From NCBI RefSeq assembly GCF_963921235.1, contig NC_086097.1, positions 9,486,001-9,550,000 on the forward strand: a DNA stretch of 64,000 nucleotides. The letters run 5' to 3'. The position numbers and the translations under genes are program-made. The notes below the pieces were generated by a model. That model was not told the DNA's origin and searched no databases. It was given only the letters and a program-made list of their open reading frames with translations. This document shows, piece by piece, positions 1 through 64,000 of the stretch. Source of the stretch: Mobula hypostoma. Lineage: Eukaryota. Within the stretch, counting starts at the first letter, position 1. Each line of letters starts with the position of its first letter.

Positions 1-419
1 TAGTTTCAAACATTTATAGTCACAGGTTATATCATTATTACCTTCCTCTGAGGTTTGGATACTCAAATCGTGTTTGACAAGAAGGTTGCTTTATTAATAC
101 AGGAGCTGACAATGGAACACAACCATTGTGTGCCTTATAATGGATTGAAGCTCACCTGTTAAAGAAGCTGGAAACAATTGTGTCATGGACATTTCTCAGA
201 GGAAGTTAATTTTCCTCCGGCATTGGCAACAGCCTTTACTTATAACAGCATGATATATTTTCTCTTTGACTTTCTCTTGTCCTTAATACTTACCTACTGA
301 GTGTCCATTATGCTGCTGTTGCTCAGGACCACAATGAAGTTCCTCTTATCCCTGCTGGTGTTCAGGGCTTCCTTCATGATGTCAGTAGCATCCTCTTGGA
401 TTTCACCTGTCAGAGGTTA

Positions 420-678
420 GCTCAACACCTTACAGTACGAACGACCCAGGTTCAATTGCTGCCGCTCCCTGTCAGGAGTTTTCCCTATGACCACATGGCT
501 TTCCTCCAGTTGCTCCAGCTTCCTCCCACAGTCCAAAGATGTACTGGTCGGTAAGGTTAATCAGTCATTGTAAATTGTCCCATAATTAGGCTAGGATTAA
601 ATTGGAGGATTGCTGGATGACGCAGCTCGAAGGGCTGGAAGAACTACACTGTACTGTATCTCAATAAAATAAATTAAA
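420..678 (+). mobile_element. tRNA-derived SINE, HE1/V-SINE-like
   Basis: B-box-like GGTTCAATTGC, central TTCCTCCCACAGTCCAAAGA...GGTTAAT...CATTGTAAATTGTCC block, and tail CTGTATCTCAATAAAATAAA. Several more copies occur in the window. Confidence 0.75.
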
Positions 679-757
679 GGCTGTGGGTGGAGACTCAGGA
701 ATACCATCGCACTCAGATGTAGAAGGAATGTCCATTGCTGTTTCCCTAACAGTTGTT

Positions 758-1295
758 AGAACATAGAACAATACAGCACAGTACAGGTCCTTCAGCCCAC
801 AATGTTGTGCTGACCCTCAAACCCTGCCTCCCATATAACCCCCCACTTTAAATTCCTCCATATACCTGTCTAGTAGTCTCTTAAACTTCACTAGTGTATC
901 TGCCTCCACCACTGACTCAGGCAGTGCATTCCATGCACCAACCACTCTCCGAGTAAAACACTTCCTCTAATATCCCCCTTGAACTTCCCACCCCTTACCT
1001 TAAAGCCATGTCCTCTTGTATTGAGCAGTGGTGCCCTGGGGAAGAGGCGCTGGCTATCCACTCTATCTATTCCTCTTATTATCTTGTACACCTCTATCAT
1101 GTCTCCTCTCATCCTCCTTCTCTCCAAAGAGTAAAGCCCTAGCTCCCTTAATCTCTGATCATAATGCATACTCTCTAAACCAGGCAGCATCCTGGTAAAT
1201 CTCCTCTGTACCCTTTCCAATGCTTCCACATCCTTCCTATAGTGAGGTGACCAGCACTGGACACAGTGCTCCAAGTGCGGCCTAACCAGAGTTTT
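758..1295 (-). mobile_element. CR1 LINE 3' fragment (ORF2 C-terminus and 3' UTR)
   Basis: ORF 891..1340 reads LVRPHLEHCVQCWSPHYRKDVEALERVQRRFTRMLPGL...LERRRMRGDMIEVYKI, with a (TTCTATG)-type tail. Nearly identical to 7490-8005 and 17040-17590. Confidence 0.92.
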
Positions 1296-1689
1296 AAAGC
1301 CTTCAGCTGAATCCCTGAACCTGGAGGCCTTGTGAACCACTATTCATCTGGCCTCTATCCTTCGACCTGTTTGGCATAGATGATCCAACCAACATCCAAA
1401 GCATAAAGTCTGACTCCAGCCAAAAAAACTACAAAAAAAACTAAATGTTGCCTTGGTGTTAAGGGAAGATAGTCTCACCTCTTTTCTAACATTCAGCATT
1501 TGTAAGCCAGATAGTTTGAAGGTAAAACTGGCTGAGAAGCAGCTTTCTTTGAATTTTATGGTCTTCAAAAAATTGCAGCAACAAAATAGGTGGGTTGAAA
1601 AACTAACTATATGTCCTTTGACCTTGCGTTCTTGATGCAATTTCTCTTCAGCATCTCAATGCCATTTTCAAAAGGAGAACTGAAAAATT

Positions 1690-2310
1690 TATCTTAAGTT
1701 GGTCAGTTCAGATTGGCAACAACATCTCCTCCATGATCTCCCTCAGCACAGACGCACCAGAAGGCTGTCCGCGTAGCCCCCTGCTCTTCTCGCCTTTACC
1801 AACCAGTAAGCACATCTGCATGAAACGCTGTCACAATAAAGTAGCGTCCTTCATCAGGGACCCCAGACAATCAAGGCATGTTCTCTTCTCATTTATGCCA
1901 ACATGAAGAAAGAAGTGAAGTTTCAGGACTCACAGCACCAGGTTCAGGAACAGTTACTACCCCTCATCCCTCTGATCTTGAAACAAGGGGGATTACTTCA
2001 CTCAACTTCACTTGCCCAATCATTGAAATGCTCCCACAACAAATGGACTCAATTTTAAGGACTCCTCATCCAATGTTTTCAATGCTTATTGCTTATTTAT
2101 TTATTATTATTATTTCTTTATTTTTGTATTTGCGAAGTTTGTTGTCTTCAGAATTCTGGTTGAACACCCAAGTAGGGCAATCTCTCATCGATTCTATTTT
2201 GGTTATTATTCTACAGATTTACTGAGTATGCTGACAAGAAAATGAATCTTAAGATTGTATATGGTGACATATATGCACTTTGACAATAATTTTACTTTGA
2301 ATGTTGATGT
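1690..2310 (+). mobile_element. Degraded Rex1/Babar-like LINE (RT piece and 3' end)
   Basis: Translates approximately VQIGNNISSMISLSTDAPEGCPRSPLLFS. The 3' end AAGAAAATGAATCT...TATATGGTGACATATATG...TTTACTTTGAA is shared with 39430-39510. Confidence 0.7.
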
Positions 2311-2859
2311 TTCTGGACACTTGGATTGCTGGGCCATATTGCTGGCAATTCTTGTATCTTGGAATCAAAATGGCTTCCAGTCTGTTTAACCTTCAGAATT
2401 CATGAGTGGAAGCATTCAGCTCATTAGACTTTTTGGTTGCATGTTCACTGTACAAGAATTAATTGTGTCTGCTTTGCACAGGCTTTTTTTTAAACAAAAA
2501 AATCAATTGTACGAACAGGATTTGTGTGGCCACAAAAAACTTTTAACACAGCAAATTCAGCCTGACATCCACTAGGATTTATTAGACAACTTGGTTTCTA
2601 ATCTTATCAGAGTGCCAATTATCACATTTGACTTTTTGTTAAAATTTAAATGACGGTGGGAGATGATGCACAGAACAATGTAGAGTTCCAGGTGTAACAT
2701 GGGAATTAAAATGAGCAGGGATAGAACCAGCTATTAGATTTCAACCAGTTTTTGTCCAATTAATATGGCACCCTTGCAGCACAGAGATAAAGACATTTTT
2801 AAGATATCCTCTAACATATTGTTATGTTTTCATTTAAGAATGAAGAGAAAGAAGTTATA

Positions 2860-3195
2860 TATTGTAACCAGAGAACTGATTATTAATTACAGATGGAAGA
2901 AACCGGAGGTCCATGAGCCAGTCCTCAACAGGAGATTGGAGACAAAGGAAGTCGGTAACTTGAAATTTCTTGGCGATATCACTTCAGAGGATCTGTCCTG
3001 GGACCTGGATGTAAGTTCCATCACAAAGAAGGCACAACAATATCTCTGCTATCTTAAAAGTTTGGCAAAATTTGACATGTCATCTAAAACTTTGACAAAC
3101 TTCTATAGGTGCACAATGGAGCACATCCTGTCTGATTGTTGAGTGGCCTGGCTTGGAAACACCAATGCCCTTGAATGGAAAATACTACAAAAAAT
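2860..3195 (+). mobile_element. Rex1/Babar-like LINE RT C-terminal fragment
   Basis: ORF 2765..3142 contains KFLGDITSEDLSW...ITKKAQQYLCYLKSL...TLTNFYRCTMEHILSDC. Confidence 0.8.
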
Positions 3196-3199
3196 TGAT

Positions 3200-4715
3200 G
3201 CAAAATGACTCATTTCATTGTATCTTGAAGGACAATGCTAGAAGTTAACTCAAGTGACTATTAGATGTGGAATATACCAGGGTGATGCATTATCTCTACA
3301 GCTGATCTTCATAGGCTTGAACCCCCTCAGCCAGATCATCTCAAAGATTGGTCCTAAAAAGCCAGCTGAATGGGAAGAACAAGATCAGAGCCATCAACAC
3401 ATTCGCCCTACCAGTCATCAGATACCCAGGCACATTAATATGCTACCCAAGGAATGAACTGGAAGCTGCTGATATCAAGACCTGGAAACTACTAACAATA
3501 CATGAAGGACTCCATCCAAAGTCCAATGTTGAGCAACTGTACACCCACTGAAATGAAGCAGGATGGGGACTTGGAAGTGTCAAGGCTACTGTCCTGGAAT
3601 AAATGTGAAGCATTCGTGAGAATATCAGAGAGGTGGTTCCTAGGGGAATTAAGGGTTATGAAGAAAAGGCAGGTAGGTGGTGATGAATCCATGACCAAAT
3701 CAGTCATGATCTTATTGAATGGCGGAGCAGGCTCGATGGGACGGGTGACCTACTCCTGCTCCTATTTCTTATGTTCTTTTGTTCTAAGGATGACCTGCTG
3801 GGAGAATACCTCAGACAGCAGGTAGGGGATATGGAAATGGAAATGGATGAAGCAGAGCCAGAGGACCAGAGGCCATGGCAGGACAAGCCACTGCACGGGA
3901 TGTACCATCACCAGATATCAGTGGAGGCTGTCAGAAAAAAAGTCCTACCAGTAGCAGGGGTGAGGGACAGCACAGAGGTGCAGCTCATGGCTGCATAAGA
4001 ACAGGTGCTGAGCACAACAGCAATAGAAGCAGGGGTCTATTGCACCAGACATAACCCAAAATTTATACTGTGCAAGGAGTCTGCTGAAACCAGCCAACAC
4101 ATAGTAGCGGGGTGCAAGATTCAGACAGGGACAGCATACACTGAATGGTACAACCAAATTGCAGGAATTGTGTATGGGAACATCTGTGCCGAGTATGGAT
4201 TGGACACTCCCAAGTCCAAATGGGAAAACCCAAGAAAATAGTGAAAAATGACAGAGATAAGATCCTGTGGCACTTACAAATGCAGACTGATAAGCAGGTA
4301 CTCGCCAGCCAACTGACATAGTAATACTGGGCAAGGAACAGCAGAAAGGACTTGTAATAGGTATGGCAATCCCATATGACAGTGACATCAGGAAGAGAGA
4401 ATATGAGAAGCTGGAGGTATACTAGGGTTTGAAAGAGCAGATAGAAAGGATGTGGAAGGTTAAAGCCAGAGTAATCCTGGAGGTGATAGTAGCACTTTGG
4501 AGCCGTGAATCCTGAACTGGGAGAGTGGCTCCAACAAATCCTGGGAACAACATCTGAGATATCAGCCCAGAAGAGCACACTACCAGGAACAACAAGGATA
4601 CTGCGCCAGACCTTCAAGCTCCCAGTCCTCTGGTAGAGAACTCGAGATTGAGGGAAAAATACACATACACACCACGCATAAGGAGTGAGAAAAAAAGAAA
4701 AAAATTAAATTAAAT
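3200..4715 (+). mobile_element. R4-clade (Rex6/Dong-like) non-LTR retrotransposon remnant with REL endonuclease, interrupted by a CR1 tail at about 3600-3783
   Basis: Motifs GIYQGDALS..LNPLSQII and KSQLNGKNKIRAINTFALPVIRY; CCHC-like LCKESAETSQHIVAGC; YNQIAGIVYGNIC; degenerate DIVI..IGMAIP REL region. Frameshifted and internally deleted. Confidence 0.8.
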
Positions 4716-5224
4716 AGGTATTGCGATGTACTGCTGCCGCAAAACCACTAATTTCACAACTTATGTCGGTGATACTAAACTTGATTCTAATTCTGATTCT
4801 GAAATAAAGGCATGGTTTGAGCAAGAAACATTGTTTATACAGACATTTCAATAAAGTGCATTGGTTTGGATGCATTTAAAAATGAGAGATATATGAAATA
4901 TCTCTCACAGTCCTGAATGACAAACATCAAGAAAAGCTGAGAGAACGCTTGATACGGGGCTGAGAGTTATAATGTCATAGACAACTGCAGCACAGAAACA
5001 GGCCCTTCGGCCCATCTAGATTGTGCCAAACCATTTAAACCGTGTAGACCCAACGACCTGTTCTGGGACCATAGCACTCCATACCCCTTTAATCCATGTA
5101 CTTATCCAAACTTCTCTTAGATGTTGAAAATGAGCTGGCATGCACTATCTGCGCTGGTATCTCGTTTCCTTGTTATTGTTGATTGAGGAAGATAATATAT
5201 GACAATAGCAGAGTGAATGGGGTT

Positions 5225-5520
5225 CAGTGTCATTATTTTAGTTTTAATTTATTCAGAGATGCAGTGCAACCCAACGAGATGTACCTCCCAGCAACCCACC
5301 TATTGAACACTAATCTAATCACAGGACAATTTACAATGACCAATTATCCTACTAACTGGTACATCTTTGGACTGTGGCTAGAAATCAGAGCACCCAGAAG
5401 AAAATCATGCCGTCACAGAGAGATTGTACAAATTCCTGACAGACGGCATTGGAATTGAACCCCAAACGTTGAACTCCAAATGTCCCAAGCTGTAATAACT
5501 ACACTACTGTGGTGCCCCAA
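5225..5520 (-). mobile_element. HE1/V-SINE-like SINE
   Basis: Reverse complement of the SINE core (GGACAATTTACAATGACCAATT...TCTTTGGACTGTGG) and B-box GGAATTGAACCC. Confidence 0.7.
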
Positions 5521-5524
5521 TTGT

Positions 5525-6062
5525 TCATAAAGACCATAAGACCATTAGGTATAGGAGCAGAATTAGGCCATTTGGCCCATCGAGTCTGCTCCACTATTTC
5601 ATTATGGCTGATCCATTCTCCCTCTCAGCCCCAATCTTCTGCCTTCTCTCCAAATCCCTTTCATGCCCTAACCAATTGAGAATCTATGAACCTCTGCCTT
5701 CAATATAACCAATGACTTGGCCTCCACAGCTGCCTGTGGCAATGAATTCCACAGACTCGTCACTCTCTGGCTAAAGAAATTCCCTCTCGTTTCTGTTCTA
5801 AAAGGGAGTCTTTCTATTCTGAGGCTGTGTCTTCTGGTCTTAGACCCATCCCCCACAACAGGAAACGTCCTCTCTACGTCCACTCCATTGAGGCCTTTCG
5901 CTATTTGATAGGTTTCAATGAGACCACCCTCATTTTTCTGAATTCCGGTGAGGTCCAGGCCTAGAGCCATCAAGCGCTCCTTATATTACAAGCCTTTCCA
6001 TCCTGGAATCATTTTCGTGAGCCTCCTTTGCACCTTCTCCAATGTCAGCACATCCTTTCTTC
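5525..6062 (-). mobile_element. CR1 LINE 3' fragment
   Basis: ORF 5668..5973 contains FFSQRVTSLWNSLPQAAVEAKSL; (CATAAGAC)n-type tail. Confidence 0.88.
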
Positions 6063-7149
6063 ATCTGTCAACTGTCGATTGTTTCAAAAGTCAACTTAAC
6101 TTTAGTATCATAGTACATATATGTTGCCATGTACTATACTCTCATGGGAAGGATGTAAAAACTTCTTAGAAACATCAGAATTGAACTCTGAACTCTGACA
6201 TCCTGAGCTGTCACACTAACCTTGCTGCTGAGCTGAGAAAGAGGAGTCTCATAGTGGTAGTGTGAGGCATTGAACCACCTCTACAAAGAGTCCTATCACA
6301 GATGCCCTGATTTTTTTTTTTGATTCTAGAATCCCAGTAGCAATTTCTAATAGCAATTTGTCTTTGGTTATAGCTTGTAATAAGATACTGGCGGAAGCTT
6401 CCCAAGCATTCATTTCCAACTCTGCTGTATTGAATCATCACTGACCTTTCGAACAAATCAAAGCATCTGATACATTTTTCATTAAATGCCTGATATAAAA
6501 GAAATCGTCAGCAGAGACAGCGGAATGAAGGGATTATTGCAAAGGGTCAAAGATATAGGAAGAAATGTAATTCCTTTCAATGACTTTCCCAGTGGGCTTA
6601 ACATTTTCTGTGATGTTCAGGATTTGTTAATAAAATGTTTGAAGAAACACTGTAGAAATTCAATAGCAGTCAAAACAAACTCAAAGGAAGCTGCAGTACT
6701 TTATGAAGCAGAAATTACTTCTATCTCCATCTGAAAATATAGGGAATTTCTTGGAAGGACAGGGGTGGAAATTGTAGCTGTCAATTTTATCAGCACCTCC
6801 CTGATTATTAATGATGGGCTGAATGCCCTAAACCTGCTCCTTTGTCTTATTGTCTGATGTTATAATCTATTGACTGTGCGATCAAGTGATAATCCTGCAG
6901 TTCTTCCGGGGAATTGGTGATGCGCTGCTTTCAGTGCTATGGAAATATCCCTCTACCGAATGAAAAAGATGTGAATTTTATTTTTTTTAGAACTAATTTT
7001 AATCTGTCTGGAAATCAAAAGCAACAAAAAAAGAGTTGTTGTTTCTTTACCCTCCCTTGTGATTATTTTAAAATCATAGGTCCAGTTGCTTCCTCCTGAG
7101 TGGAACACTTCTGGTTGCACTTGATAAACGCCCTTTGCCTTCAGCTTCA

Positions 7150-8290
7150 AATTCAGATTCATTAGTTTCATATACATCAGAACATACAGTGAAATGAACT
7201 ATTTTCTTTGACATCCAGCATGCCCAGTGATGTGTTTGAGACAACCTGTGAGTGTCTTCACACATTCTCATGCCAACATACAGAAGCATGCCCACAATGT
7301 TCTGTAGAACAACTCAAGTGACAACAATAACAACAAAACAACACAAAGAAGAGCTAAACGAGCCCCTTCTCATCCTGAAAACCCACCCACCATCTTATGG
7401 GCTGCAATACTAGGTGAGGCCTCCTTGCCTCTAGTCCTCGGTTCCAGACACCCTGAATCACATATATTGGGCTTCAGACTTCACACAGGACTCATCTCCA
7501 GTTCTGGTCACCTCACTATAGGAAGGATGTGGAAGCATTGGAAAGGGTACGAGGAGATTTACCAGGATGCTGCCTGGTTTAGAGAGTATGCATTATGATC
7601 AGAGATTAAGGGAGATAGGGCTTTACTCTTTGGAGAGAAGGAGGATGAGAGGAGACATGATAGAGGTGTACCAAATAATAAGAGGAATAGATAGAGTGGA
7701 TAGCCCAGTGCCTCTTCCCCAGGGCACCACTGCTCAATACAAGAGGACATGGCTTTAAGGTAAGGGGTGGGAAGTTCAAGGGGGATATTAGAGGAAGGTT
7801 TTTTATTCAGAGAGTGGTTGGTGCGTGGAATGCACTGCCTGAGTCAGTGGTGGAGGCAGATACACTAGTGAAGTTTAAGAGACTACTAGACAGGTACATG
7901 GATGAATTTAAGGTGAGGGCTTATATGGAAGGCAGGGTTTGAGGGTCGGCACAACATTGTGGGCCGAAGGGCCTGTACTGTGCTGTACTATTCTATGTTC
8001 TATGTCTTTTTGTGGTTTGATCTTCGGGCCTTGACTTCTGGACATGTACGGACCTTCTGCCCTGGTGTTCCAGACACTTGTGACTTATTTACACTGTCAT
8101 AGCTCCTTCAGGCCTCCTACTTTAGGTTTTCAACATCCAGGCTTCTGCTTTCTCCTTGCCATGCTCTGTACTTCAACCGTTGGCTTTGCCCTCTGGTCGT
8201 CATTGGGTTTTGACTTTTGGGCCTAGACTTCCAGACCCAAATGGACCTCAGCTTATGGATTGCACAGATCTCCACAGACTCCATGGATCA
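7150..8290 (-). mobile_element. Non-coding LINE-tailed repeat (related to 62560-62915), split by a CR1 insertion
   Basis: 7150-7400 resembles the reverse complement of 62700-62915 by eye. No ORF; the boundaries are uncertain. Confidence 0.4.
7490..8005 (+). mobile_element. CR1 LINE 3' fragment (young subfamily)
   Basis: MLPGLESMHYDQRLREIGLYSLERRRMRGDMIEVYQII, with tail TTCTATGTTCTATG. Confidence 0.92.
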
Positions 8291-8962
8291 AATAGTATCA
8301 CCTACACTTCTCCCTTCCTGGGATGATGATAGTAGATCAGGATCCAATGTGTTTATGAAAAATGCCTTGGAAAAGCTGGGCATCAGTACCTGGCACTTGT
8401 CTACCTGGATGAGTTCACCCAGAATAATACAGCCACTTTATCAAATGTACATAGCTTAAGCACTATGTATTGATCTGTTGTCTGTGCATGCACATTGTTT
8501 GCCCTCTCTCGCTGCAATGTGAATACACCAGATAAAGCCATCTCCCACATCCATGCTTTTATATAATTGATATGTAGCTGTGCACAGACACGACAAATTG
8601 GCGAAGAGTATAAATCTGAATGTCCGAGAATATCACGAATCGCACTGAAATTCTGGGATGAAACAGCAAGAGTTAGACAGTAAGCCAAAGGACACGTACA
8701 AAGGAATGCGTGAATAATAGTGAAAGACACGCTGAATTTAAAGTGAAAAAACTTTAAGTTGGCTTAAGTAGGGAAAGTTAACGAATTTTATAGTGTTATT
8801 GAGGGTCGGGAGTTGAATATTGAGAGGGTGGAACTGTATTGTAATGCGAACAACGAGGAGCAAAGAAAGCCACTATGTTTCTTAGCTTATGGGCTGAAGA
8901 ACGTGCAGTCTTTTACATGAATTAGTAACCTTTGAAAAGCCAGCAGGTAAGACATTTGACAA

Positions 8963-9187
8963 CACACATAAAAATTGCTGGTGAATGCAGCAGGCCAGGC
9001 AGCATCTATAGGAAGAGGTACAGTTGACGCTTCGGGCCGAGAGCCTTCGTCAGTCCTAACGAAGGGTCCCGGCCCGAACCGTCGACTGTAGCTCTTCCTA
9101 TAGATGCTGCCTGGCTGCTGCATTCACCAGCAATTTTTATGTGTGTTGCTTGATATTCCAGCATCTGCAGATTTCCCCGTGTTTGCG
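8963..9187. mobile_element. Penelope-derived fold-back mini-element inserted in Gypsy gag
   Basis: Imperfect palindrome centred on CTTCGTCAGTCCTAACGAAG plus the CCAGCATCTGCAG tail. Diverged TSD: AAGACATTTGACAA (8949-8962) and AAGACACTCGACAA (9188-9201). Confidence 0.85.
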
Positions 9188-11369
9188 AAGACACTCGACA
9201 AAATTGTTACAATTTTACAAGATCACCTGAGCCCTAAACTGCTGGTTATTGCTGAGCGATTTAGAATTTATAATAGGAACCAGTCAAAAGATGAAAGCAT
9301 TTCTGAACACATTGCAGAACTGTGCAAACTTTCCCAATACTTTGACTTTAGAGATGGACTTTCTTATGCATTAAAGGACAGGCTTGTATGTGGCATGAAT
9401 AGTCAAAACACTCAAAATAGACTACTGTCCAAAAGAAACCTGACCTTAGAAAGGACATTGACCATTGCTTTATCATTAGAGACTACAGCAAAGGATGCCG
9501 CAGAACTACAGATGTCCCTGAATGGTGCAAAAAGCCAGTGATGTTATCGAAGTGGAATCATCCCATGATGCAAATGACTATTGGTTCAAGAAAAAAGTTT
9601 GCAGAAAGTATCACAGACAAGATCACATAGAGAGAATGTGCAAGGCAGACCGAGTGAAAAGCTCAAGCACAAAACTAAGCAAATGCATAAAGTTGCTGAA
9701 TGTAAAACAGAATAACAGAATCAGACAACATAGAATCTGACAAAGGTGGACTGTCATGTCTAGAGCTGCACAGTATTACTGAGGCAGATCACAAAATTAT
9801 TTGGATCACAATAGATGTGTCTGCTGTAAAATGAAGCTGGATACAGGGTCAGCTTTGTCCACAATTCCAGAGGCTGACCACAACAGAATATTTTCTAAAA
9901 TACCATCAGAGAAGACCTCAGTGATGCTAAAGACTTACACAGGTTAGAAAGTGTCTCCCAAAAGGAAACTGAAAGTAAATGTGATGGATAGAGGCCAAAC
10001 ACAACATTTAGAGCTTTAAGTGTTGAAAAGTAGAGAGCCAGCACTTTTCAGATGTCAATGTTTGAGAAAAACTAGAGTGGCACTCAATCAAAGCTCTCAG
10101 TGTGGCATCAACAAGCAACAGCAGCCCAAATGGTAACACTAACCAGAGACAGGCGCAACTGCTTAATGCCAATCAGAAGGTGTTTCAGAAGGGAATAAAT
10201 TAACAGATTGAAAACTCGGCTAAGAGCTGTGCAGGATGCCAAAAAGTTCAAAACATACCCCCACAGGCACCATTACACCCATAGGAATGGCCGTGTTCAC
10301 CATGGCAAAGAGTAACTATTGACTTTTCTGGGCCATTCATGGACTCTATATTTCTGATTGCTGTAGATGCTCACTTGAAATGGCTGGAGGTTACACCAAT
10401 GAAGTCAACCACGTCAGCAAAGGTTGTCTCTACTCTGAGGACTACCTTCACCAGAAATGCTTACTAGAACAAATTGTGAGTGACAACAGACCACAACACA
10501 CATTAGAAGAATTTCAACTGTTCATGAAGAAACAATAGCATAAGACATGTCTAGTCAGCTCCTCACCACCCAGCAAGAAGTGGTTTAGCTAAAAGGTTTA
10601 TTCCAACTTTCAAGAAGTCTATTAAAATGATGGACAAGGAAGACATTTCTCTACAGCACAAGGTGGACAACTTCCTTTTCGCGTATCGTAACGCTGTTCA
10701 TATGACAACAAATCAAACACCTGCAATGCTGATCATAAACAGGAATCTGGAAATTTGCATGAACTTCCTGAAACCAGATCTACAGAGGGAAGTGCAGAAT
10801 AAACAGCTCAGTTGCCAAGTGAAATAACAAGAAGCTTTGAGATTAGACAGGAAGTCCTAGCGTGTGATTACTGAGAAGACAAATGGACACTTAGTAGGAT
10901 AGCTACAAGAACTGGACCTCTGATGTACACAGTGGATATTGGAGATCAGACATGGAGACGTCATATGGACCAGATACTTGATGCTCAGCCGAAGAACACA
11001 CCAGTGTTGACTGCCTACAACAAGACGGACACATTCCAGTTACCGGACTTGCCTATCAGTGATGACAACACAAACCGAGAACTTTGTCTCAGAGAAGCCA
11101 CCTACAAAACTTGACGCCACTCCACGCGACGACGAGAACATTATCGTTGACAAGACACCTGCCAGACCTGAAGCCATTCCACAGGTCCAGAGGCACTATT
11201 CTGAAAGAAACAGAGTGCCATCCAAAAGACTGAACCTGCAGAATTTTGAAGTTAGTTATAAGCTGTTATTGTGAAAGCAAGTTTATTTGGAATATGGGTT
11301 TACGAAAGGGAATTTGAATGTTTTGTACATATACTGCTTTATATTGCATTAATCTAAAGAGGGAGGAAG

Positions 11370-11552
11370 TGTAATTTATGGATCTATTTCTTTAACGCCA
11401 TTGACCCCCCCTTAGCATTAAGCGTTGATCTGTTGTCTGTGTATGCGCATTGTTTGCCCGCTCTCTTGTTGCAATGTGAATACACCAGTTAAAGTCATCT
11501 CCTGCGTACGTGCTTTTATTTAATTGATACGTAGTTGTGCACAGACACAACA
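11370..11552 (+). repeat. 3' LTR of the Gypsy element (183 bp)
   Basis: Starts TGT directly after the polypurine tract and ends ACA. Its 3' ~140 bp is repeated at about 8455-8595. Confidence 0.85.
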
Positions 11553-11624
11553 TAAACCACTATTAACATTAAACAATATTATAGCAGAACTTGTTAAGCA
11601 TACGTTTTGCTCTAATAATATCAC

Positions 11625-12090
11625 CATAAAACCAAAAGACATACATTAGGAGCAGAATTAAGCTATTCAACCCATCAAGTCTGCTTTGCCATTCTATCAT
11701 GGTTGATCTAACATCCCTCTAAGACTCATTCTTCTGCCTTCTTCCTATAATCTTTGATTCCCAGATTAATCAAGAACCTGTCAACCTCCACTTTAAATAT
11801 ACCCAGTGATTTGGCCTCCACAGCATCTGCGGCAATGAATTCCACAGCTTCACCACCCTATGGCTAAAGAAATTCCTTCTCATCTCTGTTCTAGTTGGAT
11901 GTCCCTCCTTTCTGAGGCTGCAAACCCTGGTCCAAGATTCCTCTACTGTAGGAAACATCCATTCTCTCTAGGCCTTCCAATATTCCATAAGATTCTATGA
12001 GATCCCACCACATCCTTCTGAGCTCCAGCAAGTGCAGGCTCAGAGCCACCAAACACTTCTCATATGTTAATGATGAATATCCTTGACTGT
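11625..12090 (-). mobile_element. CR1 LINE 3' fragment
   Basis: EMRRNFFSHRVVKLWNSLPQ and LELRRMWWDLIESY. Confidence 0.85.
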
Positions 12091-12114
12091 CATGCAATCT
12101 TAAGACAAAGGTAA

Positions 12115-12860
12115 ATCAAAATCAGAATCAGGCTTAATATCATTGGTATTTCTCATGAAATTTGTTATTTTGTGGAAGAATGACATTACGATATGTAATA
12201 ATGAAAGTCATGCAAAAAAATATAAAATAGTGAGGTAGTCTACATGGGTTCATTGTCCATTCAGAAATTGGTTGGTGGAGGGGAAGAAGCTGTTCCAGAA
12301 ATGCTGAGTGTGTCTCTCTTCAGACTCCTGTACCTCCTCCTTGATCGCAGCAATGAGAAGAGAGCATGACCTGGGTGGCTGGTGTCCCTGATGGTAGATG
12401 CTGCTTTCCTGTGACAGTGCTCCAGGTAGATGTGCTCAGTGGAAGGCTTTATCCATGAGGGACTGGGGTGTTTCCACCACTTTTTGAAGGATTCTTCATT
12501 CAAGGGCATTGGTATTTCCGTACCAGGCTGTATTCAGGAGGTACCATCAGGCAGGAGTACTGTAGCATTAGGACAAGAACTGTTAGGGTGGGAAACATCT
12601 TCTCCTCCCAAGGCCGTGAGGCTACTGGACTCCCTGCCACCACACACTCATGAAGCACCAGTTGCATTGTACCGTTCACTTTTTAAGTTGTTTGGTAAAT
12701 ACACTTTATAATTTGATCAGTTATTTGTGGTAACATTATTTTACATGTTGTGTGTGTGAGTTCATATGTACTGTGTTGTGAACCTGGGTCCAGGGGAACG
12801 TTATTTTGTTTGGTGGTAATGTCATATGGTTGATTGACAATAATATAAACTTGAACTTAC
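12115..12860. mobile_element. Rex1/Babar-like 3' fragments (minus 12115-12530, plus 12530-12860)
   Basis: CHRKAASTIRDTSHPGHALFSLLRSRRRYRSL on the minus strand; PSGRST..FFPKAVRLL-like on the plus strand. Confidence 0.7.
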
Positions 12861-13849
12861 AAGTAGAAAGATTCAGACTTATATTAGACTGTGTATTGGC
12901 ACTCCTTAAATCTTTTATACAATTTTTTCTCACAGGCCTGCTTTTATCTTTAAATTATTATAAAGGGTTTGTGGTCACTTGTTAAGGTTTCACATGGACT
13001 TGCGCTTTCTGTTCTTTTTCCATTGCGATATGATGTGAAAAACAAAAAAGATGCAAATTCCAATTTAAAGTTGACATTCTTATTCATGTACAGACATCTA
13101 TTCAGGAACTCCTAATTCGCTTGTCTATCATTTTCTTAAGCCTGTTTCAAGTTAAATATTGTTTCCAATTAATGACTAAAATACAAGCAAAAGAGGATGT
13201 TCTTCAAACTTCATAAGGTAAGCAGACTGTAGATGATAGCATCAAAGCCCCAGGCCAAAGTGTATGTAATTCACAGCAGTGACAAATTATTCATTAAGTA
13301 AGTGTCTATCACACATATCTCGCTGCGTACAATATCTGTTATGTTCAGTTCATGATAAATCTTAAGTGCTCTAGTCCTATCGGGTTCACTAGCCAACTGA
13401 AGTGAAGGAATCTTGACGAACTGAAATCACTCAATACACAGAAAAACTCAGTCTGAGTTTCACCAGACAAGAAACCACAACAAGTCAGCACAGAGGGGTG
13501 AAATATACCATGCAGCACGTGTGGAATTCAGGGCCAATCGGACAATATAGGCATCCATATGAAGCAATAATCCCCCAAAGCCAATGACTACAACACAAGA
13601 CATTGAAAATCCTAGGCTAATTAAATTATCCTAAATTGAATAAAAGTGTTAAGTATGAAGCAAGCTTAAAAATTCCCATGATACCAAATGAGATACCTGC
13701 AAAAGAAAGTCAAAACCCAGAGCAATTAGACAAAAAAGGTAAACAATCCAAGGAACGCTGCATACCCATGAGGTGACACTGAGAAAGTACAGTCCACATA
13801 CTAACTGAAAAATAATCTTTTTTTTTAAATGACCCCTGGCTGTGACAAG

Positions 13850-14238
13850 TTCAAGCTCAAGAGTTTATTGTCATCTAACTTTATATATATATGCAACCAA
13901 ATGAAACAGTGTTCTTCCAGACCATGGTGCACCCACAAAACATATATCACCAATAAAGCTAAATATTACCACAAATAAGTTAATAAAATATAATTCAAAA
14001 TGCATGTGAAGTGCACAGCACAGCAAGCAGTAAACAGCTCGTTGTCCTCGAGCCGAAACCTCGGTGGTATTAGGGTATTCATCAGTTTCACAGGTTGAGG
14101 GAAGAAGCTGTTACCCATTCTGACAGTCTTAATCCTGATGCTCCTGTCCCTCCTTCCTAAGAGTAGTGTGACAAAGAGATTGTGGGATAGTGATCAGGAT
14201 CCCCAACAATGTTTTGGGCCCTTTGTCTACAATGCCCC
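13850..14238 (-). mobile_element. Rex1/Babar-like 3' end; continues at about 17590-17810 beyond the nested CR1s
   Basis: Tail AAGTTCAAGCTCAAGAGTTTATTGTC. The continuation encodes KAQQCLHLLRRL..NFYRSTIESVLSSCI. Confidence 0.7.
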
Positions 14239-14320
14239 CAGTGAAGGTAGGACCGATTAGAGGTAAAGGTGGGAAGATGTGAATGGAGGCTGTGGAAGTG
14301 AGTGAGGTCCTCAATGAATA

Positions 14321-15476
14321 CATAGAACCATAGAAACTACAGCACAGAAACAGGCCTTTTTGCCCTTCTTGGCTGTGCCGAACCATTTTCTGCCTAGTCC
14401 CACTGACCTGCACACGGACCATATCCTTCCATACACCTCCCATCCATGTATCTGTCCAACCTATTCTTAAATGTTAAAAAAGAACCCGCATTTACCACCT
14501 CGTCTGGCAGCTCATTCTATACTCCCACCACTCTCTGTGTGAAGAAGCCCCCTCTAATGTTCCCTTTAAACTTTTCCCCCCTCACCCTTAACCCATGTCC
14601 TCTGGTTTCTTTCTCCCCTTGCCTCAGTGGAAAAAGTCTTCTTGCATTCACACTATCTATGCCCATCATAATTTTATATACCTCTATCAAATCTCCCCTC
14701 ATGCTTCTACGCTCCAGGGAATAAAGTCCTAACCTATTCAACCTTTCTCTGTAACTGAGTTTCTCAAGTCCCGGCAACATCCTTGTAAACCTTCTCTGCA
14801 CTCTTTCAACCTTATTTATATCCTTTCTGTAATTTGGTGACCAAAACTGAACACAATACTCCAGATTCGGCCTCACCAATGCCTTATACAACCTCATCAG
14901 AACATTCCAGTTCTTAATACTTTGATTAATAAAGGTCAATGTACCAAAAGCTCTCTTTACGACCCTATCTACCTGTGACGCCACTTTTAGGGAATTTTGT
15001 ATCTGTATTTCCAGATCCCTCTGTTCCACTGCACTCCTCAGTGCCTTACCATTAACCCTGTATGTTCTACCTTGGTTTGTCCTTCCAATATGCAATACCT
15101 CAGACTTGTCTGTATTAAACTCCATCTGCCATTTTTCAGCCCATTTTTCCAGCTGGTCCAAGTCCCTCTGCAGGCTCTGAAAACCTTCCTCACTGTCTAC
15201 TACACCTCCAATCTTTGTATCATCAGCAAATTTGTTGATCCAATTTACCACATTATCATCCAGATCATTGATATAGATGACAAATAACAATGGACCCAGC
15301 ACTGATCCCTGTGGCACACCACTAGTCACAGGCCTCCACTCAGAGAAGCAATTCTCTACCACCACTCTCTGGCTTCTTCCATTGAGCCAATGTCTAATCC
15401 AATTTACCACCTCTCCATGTATACTTAGCGACTGAATTTTCCTAACTAACCTCCCATGCGGGACCTTGTCAAAGGC
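14321..15476 (-). mobile_element. Young CR1 LINE RT/3' fragment nested in the plus-strand CR1
   Basis: Open frame AFDKVPHGRL..SGVPQGSVLGPLLFVIYINDLD..KFADDTKIGG..FFTQRVV; tail CATAGAACCATAGAAAC on the + strand. Confidence 0.95.
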
Positions 15477-15602
15477 AAGGTCTTCGGTATTCACCAATGA
15501 GAGGGAACTTGTTGACGATGAGGACAATATGAGTGAGGTTGATGTTCTGGAGCATGTTGATATTAAGGGAGAGGAGGTATTGGAGTTGTTAAAATACATT
15601 AG

Positions 15603-16060
15603 ATTATGAAGACACGTAGTCCTCTTTTATTGTCAATTAGTAATGCATGCATTAAGAAATTATACAATATTTCCTCTGGTGTGATATCACAAAACACAGG
15701 ACAGAACAAGACTGAAAAAACTGACAAAACCACATAATTATAACTTATAGTTAAAACAGTGCAACAATACCATAACTTAATGAAGAAGTCTGTGAACACA
15801 GTAAAGTTCAAAGTCTCTCAAATGTCCCACATCTACGCAGACGGGAAAAGGAAGAAAAACTCTCCCTGCCATGCCGACCACAATCCAACTCTGAGTCATC
15901 CGAAAACTTCAAGCTCTGATTAGCTCTCCGACACCGAGTACTGAGCGCCATCTCTGTCCAAATGATTCGACCTCCTTCTTGGTTGCCAAAAGCAGGCAAG
16001 GCCGGGGATTTTGAGGCCTACCCTCCCAAAGATTCCCGACCACTCAGTAACGACGGATAA
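15603..16060 (-). mobile_element. Non-autonomous retroelement (5'-truncated relative of 38743-39415)
   Basis: Shares the 3' end AGATTATGA...CCTYTTTATTGTCA..TAG..ATGCATTAAGAAAT..TACAATATTT with 38743, and interrupts CR1 ORF2. Confidence 0.75.
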
Positions 16061-19000
16061 GTTAGGACAGATAAGTCCCCGGGGCCTGATGGAATATTCC
16101 CCAGGCTGCCCCACGAGGCAGGGGAAGAGATTGCTGAGCCTCTGGCTAGGATCTTTATGTCCGTTTTGTCCACGGGAATGGTACCGGAGGATTAGAGGGA
16201 GGCGAATGTTGTCCACTCATTCAAAAAAGGTAGTAGGGATAGTCCGGGTAATTATAGAACAGTGAGCCTTACGTCTGTGGTGGGAAAGCTGTTGGAAAAG
16301 ATTCTTAGAGATAGGATCTATGGGCATTTAGAGAATCATGGTCTGATCAGGGACAGTCAGCATGTCTTTGTGAAAGGCAGATCATGTCTAACAAGCCTGA
16401 TAGAGTTCTCTGAGGAGGTGACCAGGCTTATAGATGAGGGTAGTGCAGTGGATGTGATCTACATTTAGTAAGGCATTTGACAAGGTTCCACACGGTAGGC
16501 TTATTCAGAAAGTCAGAAGGCGTGGGATCCCGGGAAGTTTGGCCAGGTGGATTCAGAATTGGCTTGCCCGCAGAAGGCAGAGGGTGGTGGTGGAGGGAGT
16601 ACATTCAGATTGGAGGATTGTGACTAGTGGTGTCCCACAAGGATCTGTTCTGGGACCTCTACTTTTAGTGATTGTTATTAACGACCTGGATGTGGGGGTA
16701 GAAGGGTGGGTTGGCAAGTTTTCAGACGACACAAACGTTGTTGGTGTTGTGTATAGTGTAGAGGATTGTCGAAGATTGCAGAGAGACATTGATAGGATGC
16801 AGAAGTGGGCTGAGAAGTGGCAGGTGGAGTTCAACCCAGAGAAGTGTGAGGTGGTACACTTTGGAAGGACAAACTCCAAGGCAGAGTACAAAGTAAATGG
16901 CAGGATACTTGATAGTGTGGAGGAGCAGAGGGATCTGGGGGTACATGTCCACAGACCCTGAAAGTTGCCTCACAGGTAGATAGGGTAGTTAAGAAAGCTG
17001 ATAGATTTTAAGAGTTGCGAGATAATGATGCAGCTCCATAAACTTCTGGTTAGGCCACACTTGGAGTACTGTGTCCAGTTCTGGTCGCCTCACTATAGGG
17101 AGGATGTCGAAGAATTGGAAAGGGTACAGAGGAGATTTACCAGGATGCTGCCTGGTTTCGAGTTATGCATTATGGTCAGAGATTAAGGGAGCTACGTCTT
17201 TACACTTTGGAGAGAGGGAGGATGAGAGGAGACATGACAGAGGTATACAAGATAATAAGAGGAATAGATAGAGTGGATAGCCAGCGCCTCTTCCCCAGGG
17301 TACCACTGCTCAATACAAGAGGGCATGGTTTTAAGGTAAGGGATGGGAAGTTCAAGGGGAATATTAGAGGAAGGTTTTTTACTCAGAGAGTGGTTGGTGC
17401 GTGGAATGCACTGCCTGAGTCAGTGGTGGAGGCAGATACACTAGTGAAGTTTAAGAGACTACTAGACAGGTATATGGAGGAATTTAAAGTGGAGGGTTAT
17501 ATGGGATGCAGGGTTTAAGGGTCGGCACAACATTGTGGGCCGAAGGGCCTGTACTGTGCTGTAATATACTATGTTCTGTGTTCTATGTAAATGTCACAAA
17601 TATCTCTCACCAGTTTTGCAGTTTGGAGGGTCATAAAGAAATATGTCTTGCAGCTTCTGTACCCCACAATGATACAACTAGAGAGGACACTCTCAATGGT
17701 GCTCCTGTAGAAGTTGTTAGAATGGGGGTGGGGAGCCTTGCATATCTCAGTCTCCTCAGAAGATGTAGACACTGCTGTGCTTTCTGGACTGGTGAGGAGC
17801 TGTTGTAGGTGCACCTTAGTTCATTTATTATATGCACTTCATTCATCACTCTCTCTGCGGCAGAACCATTGGTATGCAATAGAGACTGTTCAATCTGTGT
17901 CTTCCTGGTCTATGTTATATATTTTCAATAAATGTAGTTGATGCAATGAAACAGCTGCATTTTTATCTTTTATTTGAAAATGAGGGGAAATGCATTTATT
18001 TTGTGCTGATTGAATACACTATATTGTAGTTGTACTAAGGTGATCGCCCAGATCAAGGACGATGTTCTCCTAAGGAGTTATCTCTTTAATAAAGGATGCC
18101 TGTGCATGACTTTGCTTAGTGTAGGGAGGCTGACGAAGGAGCAGCCGCCACATAACCTTTGGCAGGTCAGGGTAAGGGCCCAGTGACATGAAGTCAGGAA
18201 GTCACGAGCCTCTCCACCACAACAAGGTGACAAACCTTGGAGAAGAAGACAACAAGATAACTGTCTCTGCACTGCAATAGCTCCTTACAAGCTGGAAGCC
18301 ACTTCTGATCATGTACAGATCATGAATGGATTTACACCTAGTAGGAAAATAGAAAATCAGAAGTATTTTTAAAGAGCAAGAGATGGAATAGACCTGAGTG
18401 CATTTCTACACAAATCACTTTAATTTAATAGGCAAAGAATACAACCAAATTAGAAAGGAATTAGTACATTATTCTTTATTGTAAGACGATTTGGGTACAA
18501 GAGCAAAGACACCTTATTTGTAATTATATCTGTAATACAGTTCTTGTCTCCTAATCTTGGGAAAGACACATTTTTGACACAGTGTTGGATCTGGGTTGGA
18601 GATGAGGCTCATAATTTTCAGCCACCTTGTGATTGTTACCATTGTTGAGAGAATTGATTACCACTGCTGTTGGGGATCTCTGAAGTCTGACTCTTGAAAT
18701 CACCCTGGGTCTGCCTTAGGCACCTCTCAATCACGATTCTTTGGTCCAGATGAAGTCCCAAGAACTGAGGGAAAGGTGTCTCAGTAAATAGGGATTCGAT
18801 CTACAAGCAATTAGAGATGCACAGAGACAGATACGCTCTTTGGTCTTTTGTTCTCATGCCACGAACTCAGCGTGATTCCTTTCATTCAAACAGCTCATGT
18901 TCATGTTCATCTGCATGCCACTTGTGCCTTGAGGCCAAAAGAATCCAGCCACTATCAGCAAACATTGGTCATTAACAATATTTAACTGGTACAGCCACCT

Positions 19001-19109
19001 TCACGCTTTGCATGCTGTGAGCTCCCAAAGGGTTAAGTTGTCACTTGGAGCTGTTCAGACTTTCTTTCAGCATTTCACAAGATCTTAATACACCATAAAA
19101 GAAAGTTAT

Positions 19110-19500
19110 ATTCAAATTTTTTGTCAGATGTACAATTTCATATATGCACGAGTAATGAAAAATTCTTGCAGCCGGATCACAGGCATTGACAATAAGGTAC
19201 ACAACATTCTCAAAAAAACTCATAAATTAAACATAGATTATACTCAATTTTTCCAAGAATGAACACTATTGGAACAAAATAAAATCAAAACTGATTGTAG
19301 TGCAAAATGTTCCAACTGTTACTATATTGAGGTAGTGACTGGAGTTGTACCAATTGGTTCAAAAAAGTAAATGTTTGAAAGGACGCAACTGTTTGTGAAC
19401 CCAGTGGTGTGGGACTTCTGGCTTCAGTAGCTCCTGTCCAATAGTAGTTGGGAGAAGATGGCATGACACAATGGTGGAGGTGTTTGATGGTAGATTGATG
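19110..19500 (-). mobile_element. Degraded Rex1/Babar-like 3' end
   Basis: GTTTGTGAACCCAGTGGTGTGGGACTTCTGGCTTC...GAGAAGATGGCATGAC is typical of the Rex1-like 3' ends elsewhere in the window. Confidence 0.55.
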
Positions 19501-19651
19501 CTAGGTGATGTTGCAGAGCGCCCCGGCTCTGCTCTGCATTTACAGCCATACTACTGACATGGCTAGTCTGACCCCTTCACTAACCTCTGTATGGAACTCC
19601 CAAAAAAAAAGTAAGCCTAAATATTTATTGATATCTGCACAGGGACAATAA

Positions 19652-20415
19652 CACAGGACAACAAAGATTTTGCTTCCTGAATACTTCCGGGTGTATCTCA
19701 TGGATCTTATCTGGTCATAAAAATCACTATGAAATTTTCCTATCATACACCATTTAAAAAGTCACCTATATTTGTTATTTCAATTCATAATTCAAGTCAG
19801 AATAATTGATGCCAAGGTTAAGGAAGGCATTTTTGTTGGTTCACAAATCAAACAGGTCATCAATGACAGGCAATTCAAAGAACTTCCAGTGGGACTAAAG
19901 AAAGTCCCATGGGAAGCATTCAAAGATGTAAAAATGTTCTTGGTAACTACAGAGCACCAAACTACGTGAAGTTGATTGGCGGGCATGCTTCAACATACAA
20001 AACCATGAAGTGCAACTTGCCATTAAAGATTCATTTTCTATATTCCCTTTAGACTCCTTCAGTGATGAGCATGGGGGAAGGTTTTACTGGGATATTGAGA
20101 TCATGGAGAAATGGTATTGGAACCACTGGAATTCATCAATGTTGCCTGATTATTATCGGACACTTAAGCAAGAAGCCACAACCACTGAGTACAAATGAAA
20201 ATCATCAAGAAAACATTCTTAGTTTAGTTGAACTATTGCAAAGCAACAGCACCATTATGCAATTAAACACTTTATATTCAGTGAACATTTCTTGTTTCTC
20301 TACTTTCCTAGGTGATACAAATAGTCTGAACTTACATTTGCAGCTAGTTTCAGGTGATCTATCATAAACAAAAAAAATTCTGAGGAAGCAACACAATTTT
20401 ACAAATTTCTTTGCC
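19652..20415 (+). mobile_element. Chapaev (CMC)-like DNA transposon, internally deleted remnant
   Basis: Transposase C-terminal motifs AKVKEGIFVGSQIK..WEAFK..LKIHFL..SDEHGGRFYWDIEIMEKWY..MLPDYYRTLK. TIR-like ends CACAGGACAACAAAGATTTTGCTTCCT and AGGAAGCAACAC...TTTCTTTGCC. Confidence 0.7.
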
Positions 20416-23030
20416 TATTCTCCTAATCTGTCTAAATCCTTCTGCAGCCTCTCTACTTCCTCAAAACTACCTGCCCCTCCACCTATCTTCATATCGTCTA
20501 CAAAATTTACAACAACACCATCAATTCCATCATCCAAATCATTGATATACAACATAAAAAGAATAGGTACCAACACAGACCCCTATGGAATACTACTAGT
20601 CACCAAGCAGCCAGTCAGAAAAGACTACCTTTATTCCCACACTTTGCCTCCTGCCAATCGGCCATTGCTTTAGCCATGCTAGAATCTGTTCCACCAGCTC
20701 ATAGCTTGTTAAGCAGCTTCACATGTGGCACCTTGTCAAAGGCCTTCTGAAAATCCAAGTATACAACATTAACTGATTCTCCTTTGTCTATCCTGCTTTT
20801 GATTTCTTCAAAGAATTCCACAGATTCGTCAGAGCAAGATTTTCCGTTGAGGGAACCATGCTGACTATGGCCTATTTTATCATAGGCCTCCAACTACCCT
20901 GAGTCCTTATCCTTAATAATCGACTCCGACATCTTCCCAACTACTGAGAAACTGGCCTATAGTTTCCTTTCTTCTGTCTCTCTCCCTTCAGTCCTCTGGA
21001 ATCATTCCAGAATCTAGTGATTCTTGAGAGATCATTACTAATGCCTCCACAATCTCTTCAGCCATCTCTTTCAGAACTGTAAGGCATACATCATCTGGTC
21101 CATGTGATCATCTACCTTCAGATCTTTCAGTTTCCCAACAACCTTTTCTCCAGTTATGGTAACATCACACACTTTATGACACCTGAACCTTCCAGCATAC
21201 TGCTCGTGTCTTCTACAGTGAAGACTTATGCAAAATACATATTCAGTTTATCTACCATTTCCTTGTCCACCCATTACTACCTCTCTAGTATTGTTTTACA
21301 GTGCTCAGTTCTCTTTTACACTTTATGTATCTGAAGAAACTTTTGGTAACCACTTTAATATTATTGGCTAGCTTATTACCTTCTTAATGACTTTTTATAG
21401 TTGCTTTCTGTTGAAGTTTTTAAAAGCTTCCCAATCCTCTAACTTCCGAATAATTTTTGCTCTATTATATGCTCTCTCTTTGGCTTTTATGTTGGCTTTG
21501 ACTTTGTTTGTTAGCCATGGTTGTGACATCTTGCCTTTAGAATACTTCGTCCTCTTTGTGATGTATATATCCTGTGCCTTCCAAATTACAGCCATTGCCG
21601 TTCTGCCATCATCCCTGCCAGTGTTTTTTTTTTCCAATCAATTCTGGAAAACTCCTTCTCATGGCCTTTACTCCACTGTAGTATTGATACATCTGACTTC
21701 AGCTTCTCCTCAAATTTCAGGTTGAATTTGATTACATTATCATCACTTGCCCCCAAGGATTCTTTTACTTTAAGATCTCTAATCAATTCCAGTTCATTGC
21801 ACAACACCCAATCCAGAATATCCAATCCCCTAGTGGGCTCAACCATGAGCTGCTTTAAAAAGCCATCTTGTACGCACACTAGAAATTCCCCCTACTGGAA
21901 TCCAGTACCAACCTGATTTTCCCAATCTATCTGCATACTAAAATCCCCCATGACTATTGTAACATTGCCCACTGGCATGCATTTTCTATCTTCCATTGTA
22001 ATTTTTAGACCTCATTCTTACTACTATTGGGGGTCTGTATACAACTCCCATCAAAGTCTCTTTTATACTTGCAGTTCCTTAGCTCCAGCCACAATGATTC
22101 AACACTTTCTGACCCAATGCCACCTCTTTCTAATGACTTAATCTCACTTTTTACCAACAGAGCAATCCCACCCCCTCTGCCTTTCTTCCTGTCCTTTTGA
22201 TACAATGTGCATCCTTGGACATTAATCTCCCACCTTCTTTCAGCCATGATTCAGAGATGTCTACTATATCATACATGCCAATTTGTAACTGTGCCTCAAA
22301 TTCATCTAGCTTATTCCATATTCTGTGTGCATTCAAATATACCAGCTTCAATCCTGTAATCACTCTTTTCAGTTTTGTCCACACTTTATGTTGCAACTGA
22401 TCCTGTTGACTGCAATTTTGTCCTATCTAACAGCCTCTCCTCACTACACATTGCCTCTGTTTGCAAACTAACTACCTTGTTTTCAGCACTATCACCTGCC
22501 TTTCCTACAATACTTCTTGCATTGGAATATACAGTTCATGACATTAGTTACACAAAGCTCAACCTTTTGATTGCTAACTTTGTCTGAGGTCTTACCAAAC
22601 ATCTGCCTCCACAACCTCTCCACTAACTGATCTGGCACTCTGGTTGCCATCCTTCTGCACCTCTAGATTACACCCTAGCATTCACAAACCTTTCCACTCA
22701 AATATTAGTCCCCCTCCAGTTCAGGTGAATACTGTCCCCTCTGAACAGTTCCCACCATCCCTGAAAGAAAGCCCAATGTTCTAAAAATCTTATGCTTTCC
22801 CTCTTACACCAACTCCTAAACCACATATTAAACTGTATAATTTTCCTAGTTCTGCCTCACTAGCACGTGGCATGTGTAGCATTCCTGAGATCACAACCCT
22901 GGAGTTTCTGCCCTTTAATTTAGCACCTAACTCGCTGAGTTTCTTATGCAGAACCTCGTCACTCATCCTACCCTTGTCACTGGTGCCAATATGTACCACG
23001 ATTTCTGGCTGTTCACCCTCTCATTTAAGG
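20416..23030 (-). mobile_element. Degraded CR1 LINE (ORF1 esterase-like part, APE endonuclease, RT)
   Basis: ORF1 VHIGTSDKGRMSDEVL..LGAKLKGRNSRVVISG; APE LVYLNAHRIWNKLDE..ISESW and PTRGLDILDWVLCN; RT VVYLDFQKAFDKVPH. Confidence 0.9.
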
Positions 23031-24232
23031 AATCCTGGCTATTTTCTTGATTTGTGTTTGTTTGCTTAGAGTTGTCCCAAATAAGTGGCTGACCTGATTT
23101 ACGTATGGTCCAATTAACCAGAATCCACCGTATTTATATATCCAGTCCCTTCAAATTGGGTAATAGGATAGGGACACAATCAGGTGACACCATGGCTTGT
23201 CACTCTCAAACCAATCTTAAACGCTCAATAACTTTTCCAGTCACCACCCACTTGACAGTAGCTTGCCAGAACAACCCCCAGGTCCTGATCACCTGACATG
23301 AATTACCCTGGCTTAGACTCACCTAAGCACTCCTTCAAGCCCCAATCATACAATTCAAGTCCAAACCCTGGTTCCAATTTACTAACCATTTCTTGTTGGC
23401 CCATTGGCAACTACAGACTTCCCTGTTCCCACCAAACAAACCTGGTACCTTACACACACATCCAAAGCCTTCTGCAATGTACAACATCCCTCTCAAACCT
23501 GGTCTCCTCTCCTCCGTGATTTTTTTCTCATCTCCAGACCCTCCCACTTCACAGGCTCTTCCTTAGTGTAAGATTTCAGTCACAACCAAAACCTGGTCCT
23601 CGGGTACTACAGAACTTAAGCATGGCTGGGCCACAATATCAGTCAGCAATCCATTCTCTGATGAACATGAATCTGAACACCGATGTAGTTATCAGCTTCC
23701 ATACATTATGCAGAATGGGATTCAAGACTGACATCAAGCTCAAAGAAATGTCAAAGCAACATGGAACAGACATAAACAAAACAATAAGAAATTAATTGCC
23801 TTGTTAGGCCAGTTAAGTATAAATTGGAAAATGCCATAATAAAAATCTTCAGATTATACCTTAAATTCGGCACTTAATTCTAGTCACCCAAGCGTAAATG
23901 AAACATTTAAAGCACAGAGCGAATGCAGAATGTTAAAAATTCAGAAGCACAGAGACAAGCTGTGCTCTTGGCATCAGCGAAATGACTCCATTACAGGTGT
24001 TTAACCTCTTTTAAGTACTTCAATTGAATATTGTTAATGCTATTCAAGTATAATAAACTGGTTGAATTAGGCAGAAAGCTACATGCAGAAAGGAAGGCAA
24101 TGCCTCAAAAAGGAGGCATCCATTATTAAGGATCCTCATCACCTAGGACACCCAGGGACTTGAAACTGCTCACCCTTTCCAATGCCGATCTCTCAATGAG
24201 GACGAATGTGAGACTTCCCCTTCCTGAATATA

Positions 24233-24510
24233 TAGAATAAGCATCCGTTAGTCTCGTGAGACCATGGATTTGCTCCTTGGAAGGTTTCCGGGGTGCAGGT
24301 CTGGGCAAGGTTGTATGGAAGACCAGCAGTTGCCCATGCTGCAAGTCTCCCCTCTCCATGCCACCGATGTTGTCCAGGGGAAGGGCACTTGGGCCGATAC
24401 AGCTTGGCACCAGTGTCGTCGCAGAGCAATGTGTGGTTAAGTGCCTTGCTCAGGACACAACACAGTGTATCAGCTGAGGTTCAAACTAGAGACCTTCAGA
24501 TCACTATACC
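24233..24510 (-). mobile_element. tRNA-headed CORE-like SINE with a LINE-derived tail
   Basis: Minus strand shows a B-box-like AGTTTGAACC followed by GTGTCCTGAGCAAGGCACTTAACC (CORE-SINE-like). Confidence 0.55.
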
Positions 24511-24765
24511 CCTTCCTGAAGCCCACAATTAATTCCTTGGTCTTACTGAAATTGAGTGATAGGATGTTGTTGCAACATCATTCAACCAGCTGATCTATCA
24601 TGTAGCTGTACTCTTCCTGATCACCGTCTGATATTCTACCAACAATGGTTATGCTGTTGGCAGATTTATAGATGGCAATTCAACTTTGCCTAGCCGCACG
24701 TTTGTGTGTGTGGAGAGAGTAGAGCAGTGGAGCTAAGCACACATTCTTGAGTGCCTTGTTGATTG

Positions 24766-25633
24766 TGTTACGTAAACTGGCAACAAAGAATATCAATCGA
24801 GACAGGTTATATAAAAACAACCAAACATTTATTAAACACGGATAAACGATAAGGTAAAATAAGCAAACAAAAACTTTAACTAGAAGTTAACCGATATGCA
24901 GCCGTTCAACAAATCAACATTTGGCACTGGTTCTTAAAGAGTTAAATGCGAAATCAGTTCTTAAAGCGATGAATTCGAAAGTCCAACCGACCTATACGTT
25001 CAATTGGGAGAGACTTCTCTGGAGAAGGATTTCTTCACAGATGCAACTTTCCTGCTGGTTCTGTCCATAGAATCCACGTGGAGGTAAATAAACAGTTTAA
25101 AACAACTGACCTTAAATTCTTTTAGAGAGAGAGAGCAAACCGTTGCATGAACTCTTTACTCTTTTTGGCAAGAGTTATCTCCGATGCAGGTAGCTACTCC
25201 TCCGATGAAGCCTCAATAAGGTCGATCCTTTAATAAACTGCTAAACGATGCCGACTTCTCTCGATCCTTCGGTCCTGTACTTCGATAAATTCTTCACTCT
25301 CCCTTCTACTGTTGGAAGTGGGTAAATCAACGCATCTAGCCAAAAATTTCCAGTCCAATAATATGGTATCTTGCAATAGAACGCAAAACTGTTTTAAAAA
25401 TGAAACTGCATCACAAAAACAAACACGCAACAGAAACGGAGACACAACACGTCCTACCTGGAAATCTACAAACTAAAAACCAACTGCGTCACCTGGGTCG
25501 ACCCCTTATATAGTCACGGGGCACATGTCATCACATGACCTCACATCGGTGGGAAAATCACATCAGGTGACCTCCAAAAGACCATGACATCATTCTCACA
25601 AAAAAAAACACAGATCTCCTTGAGCATGTAACA
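24766..25633 (-). mobile_element. Solo LTR (868 bp) inserted in a Rex1-like fragment
   Basis: Termini TGTTAC...GTAACA, 4-bp TSD ATTG at 24762-24765 and 25634-25637. Reverse-complement homologue of 48482-49343. Confidence 0.9.
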
Positions 25634-25814
25634 ATTGTCAGCAAGGAAGAGATGGCATTTCTCCTGTTTTTGCACTGAGTGAGTTATACGAATGTGCAGA
25701 GCTTCAGTGACATAAACACTCCATTGCTAGATGAAGACAGTCATCCTCTGAAGACAGATGTTCTGCATTCAGAGGTTGCAACACCAGTCACTTCTGATCT
25801 AGCAAGTTACTGCT

Positions 25815-26060
25815 GACGTTAATCTTCCCCCAGAGGGACATATGAGTCTTTGGAATTCTTCACCCCAGAGAGCTGAAGAAGCTCAGGTATTAAATATATT
25901 CAAGTTTGTGACAGATGGATTTTTAGGGGGGAAATCAAAGGGCTATGGGAAACAGGCTGAAAATGGAAATAGGACTGAGATCAGAGCAGCCATGAATTTA
26001 TTGAGCAGTAAAGAAGGCTCCCGGGATTCTATAGACTTTTGCTTGTATATTTCATGTTCT
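25815..26060 (+). mobile_element. Degraded CR1 3' end
   Basis: SLWNSSPQRAEEAQVLNIFK. Confidence 0.7.
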
Positions 26061-26154
26061 TGTGTTGAATTAGTCACTAGTTTCAAAAAGAATTGAATAA
26101 GCACTTCAGAGAGATTTTCCAGGTTTTCCAGACTCTCCAGATGGGAGCAGAATT

Positions 26155-26410
26155 GGGGCAGCACGATAGCAGTGTGCTTAACAGTGTAGGCGACCCGGGT
26201 TCAATTCCTGTTGCTGCCTGTAAGTAGTTGGTAAGCTTTCCCTGTGACAGTGTGGGTTTCCCCGAGTGCTCCCATTTCCTCCCACAGTCCAGAGACATAC
26301 CACTTGGTAGGTTAAATGGTCATTGTAAATTGACCTGTGATTAGGCTAGGTTTAAACGGGGGGGTTTGCTGGGTGGTCTGGCTTGAGGGCCAGAAGGACC
26401 TACACTGCAA
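26155..26410 (+). mobile_element. HE1/V-SINE-like SINE
   Basis: Head GGGGCAGCACGATAGC, B-box GGTTCAATTCC and core TTCCTCCCACAGTCCA. Confidence 0.8.
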
Positions 26411-26469
26411 ACTTGATGACATGCTGGATACTGCAACATCGTCATGTGTCAGCAGAGTGAGCAGCCTTG

Positions 26470-27495
26470 AGGAATGCCAGTGCTCAGCGTAATGGAGAAG
26501 GGACGTTGCTGCCCACACGGACTGACTGTGCCTTTACTGTTAAGAAGTCCAGAATCCAGTTGCAGAGGTGAGGACAGTTTCCTCACAGTTTCTGGGTATG
26601 ATGGTGTTGAATGCCAAACTGAAGTCTATGAAACAACAGTCTGGCATATGTGTCCCCATTTTCCAGGTGGGACAGGGCAGAATGGAGGGCAGAGGCTATA
26701 GCCCCATAGGGCTATAAGGCTATAGCATCATCAGTGGATTGATCTGAGTGATAAGCAAACTGGAAAAGGTCCAGTGTAGCCGGGAGAAAGGCTAGTCCCT
26801 CAAAGCATTTCAAATGGTTGATGCTAATGCCACTGGGCAACAGTCATTTAGGCAGGTTACTGTCACCTTCTTTGGCACAGGAATTATATTTGACACCTTG
26901 AAAACTGAGGGGACAATGGATTGTTCCAGAGAGATATTGAATATATCCATAATCACCCCCATCAGCTGGGCTGCGCAGTCTTTCAGAACACAACCTGGTA
27001 TATTATGGGGCCCCACAGTTTTGCGTGGGTTTGCTCGGATCTTTCTCACCTCAGCTTCAGCCAGACAGAGTGCTTGTTCCCCTGGAGGGAAGGGTGCCTT
27101 CCTTGCTAGCACGTTGTCCTGCACAGCAAACTGGGTGGAGAAGACACTCAGCCTTTCAGGGAATGAAATTTCATGGCCACTGACGCACAGGGTAGACGTA
27201 TAGTCTGTAATCCTCTGAATTCCCTGCCACAAAGGCCTTGAGTTTCTAGTATTGCAGAAGTGGCTGTAAATTCTCTGAAAATGCTCCCATTTTGCCTTCC
27301 TGTTGGAGTGGGAAAGCACAGTTCTTCCTTCTTTGAGAGATGGACGACCCCTGATCTAAAGGCAGAATCATGATCCCTCAGCATGCGCAGACCTCTGCAG
27401 TAAGTCATGGCTCCTGATTTTTCCTCACCTGGATGTGTTTGGTGATGGTAACATCTTCTGTATGTTCCTCTATGTTGCTTGTCACAGAATCCACA
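26470..27495 (-). mobile_element. Rex1/Babar-like LINE ORF2 fragment
   Basis: LWQGIQRITDY..NPRKTVGPHNIPGCVLKDCAAQL..IFNISLEQSIVPSVFK..IIPVPKK..CLND..PVAL. Confidence 0.85.
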
Positions 27496-27497
27496 CT

Positions 27498-27635
27498 GAG
27501 TCCTGCCAAAGAGTTTTGGCCGGAAGTGTCGACTATGCTTTTTTTTTTGGTGGATGCTGTCTGGCCTGCTGAGTTCCTCCAGCATTTTGTGTGTGTTGCT
27601 TGAATTTCCAGCATCTGCAGATTTTCTCTTATCTG
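27498..27635 (+). mobile_element. Degraded Penelope 3' terminus
   Basis: Decayed hammerhead region followed by GATGCTG..CCTGCTGAGTTCCTCCAGCATTTTGTGTGTGTTGC and the CCAGCATCTGCAG tail. Confidence 0.75.
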
Positions 27636-28589
27636 TGATTAAACATACTTGTTCTTTTAGGTAATTAATTATGAGTTAGATGTATAAATAAGTTAATTGC
27701 ATACGTTATCACACTATCACATGATACGTGTGTGCCTCACTTAAAGTAAACTTGAACAACACCAGTATCATTCTGGACTCCTGTGTTTCATTTGAATTAA
27801 TTTAATGTCTTGATGTTACAAAATTTAGCAGTTCTGGCACTCTGGTTCCCATCCCCCAATATTAAAAAAATCCTGTTCCCTCAGAGGGATAAACAATATT
27901 GCATAACTCTGTTTCTTTTGTCATAGTTGTCTTGTGCTTATAAATCAACAGCAGTACAACAAGATAAAATTCAATATCTAGTCAAAAAAATTGCTTAGCA
28001 AACAATGTATGTCTATTTTTACAGGAAATCGATGGCAAAAATTAGCACAAAATAAAGCGCGCTTGATGTAAAAGACTTTAAGATGAAAAAATGTCACTGC
28101 TGATATGCCAAACTATCTCCATTTGACATAAGCCTTGGCTTTCTGGGAGCACTTTAGATGAGCCAGAAGGTCATCAGTTCGAGTTCCAGTGAAGAGATTT
28201 ACAAAGATAATCTTTTATGACACTTCAGTACAGAACAGTTCTCTTTGAGAAAGGATGTTAACCCAGCACTGTGCCTGCTAGCTCAAGTGGATATTATAAA
28301 ATCTCATGGTGCTTTTCAAAGAACGATTAATGAACCTATCCTTCTTGTTAGATATTTGATTTTGTACCGTGGGATCAGTATTATAGTAATCCACTATTTA
28401 TAGCAATTTAACACACTTTACTCCTGTTGAATCTTTCACCATTTTGAAGAGGAATTCTAGTATGGTTCATGTCCATGGCTGTCAAAATTTTACCAGCTAT
28501 ATCTTTATTTTTGTTTATTTATTGAGATACAGCATGGATTAGGCCCTCCTGGCCTTTCAAGCCATGCCACCTAGCGTCCCTCAATTTAA

Positions 28590-28815
28590 GCAACACACAT
28601 CAAAGTTGCTGGTGAACGCAGCAGGCCAAGCAGCATCTATAGGAAGAGGCGCAGTCGACGTTTCAGGCCGAGACCCTTCGTTAGTCCTGACGAAGGGTCT
28701 CGGCCTGAAACGTCGACTGCGCCTCTTCCTATAGATGCTGCTTGGCCTGCTGCGTTCACCAGCAACTTTGATGTGTGTTGCTTGAATTTCCAGCATCTGC
28801 AGAATTCCTGTTGTT
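28590..28815. mobile_element. Penelope-derived 226-bp fold-back mini-element
   Basis: Perfect 94-bp inverted arms (28588-28681 and 28690-28783), 8-nt loop and an unpaired tail. 13-bp TSD TCCCTCAATTTAA at 28577-28589 and 28816-28828. Confidence 0.93.
28683..28718 (+). ncRNA. Minimal type-I hammerhead ribozyme motif
   Basis: AGUC-CUGACGA-A-GGGU(CUCG)GCCU-GAAA-CG-UC-GACU; predicted cleavage after C28714. Confidence 0.8.
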
Positions 28816-29374
28816 TCCCTCAATTTAATCCTAGCAATTAACAATGACCAATTAACTGACCAACCGGTACTTCTTTGGAATGTGGGAGAAAACCAGGGCA
28901 CCTGGAGGAAACCCATACAGTCACAGGGAGAACACACAAGCTCTTTCCAAGTGGCGATGGGAATTGAACCGGGGTTGCTTGTACTGTAAAGCGTTGTACT
29001 AACCACTAAGCTGTCATGCCACTAGAAAATCTAGTATAAGAAGTCCTGAGGAAGGGCCTCGGCCCAAAGTCTCAACTGTTTATTCCTTTCCATAGATGCC
29101 GCCTGACCTGCTGAGTACCTCCAGCATTTTATGTGCGTGTTCCAGCATGTGTAGAATCTGTTTTGTTTATGTGGCTCTTTATGCCTGATTAAAGTAAAGC
29201 TTGTGAATTGCTTCTGTCCTACGTGGAGAGAATATGAATGGTTAATCCAGTCAACGGTGGAAGATGAGAACTTACAGACGTAGAAATCTGAAGTGAGGAA
29301 ACAAATGAAAATGATTCGATTCACATTGTCTCTCAAGTCCACCAACTGCTCTCTAAGTTTGTGCATAAAGTTAA

Positions 29375-29845
29375 AGCAAGAATGATTCTGGGAATGAAGA
29401 GGTTAACCTGTGAGGAGCGTTTGGCAGCTTTGGGTCTGCACTCTTTGGAACTCAGAAGAGTATGGGAGAATCTCATTGAAACCTACCGAATGTTAAAGAC
29501 TAGATAAGGTAGATGTGGAGAGAATGTTTCTTATGGTAGGGGTATCCAGAACTAAAGGATTCAGCCTCAAAATTGAGTTGCGACCTTTTAGAACAGAGGA
29601 AAGGAGGAAATTTTTTAGACATAAAGTAGTGAATCTGTGGAATGTTCTGCCACAGACTGTGTTGGAGGCCAAGTCCATGGTTATATTTAAAGCGGAAATT
29701 GATAGATTCCTGATTGGTCAGGACATCAAAGGATAAGGCAAGAATGCAGGTGTATGGAGTTGAGTAGGATCTGCGATCAGCCATAATGGAATGGCAGAGC
29801 AGACCTGATGGGCTGAATGGCCTAATTCTGCTCCTATGTCTGCTC
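29375..29845 (+). mobile_element. CR1 LINE 3' fragment
   Basis: MERMFLMVGVSRTKGFSLKI..FFRHKVVNLWNVLP. Confidence 0.85.
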
Positions 29846-30369
29846 CTATTCTATCCTACTCTATAGAATATAAAACGATTACAGGACAAGTGCTGTGTCA
29901 AACACCTGATGCAAAAAGAGAGAAAAAAATCATGCAAACAATACAAGTAAACAAGTACCTTCAGAACTTGAGTTTTATAAAATGCATGAAGCCAGTTATC
30001 ACCTCAGCCAGAGTTGGTCACAGCCTCAGTTTTGTGTGGAACTGAGTAATAGTAAAGTTTTTGCCAGAAATGTTAGCACTATATTGATTATGGTGTACAA
30101 TCAATTCTAGTTCAGTTACTGGACTGTTATTCAGAAGCCAGCAGCATTGACATAGGGTCTCACTGCTCAAAAACTAGTCTTTTGCCCCGCCACACCCATG
30201 CCAACTTTTGCCCTTCTATACTAATCCTATTTGTCCATAACAAGAATTCATAAGACCATAAGATCATAAGACATGGGTTTAGAATTAGGCCATTTGCCCC
30301 ATCGAGTCTGCTCTGCCATTCAATCATGGCTGATCCTTTTTTTTCACCTCCCCAATCCCATTTCCCAGC

Positions 30370-31646
30370 AACACTCACAACACGCTGGAGGAACTCAGCA
30401 GGTCAGGCAGCTTCTGTGGAAACGGTCAGTTAACGTTTCCGGCCGGAACCCTTCGTCAGGACTGTAGAGGGAAGGGGCAGAGGCCCTATAAAGAAGGTGG
30501 GGGGAGGGTGGGAAGGAGAAGGCTGGTAGGTTCCAGGTGAAAAACCAGTAAGGGTAAAGATAAAGGGGTGGGGAAAGGGAAGCAGAGAGGTGATAGGCAG
30601 GAAAGGTGAAGGAATAGGGGAAAACACAATGGGTAGTAGAAGGATGTGTAACCATGAGGGAGGTAGAAGGCAGCTGGGGGAGGAGGCAGAGTGAAATAGG
30701 GACAGGGGAAGGGAGGGGGAGGGTGTTACCGGAAGTTGGAGAATTCAATGTTCATACTAAGAGGCTGGAAACTACGTAGACAGTATATCAGTTTAGCCCA
30801 ACCTGAGTTTAGCCTCATCATCGCAGTAGAGGAGGCCATGTATGGACATATCCGAATGGGAATGTGAAGCAGAGTTGAAGTGGGTGGCTACCAGGAGATC
30901 CTGTCTGTTTTGGTGGACGGAGTGGAGGTGCTCGACGAAGCGGTCCCCCAATCTGCGTCAGGTTTCACCGATGTAGAGGAGGCCGCACCGGGAGCACCAG
31001 ATGCAATAGATGACCCCAACAGACTCACAAGTGAAGCGTTGCCTCACCTGGAAGGACTGTTTGGGGCCCTGAATGGTGGCAAGAGAGGAGGTGTAGGGAC
31101 AGGTGTAGCACTTACACTTACAGGGATAAGTGCCGGGTGGGAGATCCATGGGGAGGGACGTGTGGACCAGAGAGTCGCGGAGGGAACAATCCCTGCTGAA
31201 AGCGGAGAGGAGTGGAGAGGGAAAGATGTGCTAGGTACTCCAACTTCCGGTAATTTCCTCCCCTCCCTTCCCTTATCCCAGTTTCACTCTGCTCCCTCCC
31301 CCAGCTGCCTACTACCTCCCTCATGGTTCTGCCTCCTTCTACTACCCATTGTGTTTTCCCCCATTCTTTCTTTACCTTTCCTGCTTATCCCCTCCCTGCT
31401 TCCCCTCCCCCACCCCTTTATCTTTCCCCTTACTGCTTTTTCACCTGGAACCTACCAGCCTTCTCCTTCCCACCCTCCCCCCACCTTCTTTATAGGGCCT
31501 CTGCCCCTTCCCTCTACAGTCCTGACAAAGGGTTCTGGCCCAAAACGTAGACTCATCATTTCCATGGATGCTGCCCGATCTGCTGAGTTCTTCCAGCATG
31601 TTGTAAGTGTTGCTTTGACCCCAGCATCTGCAGAGTATTTTGTGTT
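30370..31646. mobile_element. Neptune-type Penelope-like element, fold-back insertion
   Basis: Inverted arms at about 30370-30741 and 31238-31611. The spacer encodes on the minus strand PGTYPCKCKCYTCP..FTCESVGVIYCIWCSRCGLLYIGET (GIY-YIG). 14-bp TSD TCCCATTTCCCAGC at 30356-30369 and 31647-31660. Confidence 0.92.
30427..30464 (-). ncRNA. Minimal hammerhead ribozyme motif
   Basis: Minus strand CAGUC-CUGACGA-AGGGUUCCGGCCG-GAAA-CG-UU-AACUG. The core is intact but the stems are imperfect. Confidence 0.65.
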
Positions 31647-32387
31647 TCCCATTTCCCAGCCTTTTCCCCATAACTTTTGATGTCATGTCCTATCAAGAAC
31701 CTATCAGGCTCTGCCTTAAATACACCCAACAATCTGACCTCCACAGCTGCACGTGGCAACAAATTCCACAAATTCACCACCCTCTGGCTAAAGAAATTTC
31801 TCTGCATCTCTGTTTTGAATGGACATCCCTGTATCCTGAGGCTGTACCTCCTTGTCCTAGACTCTCCCACCATGGGAAACATCCTTTCCATATCTACTCT
31901 GATTAGGCCTTTCAACATTCGAAAGGTTTCAATGAGATCCCCCCTCATCCTTCTAACTTCCAGCGAGTACAGACCCAGAGCCATCAAACGTTCCTCATCT
32001 GATAACCCTTTCATTCCTAGAATCATCCTTGAGAACTTCCTCTGGACCCTCTCCAGTGCCAGCACATCTCTTCTAAGATGAGGAGCCCAAGGTGAGGCCT
32101 CACCAGTAATTTATAAAGATTCAGCATCACATCCTATGCCTTTTCACCATCTATGCCTTGTCTATATGAGTGTCTGTGTAAATGTCTCTTAAATGTAGTC
32201 TGTGCATCTAATTCCAACATTTCCTCTGGCACTATGTTCAGAACTCAAGCACTCTCTGTGTGAAAAAGCCTTGTCCCTTGTGTCCCTTGTAAACTTCTTC
32301 CTCAAACCTTCAACCTATTTCTTTTTGTTTTTGATCTCCCTACCAAGATCTGGCCATTCTGCTTCTCATAACCTTTATATACTTCTC

Positions 32388-32600
32388 AGGAACACACACA
32401 ACATGCTGGAGGAAATGAATAAAGAGTCAACGTTTCAGGCTGAGACCCTTCATCAGGACTGAGACGGAAGGGGGAATATGCCAGAGTAAAAAGGTAAGGG
32501 AAGGGGAAGGAGGCCAGCTGGAAGGTGATAGGTGAAGCCAGGTTATTGTGGTAGAGGTAAAGGGCTGGAGAGGAGGGTGATCCCCACTACCAACACCCAG
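32388..32600 (-). mobile_element. Penelope 3' fragment with an intact hammerhead core at 32425-32460
   Basis: Minus strand AGUC-CUGAUGA-A-GGGU(CUCA)GCCU-GAAA-CG-UU-GACU, preceded by a pyrimidine-rich UTR. Confidence 0.75.
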
Positions 32601-33129
32601 CCTTAACAACCTTAAGGAACTGTTCTAATTTTCTGTGATTATCTTCAAAATTTCCATTCAAGCATGTGCATGCTCCTTGTCGAAAACTACTGTACTATTC
32701 GTTCTTGAGTATCAACAAACACTTCTACTTTCCAAGTTAAATTCACAGTAAAATCATGCCTTATGATTTCAGAAACTACTTTAGTTTTAATTTTAAATAT
32801 TTGGCATGATTCAAAACTATTTAACCAGCACTTCAAAGAAACATTGAACAGTAATCCTTTGCTGTGCCAGGAAGGGAAATGCAGAAAGTTGTTAACTGCC
32901 AAAATACATTTAAATGAGATGCCCCTACTTTCGGAGGAGGTTGAAGAGAGCTGTACTATGCACAGCAATACTCATGTCCTTCTATAGATGCACAGTGGAG
33001 AGCATCCTGAGAAGCTGCTTCACTAATTGGTATGAAAAATGCTCTGTGGTGGACATGAAAGCTCCACAACGGGTAGTCAAGACTGCCAAACGCATCACCG
33101 CCACCAGTCTACTCGCCATCAAGGACATG

Positions 33130-34010
33130 TAGAACATAGAACATAGAAATCTACAGCCCATTACAGGCCCTTCGGCCCACAATGTTGTGCCAACCATGTA
33201 ACCTACTCTAGAAACTGCCTAGAGTTTCCCTACCCCATAGTCCTCTGTTTTTCTAAGCTCCATGTCTCTTAAAAGACCCTATTGTATCTGCCTCTACCAC
33301 TGTCACTGGCAGTGCATTCTACACACCCACCATCCTCTGTGTCAAAAACTTACCTCTGACATCCCCCTTGTACCTACTTCCAAGCACTTTAAAACTGTGC
33401 CCTCTCGTGCTAGCCATTTCAGCCCTGGGAAAAAGCCTCTGACTATCCACACGGTCAATGGCTCTCATTGTCTTATACACTTCAATCAGGTCATCGCTCA
33501 TTCTCCGTCACTCCAAGGAGAAAAGGCCAAGTTCACTCAACCTATTCTCATAAGGCATGCTCCCCAATCCAGGCAACATCCTTGTAAATCTCCTCTGCAC
33601 CCTTTCTATAGTTACTGCATCCTTCTTATATTGAGGCGATCAGAACTGAGCACAGTACTCCAAGTAGGGTCTGACCAGGGTCCTATATAGTTGCAACATT
33701 ACCTCTCGGCTCCTAAACTCCCACGATTGATGAAGGCCAATGCACCGTATGCCTTCTTAACCACAGAGTCAACCTGCGCAGCAGCTTTGAGTGTCCTATG
33801 GACTCGTACCCCAAGATCCCTCTGATCCTCCACACTGCCAAGAGTCTTACCATTAATTCTGTCATCATATTTGACCTACCAAAATGAACTACCTCACACT
33901 TATCTGGGTTGAATTCCATTTGCCACTTCTCAGCCCAGTTTTGCAGGATATGACCCAGCTACAACAACTCTTTGCCTTCGGTGGGCAAGCCAGTTCTGGG
34001 TCCACAAACC
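33130..34010 (-). mobile_element. CR1 LINE RT/3' fragment with an internal deletion, inserted in a Rex1-like fragment
   Basis: MEFNPDKCEVVHFGRSN and DLIEVYK..FLTQRMVG, with an AGAACATAGAACATAG tail. Flanks 32900-33130 and 34100-34395 are Rex1-like. Confidence 0.88.
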
Positions 34011-35490
34011 AATTTGTCCATTTCCACTAAGAAGGGGCCACGTAGCATCCACACCAAGACTATCAGACTCAATAATAGTTACTTTCCCCAAGCAGTAAGT
34101 TTGATCAGCACCTCTACCCACTAATCCTCCCCTCCAAACCCCCAACCACCACTACTTTATCATTTGCTGTCAGAGTCACCTTACGTACAGATACTCCTGT
34201 ACCTAGCCTCACTTTATGGACATACAACCAATCTATGTATATCAGCTATCTTATGTATTTATATGTATTGTGTGTTTTTACTAATGTGTTCTTTATCTTA
34301 TTGTTTTTTTTGTGCTGCATCAGTTCCGAGTAACAATTATTTTGTTCTCCTTTACATTTGTGTGCTGGAGATGACATTAAACCATCTTGAATCCTGAGAA
34401 CAGAAAGTTAGAGAAGATGAAAAATTCAAGAAATTCAAATCTCCAAACCCAAATCTACTGTGAATATCCTGAACTGATGTGCTAAAGGCATCAATTCTAT
34501 ACGTTTACCTGTATATCTACCGTAGCTTCTAAAATTGCTTTCTGCTTTGTATCTGCTCGTTCTTCAGGATGACTGACAGGTAATTAATCACTGCATGGGC
34601 CCTTTAATAAGATGAGAGAAACAAAGGTGAAATCTGGCAAAAAGTGCATGTAATGGAACAAATTACTGAGCAACAATGTTTCACTGAAGCACTTTCTAAA
34701 ATGTTAACTGTTAACAAGAATTAACACTCTTCTGTGAAGTGCTTGGCTTACAGATTCACAGGATGATTCTTTCATAAATGAGCAGACTCTACATGCATGC
34801 AGATACACAGAAACACACATTTGATTTCTGCTGTCAACATAAAATCATCAGGTATATTCTTGCTGACATATGCCGTGAGAGTTGTTGCTTTCTGGCAGCA
34901 GTACAGTGCAAGACATAAAATTACTGAAAGTTAGGGAAGTAAATAATGCGTAAGAAAAATAGAGGTGTATTCATGGGTTCATGTGACCATTCTCTCTTTC
35001 CATTTCTGAACATTAAACGATATCCCTTGGTCCTTATTCACAGTTCATTGACTCAAACAGTTAGCAGGACTTTCAGTGAGGTAATGGCACCCAGACATTG
35101 TTTAATGAAAGTTCCTCTTGAATATTTATCAAATCCATTACATATTTAATGCAAGTATTGAAACTGGTATTAAACTGTTTACACTTAAGACAATCAGTAG
35201 AAGAGCCATGTCTGGATATTTGAAATGTAAATTTCTGTGTCCTTATGTTTGCTCTCTGAAAATTGCTGTGAATTATGTCAATCATATCTGTATCAGTTTG
35301 TACGGCAAGAGTAGTGACACCAATCTACCTGTTGCAATGTTTGAAGTTACCATGCTTCTGTATGATCACCAGAGAGCACCAGGGTCCTCCAGGCTGAGGC
35401 ACTCCTGCTCTCCTGATTATCAGTTGATTGTTTTCATTGGTTTCTTGTTTTAGTTACAGTGCACCTGTGCCTTGTTTTGCTGGCTTACTT

Positions 35491-35574
35491 CAGGGATTTC
35501 CAACCTTAATTTTTAATGCCATGGAACCCTACCATGAACTGAATGATCTGCAAGTCTCAGGATGGGAACCTCTG
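35491..35574. mobile_element. hAT-type MITE (84 bp)
   Basis: TIRs CAGGGATTTCCAACC and GGATGGGAACCTCTG; diverged 8-bp TSD GCTTACTT/GCCTATTT. A second copy lies at 59311-59390. Confidence 0.7.
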
Positions 35575-36109
35575 GCCTATTTTAAGTTCCCTTGGTTTTG
35601 GTTTTCTTAGCTCAGTCTTGAGCTTACCTACCTTGCGTGGATTCTCATGCCCAGGACTGTGTTCTCTACTAACCAATCCACAAGTAAAGATTCTTTGTTC
35701 AATTCCATCCTTGTCTCTGGTCTCCTCTGCACTTGGTTCCACCTGGTCTAAGTCTCCCCGGTAGTCCATGGGTTCAAGGCAGGGAACTTCACCATAACAA
35801 TCCCGGTTCAAACTCAGCCTGACAGCCACTTTCATTACAGAAAGATAATTTTGTTGCCTGCTGATTTAATTGTTATAAATTTGATGTATATTATTAATTA
35901 TTAAAATATTTTATCACGTAAGAAAGTCTATTATGTCTAAAGTTAATGTTTTCTGAATCTTTGCATTAGGTTTTCAAATGTAAAAAAAAATGAATAGCAC
36001 ATTTTAATAATGAATTGGACTTAAGCAACACTGACAGAGCAACAGAAACCTGCCAACCACTTTTTAGTTCTTTACCATCATGTTTCTACATAGATTTTCT
36101 TCAAGATAT

Positions 36110-36975
36110 AATGCTGTAATTCAAAGGATGAAGAGCACCATAGGAGGTAGAGAGGCACAGATGTTGGAGCTTGTTGATTAGAACTTAGGCTATGACTGTG
36201 TTGTAATCAATAAAGAGGTTGACATAGATATTACTATTGTCCAGGTGATTCTAGGCCAAATGGAGAGCCAGTGAGATTGCATTTGCTCTTGACTTAATGT
36301 AGCTATCGGCAAATTGCGCCAATACCAGGTTCCTATTTAGGCAGAAGCTGACCTTAGCTATTACCAACCTCTCCAAACACTTCATCAGGGTGATAGTTAT
36401 TCTAGCAGCTCACCCTGCTCTTCTTGGGCACTGGTATGACTATTGCCCTTTTGGAGCAGGTGGAAATCTCTGACTGTAGTAATGAGAGATTGAAAATGTC
36501 TTTCAACATACCTGCCAGTTGGCTGACAAATTTCTCAGAGCCCGACCAGGTACACCGTTAGGGTTGGATGCCTTGTGAGTGTTCACCCTCTTGAAAGATG
36601 TTCTGACGTTGACTTCCAAGACGGAGATCATAGGGTCACTGGATGCTTCAGGGATTCGTATTGCTGTAGTCTTATTCTCCTTTTCAAAGTGTTCATAAAA
36701 GCCATGGAGCTCATCTGGAAGTGAAACATCACAGCCATTTATAATGTTAGGTTTCTCTTTGCAGGAAGTAATAGCTTGCAAATACTGCGCAGCTGACATG
36801 CATTTGATTCCTTCTCTAACTTAAATTGTAATTTTGTTTTTGCTCTTCAAATAGTCTTTTGTATGCAGTAGCCGGACCTCTTGTATAGTTCTGGATCACT
36901 GGCCTTGAATGCCACAGATCTAGCCCTCAGCAAACCATGAATCTCCTGCTTCTGGTTGAGTATATTCAGTATGCT
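36110..36975 (-). mobile_element. Rex1/Babar-like LINE ORF2 fragment
   Basis: SLPDELHGFYEHFEKEN..VRTSFKRVNTHKASNPNGVPGRAL and LLRARSVAFK. Confidence 0.8.
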
Positions 36976-38742
36976 CGCGAAATGTCCATTCCCTTCCATC
37001 TTCCTCACATTCATGTGCTTATCTAAACATCTCTTAAAAGTCCCTGATGTATCTGCCTCTACCACCACCCCAGGCAATGCATTCCAGGCACCCACTGCTC
37101 TCTGTGTAAAAAACCTTACACTTTGAAATCACTATGCAAGGAGACATCTTCCAATGAGCGGACTGAGAAGTATAGAAAGGCCAAACATTTGAAGGACACA
37201 CCACCATCAACAGCACACTAAAGATGTCTCCTCACATGGTGATGAAACTTTTGCAAGTAAATTCCCAAGATCTGAGAACAACTCAATCCAACTAAAATAT
37301 TCTTATTATCATTTGTAAATTTTTGGTATTATGTATTGCAATGCACCACTGTCACAAAACAACAAATTTCATGACATATGCTGGTGATATTAAACCTGAT
37401 TCTGATTGATTTCATCCTTTGTTTTGGAGTACACTCATACTTAATCAGTCAATAATCATTCATTGTAATGTACAAGGAAATTTCCCCATCAAGATTAGTG
37501 AAAAGAGTCTATGAGTATAATATGGTTCTCTTTGCAGAGCGTCTATCCGTCCTTATTTTGATTTTATATTAATTCAGAGTTGAGTAACAAATGCTGTGGT
37601 AATTTTGTAGGTGGATGATTGAAGCTTTGAAATTTCTTGCATCATGGGCTGAGATGCTCAGAGGTACAAATCAATCTCCAGAGTGCCATCGTATTGCTAG
37701 GGTGTAATTACAGATACATCATAAATGTAGATATGGATATTTAAAGTGGAACAAGTTGACAGGAAGCATATACAGACTTAAGCTTTCTAATATATTATAG
37801 ATATTTAAGTGTCAACCTTGGCGTCACGATTTTGAAATTTAAAGTAGTATGGATGGAAATGCTCATGTGATATTCATATCCTGACTTCAGAAGTGAAATG
37901 ATTGTCATACAGTTCTAAAGCTAAGCTCCAGTGCAAGGCCATATTGTGGGTGGGTTGTACATCATACTCAAGATGAAAACTGATTATAATTATGCCTAGC
38001 CTTCAATTTTTGTGGAAAGTCCAAAGGATACGTTCCATAGTTTTCCTTCAGTTTTAATATTTTATTGGAAGCTTTTGTACTTGCTATATGGTGAGGTTGT
38101 AAAAGACATTTGCTGAGGCAAAATTTGGAGTATTGTGTGCAATTTTGTTCACCTACCTACAGGAAAGATGAAAATAAGGTTGAAAGAGTACAGCAAAAAA
38201 AATGCAAGGAGGGCCTGTTTCAGTTCTGTACTTCTCTATAAATCTGTGACTCTATAATTAAAGAAGGCTGTGTGGATCTGTGTGGGACAGCGGACATGAA
38301 TCGACATGAATGGATCTAAAAAATTCCAATGAAATATTTCTGCTCATATTTAATGCAGATATTAACCATCTATGCCCTCTCCTTGCTGCTGCAATCAAGA
38401 AGGCAGTTCAGGAGCCTTAGATCCCACTCCATGAGGTTCAGGAACATTTATTATCCTTCAGCCATCAGGATCCTGAACCAAGGCAGATAACTTCACTCTT
38501 CTCAACTCGGAAGTCATTCCACAATTTATCTTTCAAGGACTCTTCAACTTATGTTCTCAGTATTATTGATTTATTTTTGTTTGTTTATTAATGCATCTAT
38601 TAATTTATCTGTTTATGTATTTGTTTATTTATTATTATTTGTTTCTTACTTTGTATTTTGTATTTGCACAGCTTGCTTTCTTTTGTACAATGGTTGCTTG
38701 TCAGTCATTTGGGTGCAATTTTTCATTGATTCTGTGTTTTTT

Positions 38743-39415
38743 TTAGATTATGAGAACACTCAGTCCTCCTTTATTGTCATTTAGAAATGTATACATGCAT
38801 TAAGAAATGATACAATATTTCTCTGGAGTGATAGCACAGAAAACAGGACAGACCAAAGACTAACACTGACAAAACAACAAAATTATAAAGTATAGATACA
38901 GTAGTGCAAAGCAATACCATAATTTGATGAAGAACAGACCATGGGCACAGTAAAAAAAAGTCTCAAAGTCCTGAGTCGATGGACTCCCGAGTCCCCGATA
39001 GCAGGTGGCAAAAGGGAGAAACTCCCTGCCATAAACCTCCAGGCACCGTCAACTTGCCGATACCTTGGAAGCAGCTGACCACAGCCAACACTGAGTTCAT
39101 CCGTCCGAAAACTCCGAGCTTCCGACCAGCCTCCCGAACGCCATCCTCTGCCGAGCGCCTTTGACCTTGCCCCAGCCGCTGAAACATGCAAAGCCAAGGA
39201 TTTCAGGGCCATCAGCTCAGGAGATTTCTGTTACCACACAGTAGCAGCAGCAGCAAAGCAGGCATTTCAGAAGTTTTCCAGATGTTCCTCCGCACTCTCA
39301 CGTCTGTCTCCATCAAATCAGAATTGTGCACGGTCCCCTACTTAACAGTTGACAGACATCATCACCGAAGTGGCCGCGCGCGCTGCCGTCGCACCGCCAT
39401 CTTCTCCCCCCTCCC
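38743..39415 (-). mobile_element. Apparently full-length non-autonomous retroelement with a CpG-rich 5' end
   Basis: Minus-strand 5' end GGGGGAGAAGATGGCGGTGCGACGGCAGCGCGCG; 3' end GACAATAAA...CTCATAATCT. No convincing ORF; inserted in a Rex1-like 3' UTR. Confidence 0.7.
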
Positions 39416-39754
39416 TGTTCAACCAGGAATGACTGCAAGAAAATGAATCTCAAGGTAGTATATGGTGACATATTTGTACTTTGATAATCAATTTACTTTG
39501 AACTTTGATACATCTAAAGATGTTTAACAAAATATAATATTTGTGTGTCAGTGATAAAATTACATAGACATCTGTAATTTTGCATCCATGATATTATGTC
39601 CACCATACTCTTGATTTTCCCTATAGGGCCAAAAAGATCTTAATAATAATTTTGACCAAAGATAGCTGATAAGATTTTCTTTTCAGATCTAATTTGAGGT
39701 ATTACACATTTAGGTGATTTTGGTCAACTTTACCTAAAAAAGAGAAATGGAAAT

Positions 39755-40040
39755 TTTTTTTCTTAGTGACATACGATGTGGAATAGGCCTTTCTTACTCT
39801 TTGAGCCACGCCCACCCAGCAATCCCCAATTTCATCCTAGCCTAATCAAGGGACAATTTACAATAACTAATTAACTAACGGCTGTTATGTCTTTGGACTA
39901 TGTGAGGAAACTGGAGCACCAGGAGGAAACCCCCATGGTCATGGGGAGAACGTACAAACTCCTTACAGACTGTAGCAGGAATTGAACCGTGGCCGCCTGT
40001 GCTGTAAGGCATTGTGCTAACCACAATGCCACTGTGCCAT
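39755..40040 (-). mobile_element. HE1/V-SINE-like SINE
   Basis: GGGACAATTTACAATAACTAATTAAC..TCTTTGGACTATG and B-box GGAATTGAACC. Confidence 0.78.
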
Positions 40041-40212
40041 CCATTACTGTGGAAATCAGCTACAACTTAAAACAGTCAGACAAGGCATTGACCACATTTG
40101 GAGTACTGTGAGCAGTTTTGGATCCCATATCTCAGGAAAGAGGTGATGATTTCAGAGACAGTTCAGAGGAAGTTTAAAAGAATGATTCTAGAGATGAAAA
40201 AGTTAATGTATG

Positions 40213-40704
40213 TCAAGCACCTCCGCTCTGTCTGCCACAACAGACAGGATCTCCCGGTAACCACCCACTTCAACTCTGCTTCCCACTCCCATTCAGATAT
40301 GTCCATACGTGGCCTCCTCTACTGCCATGATGAGGCTAAACTCAGGTTGGAGGAGCAACACGTCATATACCATCTAGGTAGTCTCCAGCCCCTTGGTATG
40401 AACATAGAATTCTCCAACTTCTGGTAATTCCCTCCTCCTCCCTTCCTCTATCCCTATGTCACTCTGCCCCCTCCCCCAGATGCCTATCACCTCCCTGCTT
40501 CCCCTCCCCCACCCCTTTATCTTTCCCCTTACTGGTTTTTCACCTGAAACCCACCAGCCTTCTCCTTCCCACCCTCCCCCGACCTTCTTTATAGGGCCTC
40601 TGCCCCTTCCCTCTTCAGTCCTGACGAAGGGTTCTGACCCGAAACGTTGACTCATCGTTTCCACGGATGCTGCCTGACCTGCTGAGTTCCTCCAGTGTGT
40701 TGTG
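40213..40704 (+). mobile_element. Penelope-like 3' fragment (GIY-YIG C-terminus and pLTR)
   Basis: HLRSV..PVTTHFNSASHSHSDMSI..LEEQHVIYHLGSLQPLGMNIEF; 8-bp TSD AATGTATG at 40205-40212 and 40705-40712. Confidence 0.9.
40617..40652 (+). ncRNA. Minimal hammerhead ribozyme motif
   Basis: AGUC-CUGACGA-A-GGGU(UCUG)ACCC-GAAA-CG-UU-GACU; stems I and II are fully Watson-Crick paired. Confidence 0.8.
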
Positions 40705-41529
40705 AATGTATGAGGAGTGTTTGATGGCTCTTGACCTGTACTCACTGGAGATGAGAAAGGTGAAGGGAATCTCATTGAAACCTACCCAATGATTGAAAGG
40801 CTAAGATAGGGTGGATGTGGAGAGGATGCTTTCCATTGTTTAGGAGTCTAGAACCAGTTTCTGAAAGGCCTGGACTGAACGGAAGTGGAGAGGATGTTTT
40901 CAGTAGTGAGAGAGGGCTGGATCAGAGGACAGAGTCTCAGAGGAAAAAGTATGTCCCTTTAGAAAGGAGATGAAGAGGAATTTCTTCAGCCAGAGTGTTG
41001 TGAGTATGTGGAATACATTGCCACAGGAATCTGTGGAGGCCAAGTCACACAGAAAATAGAAAGTGTGAAAATTGATAGGCATTTGATTAGTTATGGTGCC
41101 AAAGATTAAAGGGAGAAGGCAAAAGAATAGGGTTGAGAGGGAAAAATAAATCAGCCATGAATGAACCATGGAACTGATTTCATGGACCAAAAGGCCTAAT
41201 TCTGCTCCTATGTCTTGTTGTCTAAAGGCATTGCTTCAATACCTTTGACATGAAGGAAATCTAAACATACTCTTAAACTCCATTTAATTTTGACTAAAGT
41301 TCAAGATTGGTCAAGGAAAAGCAAAGGGGAAAAAAATTCAAAAGGACTGTAAATTTATTGACTGACGTGTGTACAAAGCATCCACTACTTCATTGGATGG
41401 TACCTTGCAAGATCTTTGACAAAATAATAAATTATTGGAAGGTGCTGTCTGGAGTTTCTTTGTCAAGTGATGCTAATAATTCCATGCAGTACCAAGATGA
41501 AATGAAAACCTGTACTGAAATATTATTTT

Positions 41530-43140
41530 GGATCATTGGGCTCTCTTCCAAGGAAGGTGGGGCCTGTACAGGAGGGATAGTTTGCACCTGGACTAGAGGG
41601 GAACCAATATCCAAGTGGGAAGGTTTGTTAATGCTGCATAGTGGACTTTAAACTAGAGATTCATGGGGATGGAAAGCAGAGTGTCAGAACAGTTAGTGGA
41701 GAGGGTATGGAGGTACAATATCAGACAAAGTTAGGAATCAAAAGGTTGAGCGTGGTGTGACTAATGCCCTGAGCTGCCTATATTTAAATGCAAGAAGTAT
41801 TGTAGGAAAGGCAGATAGTAGTGCTGAGGATGAAGTAGCTCATACAGACAGAGGCAAGGTGCAGTGAGGAGAAGCTGTTGATAGGGCAAGATTGTAGTCA
41901 ACAGGATGAGTTACAAAATAAAAGGTGGACAATTTTGAAAAGGGTGAATACAGGACTGATGGTGTTACATTTGAATGCATGCAGTATATGGAATAAGGTA
42001 AATGAACTTGCATCACAGTTGTAGATTGGCAAATATGATGCTGTAGACATCACTCAATCATGGCTGAAAGATTGTAGCTTGGAGCTTAATGTCCAACAAT
42101 GCACATTGTATTGAAAGGATTGGCAGGAAGGCAGGGGGCAGCATTGCTTTGTTGGTAAAAATGAAATGAAATTATTAGAAAGAGGTGACATAGGGTCAGA
42201 AGGTGTTGAATCATTGTGGAAGAGTAAACAGGCCCTGATGGGAGTTGTATACAAACCCCCAAACAGTAGTTTGGCCTACAAATGACAACGTGAATTAGAA
42301 AATTCATGCCAAAAGAGCAATGTTACAATGGTCATGGGGGACTTCAACATGCAGGTAGATTGGGAAAATCAGGTTGGTGCTGAATTTCAGGATGGGGAAT
42401 TTCTAGAGTGCCTACGAAATGGCTTTTTAGAGCAGCTGGTGCTTGAGCCTACTAGAGGATCAGCTATTCTGGACTGGGTATTGTGCAATGAACCAGAATT
42501 GATTAGAGAGCCTAAGGTAAAAGAACCCTTAGGGAAAGTGATCATAATATGATCAAATTCACCCTGAAATTTGAGAAGGAGAAACTAAGTCAGATTTATC
42601 TGGATTATAGTGGAGTGAAGGGAATTACAGAGGCAGGAGAGAGGAATTGGCCAGAACTGATTGGAAAAGAACACTGGCAGTGATGATGGCAGAGCAGCAA
42701 TTGCTGGAATTTCTGGAAGCAATTCAGAAGGCACAGGATAGATACATCCCAAAGCGGAAGAAGTATTCTAAAGGAAAAATGACACAACCATAGCTAACAA
42801 GAGAGTCAAAGGCAAAAATAAAAGCCAAAAAGCAAAAATTGTTGGGAAGTTGGAGGATTAGGAAGCATTCAAAAACCAATAGAAGACAACTAAAATTTCA
42901 TTAATAAGGTAAAGATAGAATAGAAAAGTAAGCTAGCCAATAAAATTAAAGAGGATATCAAATGTTTCTTCAGCTACCTAAAGTGTAAAAGTGAGGTGAG
43001 AGTGGATGTCAGACTGCTGGAAAATTATCCAGGAGAAGTAGTAATGGGGACAATGAAATAGTGAGTGAACTGAATAATTATTTTGCATCAGTCTTCACTG
43101 GGGAAGGCACAAGTAGTATGGTGGAAGTTCCAGGTGTCAG
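41530..43140 (+). mobile_element. Degraded CR1 LINE (ORF1 end and APE endonuclease), same subfamily as 20416-23030
   Basis: YLNARSIVGKAD, HLNACSIWNKVNEL, VMGDFNMQVDW..PTRGSAILDWVLCN and ELNNYFASVFT. Confidence 0.88.
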
Positions 43141-43164
43141 GAGGCTTTCTCTCTGTAACTTTCG

Positions 43165-43610
43165 ATGTCATGTCCAAAGAGGAACCCATTCTCCTTATCT
43201 GTCTAAATCATTCTGCAGCTTGCCTTTTTCCCCAACTCTACCCGCCCCTCCATTAATCTTTGCATCATCTGCAAACTTGGCAATGAAGCCATCTCTTTCA
43301 TAATCTAAATCATTGATATATATAGCATAAAAAGAAGCGGTCCCAACACCAACTCCTGCAGAACACTACTATTCACTGGCAGCCAAACAGAAAAGGACCC
43401 CTTTATTCCCAATCACTTCCTCCTACTAATCAGCCAATGCTTCAACAATATCAGTAAATTTCCTGTAATACCACGGGCTCTTAACTTGGTAAGCAGCTTT
43501 ATGTGTGCCACCTTGTCAAAGACCTCCTGAAGGTGCAAATTGACAACATCCACTGCATCTCTTTTATCTATCCTACTTCTAATCTTCTCAAAGAATTTCA
43601 GCAGGGTCAT
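43165..43610 (-). mobile_element. CR1 RT fragment in the opposite orientation
   Basis: LLKFFEKI..DVVNLHLQEVFDKVAH, and KFADDAK on the minus strand. Confidence 0.8.
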
Positions 43611-44694
43611 TTCATCATTTGAGGCTTAGAGGGACATGGATCAGCCATGATAAAATGGCAGAACAGACTGAATGAGCCAAATGGCCTAAATCTGCTCCTC
43701 TATCTTATCGTCTTATGGGAGAACATTATTATCACTTCTCAGTCCATGTTGGAAAATTAGTGAGGACTTGCTACATGTGGGCATGGATTGATTGATTTGC
43801 TGAGGAGTTGTAAACAGAAATGAACATTGTGCAACTGTGCACTTCCGGTTATGTTGCAAAGAAGTTTATTGATAGAACACATGACATAACATAGTACAGG
43901 CCCTAAATTTTAACCTACTCTAAGATCAATCTAACCCTTCCCTTCCAAATAGCCTTCCATTTTTTTCCATCAATTTGCCTATCTAAGATACTCTTAAATG
44001 TTCATGATGCATCTGCCTCTACCATCAACCCTGGCAGGGTGTTTCACACACACGCTGTTCTCTGTGTGAAAAAATCCCCACCTCTGACATCCCCCACTAG
44101 ACTTTCCTCCAATTGCCTTATGCTGCTCGTATTAGCCATTCCTTCCCTGAAGATAGGTCACTGGCTGTCCACTCTATCCATGCCTCTTATCACCTTATAC
44201 AACTCTATCACCAACCCTTCATTATTGCTCCAAAGAGGTAAAGCAGTTGAATACGGTTGGTCAGAAGACACAGCCCCAAGGATCTCCTCCAGTAATGCTT
44301 AGGGCTCTAGTAACTATGAAACTCAAAGTTCAAAGTAATTTATTATCAAAGTACATATATGTCACCATATACAACCCTGTGATTCATTTTCTTGTGGGCA
44401 TAGTCCATAAATGCATAACAAAATAATATCCATGATAACATCAATCAAAGACCTCATCAATGCTCCTCCTACATGTGAGTATTTTCCTTAGGTATCTTAG
44501 TAATTTCAGTTTGAGCAGGGTTCTTTGATGCCATACACAGTCAAATGCAGCTAAGCAGTTAGGATCGATTGCTTCAACCTCATCTCTGATTTCAGCTCCT
44601 TGGGACACTGTTGAATCTAGGCATCAGTGAATATGTTATTGGTTTTAAGTGCTACGTATTGAAGAATACTTCCTCACTTTACCAATTGCTCAGG

Positions 44695-46255
44695 GTACTT
44701 CATACTTTATTGTCGCCAAACAATTGATACTAGAACATACAATCATCACAGCGATATTTGATTCTGCGCTTTGCGCTCCTTGGAGTACAAATCAATAGTA
44801 AATATTAAAAATTTAAATTATAAATCATAAACAGAAAATAGAAAAAAGGAAAGTAAGGTAGTGCAAAAGACCGAGAAGCAGGTCCGGATATTTGGAGGGT
44901 ACGGCCCAGATCCGGGTCAGGATCTGTTCAGCAGTCTTATCACAGTTGGAAAGAAGCTGTTCCCAAATCTGGCCGTACGAATCTTCAAGCTCCTGAGCCT
45001 TCTCCCGGAGGGAAAAGGGACGAAAAGTGTGTTGGCTGGGTGGGTTGTGTCCTTGATTATCCTGGCAGCACTGCTCCGACAGCGTGCGGTGTAAAGTGAG
45101 TCCAAGGACGGAAGATTGGTTTGTGTGATGTGCTGCGCCGTGTTCACGATCTTCTGCAGCTTCTTTCGGTCTTGGACAGGACAACTTCCATACCAGGTTG
45201 TGATGCACCCTAGAAGAACGCTTTCTACGGTACATCTATAAAAATTAGTGTGGGTTTTAGGGGACAGGCCAAATTTCTTTAGCTTTCTCAGGAAGTAAAG
45301 GTGCTGGTGGGCCTTCTTGGCAGTGGAGTCTGCTTGGTTGGACCAAGTCAGGTCATTTCTGGTATTGACCCCGAGGAACTTAAAGCTTTTGACCTGTTCC
45401 ACTTACACACCACCAATGTAAATTGGGTCGCGTGATCCACTACTCCTTCTGAAGTCAACAACCAATTCCTTCATCTTGCTGACGTTGAGGGATAGGTTAT
45501 TGTCTTCGCACCAGGCCACCAGGTTCTTAATTTCCTCTCTGTACTCAAACTCATCATTACCCGAGATACGGCCTACAATTGTTGTGTCATCAGCAAACTT
45601 ATATATTGAGTTTGATGGAAACTTGGCTACACAATCATGGGTGTACAGTGAGTACAGCAGGGGGCTGAGTACACAGCCTTGTGGGGCATTGGTGCTCAGA
45701 GTGATTGTAGAGGAGAGCTTGTCCCCTATTTTTACAGCCTGGGTCCTGTCTGTGAGGAAGTTGAAGATCCAGCTGCAGACCTGAGTGCTAAGGCCCAGGT
45801 TCCAGAGTTTAGGAATCAGTTTATTTGGAATGATTGTATTAAAGGCAGAGCTGTAGTCAATGAAAAGGAGCCTTACATATGCGTCTTTATTCTCCAGGTG
45901 TTCTAAGGAGGAATGTAGGGCCACAGAGATGGCATCTGCCATTGACCTGTTGCTCCGGTAGGCGATTTGCAAAGCGTCAAAGTAGACCGGTAGGCTGTGG
46001 TTGATGTGTGCCATAACCAATCGCTCGAAGCACTTCATAGCAATTGGTGTCAGAGCCACAGGTCGATAGTCATTCAGGCATGCCACCTTGCTCTTCTTCG
46101 GCACTGGGATTATCGTTGCCTTCTTAAAACACGAGGGGATCTTAGACTGAAGCAAGGAGCAGTGAAGATGTCAGCAAACACTCCAGCTAGCTTGCTTGCA
46201 CAGGCCCGGAGAACCCGTCCTGGGACGCCATCTGGGCCCATCGCCTTCCTTGGAT
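44695..46255 (-). mobile_element. Young 5'-truncated Rex1/Babar-like LINE; RT frame broken by one stop
   Basis: ORFs 45403..46155 and 44917..45402 are contiguous and in frame: [61 protein letters not shown]. 3' end GACAATAAAGTATG. Confidence 0.93.
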
Positions 46256-46269
46256 AACATAACAATTGG

Positions 46270-46495
46270 GTAGCATATCTGAACAGTAATTAGTCAGATT
46301 GTATTTGATTCCTTTTTATGAACAGCACAGAGCTGGATAATTTTCCACATTGATACGTGGATGCCAATGTTGTAACTGCACTGGAACAGCTTGGTTAGAG
46401 ATGGAGATGATTTTGCAGCATGGTCGTTCAGTACTACAGTTGGGATTCTCCCTGGTCCCATAGCTTTTGCTGTCTCCAATATCCTGGCAAGTGTA
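46270..46495 (-). mobile_element. Old L2/CR1-type RT fragment; probably continues at 44460-44690
   Basis: KAMGPGRIPTVVL..LTKLFQCSYNIGI..WKIIQLCAVHKK. Confidence 0.6.
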
Positions 46496-47399
46496 TAAAC
46501 TGAAAATGTTGGAATAAAAAAAAATCTCAACAGGTCAGTGCTGGCTTGTGGACTGTAATTTTGATAGACTCTGGATCACAGATTCTTTGGGGCTTCTGTT
46601 GTTGCTTACCTGGTGAGGGGGCTGGTGGTTCTGTTGGTGTGAGTGAGGGGCTGTCGATGTTTTTGCTGCTGCTTGTGCGAAGGGAGGAGGAGGGGAGGCT
46701 ATGGGGCTTCAGTGTTTCTCTGATTCATTCAATGGAGTTTCTTTGTTTCATGGATGTCTCTGATGAGGACAAATTTCAGGTTCTGTACTGTATACAAAGG
46801 CTGATATTAAATGTAACTTTGAACCTTCGATAATCTTTGGAAAGAGAAGCATTTAGAAAAGGAGCCTACTTGTGACCAAAACATATGGACTGTTAGATAA
46901 TAGCGACTATATTTCAATAAGAGTTTGAGGAGATCTGGTACGTCACCAGAGACTTTTGTAAATTTCTACAGATGTGTCGTGGAGAGCATTTAGACTGACC
47001 GTATCACAGTCTGATACGGGGTGTGGGGGCTACTGCACAGGATTAAAAGAAAATGCAAGACGTTGTGACTTAGTCAGCTCCATCATGGGCAATAACCTGC
47101 CCAGCATCCAGGACACCTTCAAGGAGCAATACCTCAAAGGGGCTAAGTTCACTCAGCTCATTTGCCCCGTCATTGAAATGCTCCCACAACTGATGGTTTG
47201 ACTTTCCAGGACTCTTCATCTCACGTCTCGATATTTATTGTTTATTTATTATTATTTTTAGTTTTCGTCGGCTCAAGCTGGTAAAATCTGTGATCCGGGC
47301 AGAGCTAAGCATGCTTATTTCTCAATTGCTAGGAACTTTCGGACTATTCTAGTGATGTTTAGTAGCGTAGCTATCAGGATATTTACATAGATTTGCTGT

Positions 47400-48078
47400 G
47401 TAACCCTAATTGTTTACTGCTGTTCTTGGACTACAGTTCAGCATTCAACACGATAACTCCCCCCAAGCTCGACAAGAAGCTGAGAGACCTTGGCATGCAC
47501 CCCACCATGTGCAGCTGGGTCCTTAACTTCCTGTTGGATCGCTGGCACCTGGTAAGGATGGGAACCCTCACCTCAGCCTCTCTGACCCTTAACACAGGAG
47601 CCCGCCAGGGCTGTGTACCTAGTACCCTCCTCTACTCCCTATACACCCACAACTGTGTTGCCTCGCATAGCTCCAGATCAAAATTGCAGATGACACGATA
47701 TTGATAGGCCCTATTTCCAACAATGATGAGGTAGCCTATGGCGGAGAAGTCAATGCCCTGACACAGTGGTGCCAAGAAAACAACTTCTCCCTCAATGCCG
47801 AAAAAATGAAGAAGTTAGTCGTGGATTACAGGAGGAAGGGAGACAGGCTAGCTCTTATTGACGTCAATGGGACTATAGTTGAGAGGGTGAGTAGTTTCAA
47901 GTTTCTTGGTGTACAGATCTCAGAGGATCTCACCTAGGCTGTACATACTGACTGTGTTGTGAAAAAAAAGCACACAGCACTTCTTTCACCTCAGACGGCT
48001 AAGGAAGCTTAGCATAAATCCCCAAATCCTCAGGACTTTCTACAGGGGAACTATGGACAGCATCCTGACTGTCTGTGT
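47400..48078 (+). mobile_element. Rex1/Babar-like RT fragment
   Basis: [30 protein letters not shown] and WCQENNFSLNA..FKFLGVQISEDL. Confidence 0.85.
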
Positions 48079-48079
48079 T

Positions 48080-48255
48080 ACCAACAAGAGAAAATCTGCA
48101 GATGCTGGAAATCCGAGCAACACACACAAAATGCTGGAGGAACTCAGCAGGCCAGGCAGCCTCTATGGAAAAAAGTACAGTCGATGTTTTGAGCCAAAGC
48201 CCTTTGGCAGGACTTCAAAGAAAACCTTTGAAGAGTTTCGGCCCAAAAAGGTTTT
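48080..48255 (-). mobile_element. Degraded Penelope 3' terminus
   Basis: TCTGCAGATGCTGG...CACACACAAAATGCTGGAGGAACTCAGCAGG, with a decayed hammerhead and a short inverted copy. Confidence 0.7.
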
Positions 48256-48309
48256 TACTTCCTTATGTTGTGAGATGAATATCAGAAATAAAATTCTAAT
48301 TCTAATTCA

Positions 48310-50590
48310 AATACTGACTTTGAGAAGATACCAATTGTTGACGTCACTATTGGGACAATGTACACCCTGTTCATGTTCCATAGTCTTTCAACTTCCTCCT
48401 TCTATTCAGCATATTTCTGTTGTTTTTCACTTCTTAATTTCTGTATGTTATGTGTATTTGGAATGGTATTACAGGAACAATTGTTACATGCTCAAGGAGA
48501 TGTATTTTCTTTGTGAGAATGATGTAATGGTCTTTTGGAGATCACCTGATGTGACTTTCCTGCCGATGTGAGGTCACGTGATGACATGTGCCCCGTGACT
48601 ATATAAGGGTTGACCCAGGTGATGCAGTAGGTTTTTGGAGTTTGTAGATTTCCAGGTAGAACATGTTGTATCTCCATTTCTGTTGCGTGTTTGTTTTTGG
48701 TGACGCAGTTTCATTTTTAAAATGGTTGTGGATTAAGTTGCAAGATACCATTATTATTTGGACTGGAAATTTTTGCTAGATGTGTTGATTTACTCAATTC
48801 CAATATTCGAAGGGAGAGTGAAGAATTCATCGAAGTGCAGGATCGAAGGATCGAGAGAAGTCGACATCATTTGGCAGTTTAATAAAGGATCGACCTTATT
48901 GAGTCTTCGTTGGAGTAGCAACCTGCATCGAGATAACTCTTGCCAAAAGAGAAAGGAGTTCATGCAAAGGTGTGTTCTCTATCTCTAAAGGAATTTAAGG
49001 TTAGTTGATTTAAACTGTTTATTTTTGGCATCATGAGTCCTGTGGACAGAACCAGCAGTAAAGTTGCGTCTGTGAAGAAATCCTTCTCCAGAGAAGTCTC
49101 TCCCAATTGAATGTGTAAATCTGTTGAACTTTCGAAGTTATCGCTTTAAGAACTATATCTGACTGTATCGCTTTAAAAACCAGAGCCGAGTGGCGAGTTG
49201 GTGAACGGCTGCATGTCTATTAACTTCTGGTTAAAGTTTTCGTTTGTTTTTTTTTCCTTATCGTTTATCGGTGCTTAATAAATGTTTGGTTATTTTTATA
49301 TAACCTGTCTCGATTGATATTCATTGTTGATGGTTACGTAACACTATTAAGTAAAATCCTGCAATATTATACCCGAATGTCTGTTATGGATTGCCCTATC
49401 CGTAATAATGGATCAGTTGTATTATAGTTTGTGGGACTCTGATTCTAAAGCTGGATCAGGCTTGTATTTGCAGTAAGGTATGGTTTATTTTATGAGTTTG
49501 TATTTTTAAGTAAGATTTTGGTGAATGAAGCTTGCCACCTGATTGTGCCTGTGTAAGTAATCAGATTGAGTTAAACTGCTGCAGGATCTTGTAATATGTT
49601 GGATTGTTTCTAAATTCTCTTGGCATTTTCTGCATTTATCATCTTGAATTTGTTGGTCTTTTATTTTGTATTTTTGATTATTTTTTGTATTAACTACCTG
49701 GTCCTGTATTGCCACAATGAACCCCACTGTTTCTGGAAAGAGGTCTACAACTCTGAGCCAGGTGTTCAGCACTTCCTTGTCGACATCTACTCTGCCAAGA
49801 TAGTACAGAAGTCTTCCATGGAGGTCGTGCTGTTCCGTTGGTGATAATTCCTTCATTTTAACGGGCTGTGTTTTCATTTAGCTTTCATGGTGTGTACTTC
49901 TTATCAGAATTGCATATGTCTGCGTGAATCCTGTCTTTGTTGATAATATATCCTCAGTAACTGACTGTTGTGTAATTTCTTTAATGTTTGCTATTCCTCT
50001 TCCACCTTCTGTCCTAGGTAGCGTTAATCTAAGTGCATTTGAGCGTATATAGTGTTTTCTAAAGTTTGTCATTTCAGTTCCTACTTTTATTTGTAAATTT
50101 TCTAGATCGGTTTTGGACCAAGATAGGATGCCAAAATAATACGTTAATATGGGTATAGTGAAGGTGTTTATTGCCTTTGTTATATTTTTACAATTGAGCT
50201 CTGTTTGGCAGATCTTCTTAAGCCTTGAAGTAAATCTTGTTTGAAGTTTTCTCTTTATCATACTATGATCTATTTTCTTTGCTTGTTTATATCTTAGATA
50301 CTTACATGTTTCATATTCATACATTGATTGTATTGTATCCTGCTGCTCTGTTTGTATTCTACTAGCTCTATTGCACCTTTCTTTATGTTTAATGTTCTGC
50401 AGTTATCTAGTCTAAAGTTCATGTTTATATCTTTCGAAAACAGTTCTACTATTTGAATTAATTGCTTTAGCTTTACTGATGAAGGAGCATGTAATTTCAA
50501 ATTGTCCATGTATAGAAGGTGTGTCAAGGTATAATTCGTTTGTTTCTGATTTGATACCCTATTTTCATCGGATTCAGTAAATTAGAGTAA
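48310..50590 (-). mobile_element. R4-clade non-LTR retrotransposon remnant, split by a solo LTR
   Basis: THLLYMDNLKL (YMDD box), KAINTFTIPILTY, RLTLPRTEGGRG, AIQDQVV..CRKCQENLETIQHITRSC..YLHRHNQVA. The REL C-terminus (IPNTHN..RLWNMNRVYIVPIV) lies at 48310-48480. Confidence 0.85.
48482..49343 (+). mobile_element. Solo LTR (862 bp)
   Basis: Termini TGTTAC...GTAACA; flanks CAAT/CTAT; TATATAA at 48600-48606 and AATAAA at 49277-49282. Homologous to 24766-25633. Confidence 0.9.
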
Positions 50591-51540
50591 ATTATTATTT
50601 TTTTCTTTCTTTTTGCATTTGCACAGTTCGTTGTCTTTTTCACACTGGTGCATTTGAGCATAAAATATAGAAATCATCTCTTCACTCCATGCTGACCAAC
50701 AGTTATCTATCCATGGTAATTCCATTTATCGGCATAACCTATTTTTCCTTGGTGGTTTAGGTGTTTCTTAAATGTTATGAGAATATCAGTCTCCAACAGG
50801 TGCCTTCTCAGGTTGTGTATTCCAAATTGGTGTCATTCTCTGGGACAAAAAGTTTTATTTCTGATTTCCTGATAGCACTTAAACTTTACCTTAAATCTAT
50901 GTTCTCTGATCTTAGACTCCTTTGCAATGGGGAAAAAGTTCACAAGGCTTATCCACAATAAGCCTTATAACTTGTCTGGAAGAATTCTTACTTCCTCTTA
51001 AAGATTCCTCTCTTCTTTATCTTTAATGCAGAGTACGTGGTAGAGCACAGAAGCTGAGCCTTTGGCCCAGCATCTCCATACTGACCATCAAATCCTTTCT
51101 ATAACACTTACTGTGAACAAGCACTTGGTTCACAGCTGACTATGCATTGGCAATTAAAGTGCTCATTTCAGATGCTTGTTGAATTTTATTTTTATTTTTA
51201 TTTATTCATTGAGATACAGCATGGAACAGGCCCGTCTGGCCCTTTGAGCTTTATCAGCCAGCAACACCTGATTTAACTCTAGCCTAATTGAAGTTCAAAG
51301 TTCAAAGTACATTTATTATCAAAGCATGTATATATTATAAGTCCTTGAGATTTTCTCTTAACAGGCAAAGCAAAGAAACCCAAAAGAACACATAAAAAAG
51401 GAGGACTGTCATATGCCCAGTGTGCAGAGAAAAAAACAATCATGCAGATAATAAACACAAGATTATAGCATTCAGAACTGAAGTCCACAGAGAAAGTCCT
51501 GTCCACAGGCCCTTAGTTCAGTGCAGAGCAGAGCAGCAAG

Positions 51541-52400
51541 TTGAACCGGAATGGGAATGGAAAGTGGAATTAAAATGGATGGCCACTGGGAGATCCCACT
51601 TCTTCTGGTGGATGGAGCGTAGGTGCTCAGTGAAACGGTCTCCCAATCTACGTTGGGTCTCACCGATATACAGGAGTCCACACCAGACTCCAGGCACAGT
51701 ATATGACCCAACAGACTCACAGGCGAAGTGTCGTTTCACCTGAAAGTACTGTTTGGGGCCCTGAATGATAGTGAGAGAGGAGACGTAGGGGCAGGTGTAG
51801 CACTTGTTCCACTTCATTCACCAGAAGCAGGATCTCCTATTTTAATTCCACTTCCCATTCTTATTCTGATGTGTCAATTCATAGCCTCCTCTACTGTCAC
51901 AGTGAGGCCACACGCAGGTGGGAGAAACAACACCATATATCCTATCTGGGTAGCCTCCAACCTGATGGCGTGAACATCAATTTCTTGAACTTTTGGTAAT
52001 AGCCATCCCCCACCACCACCCCATCCTCTCCTTCACCAGTCCCCATCCCCTTTTCCCTCTCTCAGCTTATCTCCGTACCTGCCCATCACCTCCCTCTGGT
52101 GTGCCTCTCCCTTTTCTTTCTTCCATGGCCTTCTAGCTCAACCAATAACACTCCCCCTTCTCCAGCCCTGTATCTCTTTCACCAATCAACTTCACTGCTA
52201 TTTCCTCCATCCTTCCCCCTCCCAGTTTCATCTATCACCTTGTGTTTCTCTCTCCCCTACCCTAACTTCTAAATCTGCTACTCATCCTTCTTCTTCTCCA
52301 GTCCTGCTGAAGGGTCTTGGCCCGAAACGTTGACTGTACTTTTTTCCATATATGCTTCCTGGCCCGCTGAGTTCCTCCAGCATTTTGTGTGTGTTGTCCA
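51541..52400. mobile_element. Penelope-like element with an inverted junction (minus 51541-51815, plus 51815-52400)
   Basis: Minus strand KCYTCP..CGLLYIGETQRRLGDRFTEHLRS..HFNS. The plus part ends in a mutated hammerhead (CTGCTGA..CCCGAAACGTTGACTG). Nested within V-SINE and Rex1 pieces. Confidence 0.85.
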
Positions 52401-52699
52401 AACATCAGGCTCTTTTGCTTCAATATGCTGTGGCATCTGGATCCAACAATTTATAATGGTCAAACAACCTACAACTGTGGGAGGAAACCGGAACACCCAG
52501 AGGAAACCCTTGCGATCATGGGGAGAATATATAAACTCCTAACAGACTGTGGTAGGTACCGAACCCCGGGTTGCTGGCACTGTAAGGCATTGTGCTAACC
52601 ATTGCACTACTATCTGCCCATTTCTTCTATCACCTTCTGCAACCAACTTCAGAGTGGAATAAAACAGACCTCAGATCTCGTATAAACTTCTTACACCTC

Positions 52700-53320
52700 A
52701 CCTTAAAAACCCTCACTTTATTTACAGACGCTCCCGTGCCTAGCATCATTTTATGGGCATATAATCAATCTACATATATAAGCAAATTTTGTATTTATAT
52801 TTATTGTGTTTAATTTATTATAGTTGTGTTCTTTATCTTATTGTGTTTTTTTGTGTTGCATCGTATCTGGAGTAACTATTATTTCATTTTATTTTACACT
52901 TATGAATTGGAAATCACATTAATCAATCCTGAGGAGCGTTGCCTCAAAAAGGCGATGTCCATCACTAAGAACCCCTTCACGCTGGACATGCTCTCTTCTC
53001 ATTTCTATCGTCAGGAAGGAGGTACAGAAGCCTGAAGGCACACACTCAGTGGGAATAGCTTCTTCCCTCTGCCATCCGATTTCTGAATGGACATTGAACC
53101 CATGAACATGACCTCACTACTTCTTTTACTTCTGTTGTTTGCACTTCTTATATCATTTAACCATGTTATATAGATGTATACTATAATGCACAGTTCTTTT
53201 TTGCTCTATTGTTATGTATTGCATTGTACTGCTGCTGCAAAGTTAACAAATTTCATGACATATGCCGGTGATATTAAACCTGTTTTTGATTTTGATTCTA
53301 ATTCTGAATCTTGAATCTCA
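52700..53320 (+). mobile_element. Rex1/Babar-like 3' fragments
   Basis: RCLKKAMSITKNP..GRRYRSL-like, with tail TTTCATGACATATGCCGGTGATATTAAACCTG. Confidence 0.7.
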
Positions 53321-53659
53321 GCCGAAGCTCTTAGATGGCACTGCTGTTTGCAAAAATTCCTTACCATCAGTCCCATCTAGGCTCTCATAATTTTGTATAT
53401 CTCTATCATGTCTGTTCTTAGGCTCCTCTGCTCCAGGGAAAGGAAAGCAGACTGTCCAGTTTATCCTCAAGCAACATCCAGGTGATCCTGGCACTCTTTC
53501 TGTTGTAATCATGCCCACCTTGATCAATAATTAAAATATAAAGTTAAAATAATACATGATGTTATAAATAAAAGTAAAAAAAATGCAAGGCATACTGGAC
53601 AGTTCAGGTGGCATCCAATTTCAGGTCAGTATCCTTTCATGAGAATTAGGAGCAGTCAG

Positions 53660-54230
53660 AAGTGAAACAATAGCCAACGCTTCAGGCTGAGACACTTCAC
53701 ATGGTCTCAGCACAAAACTTCAGCTGTTTATTCATTTCCACCGATACTGCCTGACCTGCTGAGTTCCTCCAGAATTTTGTATGTGTTACTCTAGATTTCC
53801 AGCATTTCAGAGATGAAACAAGCTCTCACAACAGTGAAAAGATGAGAATGGAAAGGAAAGGTCTGACTTAGACTGGAGGACAGGATTGATTAAATGACAA
53901 AACAGATAATGTTGCTCGTGCTAATCTCTCTGTCCTTATCCTCCTACACTAGTTCAATCAATTTTGAATTAAGCTTGAAAAATAGTACTTCCAACTTTGG
54001 CTGTAACATTTCAAACTGCTGCTTTCAAAACTGAATTTACCAATTTTAGACACAAGAAGTTTTGTAGATGATAGAAATCCGGAGTAGCACACGTGAAAAG
54101 CTGGAGGAACGCAGCAAGTGAAGCTGCATCTATGGAAAGGAATGAACAGGCGACTATTCAGGCCGAGACCCTTTGTCAGGCTAGTCCAGACGAAGGATCT
54201 CAGCCCAAAATGTCCATTGTTTATTCCTTA
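53660..54230. mobile_element. Two degraded Penelope fold-back mini-elements (about 53660-53810 and 54050-54230)
   Basis: Decayed GGCTGAGAC..GGTCTCAGC palindromes and CCTGACCTGCTGAGTTCCTCCAG; also CCCTTTGTCAGGCTAGTCCAGACGAAGGATCTCAGCCC. Confidence 0.65.
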
Positions 54231-54289
54231 CCAATTATAAGTCAGGTGCAGCTGCTAATCGACAACGCATGCTGTGTAAGGCAAGTGCC

Positions 54290-54497
54290 TACATCACCAG
54301 GCAAGTTCAAACATGGAAACCCTCGGGATAGCGAGGAAGGTCGGCCAAAGAACCCTTATGATGTGACCTTGAAGCTGACACCAAGAAAATGGGGTCCACC
54401 TGGGGACAACTTGAAAGCTTAGCCAGGACAGGGGACTCTGGTGAACTGCTGTCAGCAGCCTTTGCCCCAGTAGGGGTGATGAGCTCAAGTAAGTACA
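54290..54497 (+). mobile_element. RTE-clade LINE 3' end (related copy at about 59520-59660)
   Basis: Approximate translation GRPKN..DLEADTKKMGSTWGQLE..QDRGLW..LCPSRG, with tail CAAGTAAGTA. Confidence 0.65.
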
Positions 54498-54959
54498 ACT
54501 GGTGACAGCAATCTTCCCAGCAAGGTGGAGATTGGACAATACTTGCTTAAGTCTGTCCCGGAGCCTGCACTGCTGTAAATTATAAGTTGTTTTTACGTGA
54601 GTAAATTCGATGGAGTATCCTTCACTCACTGATGCATTTCTCTCAGGAGATCCTCTGCTTCAAGCAATGATTTGCCATCCCTGTTACATCTCCTCTTGAT
54701 GTCTTTCTACCCTATCACCATCTCTTTTCGGCTTTCTCTCTCAATCCTTTCATCAACTCTGCATTCACCCAATCAAAATTCAAAGTAGATCAGCATATAC
54801 TACCCTGAGATTCATTTTCTTGTGGGCATTCACAGTAAATCCAAAAACCACAATAGAGTCAGCTGAAGACTACACTCAACAGGACACTCGAACAACTAAT
54901 GTGCAAAAGATAACAAACAGTGCAAATACAAAATAAAAAAAAAAGCAATAAATATCAAG

Positions 54960-55195
54960 AACAGTGGTGAATATGTGGAATTCGTTGTCACAGGAGGCTG
55001 CGGAGGCTAAGTCTTTAATTATATTTAAGGCAGAGGTTGATAGATTCTTGATTGGTCAGGCAATGAAGGGATACGGGGGAAAGGCAGGAGATTGGGGCCA
55101 AGAGGAGAAATGGATCAGCTGTGATGAAATGGTGGAGTAGACTTGATGGGCCAAATGGCCTGATTCTGCTCCTATATCTTATGGTCCTACAGTCT
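54960..55195 (+). mobile_element. CR1 3' end inserted in a Rex1-like 3' fragment
   Basis: VVNMWNSLSQEAAEAKSLIIFKAEVDRFL; tail CTCCTATATCTTATGG. Confidence 0.8.
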
Positions 55196-55829
55196 AATAT
55201 GAGATGAAGAGTCCTTGTAAGAGATGCCAGAGGTTGTGGGATCAGTTCAGTGAAGTTGAGTGAAGTTATTCTCTCTGGTTCAAGACCCTAATGGTTTGGG
55301 GGTGATAAACTTCCTAAACCTGGTTGGATCCTGAGGTTCCTCCAGCACTTTCCTGATGACAGCTGTGAGAAGACAGCATGGCCTGGATAGTGGGAGTCCT
55401 TGACAATGGATGCTCATTTCCTCGCCTGTCTGCTTTCTCTACTTTGAAAGCAAACTCCTGACTTTTCTCAGATCTGATGGAAAGTCATCGACCTGAGACA
55501 TCAGCTCTTTCTCTCTCTTCACGTACAGTGTGACCTGTTCAGTAGTCCTGGTATTTTCTGGTTTAAGTTTTGCACCCAGTTCAGTGTGGAGTGGGAGCCA
55601 CGAACATAACCATGTGTATTAGAAGTTAGACTAGGCTATTCAGCTACTTGAGACTGCACTGCCACATAACGTTCATTGTCTACTGATGGCTGTCTCAAAT
55701 CCATATTCCTAACCTGTTCCTACACAAAACATTACTATCCAAAGGCTCTGTGTCCACCACTGTTTAGGGAAGGAGTTCCAAAATTTCTTCATCTTCTAAT
55801 AAAATGTTTTAATAAGTTTTATAATTGTC

Positions 55830-56210
55830 AATTATCATCATTACATGTCATGCCGTAAGATATGGTTGAATATGGACTTTCTATGACCATGATTGTTCTT
55901 GGCAATTTTTCCTGCAGAAGTGGTTTGCCATTGCCTTCTCCTGGGTAGTGTCTTTACAAGACGGGTGATCCCATTTATTATCAATACTCTTCAGAGATTG
56001 TCTGCCTGGAATCAATGGTCGCATAGCCAGGACTTGTGATATGTACCAGCTGCTCATACGACCACGTGTCGCCTGCTCTCATGGCTTCACGTGACCCTGA
56101 TCGGGGGGACAAAGCAGGTGCTACACCTTACCCAAGGGTGACCTGCCGGCTAGCAGAGGGAAGGAGCACCTTACACCTCCTTCAGTAGAGACGTATCTCC
56201 ACCCTACCAA
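55830..56210 (-). mobile_element. SINE-like element with an RTE/BovB-type tail
   Basis: GAAGTGGTTTGCCATTGCCTTCT motif, typical of RTE-derived tails. Confidence 0.5.
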
Positions 56211-56776
56211 CCGTTTGGCAATCAGTTACTTTTACACATTGATTTCTAATTTTGAATTCTCCCACAAGAGGGAATATACTTTATCATCTACCTTTTAAAC
56301 CCTTCAGAATCTTAAATGTGCTAATCAAGTTTCCATATACTCTTCCAAACTTCCAGCAGGTATCAGCATCATTTGTCCAACTTTTGCTAAAAGAACAATA
56401 CAGATATTAAGTCTATTAAGCCTTCCTTGAACTGCTTCTAACAGAGTTACATCCTTTCTTAAATAGGGAGATTAATAGTACGTACAGCATTCCAGATGTG
56501 CCTTCATCGGTGCCATTATCCTTTGTGTTTAATATATGAATGAAAATATTCTGTTGGCTTCCCTAAATATTTGCACTACTTGCGTACCAATCTTTTGCAA
56601 ATTGTGCAGAGAACATTTGGATCTTTCTACTTTTCAGAATTCTTCACTCAATCAATATTTATGTATGCTTGTTTTTCTAAAATAACATTTCTGCCCAAAA
56701 TGGACACATTCACGCAACACACATCAAAGTTGCTGGTGAATGCAGCAGGCCAGGCAGCATCTATAGGAAGAGGTGC

Positions 56777-56812
56777 AGTCGACGTTTCAGGCCGAGACCC
56801 TTCGTCAGGACT
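56777..56812 (-). ncRNA. Minimal hammerhead ribozyme motif
   Basis: Minus strand AGUC-CUGACGA-A-GGGU(CUCG)GCCU-GAAA-CG-UC-GACU. Confidence 0.8.
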
Positions 56813-57107
56813 AACTGAAGGAAGAGTGAGTAAGGGATTTGAAAGCTGGAGGGGGAGGGGGAGATGCAAAATGATAGGAGAAGACAGGAGGGGGAGGGAT
56901 AGAGCCGAGAGCTGGACAGGTGATAGGCAAAAGGGGATACGAGAGGATCATGGGACAGGAGGTCCGGGAAGAAAGACGGGGGGGGGGGGTGACCCAGAGG
57001 ATGGGCAAGAGGTATATTCAGAGGGACAGAGGGAGAAAAAGGAGAGTGAGAGAAAGAATGTGTGCATAAAAATGAGTAACAGATGGGGTACGAGGGGGAG
57101 GTGGGGC

Positions 57108-57530
57108 CTAGCGGAAGTTAGAGAAGTCAATGTTCATGCCATCAGGTTGGAGGCTACCCAGACAGAATATAAGGTGTTGTTCCTCCAACCTGAGTGTGGC
57201 TTCATCTTTACAGTAGAGGAGGCCGTGGATAGACATGTCAGAATGGGAATGGGATGTGGAATTAAAATGTGTGGCCACTGGGTGATCCTGCTTTCTCTGG
57301 CGGACAGAGCGTAGATGTTCAGCAAAGCGGTCTCCCAGTCTGCATCGGGTCTCACCAATATATAAAAGGCCACATCGGGAGCACCGGACGCAGTATATCA
57401 CCCCAGTCGACTCACAGGTGAAGTGATGCCTCACCTGGAAGGACTGTTTGGGGCCCTGAATGGTGGTGAGGGAGGAAGTGTAAGGGCATGTGTAGCACTT
57501 GTTCCGCTTACACGGATAAGTGCCAGGAGG
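57108..57530 (-). pseudogene. Penelope GIY-YIG endonuclease domain with upstream Cys-rich linker (5'-truncated; RT absent)
   Basis: PGTYPCKRNKCYTCP...FTCESTGVIYCVRCSRCGLLYIGETRCRLGDRFAEH..HFNSTSH..LEEQHLI..LQPDGMN. Confidence 0.9.
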
Positions 57531-58023
57531 GAGATCAGTGGGGAGGGATGGGGGGGACGAATGGACAAGGGAGTTGTGTAGAGAGCGATCCAGGCGGAAT
57601 GCAGAGAAAGGCCTCCTCTACTGTAAAGATGAAGGCACACTCAGGTTGGAGGAACAACACCTTATATTCCGTCTGGGTAGCCTCCAACCTGATGGCATGA
57701 ACATTGACTTCTCTAACTTCCGCTAGGCCCCACCTCCCCCTCGTACCCCATCTGTTACTCATTTTTATGCACACATTCTTTCTCTCACTCTCCTTTTTCT
57801 CCCTCTGTCCCTCTGAATATACCTCTTGCCCATCCTCTGGGTCAACCCCCCCCACCTTGTCTTTCTCCCTAGGCCTCCTGTCCCATGATCCTCTCGTATC
57901 CCCTTTTGCCTATCACCTGTCCAGCTCTCGGCTCTATCCCTCCCCCTCCTGTCTTCTCCTATCATTTTGCATCTCCCCCTCCCCCTCCAGCTTTCAAATC
58001 CCTTACTCACTCTTCCTTCAGTT

Positions 58024-58059
58024 AGTCCTGACGAAGGGTCTCGGCCTGAAACGTCGACT
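58024..58059 (+). ncRNA. Minimal hammerhead ribozyme motif
   Basis: Identical to 28683-28718. Confidence 0.8.
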
Positions 58060-58719
58060 GCACCTCTTCCTATAGATGCTGCCTGGCCTGCTGCGTTCAC
58101 CAGCAACTTTGATGTGTGTTGCTTGAATTTCCAGCATCTGCAGAATTCCTGTTGTTTATGGACACATTCACATTAGCTGGATATATGTCCACTCTCTTAC
58201 CTATCAATATCCCCATGTGCTATTCTTATGTCACCTTCACAACTGAAGTCCATGACTATCATGACATCATCATTTTATTTGGCAATCATGACTTTGGTGT
58301 CTTCAGTCAAGTCATTTAAATAATCTGTAAAAAGTCAAAGGCCCAGAATCAATCCTTAGTATACAACTTGCTGCATCTTGCCAACCTGAATAGAAATATG
58401 TCTACTTGGTTAGCCAGCCAATCTTCTGCCCAAATCAGTATGTCAACCTCCTACAAAGGGACAGTAGTATGGAAATATTTGGGGGCTATTTACATATTGA
58501 TACGATTAAGGCATTGTAGAATTGTAAAGATATAATCACAAGAACAGGCCCTTCACCTCAGTGGTGCATGCTAACCAAGGTGCTCATTCAGGATGATCCC
58601 ATTTGGCTGCTTTTGGCCCATATTCTTCCAGATCATTCTTATTCATATACTGATCTAAATGTCTTTAAAAGTTATTATTGTACCTCCTTTAATTTCATCC
58701 TCTGGTACCTCATTTGCTC

Positions 58720-59020
58720 TGTGTGCAGCTCCCTGAGATAATTTCCCATCGAAGGAGTTTGTACCTTTTCCCCATGACTGCATGAGTTTCCTCCTGGTGC
58801 TTCAGTTCCTTCCCACGGTCCGAAGATGTACCAGTTAGAAGGTTAATCGGTCATTGTAAATGGTCCCATGATTACACTAGGATTAAATCAGGGGATTACT
58901 GGGCGGCGTGGCTGAAAGAGCTGGAAGGGTCTATTCCTTGCTGTATCTCAATAAATACATAAGTAAATAAATAAAAGGATAAATGATTAAACAAATAAAT
59001 AGATAGATAAATAAATAAGT
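58720..59020 (+). mobile_element. HE1/V-SINE-like SINE with an (AAAT/AGAT)n tail
   Basis: TTCCCACGGTCCGAAGA..GGTTAATCGGTCATTGTAAATGG..CTGTATCTCAATAAATA followed by tetranucleotide repeats. Confidence 0.78.
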
Positions 59021-59310
59021 GTTGCCTTTCTAAAATTCTTTTTAGACCTTTCCTCTTTCACTTAAATCAACACATCCAGTTAATTAGGCAACAAGCCTTT
59101 CAAGTCTTGTACTTTTCTACATCTGCACACTTTCATTCAAACCTGTGCGTAGAAAGACCCAGCCATGATTCAGTTTTAATATTATTGGGCATATGTTAAG
59201 AATTAGCAAGCACACTGGGGAGTACTACCTCTTATCTACTCGAGGGATTACAAAGAGGTGTCTTTGCATTTTATCCTTTCAGAATTTTGCATGATTTGCT
59301 CCTTCTAAAC

Positions 59311-59390
59311 CAGGGGTCCATAACTATTTTTTATTCCATGGACCAATATCATTAACTGACAGGTCTGTGGACCTCAGGAAGGAAACCCCT
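59311..59390. mobile_element. hAT-type MITE
   Basis: CAGGGGTCC...GGAAACCCCT; internal sequence similar to 35491-35574; flanks TTCTAAAC/TTTTATAC. Confidence 0.6.
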
Positions 59391-60679
59391 TTTTATACAA
59401 CTCCACAATGGACAGTTCCAAGCCCAGCTGTGAAAAGAGGAGAGTTGGGTATAGGGCTCGTATCCCAATCCCATAAAGATTCAGAGTGACAGAAATGCCA
59501 ACTGAATCTCCAAAGACCACATCCCTAGGAGATAAAAGATCTTTGTCCAGATGGGCTACACATGTGGACAGCTTGAAAGACTAGCCTAGGAAGAGGACCT
59601 TGATGAACTGTTGTCAGCAGCCTATGCTCCAGTAGGGGTGATGGGCTCTCAGTAAGTATGTAACTACATGTGAACCGCTCATGATCGTTGATTACCTTCA
59701 TGGCTTGGGGAGTCTTGTGCACAGGTTTGCATCTGTGGTTTTCTGTATTACATCAACTGTAGCAGTTCAGAGGTACTTAAGCATGTTAGGATACCTTGAA
59801 CATCCTAGATGTTCGCTCAACTTCACTTTATACAGACTCACAGATATGCTTCCAAATTTGCAGAACTTTTTGTATATTCCCAGGATCAGTCACAATCTGG
59901 AGCCACTTTCCATTTGATACATTATATCTTTAATGGAAAACTGTAAATCAGATGGCTTTGAGAAATCCAATGCACTGCAACCCAGAGTTAGTTCTGCAAA
60001 TGATCTGTTAGAAGCACTCCTGCTATTCACTTAGCACGCTGCTATATAATTGTGCAGCCTGCTGGGCTTTGATGAGTCTTTAATTGCTAGCCATCCCCAG
60101 TATTCTTTCACTCCATCTTCTGTACCACATCTAGAAGGAAAGTAGCTTCACCATTTGTGTTATTAATGAATTGATTTAAGAAATAAAATCTACTCAAGTA
60201 CATCTGTTGTTGTCAGTTCTGGCACCGCTTTGCTGCGTCATTCAGTGTGTTTTGTGTTTTGCACAAATAATCATGGATCTGCATAATTATTTGAACAAGT
60301 CCGTGACAGCTGCTTGCTGCGCCTGTGCATTCACTGTTGACAGGATCTCTGAAAATCCGCGCGCTTCATTTAATGCTCCCCTGGATTCCCTGGTGGTTAA
60401 CAGCACATTGTTTATCCATCCCAACTGTTTCTGTACATACACACAATTAGCACTGCAATGTGCTAAAAGATCCCCCTCAGTCTCCTTGTACTGCATTTGT
60501 CGATGGGGGGATTTACTCAAAGGCACTTCTCCATCTAAGCTAAACAAATTATAATTAAAGATGATTATTTATTGCATTGCTCCTTGCTGGGCACAAATTT
60601 GCAATCCGAATCAGCTTTAAAATCAAAGTTTATTTAAAATGTAGGCACTGTTCTGACGCAGAAGAAATAGCAAGATCTT

Positions 60680-61745
60680 GAGAAGATTTGGTATGTCACC
60701 AGAGACTCTCAAAAACTTCAGTAGATGCACCGTGGAGATCATTCCACCAGGTTGCATCACCTCCTAGTACATAGGGGCATTGAAGAAAATCGACAAAAGC
60801 TGCAGGAAGCTGCAACCTCAGCCAGCTTCATCATGGGCACCATCCTCCCCAGTATCCAGGACACCTTCAAAAGAAATTGCCTCAAAAAGGCGGCATCCAT
60901 CATTATGAATCCCATCACCCAGAACATACCCTTTGCATGGAGGACAGTGACCGGCAGTGTTCTGCAGAGATCTGTTCTGGGACCCCTCTTCTTTGTGATT
61001 TTTATAAAAGACCTGGATGAGGAGGTAGAAGGGTGGGTTGGTGAGTTTGCAGATGACGCAAAAGTTGGGGGTGTTGTCGATAAGATGCAGAACTGGGCTG
61101 AGAAATGGCAGATGGAGTTCAACCCAGATAAGTGTGAAGTAGTTCATTTTGATAGGTCAAATTTGGAGACAAAATATAATATTAATGGTCAGACTCTTGG
61201 CAAAACAAAGGATCTGTAAGGCCTTAGGGTCTATATCCATAGGATATTCAAAGCTGCTGCGCAGATTGACAGTGTTGTTAAGTAGGAGTATGGTGCGATG
61301 GCCTTCATCAACCGTGGAATTAAGATCAAGAGCTGTGAGGTAATGTTAAAGCTATATGAGACCTTAGTTAGACCTCAGTTAGAGTCACCTTACAAGGATG
61401 TGGATACTATAGAGAGAGTGTAGTGGAGATTTACAAGGATGTTGCCTGGATTGGAGGGCATACCTTATGAGAATAGGTTGAGTAAACTTGGCCTTTTCTG
61501 CTTTGAGTGATGGAGGATGAGAGGTGACCTGATAGAGGTGCATAAGATGATAAGAGGCATTAATTGTGTGGATAGCCAAAGGCTTTTTTCCAGGGCTGAA
61601 ATGGCTAAAGGGCATAGTTTTAAAGTGCGTGGAAACAGGATATCAGAGGTAAATGTTACACACAGAGAGTGGTGGGTGCATGGAATGCACTGCCAACATT
61701 TTTTTAGAGGCAGATACAATAGGGTCTTTTAAGAGACTCTAAGAT
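60680..61745 (+). mobile_element. Rex1-like fragment (to about 60925) abutting a CR1 RT/3' fragment
   Basis: CLKKAASIIMNP, then SVLGPLFFVIFIKDLD..EFADDAKVGG..MEFNPDKCEVVHF and MRGDLIEVHK. Confidence 0.85.
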
Positions 61746-62186
61746 ACGTCAACTGTACTTTTTTCCATAGATGCTGCCTAGCCTGCTGAGTTCCTCCAGC
61801 ATTTTGTGTGTGATTTTACACTGTGGAGACAGTGGCTAGTGTTAATCATGTGAGTCCAAACTTCATTGCTAGTAACTGGAGAAAACCACATCCCTTTTGC
61901 TTGATAGGTTACACAGCTGAAATAAGAGGTTGGCTTCACACTTGTGCCTCTTGAGTTTTCTATTCCTGATCCAGGAACTGTTGTACAGGTCTTTAGGACA
62001 TCTGTTAAAATTAACAGTTTTTGTTTTTATTGTACCTCATGGAAATTTGTAATTCATAAAGCTTTAACGTTGGAGCAGTACATGGTGATAAATTAAAACT
62101 CTGGAAGCATACTGGGTTTTTGGACAGAGGCAACAAATGCCCACTAGGATATTGGGTTCTACCTGACAGCTTTTGCAGAGTGGATT

Positions 62187-62360
62187 CCAAGCAACACACA
62201 CAAAATACTGGAGGAACTCAGCAGGCAAGGCATCATCTGTGGAAAAGATGCAACCAACGTTTGGGCCGAGACCCTTCAGTGGGACTGTCCTGGCCTGCTA
62301 CGTTCCTCCAGCATTTTGTGTGCGTTGCTTGAATTTCCAGCATCTGCAGATTTTGTCTTG
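62187..62360. mobile_element. Degraded Penelope fold-back mini-element (another terminus at 61747-61812)
   Basis: AAGCAACACACACAAAATACTGGAGGAAC...GTTCCTCCAGCATTTTGTGTGCGTTGCTT, followed by the GAATTTCCAGCATCTGCAG tail. Confidence 0.75.
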
Positions 62361-63502
62361 GCAGAATGGGTTCCAATGGGTGGGAAACCTGCTTTTGTCA
62401 CTTTTATACCGTGAATACTTCTTATCATATCTGCCAAGAGATCTCCTGAAGGCCCAGGATGGGTATCAGAAGGGGTAATTGATCACGAAGCATTTTTCAT
62501 CCTCTGTTCCTAGAGTAACAGAAGACAGAGTGCAACGAGATAGAAGTTTGGACTTTTCTAAACCCTTGCAAGTCTGAAAGTCAAGACCTGGAAGTCAATG
62601 ACGCCGAGGGTGAATTCCTGACGCCTGTGAGTCTGAGAATCTGAGAATTGGGGCAGATGGACTTGAGGCCCAGAGGTGGCCTGTCCTAGGGCTGGAGCTC
62701 TGTCTGGGTGTGTGCTAGAAAGGGAGGCAGGTGTGGGATAAGGGCTTGTTTTGTTGTCTCGTGTTGCTGGTTACTTGTGGTGATCTGTGGAATGTTGTGG
62801 TATGCCACGTTGATGCCAAAATGTGTGATAACACTTGCAGGCTGCCTCCAGCGCATGCTTGGGTGTGTTGGCCCATTTCACTGTATATCTTGATGTCCAT
62901 GTGATAAATAATTTTCAAATCTGAAGTCTGCATTATAGTTACAAAGCATGACAGAATAGTTTGACATTGGGAACAGGCCATTTGACCCGTCAACTTTCTG
63001 CCAGCTCTTTGTAAAGTATTTGAATTGGACTCATTTCTCTGCACCTTTCCTCCCCTCAAGTGGTGATCCATTTTCTTTCTGAATGTTCTGAATTGATCTC
63101 ATGACTTTTGATGAAGTTGTTTCTCCATCATCTTCCTGTGGACATCGGTCTTCCTATTGGAACAGTTCTCTCATTGCCATTTGTTCCAAGTTAGCATGAA
63201 GCCTTGGCCTAGCATGCTTCCCATAGGTAGAAAGTATATACAGTTTTGATCACCTACCTACAGGAAAGATGTAAATAACGTTGAAAGAGTGCAGAGAAAA
63301 TTTACAAGGATGTTGCCAGGTCAGGAGAACCCAAGTTATAAGGAAAGATTGAATAGCTAAGGACTTTATTCCTTGAAAAGTAGCAGATTGAGAGGAGGTT
63401 TGATAGAGGTTATACAAAATTAAGAGGAGTATAGATAGGGTAAGTGCAAGCAAGCTTTTCCAGTGAGGTTGGGCAGGACTACAATGAGAGAGTTCATGAG
63501 TT

Positions 63503-64000
63503 CACAGGTATATTAAGAACAAAAGGATTGTAAGGGATAAAATTGGTCCTCTTGAAGATCAGAGTGGTCAGCTATGTGCGGAACCAAAGGAAATGGGGGA
63601 GATCTTAAATAGATTTTTTGCATCTGTATTTACTAAGGAAACTGGCATGAAGTCTATGGAATTAAGGGAAACAAGTAGTGAGATCATGGAAACTGTACAG
63701 ATCGAAAAGGAGGAGGTCCTTGCTGTCTTGAGGAAAATTAAAGTGGATAAATCCCCGGGACCTGGCAGGGTGTTCCCTCGGACCTTGAAGGAGACTAGTG
63801 TTGAAATTGCAAGGACCCTGGCAGAAATATTTACGATGTCGTTGTCTACAAGCGAGGTGCCGGAGGATTGGAGAGTGGCTCATGTTGTTCCATTGTTTAA
63901 AAAAGGATCGAAAAGTAATCTGGGAAATTATAGGCCAGTAAGTTTAACGTCGGTAGTAGGTAAGTTATTGGAGGGAGTACTAAGAGACAGAATCTACAAG
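63503..64000 (+). mobile_element. Young CR1 LINE ORF2 (open to the window end), directly after an older CR1 3' fragment at 63240-63500
   Basis: Uninterrupted frame RYIKNKRIVRDKIGPL..FFASVFTKE..VDKSPGPGRVFPR..VPEDWRVAHVVPLFKKG..NYRPVSLTSVVGKLLEG. Confidence 0.92.

Follow-up and report, generated by a model that had tools for sequence, protein, structure and literature searches.

The question raised by the 226-bp insert at 28590-28815 of the window, by which the whole 64,000-nt stretch of DNA analysed here is meant, is whether a short hairpin bearing a ribozyme-like motif represents a mobile element in its own right or a by-product of the integration of another. Both answers had been offered in a sequence-only reading of this DNA, namely a non-autonomous retro-MITE family mobilised in trans and the recurrent minimal product of Penelope integration. 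On the evidence described below, the insert is very probably a dead-on-arrival, extremely 5'-truncated insertion of an EN+ Penelope-like element (PLE), made de novo and not copied from another fold-back. It is real and very recent, being one of thousands of such by-products, and does not constitute a new kind of mobile element.

The dimensions first given to the structure (94-bp arms, an 8-nt loop, a tail of about 34 nt, and a 13-bp target site duplication, TSD) were all confirmed by coordinates and sequence identity, the insert consisting of perfect inverted arms, the loop, and a 34-nt tail on one side. The left TSD copy, TCCCTCAATTTAA (28577..28589, no strand assigned), is identical at 13/13 positions to the right copy (28816..28828, likewise) and occurs singly in uninterrupted paralogs of the host repeat. 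The perfectly complementary arms comprise 94 nt each (28588-28681 and 28690-28783), of which the outer 2 nt are letters of the TSD or tail, leaving arms of 92 nt in the element proper. According to sequence comparison and arm alignment, the tail-less inverted arm (28590..28681, minus strand) is an antisense copy of the PLE 3' module from P265 to P174 and begins inside a GCAAC...GTTGC stem-loop, that is, at internal reverse transcription (RT) start site 1, while the sense arm (28690..28781, plus strand) corresponds by BLAST and arm alignment to P174..P265 of the same module. The loop between them, TAGTCCTG (28682..28689, plus strand), holds the 5' strand of helix I and the core residues C3-G5 of a hammerhead motif and is continuous with the right arm, as it is in the parent. 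The stem-loop at which the tail-less arms begin, GCAACTTTGATGTGTGTTGC (28762..28781, plus strand), was located from the sequence and the arm boundaries; it is the equivalent of the stem-loop where reverse transcription starts in PAc, the Poseidon PLE protein of Anolis carolinensis (PMC11167929). The 34-nt tail (28782..28815, plus strand), delimited by sequence and arm alignment, is present at a single end only and runs on into the 5' leader in full PLE units. Perfect arms together with a perfect TSD support the initial view that the insertion is very recent.

The insert contains no ORF and carries one intact hammerhead motif. Its predicted RNA fold reaches -213.6 kcal/mol against -70.6 +/- 4.5 kcal/mol for 200 shuffles (z = -32), and a transcript, if made, would form a hairpin of 94 bp; among the public runs on record, none typed as RNA contains the stretch. 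Searching the whole window with Rfam at the gathering score returned no match, and only sub-threshold matches to miRNA hairpins (mir-3926, mir-2131, and mir-423) were returned for 28500-29150 at E<=10. The identity of a miRNA precursor was rejected on the grounds that these matches are hairpin look-alikes; their scores (E 1e-6 to 1e-9) do show how fold-back copies come to be mistaken for miRNA precursors.

The putative ribozyme (28682..28719, plus strand) was fitted manually to the features published for the minimal hammerheads (min-HHRs) of PLEs in PMC4209133. Its elements follow the order CUGACGA...GAAA...GUC with a helix I of 5 bp (UAGUC/GACUG), the 5' part making the hairpin loop, and the core CUGACGA / GAAA / ACGUC at 28687-28714 fits the min-HHR pattern CUGANGA...GAAA, with H17 after A15.1-U16.1. 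Judged by eye, the published features are matched, in that the extra A is present and 15.2-16.2 is CG; the partner of G10.1 is U in the window copy and C in the GGCCC variants of older subfamilies. Cleavage is predicted after GUC, between 28714 and 28715. The core is kept in 38 distinct copies of 87-98% identity, in which decay is scattered only and which resemble one another too closely to provide covariation support. Rfam hammerhead models did not match the insert at the gathering score or at E<=10 (28500-29150), and the parent copy (57990-58090) gave one chance sRNA match and no hammerhead at E<=10, which may be due to the absence of helix III from a min-HHR. The placing of a hammerhead core at the hairpin apex by the sequence-only reading thus holds for the position of the motif, but not for its detection by any Rfam model. 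Self-cleavage was also considered as the factor that sets the fold-back centre and was rejected, the predicted cut at P198|199 lying some 30 nt from the centre at P164-174.

A hammerhead-like motif within 226 nt, a length inside the 170-400 nt range of metazoan retrozymes (PMC7229834), invites comparison with an RNA that is excised by self-cleavage and circularised. Such an origin is nevertheless highly improbable, given that the insert holds one complete motif and an antisense second arm, whose strand starts at core A6 with helix I and C3-G5 missing. Direct or tandem repeats of the motif are absent, and a hammerhead in each of two such repeats, by which a retrozyme would be recognised, was not found. 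The motif would moreover be sequestered in the predicted 94-bp duplex, and PLE min-HHRs are described as cleaving poorly and as dimers only (PMC4209133).

The insert splits a dispersed, SINE-like host repeat (28500..29030, minus strand, limits approximate), which was delineated from left-flank matches and from contig depth, the latter being high from 28489 onward in public-run contigs. A search with the left flank gave 831 first-look candidates, and all 40 that were scored matched, the other 39 at 82-92% identity. In three of ten paralogs examined (L097, L099, and L100), the alignments of the two flanks have exactly the 13 nt of the target in common and therefore represent an uninterrupted site with a single target copy. 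Five others (L093, L094, L096, L098, and L101) are uninformative for the empty site, their right-flank alignments beginning only at query position 20-21, and a right-flank match is absent from the remaining two (L092 and L095). Of the initial statement that the TSD lies inside a SINE, the dispersed repeat was confirmed, but its SINE nature is judged by eye from a minus-strand head near 28960-29030 that resembles A and B boxes, and ARAGORN detected no tRNA in 28300-29200. One 185-nt contig of a public run (X9) matches up to exactly 28589 and continues with 14 unmatched letters.

Perfect palindromes being a known failure mode of assemblers, a false palindrome was also weighed. No contig in the four public runs, which were available as contigs only, spans the insert, all of them stopping in the repeat; this lack is uninformative because short-read contigs break in the host repeat. 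Against an artefact stand the perfect 13-bp TSD within a repeat that has paralogs with the site intact, the same structure at 245 loci with different TSDs, and older mutated copies of the same design. An assembly error is barely conceivable and was taken to be excluded because copies flanked by TSDs exist in their hundreds elsewhere in the genome.

The derivation of the insert was established by BLAST against the 3' end of the PLE copy at 57610-58157. The right arm and tail correspond to P158..300 at 97.9% identity and the left arm to inverted P272..158, and since both arms and the tail match P158..300, the insert consists solely of the 3' terminus of the PLE, its source being the final ~137 nt. 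This is what had been proposed with reference to the Penelope element at 56714-58157 (plus strand). That longer copy of the same family was shown by BLAST, arm alignment, and TSD to be itself a 5'-truncated, asymmetric inverted pair, with arms at 56708-57224 and 57610-58128, a 385-nt spacer, and the TSD ATGGACACATTCAC; its antisense copy lacks the tail, exceeds the sense copy in length by 385 nt, and encodes GIY-YIG, the tail being on the sense copy. An older minimal fold-back of 87-90% identity (8960..9184, plus strand) has the same design, a centre in the same place, an altered loop, one tail, and a 12-nt TSD with 2 mismatches, while an old fold-back copy that is internally deleted (62188..62353, plus strand) was recognised by BLAST to the PLE 3' end. 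Of the three older versions listed by the sequence-only reading, those at 8963-9187 and 62187-62360 accordingly stand, but that at about 53660-54230 is weak, 53698-54175 being just an inverted repeat of 70% identity, of which a single arm matches, at 74%.

The source family is young and huge. A 24-mer from the PLE hammerhead region occurs 52,602 times in the genome, and the 40 scored of 1,733 candidates for an N-terminal ORF probe were all at least 99% identical. ORFs of the copies that match the arms gave RVT_1 at E 2.4e-5 (24.6 bits, just under the Pfam cut-off of 29.6) and GIY-YIG at E 1.9e-4 (22.1 bits, just under the cut-off of 22.6), in the order RT then GIY-YIG, and these matches point to an origin of the insert from a PLE encoding RT followed by a GIY-YIG endonuclease at the C-terminus. 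Four 7.7-kb stretches searched for a complete PLE unit contained truncated or inverted copies only. At two further loci, P300 continues into the leader and ORF of the next unit; their upstream ends lie at ~P-68 and P50, and P164 is therefore not the sole 5' end of the RNA.

Genome-wide, the exact 24-mer across the centre of the insert was found in 245 copies, against none for a control, and all 40 scored matches of the insert cover at least 214 of its 226 nt at 94-100% identity. Taken with the TSDs on all copies and a sense arm that retains the full 3' module (hammerhead, stem-loop, and tail) that a PLE protein would need, these numbers are what would be expected of an independent non-autonomous family, in which the PLE protein would act in trans on the RNA of master fold-backs and the hairpin would be copied whole. 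Such a retro-MITE is nonetheless very unlikely. In 60 same-centre copies examined, the flanks are all different, the TSD measures 13-15 bp in 42 and at least 12 bp in 50, and the outer boundary of the tail-less arm lies within P253-273 in 54, that is, at the RT start stem-loop and not at the variable ends that transcription or truncation would leave. Nor is the shared centre the commonest one: the GTC junction that adjoins it is present in 471 exact copies.

Fold-back loci with centres within ~15 nt upstream of P175 number 2,407, and the 50 loci listed from these display 30 different centres; 8 have the centre of the insert, 9 that of the GTC microhomology, and the other 33 show 28 further centres. 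Neighbouring windows returned 702 and 1,300 fold-back loci, although the comparison of 702, 2,407, and 1,300 is a rough one, the exact-match patterns having anchors that differ in length and CpG content. The junction of the insert and its neighbour are hot spots, so that centres vary and yet are non-random. The sequence-only reading had held that an independent family would fall if centres varied randomly and copies clustered with full-length Penelope, and this is largely what was found, with haplotypes like those of Penelope and varied centres (2,407 loci), but with hot spots (245 and 471 copies) in place of randomness. The CCTTC/GAAGG inverted repeat of the parent was rejected as the primer of the commonest junction, the junction that uses it being present in 57 copies only, against 245 and 471. 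Among 20 fetched copies whose upstream sequence is not exactly that of the parent, 4 show simple truncation (P163-166 to P264-267) and 2 have asymmetric inverted junctions with the sense copy starting from P162-164; the P162-166 end is in use outside fold-backs also.

At six polymorphic sites, the 60 same-centre copies comprise at least 10 haplotypes, and the same haplotypes (TAGCGG, CGTTGG, CGTCGA, CACTGG, CACCGG, CAGCTG, TATCGG, and others) were observed among 29 ordinary PLE 3' modules, taken from 20 loci that were picked by genome position alone in the initial 1.4 Mb of a single contig. At the subfamily sites (P190, P204, P205, P216, P226, and P254), the two arms of the 60 copies agree 99 times and differ 11 times, whereas variants at all other sites are confined to one arm 84 times (49 at CpG) and shared by both arms 6 times. 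The arms are thus identical at birth and diverge later. Arm-to-arm conversion, which had been entertained as another source of arm identity, is not supported, given the one-arm variants, and subfamily variants in both arms at 99 against 11 are not what a two-armed RNA would leave if it were copied faithfully. The copies do not form a single clade marked by diagnostic variants of its own and by an invariant structure; instead of clustering, same-centre copies bear the haplotypes of many subfamilies, in common with ordinary PLE 3' ends, which argues for recurrent integration products and, together with the many centres and the two isomers described next, against a family mobilised in trans.

All 60 simple fold-back copies have exactly one tail, and the arm that bears it is not fixed. 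Among 40 same-centre copies taken in genome order, in a sample that required an exact 24-mer and hence favours young copies, the tail is on the loop-contiguous arm in 16 and on the other arm in 15, with 8 complex centres and 1 degenerate copy, and both isomers occur even within one haplotype. The first 30 loci, being the best matches to the window copy, had yielded 29 typable copies, all of the isomer of the window copy. The samples compared here are small and retain some bias. A literature search on PLE fold-backs and twin priming did not find this one-tail, two-isomer rule described; it may be published in older PLE papers, which were outside that search.

These isomers also bear on a simpler route, likewise a by-product of PLE integration, in which a single cDNA would fold back at the hairpin of the parent (CCUUC-A-GU...AC-GAAGG) and copy itself. 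Several features would sit well with such a snap-back, including near-symmetric short fold-backs with small loops, a centre exactly in the natural 7-bp interrupted hairpin of the parent, arms identical at birth, and recurrent multi-step centres (L041-L043) that resemble repeated template switches. It would, however, put the tail on the loop-contiguous arm only, and in 15 of the 31 simple copies the other arm carries it. At the commonest junction, moreover, GTC/GAC closes a loop of 2 nt, which is too tight for a hairpin formed within one molecule, and the junction that would draw on the whole natural hairpin is less frequent (57 copies). Asymmetric inverted pairs with arm offsets of 385 nt (56714-58157) and ~1.2 kb (L123) and an inverted tail-only piece of 29 nt (L124) were found as well, and therefore did not arise from a self-primed hairpin. 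Snap-back is accordingly considered unlikely, if less so than the readings set aside above.

For the preferred reading, de novo insertion of a truncated PLE, we infer from the end-products two cDNAs and one shared RNA, and the following course may be proposed. The PLE endonuclease would cut both target strands, each 3'-OH then priming RT on one PLE RNA. The first cDNA would start at the internal site in the GCAAC...GTTGC stem-loop and have no tail, and the second would start ~35 nt further 3' and carry one. Both would halt ~100-136 nt later at a preferred stop, P164-174, on the 5' border of the minimal hammerhead; the two 3' ends could then anneal via the 2-nt GT/AC microhomology that flanks the 8-nt loop, and extension of each cDNA on the other would leave two arms identical at birth. 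By itself, a 2-nt microhomology is insufficient to explain 245 recurrences of one junction. An occasional fold-back, transcribed by read-through, may also be reused as a template.

A more speculative extension, tentative as a whole, would combine a stop at the hammerhead 5' edge with priming by a dimeric RNP and cDNA ends paired in trans to give the isomers. For the RT of the PLE, which is related to telomerase, P164-166 would act as an inherent stop or as the boundary of the template; it might coincide with the natural CCUUC...GAAGG helix and also with a branch-point/polypyrimidine/AG motif resembling a 3' splice site. The protomers of the dimeric RNP would prime on one RNA, one per start site, and exactly one tail per insertion would be expected because each protomer uses one of the two sites. 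Should the protomers often abort at the boundary, the identical cDNA ends could pair in trans to form a duplex with an 8-nt mismatched bubble, and its random resolution would give "flip/flop" isomers such as those counted at 16:15. If this were true, the thousands of minimal fold-backs would be an in vivo record of the PLE integration mechanism and would perhaps supply hairpin RNA feeding the silencing of the PLE family.

As an insert, the structure is of a type already known, a PLE insertion product, and merely adds a further dead copy to a family that is very abundant and was active recently; in annotation, it should be masked as PLE and not entered as a new MITE or a hairpin gene. The informative part is a quartet of observations, namely one tail per insertion, a tail on either arm at about 1:1, the shared haplotype of one source RNA, and a sharp cDNA end at the hammerhead 5' edge. 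The fold-back collection could serve to test models of how PLEs integrate, a cycle that is still poorly understood.

MITEs and foldback DNA transposons are likewise short and non-coding, with terminal inverted repeats and a TSD, and are mobilised by a DNA transposase that recognises those repeats. The arms of the insert, in contrast, are reverse-transcribed PLE, with one unpaired tail, and its copies are not mutually descended. In the twin priming of L1, the other target strand reportedly primes a second cDNA on that same RNA, the priming site being internal and random, and the non-overlapping segments are said to be joined by microhomology into an inverted 5' segment. Both primings proposed for the insert differ in being at dedicated 3'-end start sites, so that one stretch would be copied two times over to give a fold-back.

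Metazoan retrozymes (Cervera and de la Pena 2020, PMC7229834) resemble the insert in being small, non-coding, hammerhead-bearing, retro-derived, and abundant; they are, however, tandem or direct repeats with a ribozyme per unit, are expressed as circular RNAs, and propagate as families, whereas the insert has a single motif between inverted arms and shows no sign of propagating as a family. Closer is the Anolis protein PAc, which was reported to cleave and extend both strands and to start RT at two internal sites next to each other, within or close to a stem-loop that lies ~70-90 nt downstream of the hammerhead, the sequence between the two sites being the tail (Frangieh et al. 2024, PMC11167929). 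Both-strand extension and two start sites predict inverted cDNA pairs with start points like those of the insert, and the end-products seen here in vivo match that in vitro behaviour. The hammerhead of PAc overlaps the ORF start, while that of the PLE studied here follows the stop codon of the unit before it at a distance of ~285 nt; the one-tail rule and the stop at the hammerhead 5' edge are genomic observations of the present analysis and were not found in the available part of PMC11167929. An inverted 5'-truncated copy with a 30-40-bp tail at one end is typical of PLEs (Craig et al. 2021, PMC8557442), and the insert bears this canonical signature, its inverted 5'-truncated copy abutting a direct copy, with a one-ended 34-nt tail and a 13-bp TSD. 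With EN+ PLE units of the Penelope/Poseidon/Neptune type, it shares heavy 5' truncation, the abutting inverted and direct copies, the one-ended tail, a hammerhead motif in the terminal repeat region, the TSD, and a source with RT and C-terminal GIY-YIG. As far as those units are covered in the available part of that review, the insert does not differ from them in kind, being the extreme short end of their range, with copies of ~92-100 nt, reduced to a hairpin plus tail and joined at one of two hot spots in the genome.

The element is a 226-bp insert at window positions 28590-28815, and the fold-back with a target-site duplication (TSD) claimed by the sequence-only reading was borne out. A perfect 13-bp direct repeat (TCCCTCAATTTAA) lies on both sides (28577-28589 and 28816-28828), and a script located an 8-nt loop (TAGTCCTG, 28682-28689), perfectly complementary 94-nt arms (28588-28681 and 28690-28783), and a one-sided, unpaired tail (28782-28815). 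The element's own arms measure 92 nt, because the outer 2 nt of the 94 are TSD and tail bases that pair by chance. Its RNA folds at -213.6 kcal/mol, against -70.6 ± 4.5 in 200 shuffles. The Rfam miRNA models mir-3926, mir-2131, and mir-423 match the hairpin at 28626-28745 (E 1e-6 to 7e-9, below gathering scores); fold-backs of this origin could be mis-annotated as miRNA precursors. The flanks belong to a dispersed repeat (831 candidates at first look); each of the 40 matches scored is positive, with 82-92% identity in the other 39. Since the left- and right-flank alignments overlap by exactly the 13-nt target in three of the ten paralogs examined, these three show the uninterrupted site; the right-flank alignment starts too far in for five, and two have no right-flank match. 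By eye, the host repeat looks like a tRNA-derived SINE; ARAGORN found no tRNA within it.

The source of the insert is a Penelope-like element (PLE). With the sense 3' end of the long copy at 56714-58157 numbered P1-300 (window 57858-58157), the right arm and tail correspond to P164-300 and the left arm to the reverse complement of P174-265. In PLE copies elsewhere, a C-terminal GIY-YIG domain (E 1.9e-4) follows a reverse transcriptase (RT; Pfam RVT_1, E 2.4e-5); both score just under the Pfam curated cut-offs. The GIY-YIG region is encoded in the spacer of the window's long copy as well. In complete units (L127 and L128; L-numbers denote loci fetched elsewhere in the genome), the tail passes into the next unit's leader and ORF and is therefore simply the sequence adjoining the inner start site. 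P166-203 (window 28682-28719) reads CUGACGA-A-GGGUCUCGGCCU-GAAA-CGUC-GACUG, with the predicted cut after CGUC, and contains the features of the PLE “min-HHRs” set out by Cervera and de la Pena (PMC4209133), namely an extra nucleotide after A9, G10.1 pairing, a palindromic 15.2-16.2, absence of helix III, and a 5-bp helix I. The partner of G10.1 is U in the window copy and C in older subfamilies. As no Rfam hammerhead model matched it, at gathering score or at E<=10, and the PLE copies differ too little among themselves to be tested for covariation, the putative ribozyme is a motif-level call only.

Two alternatives had been proposed for the element, a ribozyme-bearing retro-MITE family and a recurrent minimal product of Penelope integration. 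The exact 24-nt centre occurs in 245 copies in the 3.48-Gb genome (control 0), and the best 40 of 775 candidates matching the whole element all span at least 214 of 226 nt at 94-100% identity. Among 60 analysed same-centre copies, no two share their flanks; 42 have a TSD of 13-15 bp and 50 one of at least 12 bp. They thus represent independent insertions, which initially seems to speak for a propagating family. Four findings oppose this. Firstly, six polymorphic sites resolve the 60 copies into at least 10 haplotypes, and the same haplotypes were found in 29 ordinary PLE 3' modules from 20 loci, chosen by position only from the list of parental junctions (uninterrupted PLE 3' sequence across the fold-back's centre). 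Secondly, the arms agree in variant 99 times and disagree 11 times at the subfamily sites (P190, 204, 205, 216, 226, and 254), and at all other sites a variant is confined to one arm in 84 cases (49 at CpG) and shared by both in six. Each copy therefore received both its arms from a single template when it inserted, and the arms have diverged independently since. Arm-to-arm conversion, entertained earlier, has left no sign in these non-subfamily variants, nor do the arm variants of the 60 copies show any sign of the inheritance of a two-armed master. Thirdly, 40 of the 245 exact-centre matches were sampled in genome order: the tail lies on the loop-contiguous arm (as in the window) in 16 and on the other arm in 15, the remainder being eight with more complex centres and one degenerate. 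Both isomers occur within single haplotypes, and the tail is on exactly one arm in all 60 simple copies. The 30 best whole-element matches, a biased set in which the 29 typable copies are all of the window's isomer, were excluded from the ratio. A recurrent complex centre, in L041, L042, and L043 (also L078 and L086), has an extra GAAGG or GGACTAACGAAGG between the arms; such centres, 8/40 of the copies having the exact 24-mer, look as if the polymerase had switched template twice around the natural hairpin.

Fourthly, a palindromic gap pattern retrieved 2,407 fold-backs with a centre within about 15 nt upstream of P175; 50 listed loci comprise eight with the element's centre, nine with a GTC-microhomology centre, and 33 with 28 different centres. 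Neighbouring centre windows hold 702 and 1,300 loci. Exact copies number 471 for the GTC junction, about twice as many as for the element's own junction, and 57 for the junction built from the parent's CCTTC/GAAGG inverted repeat. By comparison, there are 52,602 occurrences of the hammerhead-region 24-mer and 44,664 of the uninterrupted parental junction. Haplotypes common to ordinary PLE ends, arm symmetry, two isomers, and many centres thus speak against an independent retro-MITE family and uphold the recurrent integration product. The sequence-only reading had named randomly varying centres and copies grouping with Penelope as evidence against a family; this is essentially what was found, except that the centres are not random but show hot spots.

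By-eye comparison of 100 listed places of the hammerhead-region 24-mer with the parental-junction list left 37 without an exact parental junction, eight of them fold-backs already found. Twenty of the remaining 29 were fetched, including 11 parental junctions of other subfamilies, four simple truncated tail-less copies (P163-166 to P264-267), and two asymmetric inverted junctions with the sense copy beginning at P162-164. Because truncated copies and asymmetric junctions share it, P162-166 is a preferred cDNA end whatever its joining partner. It coincides with the 5' edge of hammerhead helix I and with the natural helix CCUUC-A-GU...AC-GAAGG, and lies right behind CTTACTCACTCTTCCTTCAG (window 58002-58021, P145-164), directly before the hammerhead. 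On our reading, the latter stretch resembles a branch point with a polypyrimidine tract and an AG acceptor. The 5' end of helix I is also the reported end of an intron in D. virilis Penelope (PMC4209133). Identity of the preferred end with the predicted ribozyme cut was rejected, that cut falling between P198 and P199, as was a sole RNA 5' end, L127 and L128 reaching further upstream. A different PLE subfamily is represented by an older 3' module (AGTCCTGAGGAAGGGCC..., 29042-29165) adjoining the SINE-like head; it starts exactly at the hammerhead 5' edge, and several other old window copies (27499, 31518, 40617, 48214, and 30463) align only from P167 onward.

The element's design is the published PLE insertion signature (PMC8557442): a direct copy adjoined by an inverted, 5'-truncated one, a tail of 30-40 nt at one end only, and a TSD. 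Purified Anolis PLE protein was reported to cleave and extend both target strands, with reverse transcription from two neighbouring internal positions, in or at a stem-loop, that delimit the tail (PMC11167929). Here, 54 of 60 copies have a tail-less arm whose start falls within P253-273, in and around the stem-loop GCAAC...GTTGC (P246-265). Tail-bearing arms start at P293-300 and, in some cases, as much as about 9 nt beyond; the outer start site is thus ragged, with the tail of those copies running on before the TSD. Such longer tails (…TTGTTTGCGTTTAAA) were seen at the right ends of L009, L010, L012, L019, L027, L028, L075, and L087. Four tail-less arms (L049, L073, L080, and L088) begin at P215-219, which may mark a minor third start site or reflect deletions. 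Two cDNAs would be made on the same RNA, one per nicked strand and per start site, and the shared RNA would account for the arms' common haplotype and the single tail. The cDNA 3' ends at P164 and P174 would pair via GT/AC, each then being extended on the other. If both cDNAs ended at P164 and paired in trans, an 8-nt mismatched bubble would form, random resolution of which would give the isomers 1:1, although this pairing and resolution are conjecture. The old fold-back at 8960-9184 has a loop (TCAGTCCTAA, 9040-9065) resembling a mix of the orientations TTAGTCCTGA and TCAGGACTAA, a mixture that patchy repair of such a bubble, or just mutation, could have produced. A snap-back, in which a single self-primed cDNA folds back and makes the second arm, explains the symmetry of the arms, but not the tail on the other arm in 15 of 31 copies, the commonest junction with its loop of only 2 nt, or the asymmetric pairs (an offset of 385 nt in the window's long copy and of about 1.2 kb in L123, plus the inverted 29-nt piece of L124 that consists of tail alone). 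At L124:4228-7480, two inverted pieces of one copy jointly cover the unit once, the minus-strand piece linking the inverted 29-nt tail to the ORF's RT part and the adjoining plus-strand piece carrying the C-terminal GIY-YIG part and 3' UTR with a tail-less end.

The perfect arms, perfect TSD, and 99.6-100% identity to L002-L004 make the window copy a very recent insertion, as had been proposed. With an N-terminal ORF probe (351 nt), the best 40 of 1,733 candidates are all 99-100% identical; given 40 of 40 scored matches at >=99% identity, the PLE family was active recently and, judging from these sequences, is very young and probably still active. Older fold-backs of the same design, also claimed earlier, were seen at 8960-9184 and 62188-62353.

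With respect to known systems, the element is not a retrozyme, having one complete motif only and repeats that are inverted rather than direct, and the tests for an independently propagating family likewise went against it. The L124 copy is a twin-priming-like product. In working and identity, the element is a truncated PLE insertion unit, a kind already known, and the modest point of interest lies in the regularities across copies, namely one tail per insertion, two isomers, the arms' shared haplotype, and the stop at the hammerhead edge, which agree with the recent in-vitro model of PLE integration and could help to sharpen it.

Follow-up and report, generated by a model that had tools for sequence, protein, structure and literature searches.

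The 64-kb window analysed here, the whole stretch of 64,000 nucleotides of DNA, raises the question of whether the hammerhead-like sequences scattered over both of its strands are working ribozymes and to what kind of element they belong. The initial annotation had placed intact minimal hammerhead ribozyme (min-HHR) cores at six sites. A search with the core pattern CTGAYGANGGGTNNNNRCCYGAAACGTY returned 10 matches in the window at ≤2 mismatches and none in 100 dinucleotide-preserving shuffles of it, so all six sites do carry the motif, well beyond chance, and the identification as minimal Penelope-type hammerheads is supported. Five of the six cores are indeed intact, each an exact match bordered by AGTC...GACT (coordinates in Table 1), while the sixth, 30432-30459(-), is mutated in helix II and helix I. 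The decayed copies previously listed at ~9055, ~29045, ~31520 and 52300 are all real and carry core mutations. Beyond that list, the window holds partner arms at 9026(-) and 28657(-) and six further decayed sites. Across the whole genome we counted 81,463 exact core matches, compared with 0 for the backwards-read control, and since this density is ~1 per 43 kb, five exact cores in 64 kb represent only a mild local excess.

In the five intact copies the core nucleotides C3 U4 G5 A6 N7 G8 A9, G12 A13 A14, the A15.1-U16.1 pair and an H17 that is not G are exact (numbering as in PMC4209133). Helix I (4-5 bp) and helix II (4 bp) are present, and helix III consists of the single A15.1-U16.1 pair around a 2-nt CG, which is unclosable in a monomer. 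The proposal that stem III is a self-complementary ACGU that forms only between two copies was therefore borne out, and two copies together would give a 4-bp ACGU/ACGU helix III. The covariance-model check that had been suggested came out negative: the Rfam hammerhead models gave no match at the gathering score or at E≤10 across the window, nor on the 91-nt stretch 58000-58090 alone. This absence is expected because the motif is without helix III, and it leaves the assignment without model-based confirmation. Nearest-neighbour folding prefers monomer folds predicted to be inactive. Within the 36-mer, GACG (part of the CUGACGA box) and CGUC form a helix at -10.0 kcal/mol, compared with -6.0 when just helices I and II are formed, and in a 120-nt context an upstream CU tract pairs with CUGACGAAGGG.

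The position of the motif within a complete element was read from two full-length genomic copies. In L019 it occurs at 1924 and 5442 around an ORF at 2009-5137, and in L020 at 1911 and 5426 around an ORF at 1996-5124, in both cases in the same orientation, with a spacing of 3,515-3,518 bp that encloses the 1043-aa ORF. The 374-bp repeats of L020 (1668-2041 and 5190-5556) share 96.5% identity, and the motif occupies both pseudo-LTRs, ORF-sense, in these full-length copies. The ORF matches RVT_1 at 22.9-23.9 bits, below the Pfam cut-off of 29.6, and GIY-YIG at 17.8-22.5 bits, below the cut-off of 22.6. Its 746 relatives at E≤1e-10 carry precomputed RVT_1 and, in many, GIY-YIG domains, and the endonuclease residues GIY...YIG, R, H, E and N are readable in the translation; no relative of solved structure was found by sequence. 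The element is accordingly predicted from its sequence to encode RT and a GIY-YIG endonuclease, i.e. to be an EN+ Penelope-like element (PLE). Judged from the linker alone, CKRNKCYTC in the translation (P0001) fits the CX2-5CxxC pattern ahead of the endonuclease, treated in PMC8557442 as a trait of Neptune and Nematis, as distinct from Penelope/Poseidon. The partial tandem (pseudo-LTR), frequent 5′ truncation and adjoining inverted truncated copy that this paper lists as PLE features were all seen. We therefore consider it highly probable (roughly 0.85) that the cores are the min-HHR module in the pseudo-LTR of an abundant, recently active, endonuclease-bearing PLE family, based on the observed identity of the motif, its position in the element, its abundance and its conservation relative to the flanks.

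Table 1. Hammerhead motifs and associated element remnants in the 64-kb window
Feature	Position	Strand	Description
Older fold-back pair	9022..9087		arms 9026(-)/9056(+); both cores mutated; 9056(+) reads CTAACGA and GAACCGTC
Short fold-back insertion around 28685	arms ~28583-28696 and 28675-28816		right arm bears the min-HHR 28683..28718(+)
Fold-back left arm	28653..28688	-	"core" reads CTAACGA; chimera, non-working core
Intact min-HHR	28683..28718	+	helix I AGTC/GACT; core 28687-28714; predicted cut after 28714; no adjoining coding remnant
Decayed copy	29041..29080	+	G12 -> A, other changes
Defective min-HHR, second subfamily	30428..30463	-	G at 11.1, giving a G-G mismatch at 10.1-11.1; reads GTT/AACT at the cut, G1.1 -> A, mispaired with C2.1
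Endonuclease-coding remnant	31239-30729	-	upstream of min-HHR 30428..30463(-)
Decayed copy	31515..31554	+	G8 -> A, G12 -> A
Intact min-HHR, further subfamily	32425..32460	-	core 32429-32456; CUGAUGA, loop CUCA, GUU; no ORF remnant detected beside it
Endonuclease remnant	40209-40421	+	upstream of min-HHR 40617..40652(+)
Intact min-HHR	40617..40652	+	core 40621-40648; helix II GGGU/ACCC, loop UCUG
Decayed copy	48179..48214	-	A6 -> C, G8 -> A, G12 -> A
Inverted partner remnant of 52300 copy	51545-51814	-	
Endonuclease remnant	51835-51993	+	upstream of decayed min-HHR 52300..52335(+)
Decayed min-HHR	52300..52335	+	A6 -> C
Two 5′-truncated PLE 3′ ends, head to head	56708..58128	both	
Intact min-HHR	56777..56812	-	core 56781-56808; the GIY-YIG remnant has its stop codon ~295 nt upstream
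C-terminal ORF fragment	57108..57617	-	CX4CxxC linker and GIY-YIG endonuclease, cysteines inside core
Intact min-HHR	58024..58059	+	core 58028-58055; first 22 codons of the element ORF begin at 58113
Further decayed copies	near 27500(+), 53726(+), 54147(-), 61751(+), 62254(-)/62263(+)		

Within the window, same-strand endonuclease remnants lie upstream of four of the six cores, and same-strand ORF remnants lie upstream of cores 30432(-), 40621(+), 52304(+), 56781(-) and 58028(+). The ORF N-terminus begins 58 nt past the predicted cut site at 58055. The arms of the head-to-head pair (56708-57224 and 57610-58128) share 97.7% identity across 519 bp; its (-) copy spans ~57611 to 56708, and the ORF fragment on that strand has 97% identity with full-length genomic copies. 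The fold-back pair at 9022..9087 has the same type of junction as that at 28685, where the left arm reads CTAACGA because the partner-arm junction falls inside the CUGANGA box. It is extremely improbable that the copies are non-LTR retrozymes, i.e. non-autonomous tandem repeats making circular RNAs, and not PLE fragments. Retrozymes bear type I hammerheads and are themselves related to PLE pseudo-LTRs, according to bioRxiv 10.64898/2026.07.22.740005, and the copies at 28683 and 32425 stand without an adjoining coding remnant, but the window contains neither motif-bearing head-to-tail tandems nor a direct motif pair within 1 kb, the endonuclease remnants argue against retrozymes, and the short copies match the autonomous family at 93-98% identity, as fold-back versions of its 3′ end.

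Whether the core is kept better than its surroundings was a test set beforehand, and the motif passed it. In 20 copies chosen by their downstream flank only, the majority fraction was 0.882 over the 36 motif columns, compared with 0.634 in the upstream flank (Mann-Whitney p=1e-8) and 0.677 at +5..+19 downstream, and the 11 core nucleotides were the best-kept positions, with a mean of 0.955. In contigs of four organisms, the sole listed variable place inside 58024-58059 is 11.1, and unaligned contig ends accumulate immediately outside it, ahead of 58024 and past 58060; different subfamilies part exactly at the motif borders. The unpaired A between A9 and 10.1 occurs in 20/20 copies, and GGGU pairs with ACCC or GCCY only in the register that leaves this A unpaired. 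In the slid-register control, pairing was 90.9% in the proposed register and ≤42% when it was slid.

The variation among copies had been offered as structure-preserving and hence as a structural sign, a reading that is not supported. All of the variants cited (CUCG/CUCA/CUUG in the loop, GUC/GUU, CUGACGA/CUGAUGA and GCCC/GCCU) fall at CpG dinucleotides, where they are the expected products of deamination, and the motif columns of the 20 copies contain 85 minority letters, 49 of them CpG-type changes. Among 22 distinct rows, 10 have G-C at 10.1-11.1, 9 have G-U and 3 are unpaired there, with C11.1 lying within a CpG, and the 15.2-16.2 pair is C-G in 14, the rest being mostly CpG decay products. 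Changes on both sides were found in only 2 of 10 pairs (3 cells), and shuffles reached the observed covariation values in 43/500 and 33/500. Compensatory change is scarce and covariation is weak.

Conservation of this kind could also arise if the motif were kept for a reason other than self-cleavage, with the catalytic core retained by descent or in a structural role, for instance as a protein-bound RNA or cDNA segment, as an RT pause or template-switch site, or as a passenger that parasitises the PLE. We regard this as unlikely. The fold-back junctions do cluster in the motif, with 6 of 8 sampled partner arms starting between -31 and +4, a small sample with ascertainment bias, and a single exact junction, CCTTCRTYAGTCCTRAYGAAGG, is found 771 times genome-wide. 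The native sequence is nearly palindromic (CCTTCAGTTAG-TC-CTGACGAAGG) and able to form a fold-back at the CUGANGA box, and the cut site GTC/GAC is palindromic. Ribozyme mutants reportedly left insertion in vitro unaffected (PMC11167929), and PMC8557442 raises the parasite idea and describes PLE clades without hammerheads that proliferate well. However, the 11 catalytic nucleotides are the best kept, at 0.955, whereas a purely structural role would tolerate changes there, and cleavage has been demonstrated for other PLE hammerheads (PMC4209133; PMC11167929). The narrower idea that the segment matters mainly as a near-palindrome where the copying enzyme stalls or switches template, and not as a cutter, is quite doubtful.

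The initial annotation had further proposed that the window cores pair with each other, such that any long transcript of the 28-58 kb region, on either strand, would cleave itself. The + strand does carry three intact cores and the - strand two, and any two copies are pairable in principle through the self-complementary ACGU. However, the + strand cores (28687, 40621 and 58028) are 12 and 17 kb apart and the - strand cores (32429 and 56781) 24 kb apart, and the bond between two copies would be 4 bp only. The close pairs (9026/9056, 28657/28687 and 56781/58028) are on opposite strands, head to head, so a single transcript would carry one sense and one antisense copy and fold into a long hairpin; a mir-3926-like match at 28648-28723 is the hairpin of one such opposite-strand pair. 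Together, the 12-24 kb same-strand spacing and the head-to-head close pairs leave general self-cleavage of transcripts unsupported. The inactive monomer folds preferred in the calculation and the low in vitro activity published for min-HHR, even as dimers (PMC4209133), also weigh against this proposal, which we consider very improbable. No excess of copy 5′ ends was found at the predicted cut site, with 11 of 77 classifiable junction copies starting at +1 or 0 in a tally made by hand, with a biased filter, among 100 matches listed of 259. For a lizard PLE, PMC11167929 describes protein-assisted cleavage and finds RNA-seq read ends to be absent at the cut site.

We suggest that the PLE module would operate as follows. 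A full-length element carries the motif twice in the same orientation, ~3.5 kb apart, with one motif ~300 nt past the stop codon and the predicted cut site lying ~57 nt ahead of the ORF start and ~103 nt before the 3′ end where copies stop. Going by the PLE hammerheads described in print, a second copy would be needed for catalysis so that ACGU can form helix III; within one transcript this copy could come from the other pseudo-LTR or from a tandem neighbour. The element protein is probably required for cleavage as well. We infer dimeric cleavage and a possible role in processing of the element RNA. The window copies are dead insertions, namely 5′-truncated 3′ ends from at least four subfamilies, several of them abutting an inverted partner in head-to-head orientation, a frequent outcome of PLE integration. 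The motif would be maintained by the element lineages that keep multiplying, and inserted copies would decay neutrally, fastest at the five CpG sites of the motif. No function is expected in the window copies.

The finding is correct yet ordinary: the cores are a standard ribozyme module from near the end of a very abundant PLE, and most of them lie in broken copies of that element. The PLE hammerheads, their missing stem III, the dimer model and the fold-back pairs are already in print, and the locus cautions that apparent structure-preserving variation can be mostly CpG decay. What stands out is scale, with at least 81,463 intact cores in a family with intact ORFs and copies 96-98% alike, and its abundant truncated and fold-back copies offer material for asking whether PLE hammerheads leave any in vivo footprint. 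If the template-switch reading were true, this genome, with >80,000 intact cores and intact 1043-aa ORFs, would provide a natural record of unusual quality, one that could separate the footprints of cleavage from those of template switching.

The closest known system is the min-HHR in pseudo-LTRs of metazoan PLEs described by Cervera and De la Pena in 2014 (PMC4209133). Shared with it are the type I core without loop 3 and with palindromic 15.2-16.2, the unpaired base between A9 and 10.1, the short helix I of 4-5 bp, the occurrence of the motif in each of the two repeats that flank an RT and GIY-YIG element, the predominance of single copies on truncated elements, the close opposite-strand pairs (published spacing 100-700 bp) and the consensus families within one genome. 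Helix II differs, with 4 bp and a tetraloop here compared with 7-8 bp in Schistosoma families (PMC4209133). So does the balance at 11.1: the paper describes G10.1 as pairing with either C or U, and here U is about as frequent as C, giving G-U; this U probably arose by CpG decay and became fixed in the main subfamily. The 81,463 exact cores are ~10x the counts for Xenopus (~9,000) and coelacanth (~4,000), obtained with different search methods (PMC4209133). Poseidon of Anolis carolinensis (PAc) is likewise a vertebrate EN+ PLE with a pseudo-LTR hammerhead near the ORF start; its copies are 5′-truncated, and their 3′ end falls within the repeat unit (PMC11167929). Its ORF starts inside the ribozyme, at stem II, whereas here the start is ~57 nt past the cut site, and the linker here is, by PMC8557442, a Neptune/Nematis trait and not one of Penelope/Poseidon. 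Newt satellite 2, the Schistosoma SINE-like repeats and non-LTR retrozymes also have type I hammerheads whose helix III is too weak to fold by itself and that are thought to act as dimers (PMC6765202, PMC4209133). In those short tandem repeats two copies are adjacent on one RNA, whereas the copies here lie scattered or inverted, and two direct copies, 3.5 kb apart, are supplied by full-length elements only.

A search of the window with the consensus proposed in the initial annotation, CTGAYGANGGGTNNNNRCCYGAAACGTY, returned 10 matches at two mismatches or fewer and 0 in 100 dinucleotide-preserving shuffles, and the exact pattern occurred 81,463 times in the 3.48-Gb genome against 0 in a backwards-read control, so that a chance origin of the motif is rejected. 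Six minimal type I hammerhead cores had been reported as intact; five of these are exact, but the sixth, 30432(-), carries changes at 11.1 and at the cut site (after C17, before G1.1) and has therefore lost the 10.1-11.1 and 1.1-2.1 pairs (see table). The decayed copies described alongside them are genuine and the window holds further ones, with about 19 copies of the common 3′ segment found by downstream flanks alone. Stem III is, as had been noted, unable to close, being a single A-U pair around CG, and its ACGU is self-complementary. The Rfam hammerhead models, suggested as a check, matched neither the window nor a 91-nt stretch alone. The sole notable Rfam match was a mir-3926-like microRNA-type hairpin at 28648-28723, rejected as a microRNA because it is the fold-back palindrome of two copies lying head to head. 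A weak twister-P1 match at 59394-59448(+) (E=1.3; 23.7 bits, where the gathering score is 67.2) is most likely due to chance. We conclude that the initial observation is correct and that the motifs belong to a known kind of element.

Coordinates of motifs, open reading frames and retroelement fragments (window positions unless prefixed)
Feature	Position	Strand	Remarks
Exact core	28687	+	AGTC...GACT flanks
Exact core	32429	-	AGTC...GACT flanks
Exact core	40621	+	AGTC...GACT flanks; ORF remnant upstream, same strand
Exact core	56781	-	AGTC...GACT flanks; ORF remnant upstream, same strand
Exact core	58028	+	AGTC...GACT flanks; ORF remnant upstream, same strand
Defective core	30432	-	G at 11.1; GTT/AACT at cut site; ORF remnant upstream, same strand
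Motif	52304	+	ORF remnant upstream, same strand
Uninterrupted 1043-aa ORF	L019 2009-5137		
Uninterrupted 1043-aa ORF	L020 1996-5124		
GAAACGTCGACT-deletion copy	C1:3621180		
GAAACGTCGACT-deletion copy	C1:67127792		
GAAACGTCGACT-deletion copy	C1:79416751		
GAAACGTCGACT-deletion copy	C18:67997536		
RVT_1 / ALKBH8_N-like fragment	14517-15626	-	
RVT_1 / ALKBH8_N-like fragment	16458-16961	+	
RVT_1 / ALKBH8_N-like fragment	45403-46170	-	
RVT_1 / ALKBH8_N-like fragment	60725-61219	+	
RVT_1 / ALKBH8_N-like fragment, further	2738-3142	+	
RVT_1 / ALKBH8_N-like fragment, further	44917-45402	-	
RVT_1 / ALKBH8_N-like fragment, further	47963-48571	+	

The 57108-57617(-) frame codes for a CX4CxxC motif and, after it, a GIY-YIG endonuclease. 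Its protein had 206,282 first-look candidates in the genome, and all 150 that were scored were 96-100% identical, three of them lying within open frames of 1035-1043 aa. Three such copies were analysed: L019 and L020 have a 1043-aa ORF flanked by a direct pair of motifs 3,515-3,518 bp apart, and L021 consists of one unit and lacks the upstream repeat. The flanking repeats (pseudo-LTRs) of L020, at 1668-2041 and 5190-5556, are 96.5% identical; the ORF starts about 57 nt past the cut site and copies end about 103 nt past it. The 1043-aa ORF matched RVT_1 and GIY-YIG, each below the Pfam cut-offs, and at E<=1e-10 had 746 relatives, annotated with RVT_1 and frequently with GIY-YIG as well; among the named ones the best is a shark protein (72% identity), and solved structures included no sequence relative at E<=0.01. 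By the defining features set out in PMC8557442, which match these, the element is an endonuclease-bearing Penelope-like element (PLE); the same source gives a CX2-5CxxC linker as a feature of Neptune and Nematis rather than of Penelope/Poseidon. Judged from the uninterrupted ORFs and from scored copies that share 96-98% identity with the fragment in the window, the family looks recently or currently active.

Within the window, remnants of the ORF lie upstream of several motifs (see table), and its first 22 codons are found at 58113, after the 58028 motif. In the segment 56708-58128 two truncated 3′ ends meet head to head, with 97.7% identity across 519 bp. Shorter fold-backs occur at 9026/9056 and 28657/28687, where the junction falls within the CUGANGA box, and the "cores" of their left arms therefore read CTAACGA or bear other changes. 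The window also holds other reverse transcriptase fragments with clear RVT_1 scores of up to 98 bits, together with ALKBH8_N-like stretches; these are remains of LINE-type retrotransposons unrelated to the Penelope-like family.

Fold-back junctions seem concentrated in the motif, as 6 of 8 partner arms in a small sample started between -31 and +4 of the cut site. One exact junction, CCTTCRTYAGTCCTRAYGAAGG, is present at 9044-9065 and 28675-28696 in the window; genome-wide it has 771 occurrences, 370 in forward and 401 in reverse orientation, against 0 for the control. Immediately 5′ of the core the native sequence, CCTTCAGTTAGTC-CTGACGAAGG, comes close to being a palindrome by itself, and a snap-back site there would account for the recurrence. 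We also asked where copies begin, using a pattern that required -11..-8 to differ from the element and +5..+23 to be intact, which gave 259 matches. Among the 100 listed, tallied by hand, there were 9 full copies with point changes, 14 internal indel variants and 77 classifiable starts, distributed from +5 down to -6 as 14, 6, 5, 4, 6, 5, 3, 14, 6, 5, 6 and 3. No spike of 5′ ends was seen at the cut site among these 100 of 259, where +1 or 0 accounted for 11/77 and neighbouring positions were similar; this footprint is a weak negative, because GTC/GAC is palindromic and the filter favours the CAGG of a partner arm. The 100 listed matches contained two further recurrent forms. At six separate loci (e.g. 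C1:70790040, C2:116039640 and C5:39870843) a second fold-back junction links the reverse complement of GAAGGGTCTCGGCCC straight to +5 (GTACC), and in 4/100 copies an identical 12-nt internal deletion between two CTG repeats removes GAAACGTCGACT, which eliminates helix I and the cut site together with the core's 3′ half.

The initial annotation had proposed comparing the core with its flanks across genomic copies, and the core is indeed better kept. Copies were picked from the window and 200 kb of arbitrary genome by the downstream flank only, so that the motif and upstream flank played no part; 39 were found, 20 of them extending across both the motif and the upstream flank. In these 20 the majority fraction was 0.882 over the 36 motif columns and 0.955 over the 11 core nucleotides, compared with 0.634 over 43 upstream columns (Mann-Whitney p=1e-8) and 0.677 over +5..+19 (p=6e-4), and the whole core was intact in 10/20. 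When contigs of uncertain kind from four organisms were aligned to 57620-58160, one variable place among those listed fell inside 58024-58059, namely 58047 (position 11.1), and unaligned contig ends piled up just 5′ of 58024 and just 3′ of 58060, a pattern indicating that subfamilies diverge exactly at the motif borders. A second block, AGATGCTGCCTGGCCTGCTGNGTTC (58075-58098), sits past the ribozyme and ahead of the ORF start, at +20..+43 in all copies, and includes a GCUG...CAGC hairpin. Its majority fraction across subfamilies, 0.869, is similar to that of the hammerhead but inflated because copies were selected by that flank, and the intervening 15 nt are variable (0.677). The block may be a protein-binding or reverse-transcription start region.

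The variation within the motif had been read as structure-preserving, a reading that is not supported, as every variant cited is a CpG transition product. The motif contains five CpGs (C7-G8, the last two loop bases, C11.1-G12, C15.2-G16.2 and C17-G1.1), CpG transition products make up 49/85 of the minority letters, and the majority score is 0.948 at non-CpG positions against 0.71 at CpG positions. An alignment of 23 rows has 90.9% of its cells paired, compared with at most 42% in slid registers. Changes on both sides were found at two pairs only (3 cells), with observed values matched in 43/500 and 33/500 shuffles. The sole useful difference concerns helix II, where the GGGU/ACCC of the 40621 subfamily contrasts with GGGU/GCCU; this sets the pairing register and leaves the A that follows A9 unpaired. 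Thus, motif variation is mostly uninformative on structure.

Motifs of this class were described in both flanking repeats of PLEs, without loop 3 and with a palindromic 15.2-16.2, one additional base separating 9 from 10.1, and G10.1 paired with C11.1; copies were mostly single, on truncated elements, or in opposite-strand pairs 100-700 bp apart, and dimers were weakly active in vitro, with monomer activity not seen (PMC4209133). The monomeric 36-mer is predicted to fold as a rod, with GACG from the CUGACGA box paired to CGUC at the cut site (-10.0 vs -6.0 kcal/mol); when 120 nt of context are folded, CUGACGAAGGG is paired to the CU tract upstream. The inactive rod, whose stability exceeds that of helices I and II alone by 4 kcal/mol, is predicted for 58024-58059 and for all copies with C at N7. 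The modeled folds thus disfavour the active monomer, which agrees with the published work. For the dimer RNAcofold returned an extended duplex (-28.3 kcal/mol), a method that cannot score a kissing-type hammerhead dimer. For a lizard PLE, PMC11167929 reports that cleavage depends on the element's protein, that ribozyme mutants remain insertion-competent in vitro and that RNA-seq gave no reads terminating at the cut site. Given these monomer, dimer and protein results and the disfavoured active fold, the published mechanism is best supported: helix III would be supplied by two motif copies on one element transcript, the element's protein would assist cleavage, and the cut would process element RNA. 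The earlier suggestion of self-cleavage in every transcript crossing the region is not supported: intact cores on the same strand are separated by 12-24 kb, and the members of close pairs lie antisense to each other.

In all subfamilies a pyrimidine tract with YAG at its end adjoins helix I (57990-58025 in the window, 1668-1906 in L020). We considered a splice acceptor at this position and dropped it, since the pseudo-LTR upstream is CT-rich throughout and a convincing splice donor was not seen. The arrangement recalls Drosophila virilis Penelope, in which the end of an intron is reported at the corresponding spot (PMC4209133).
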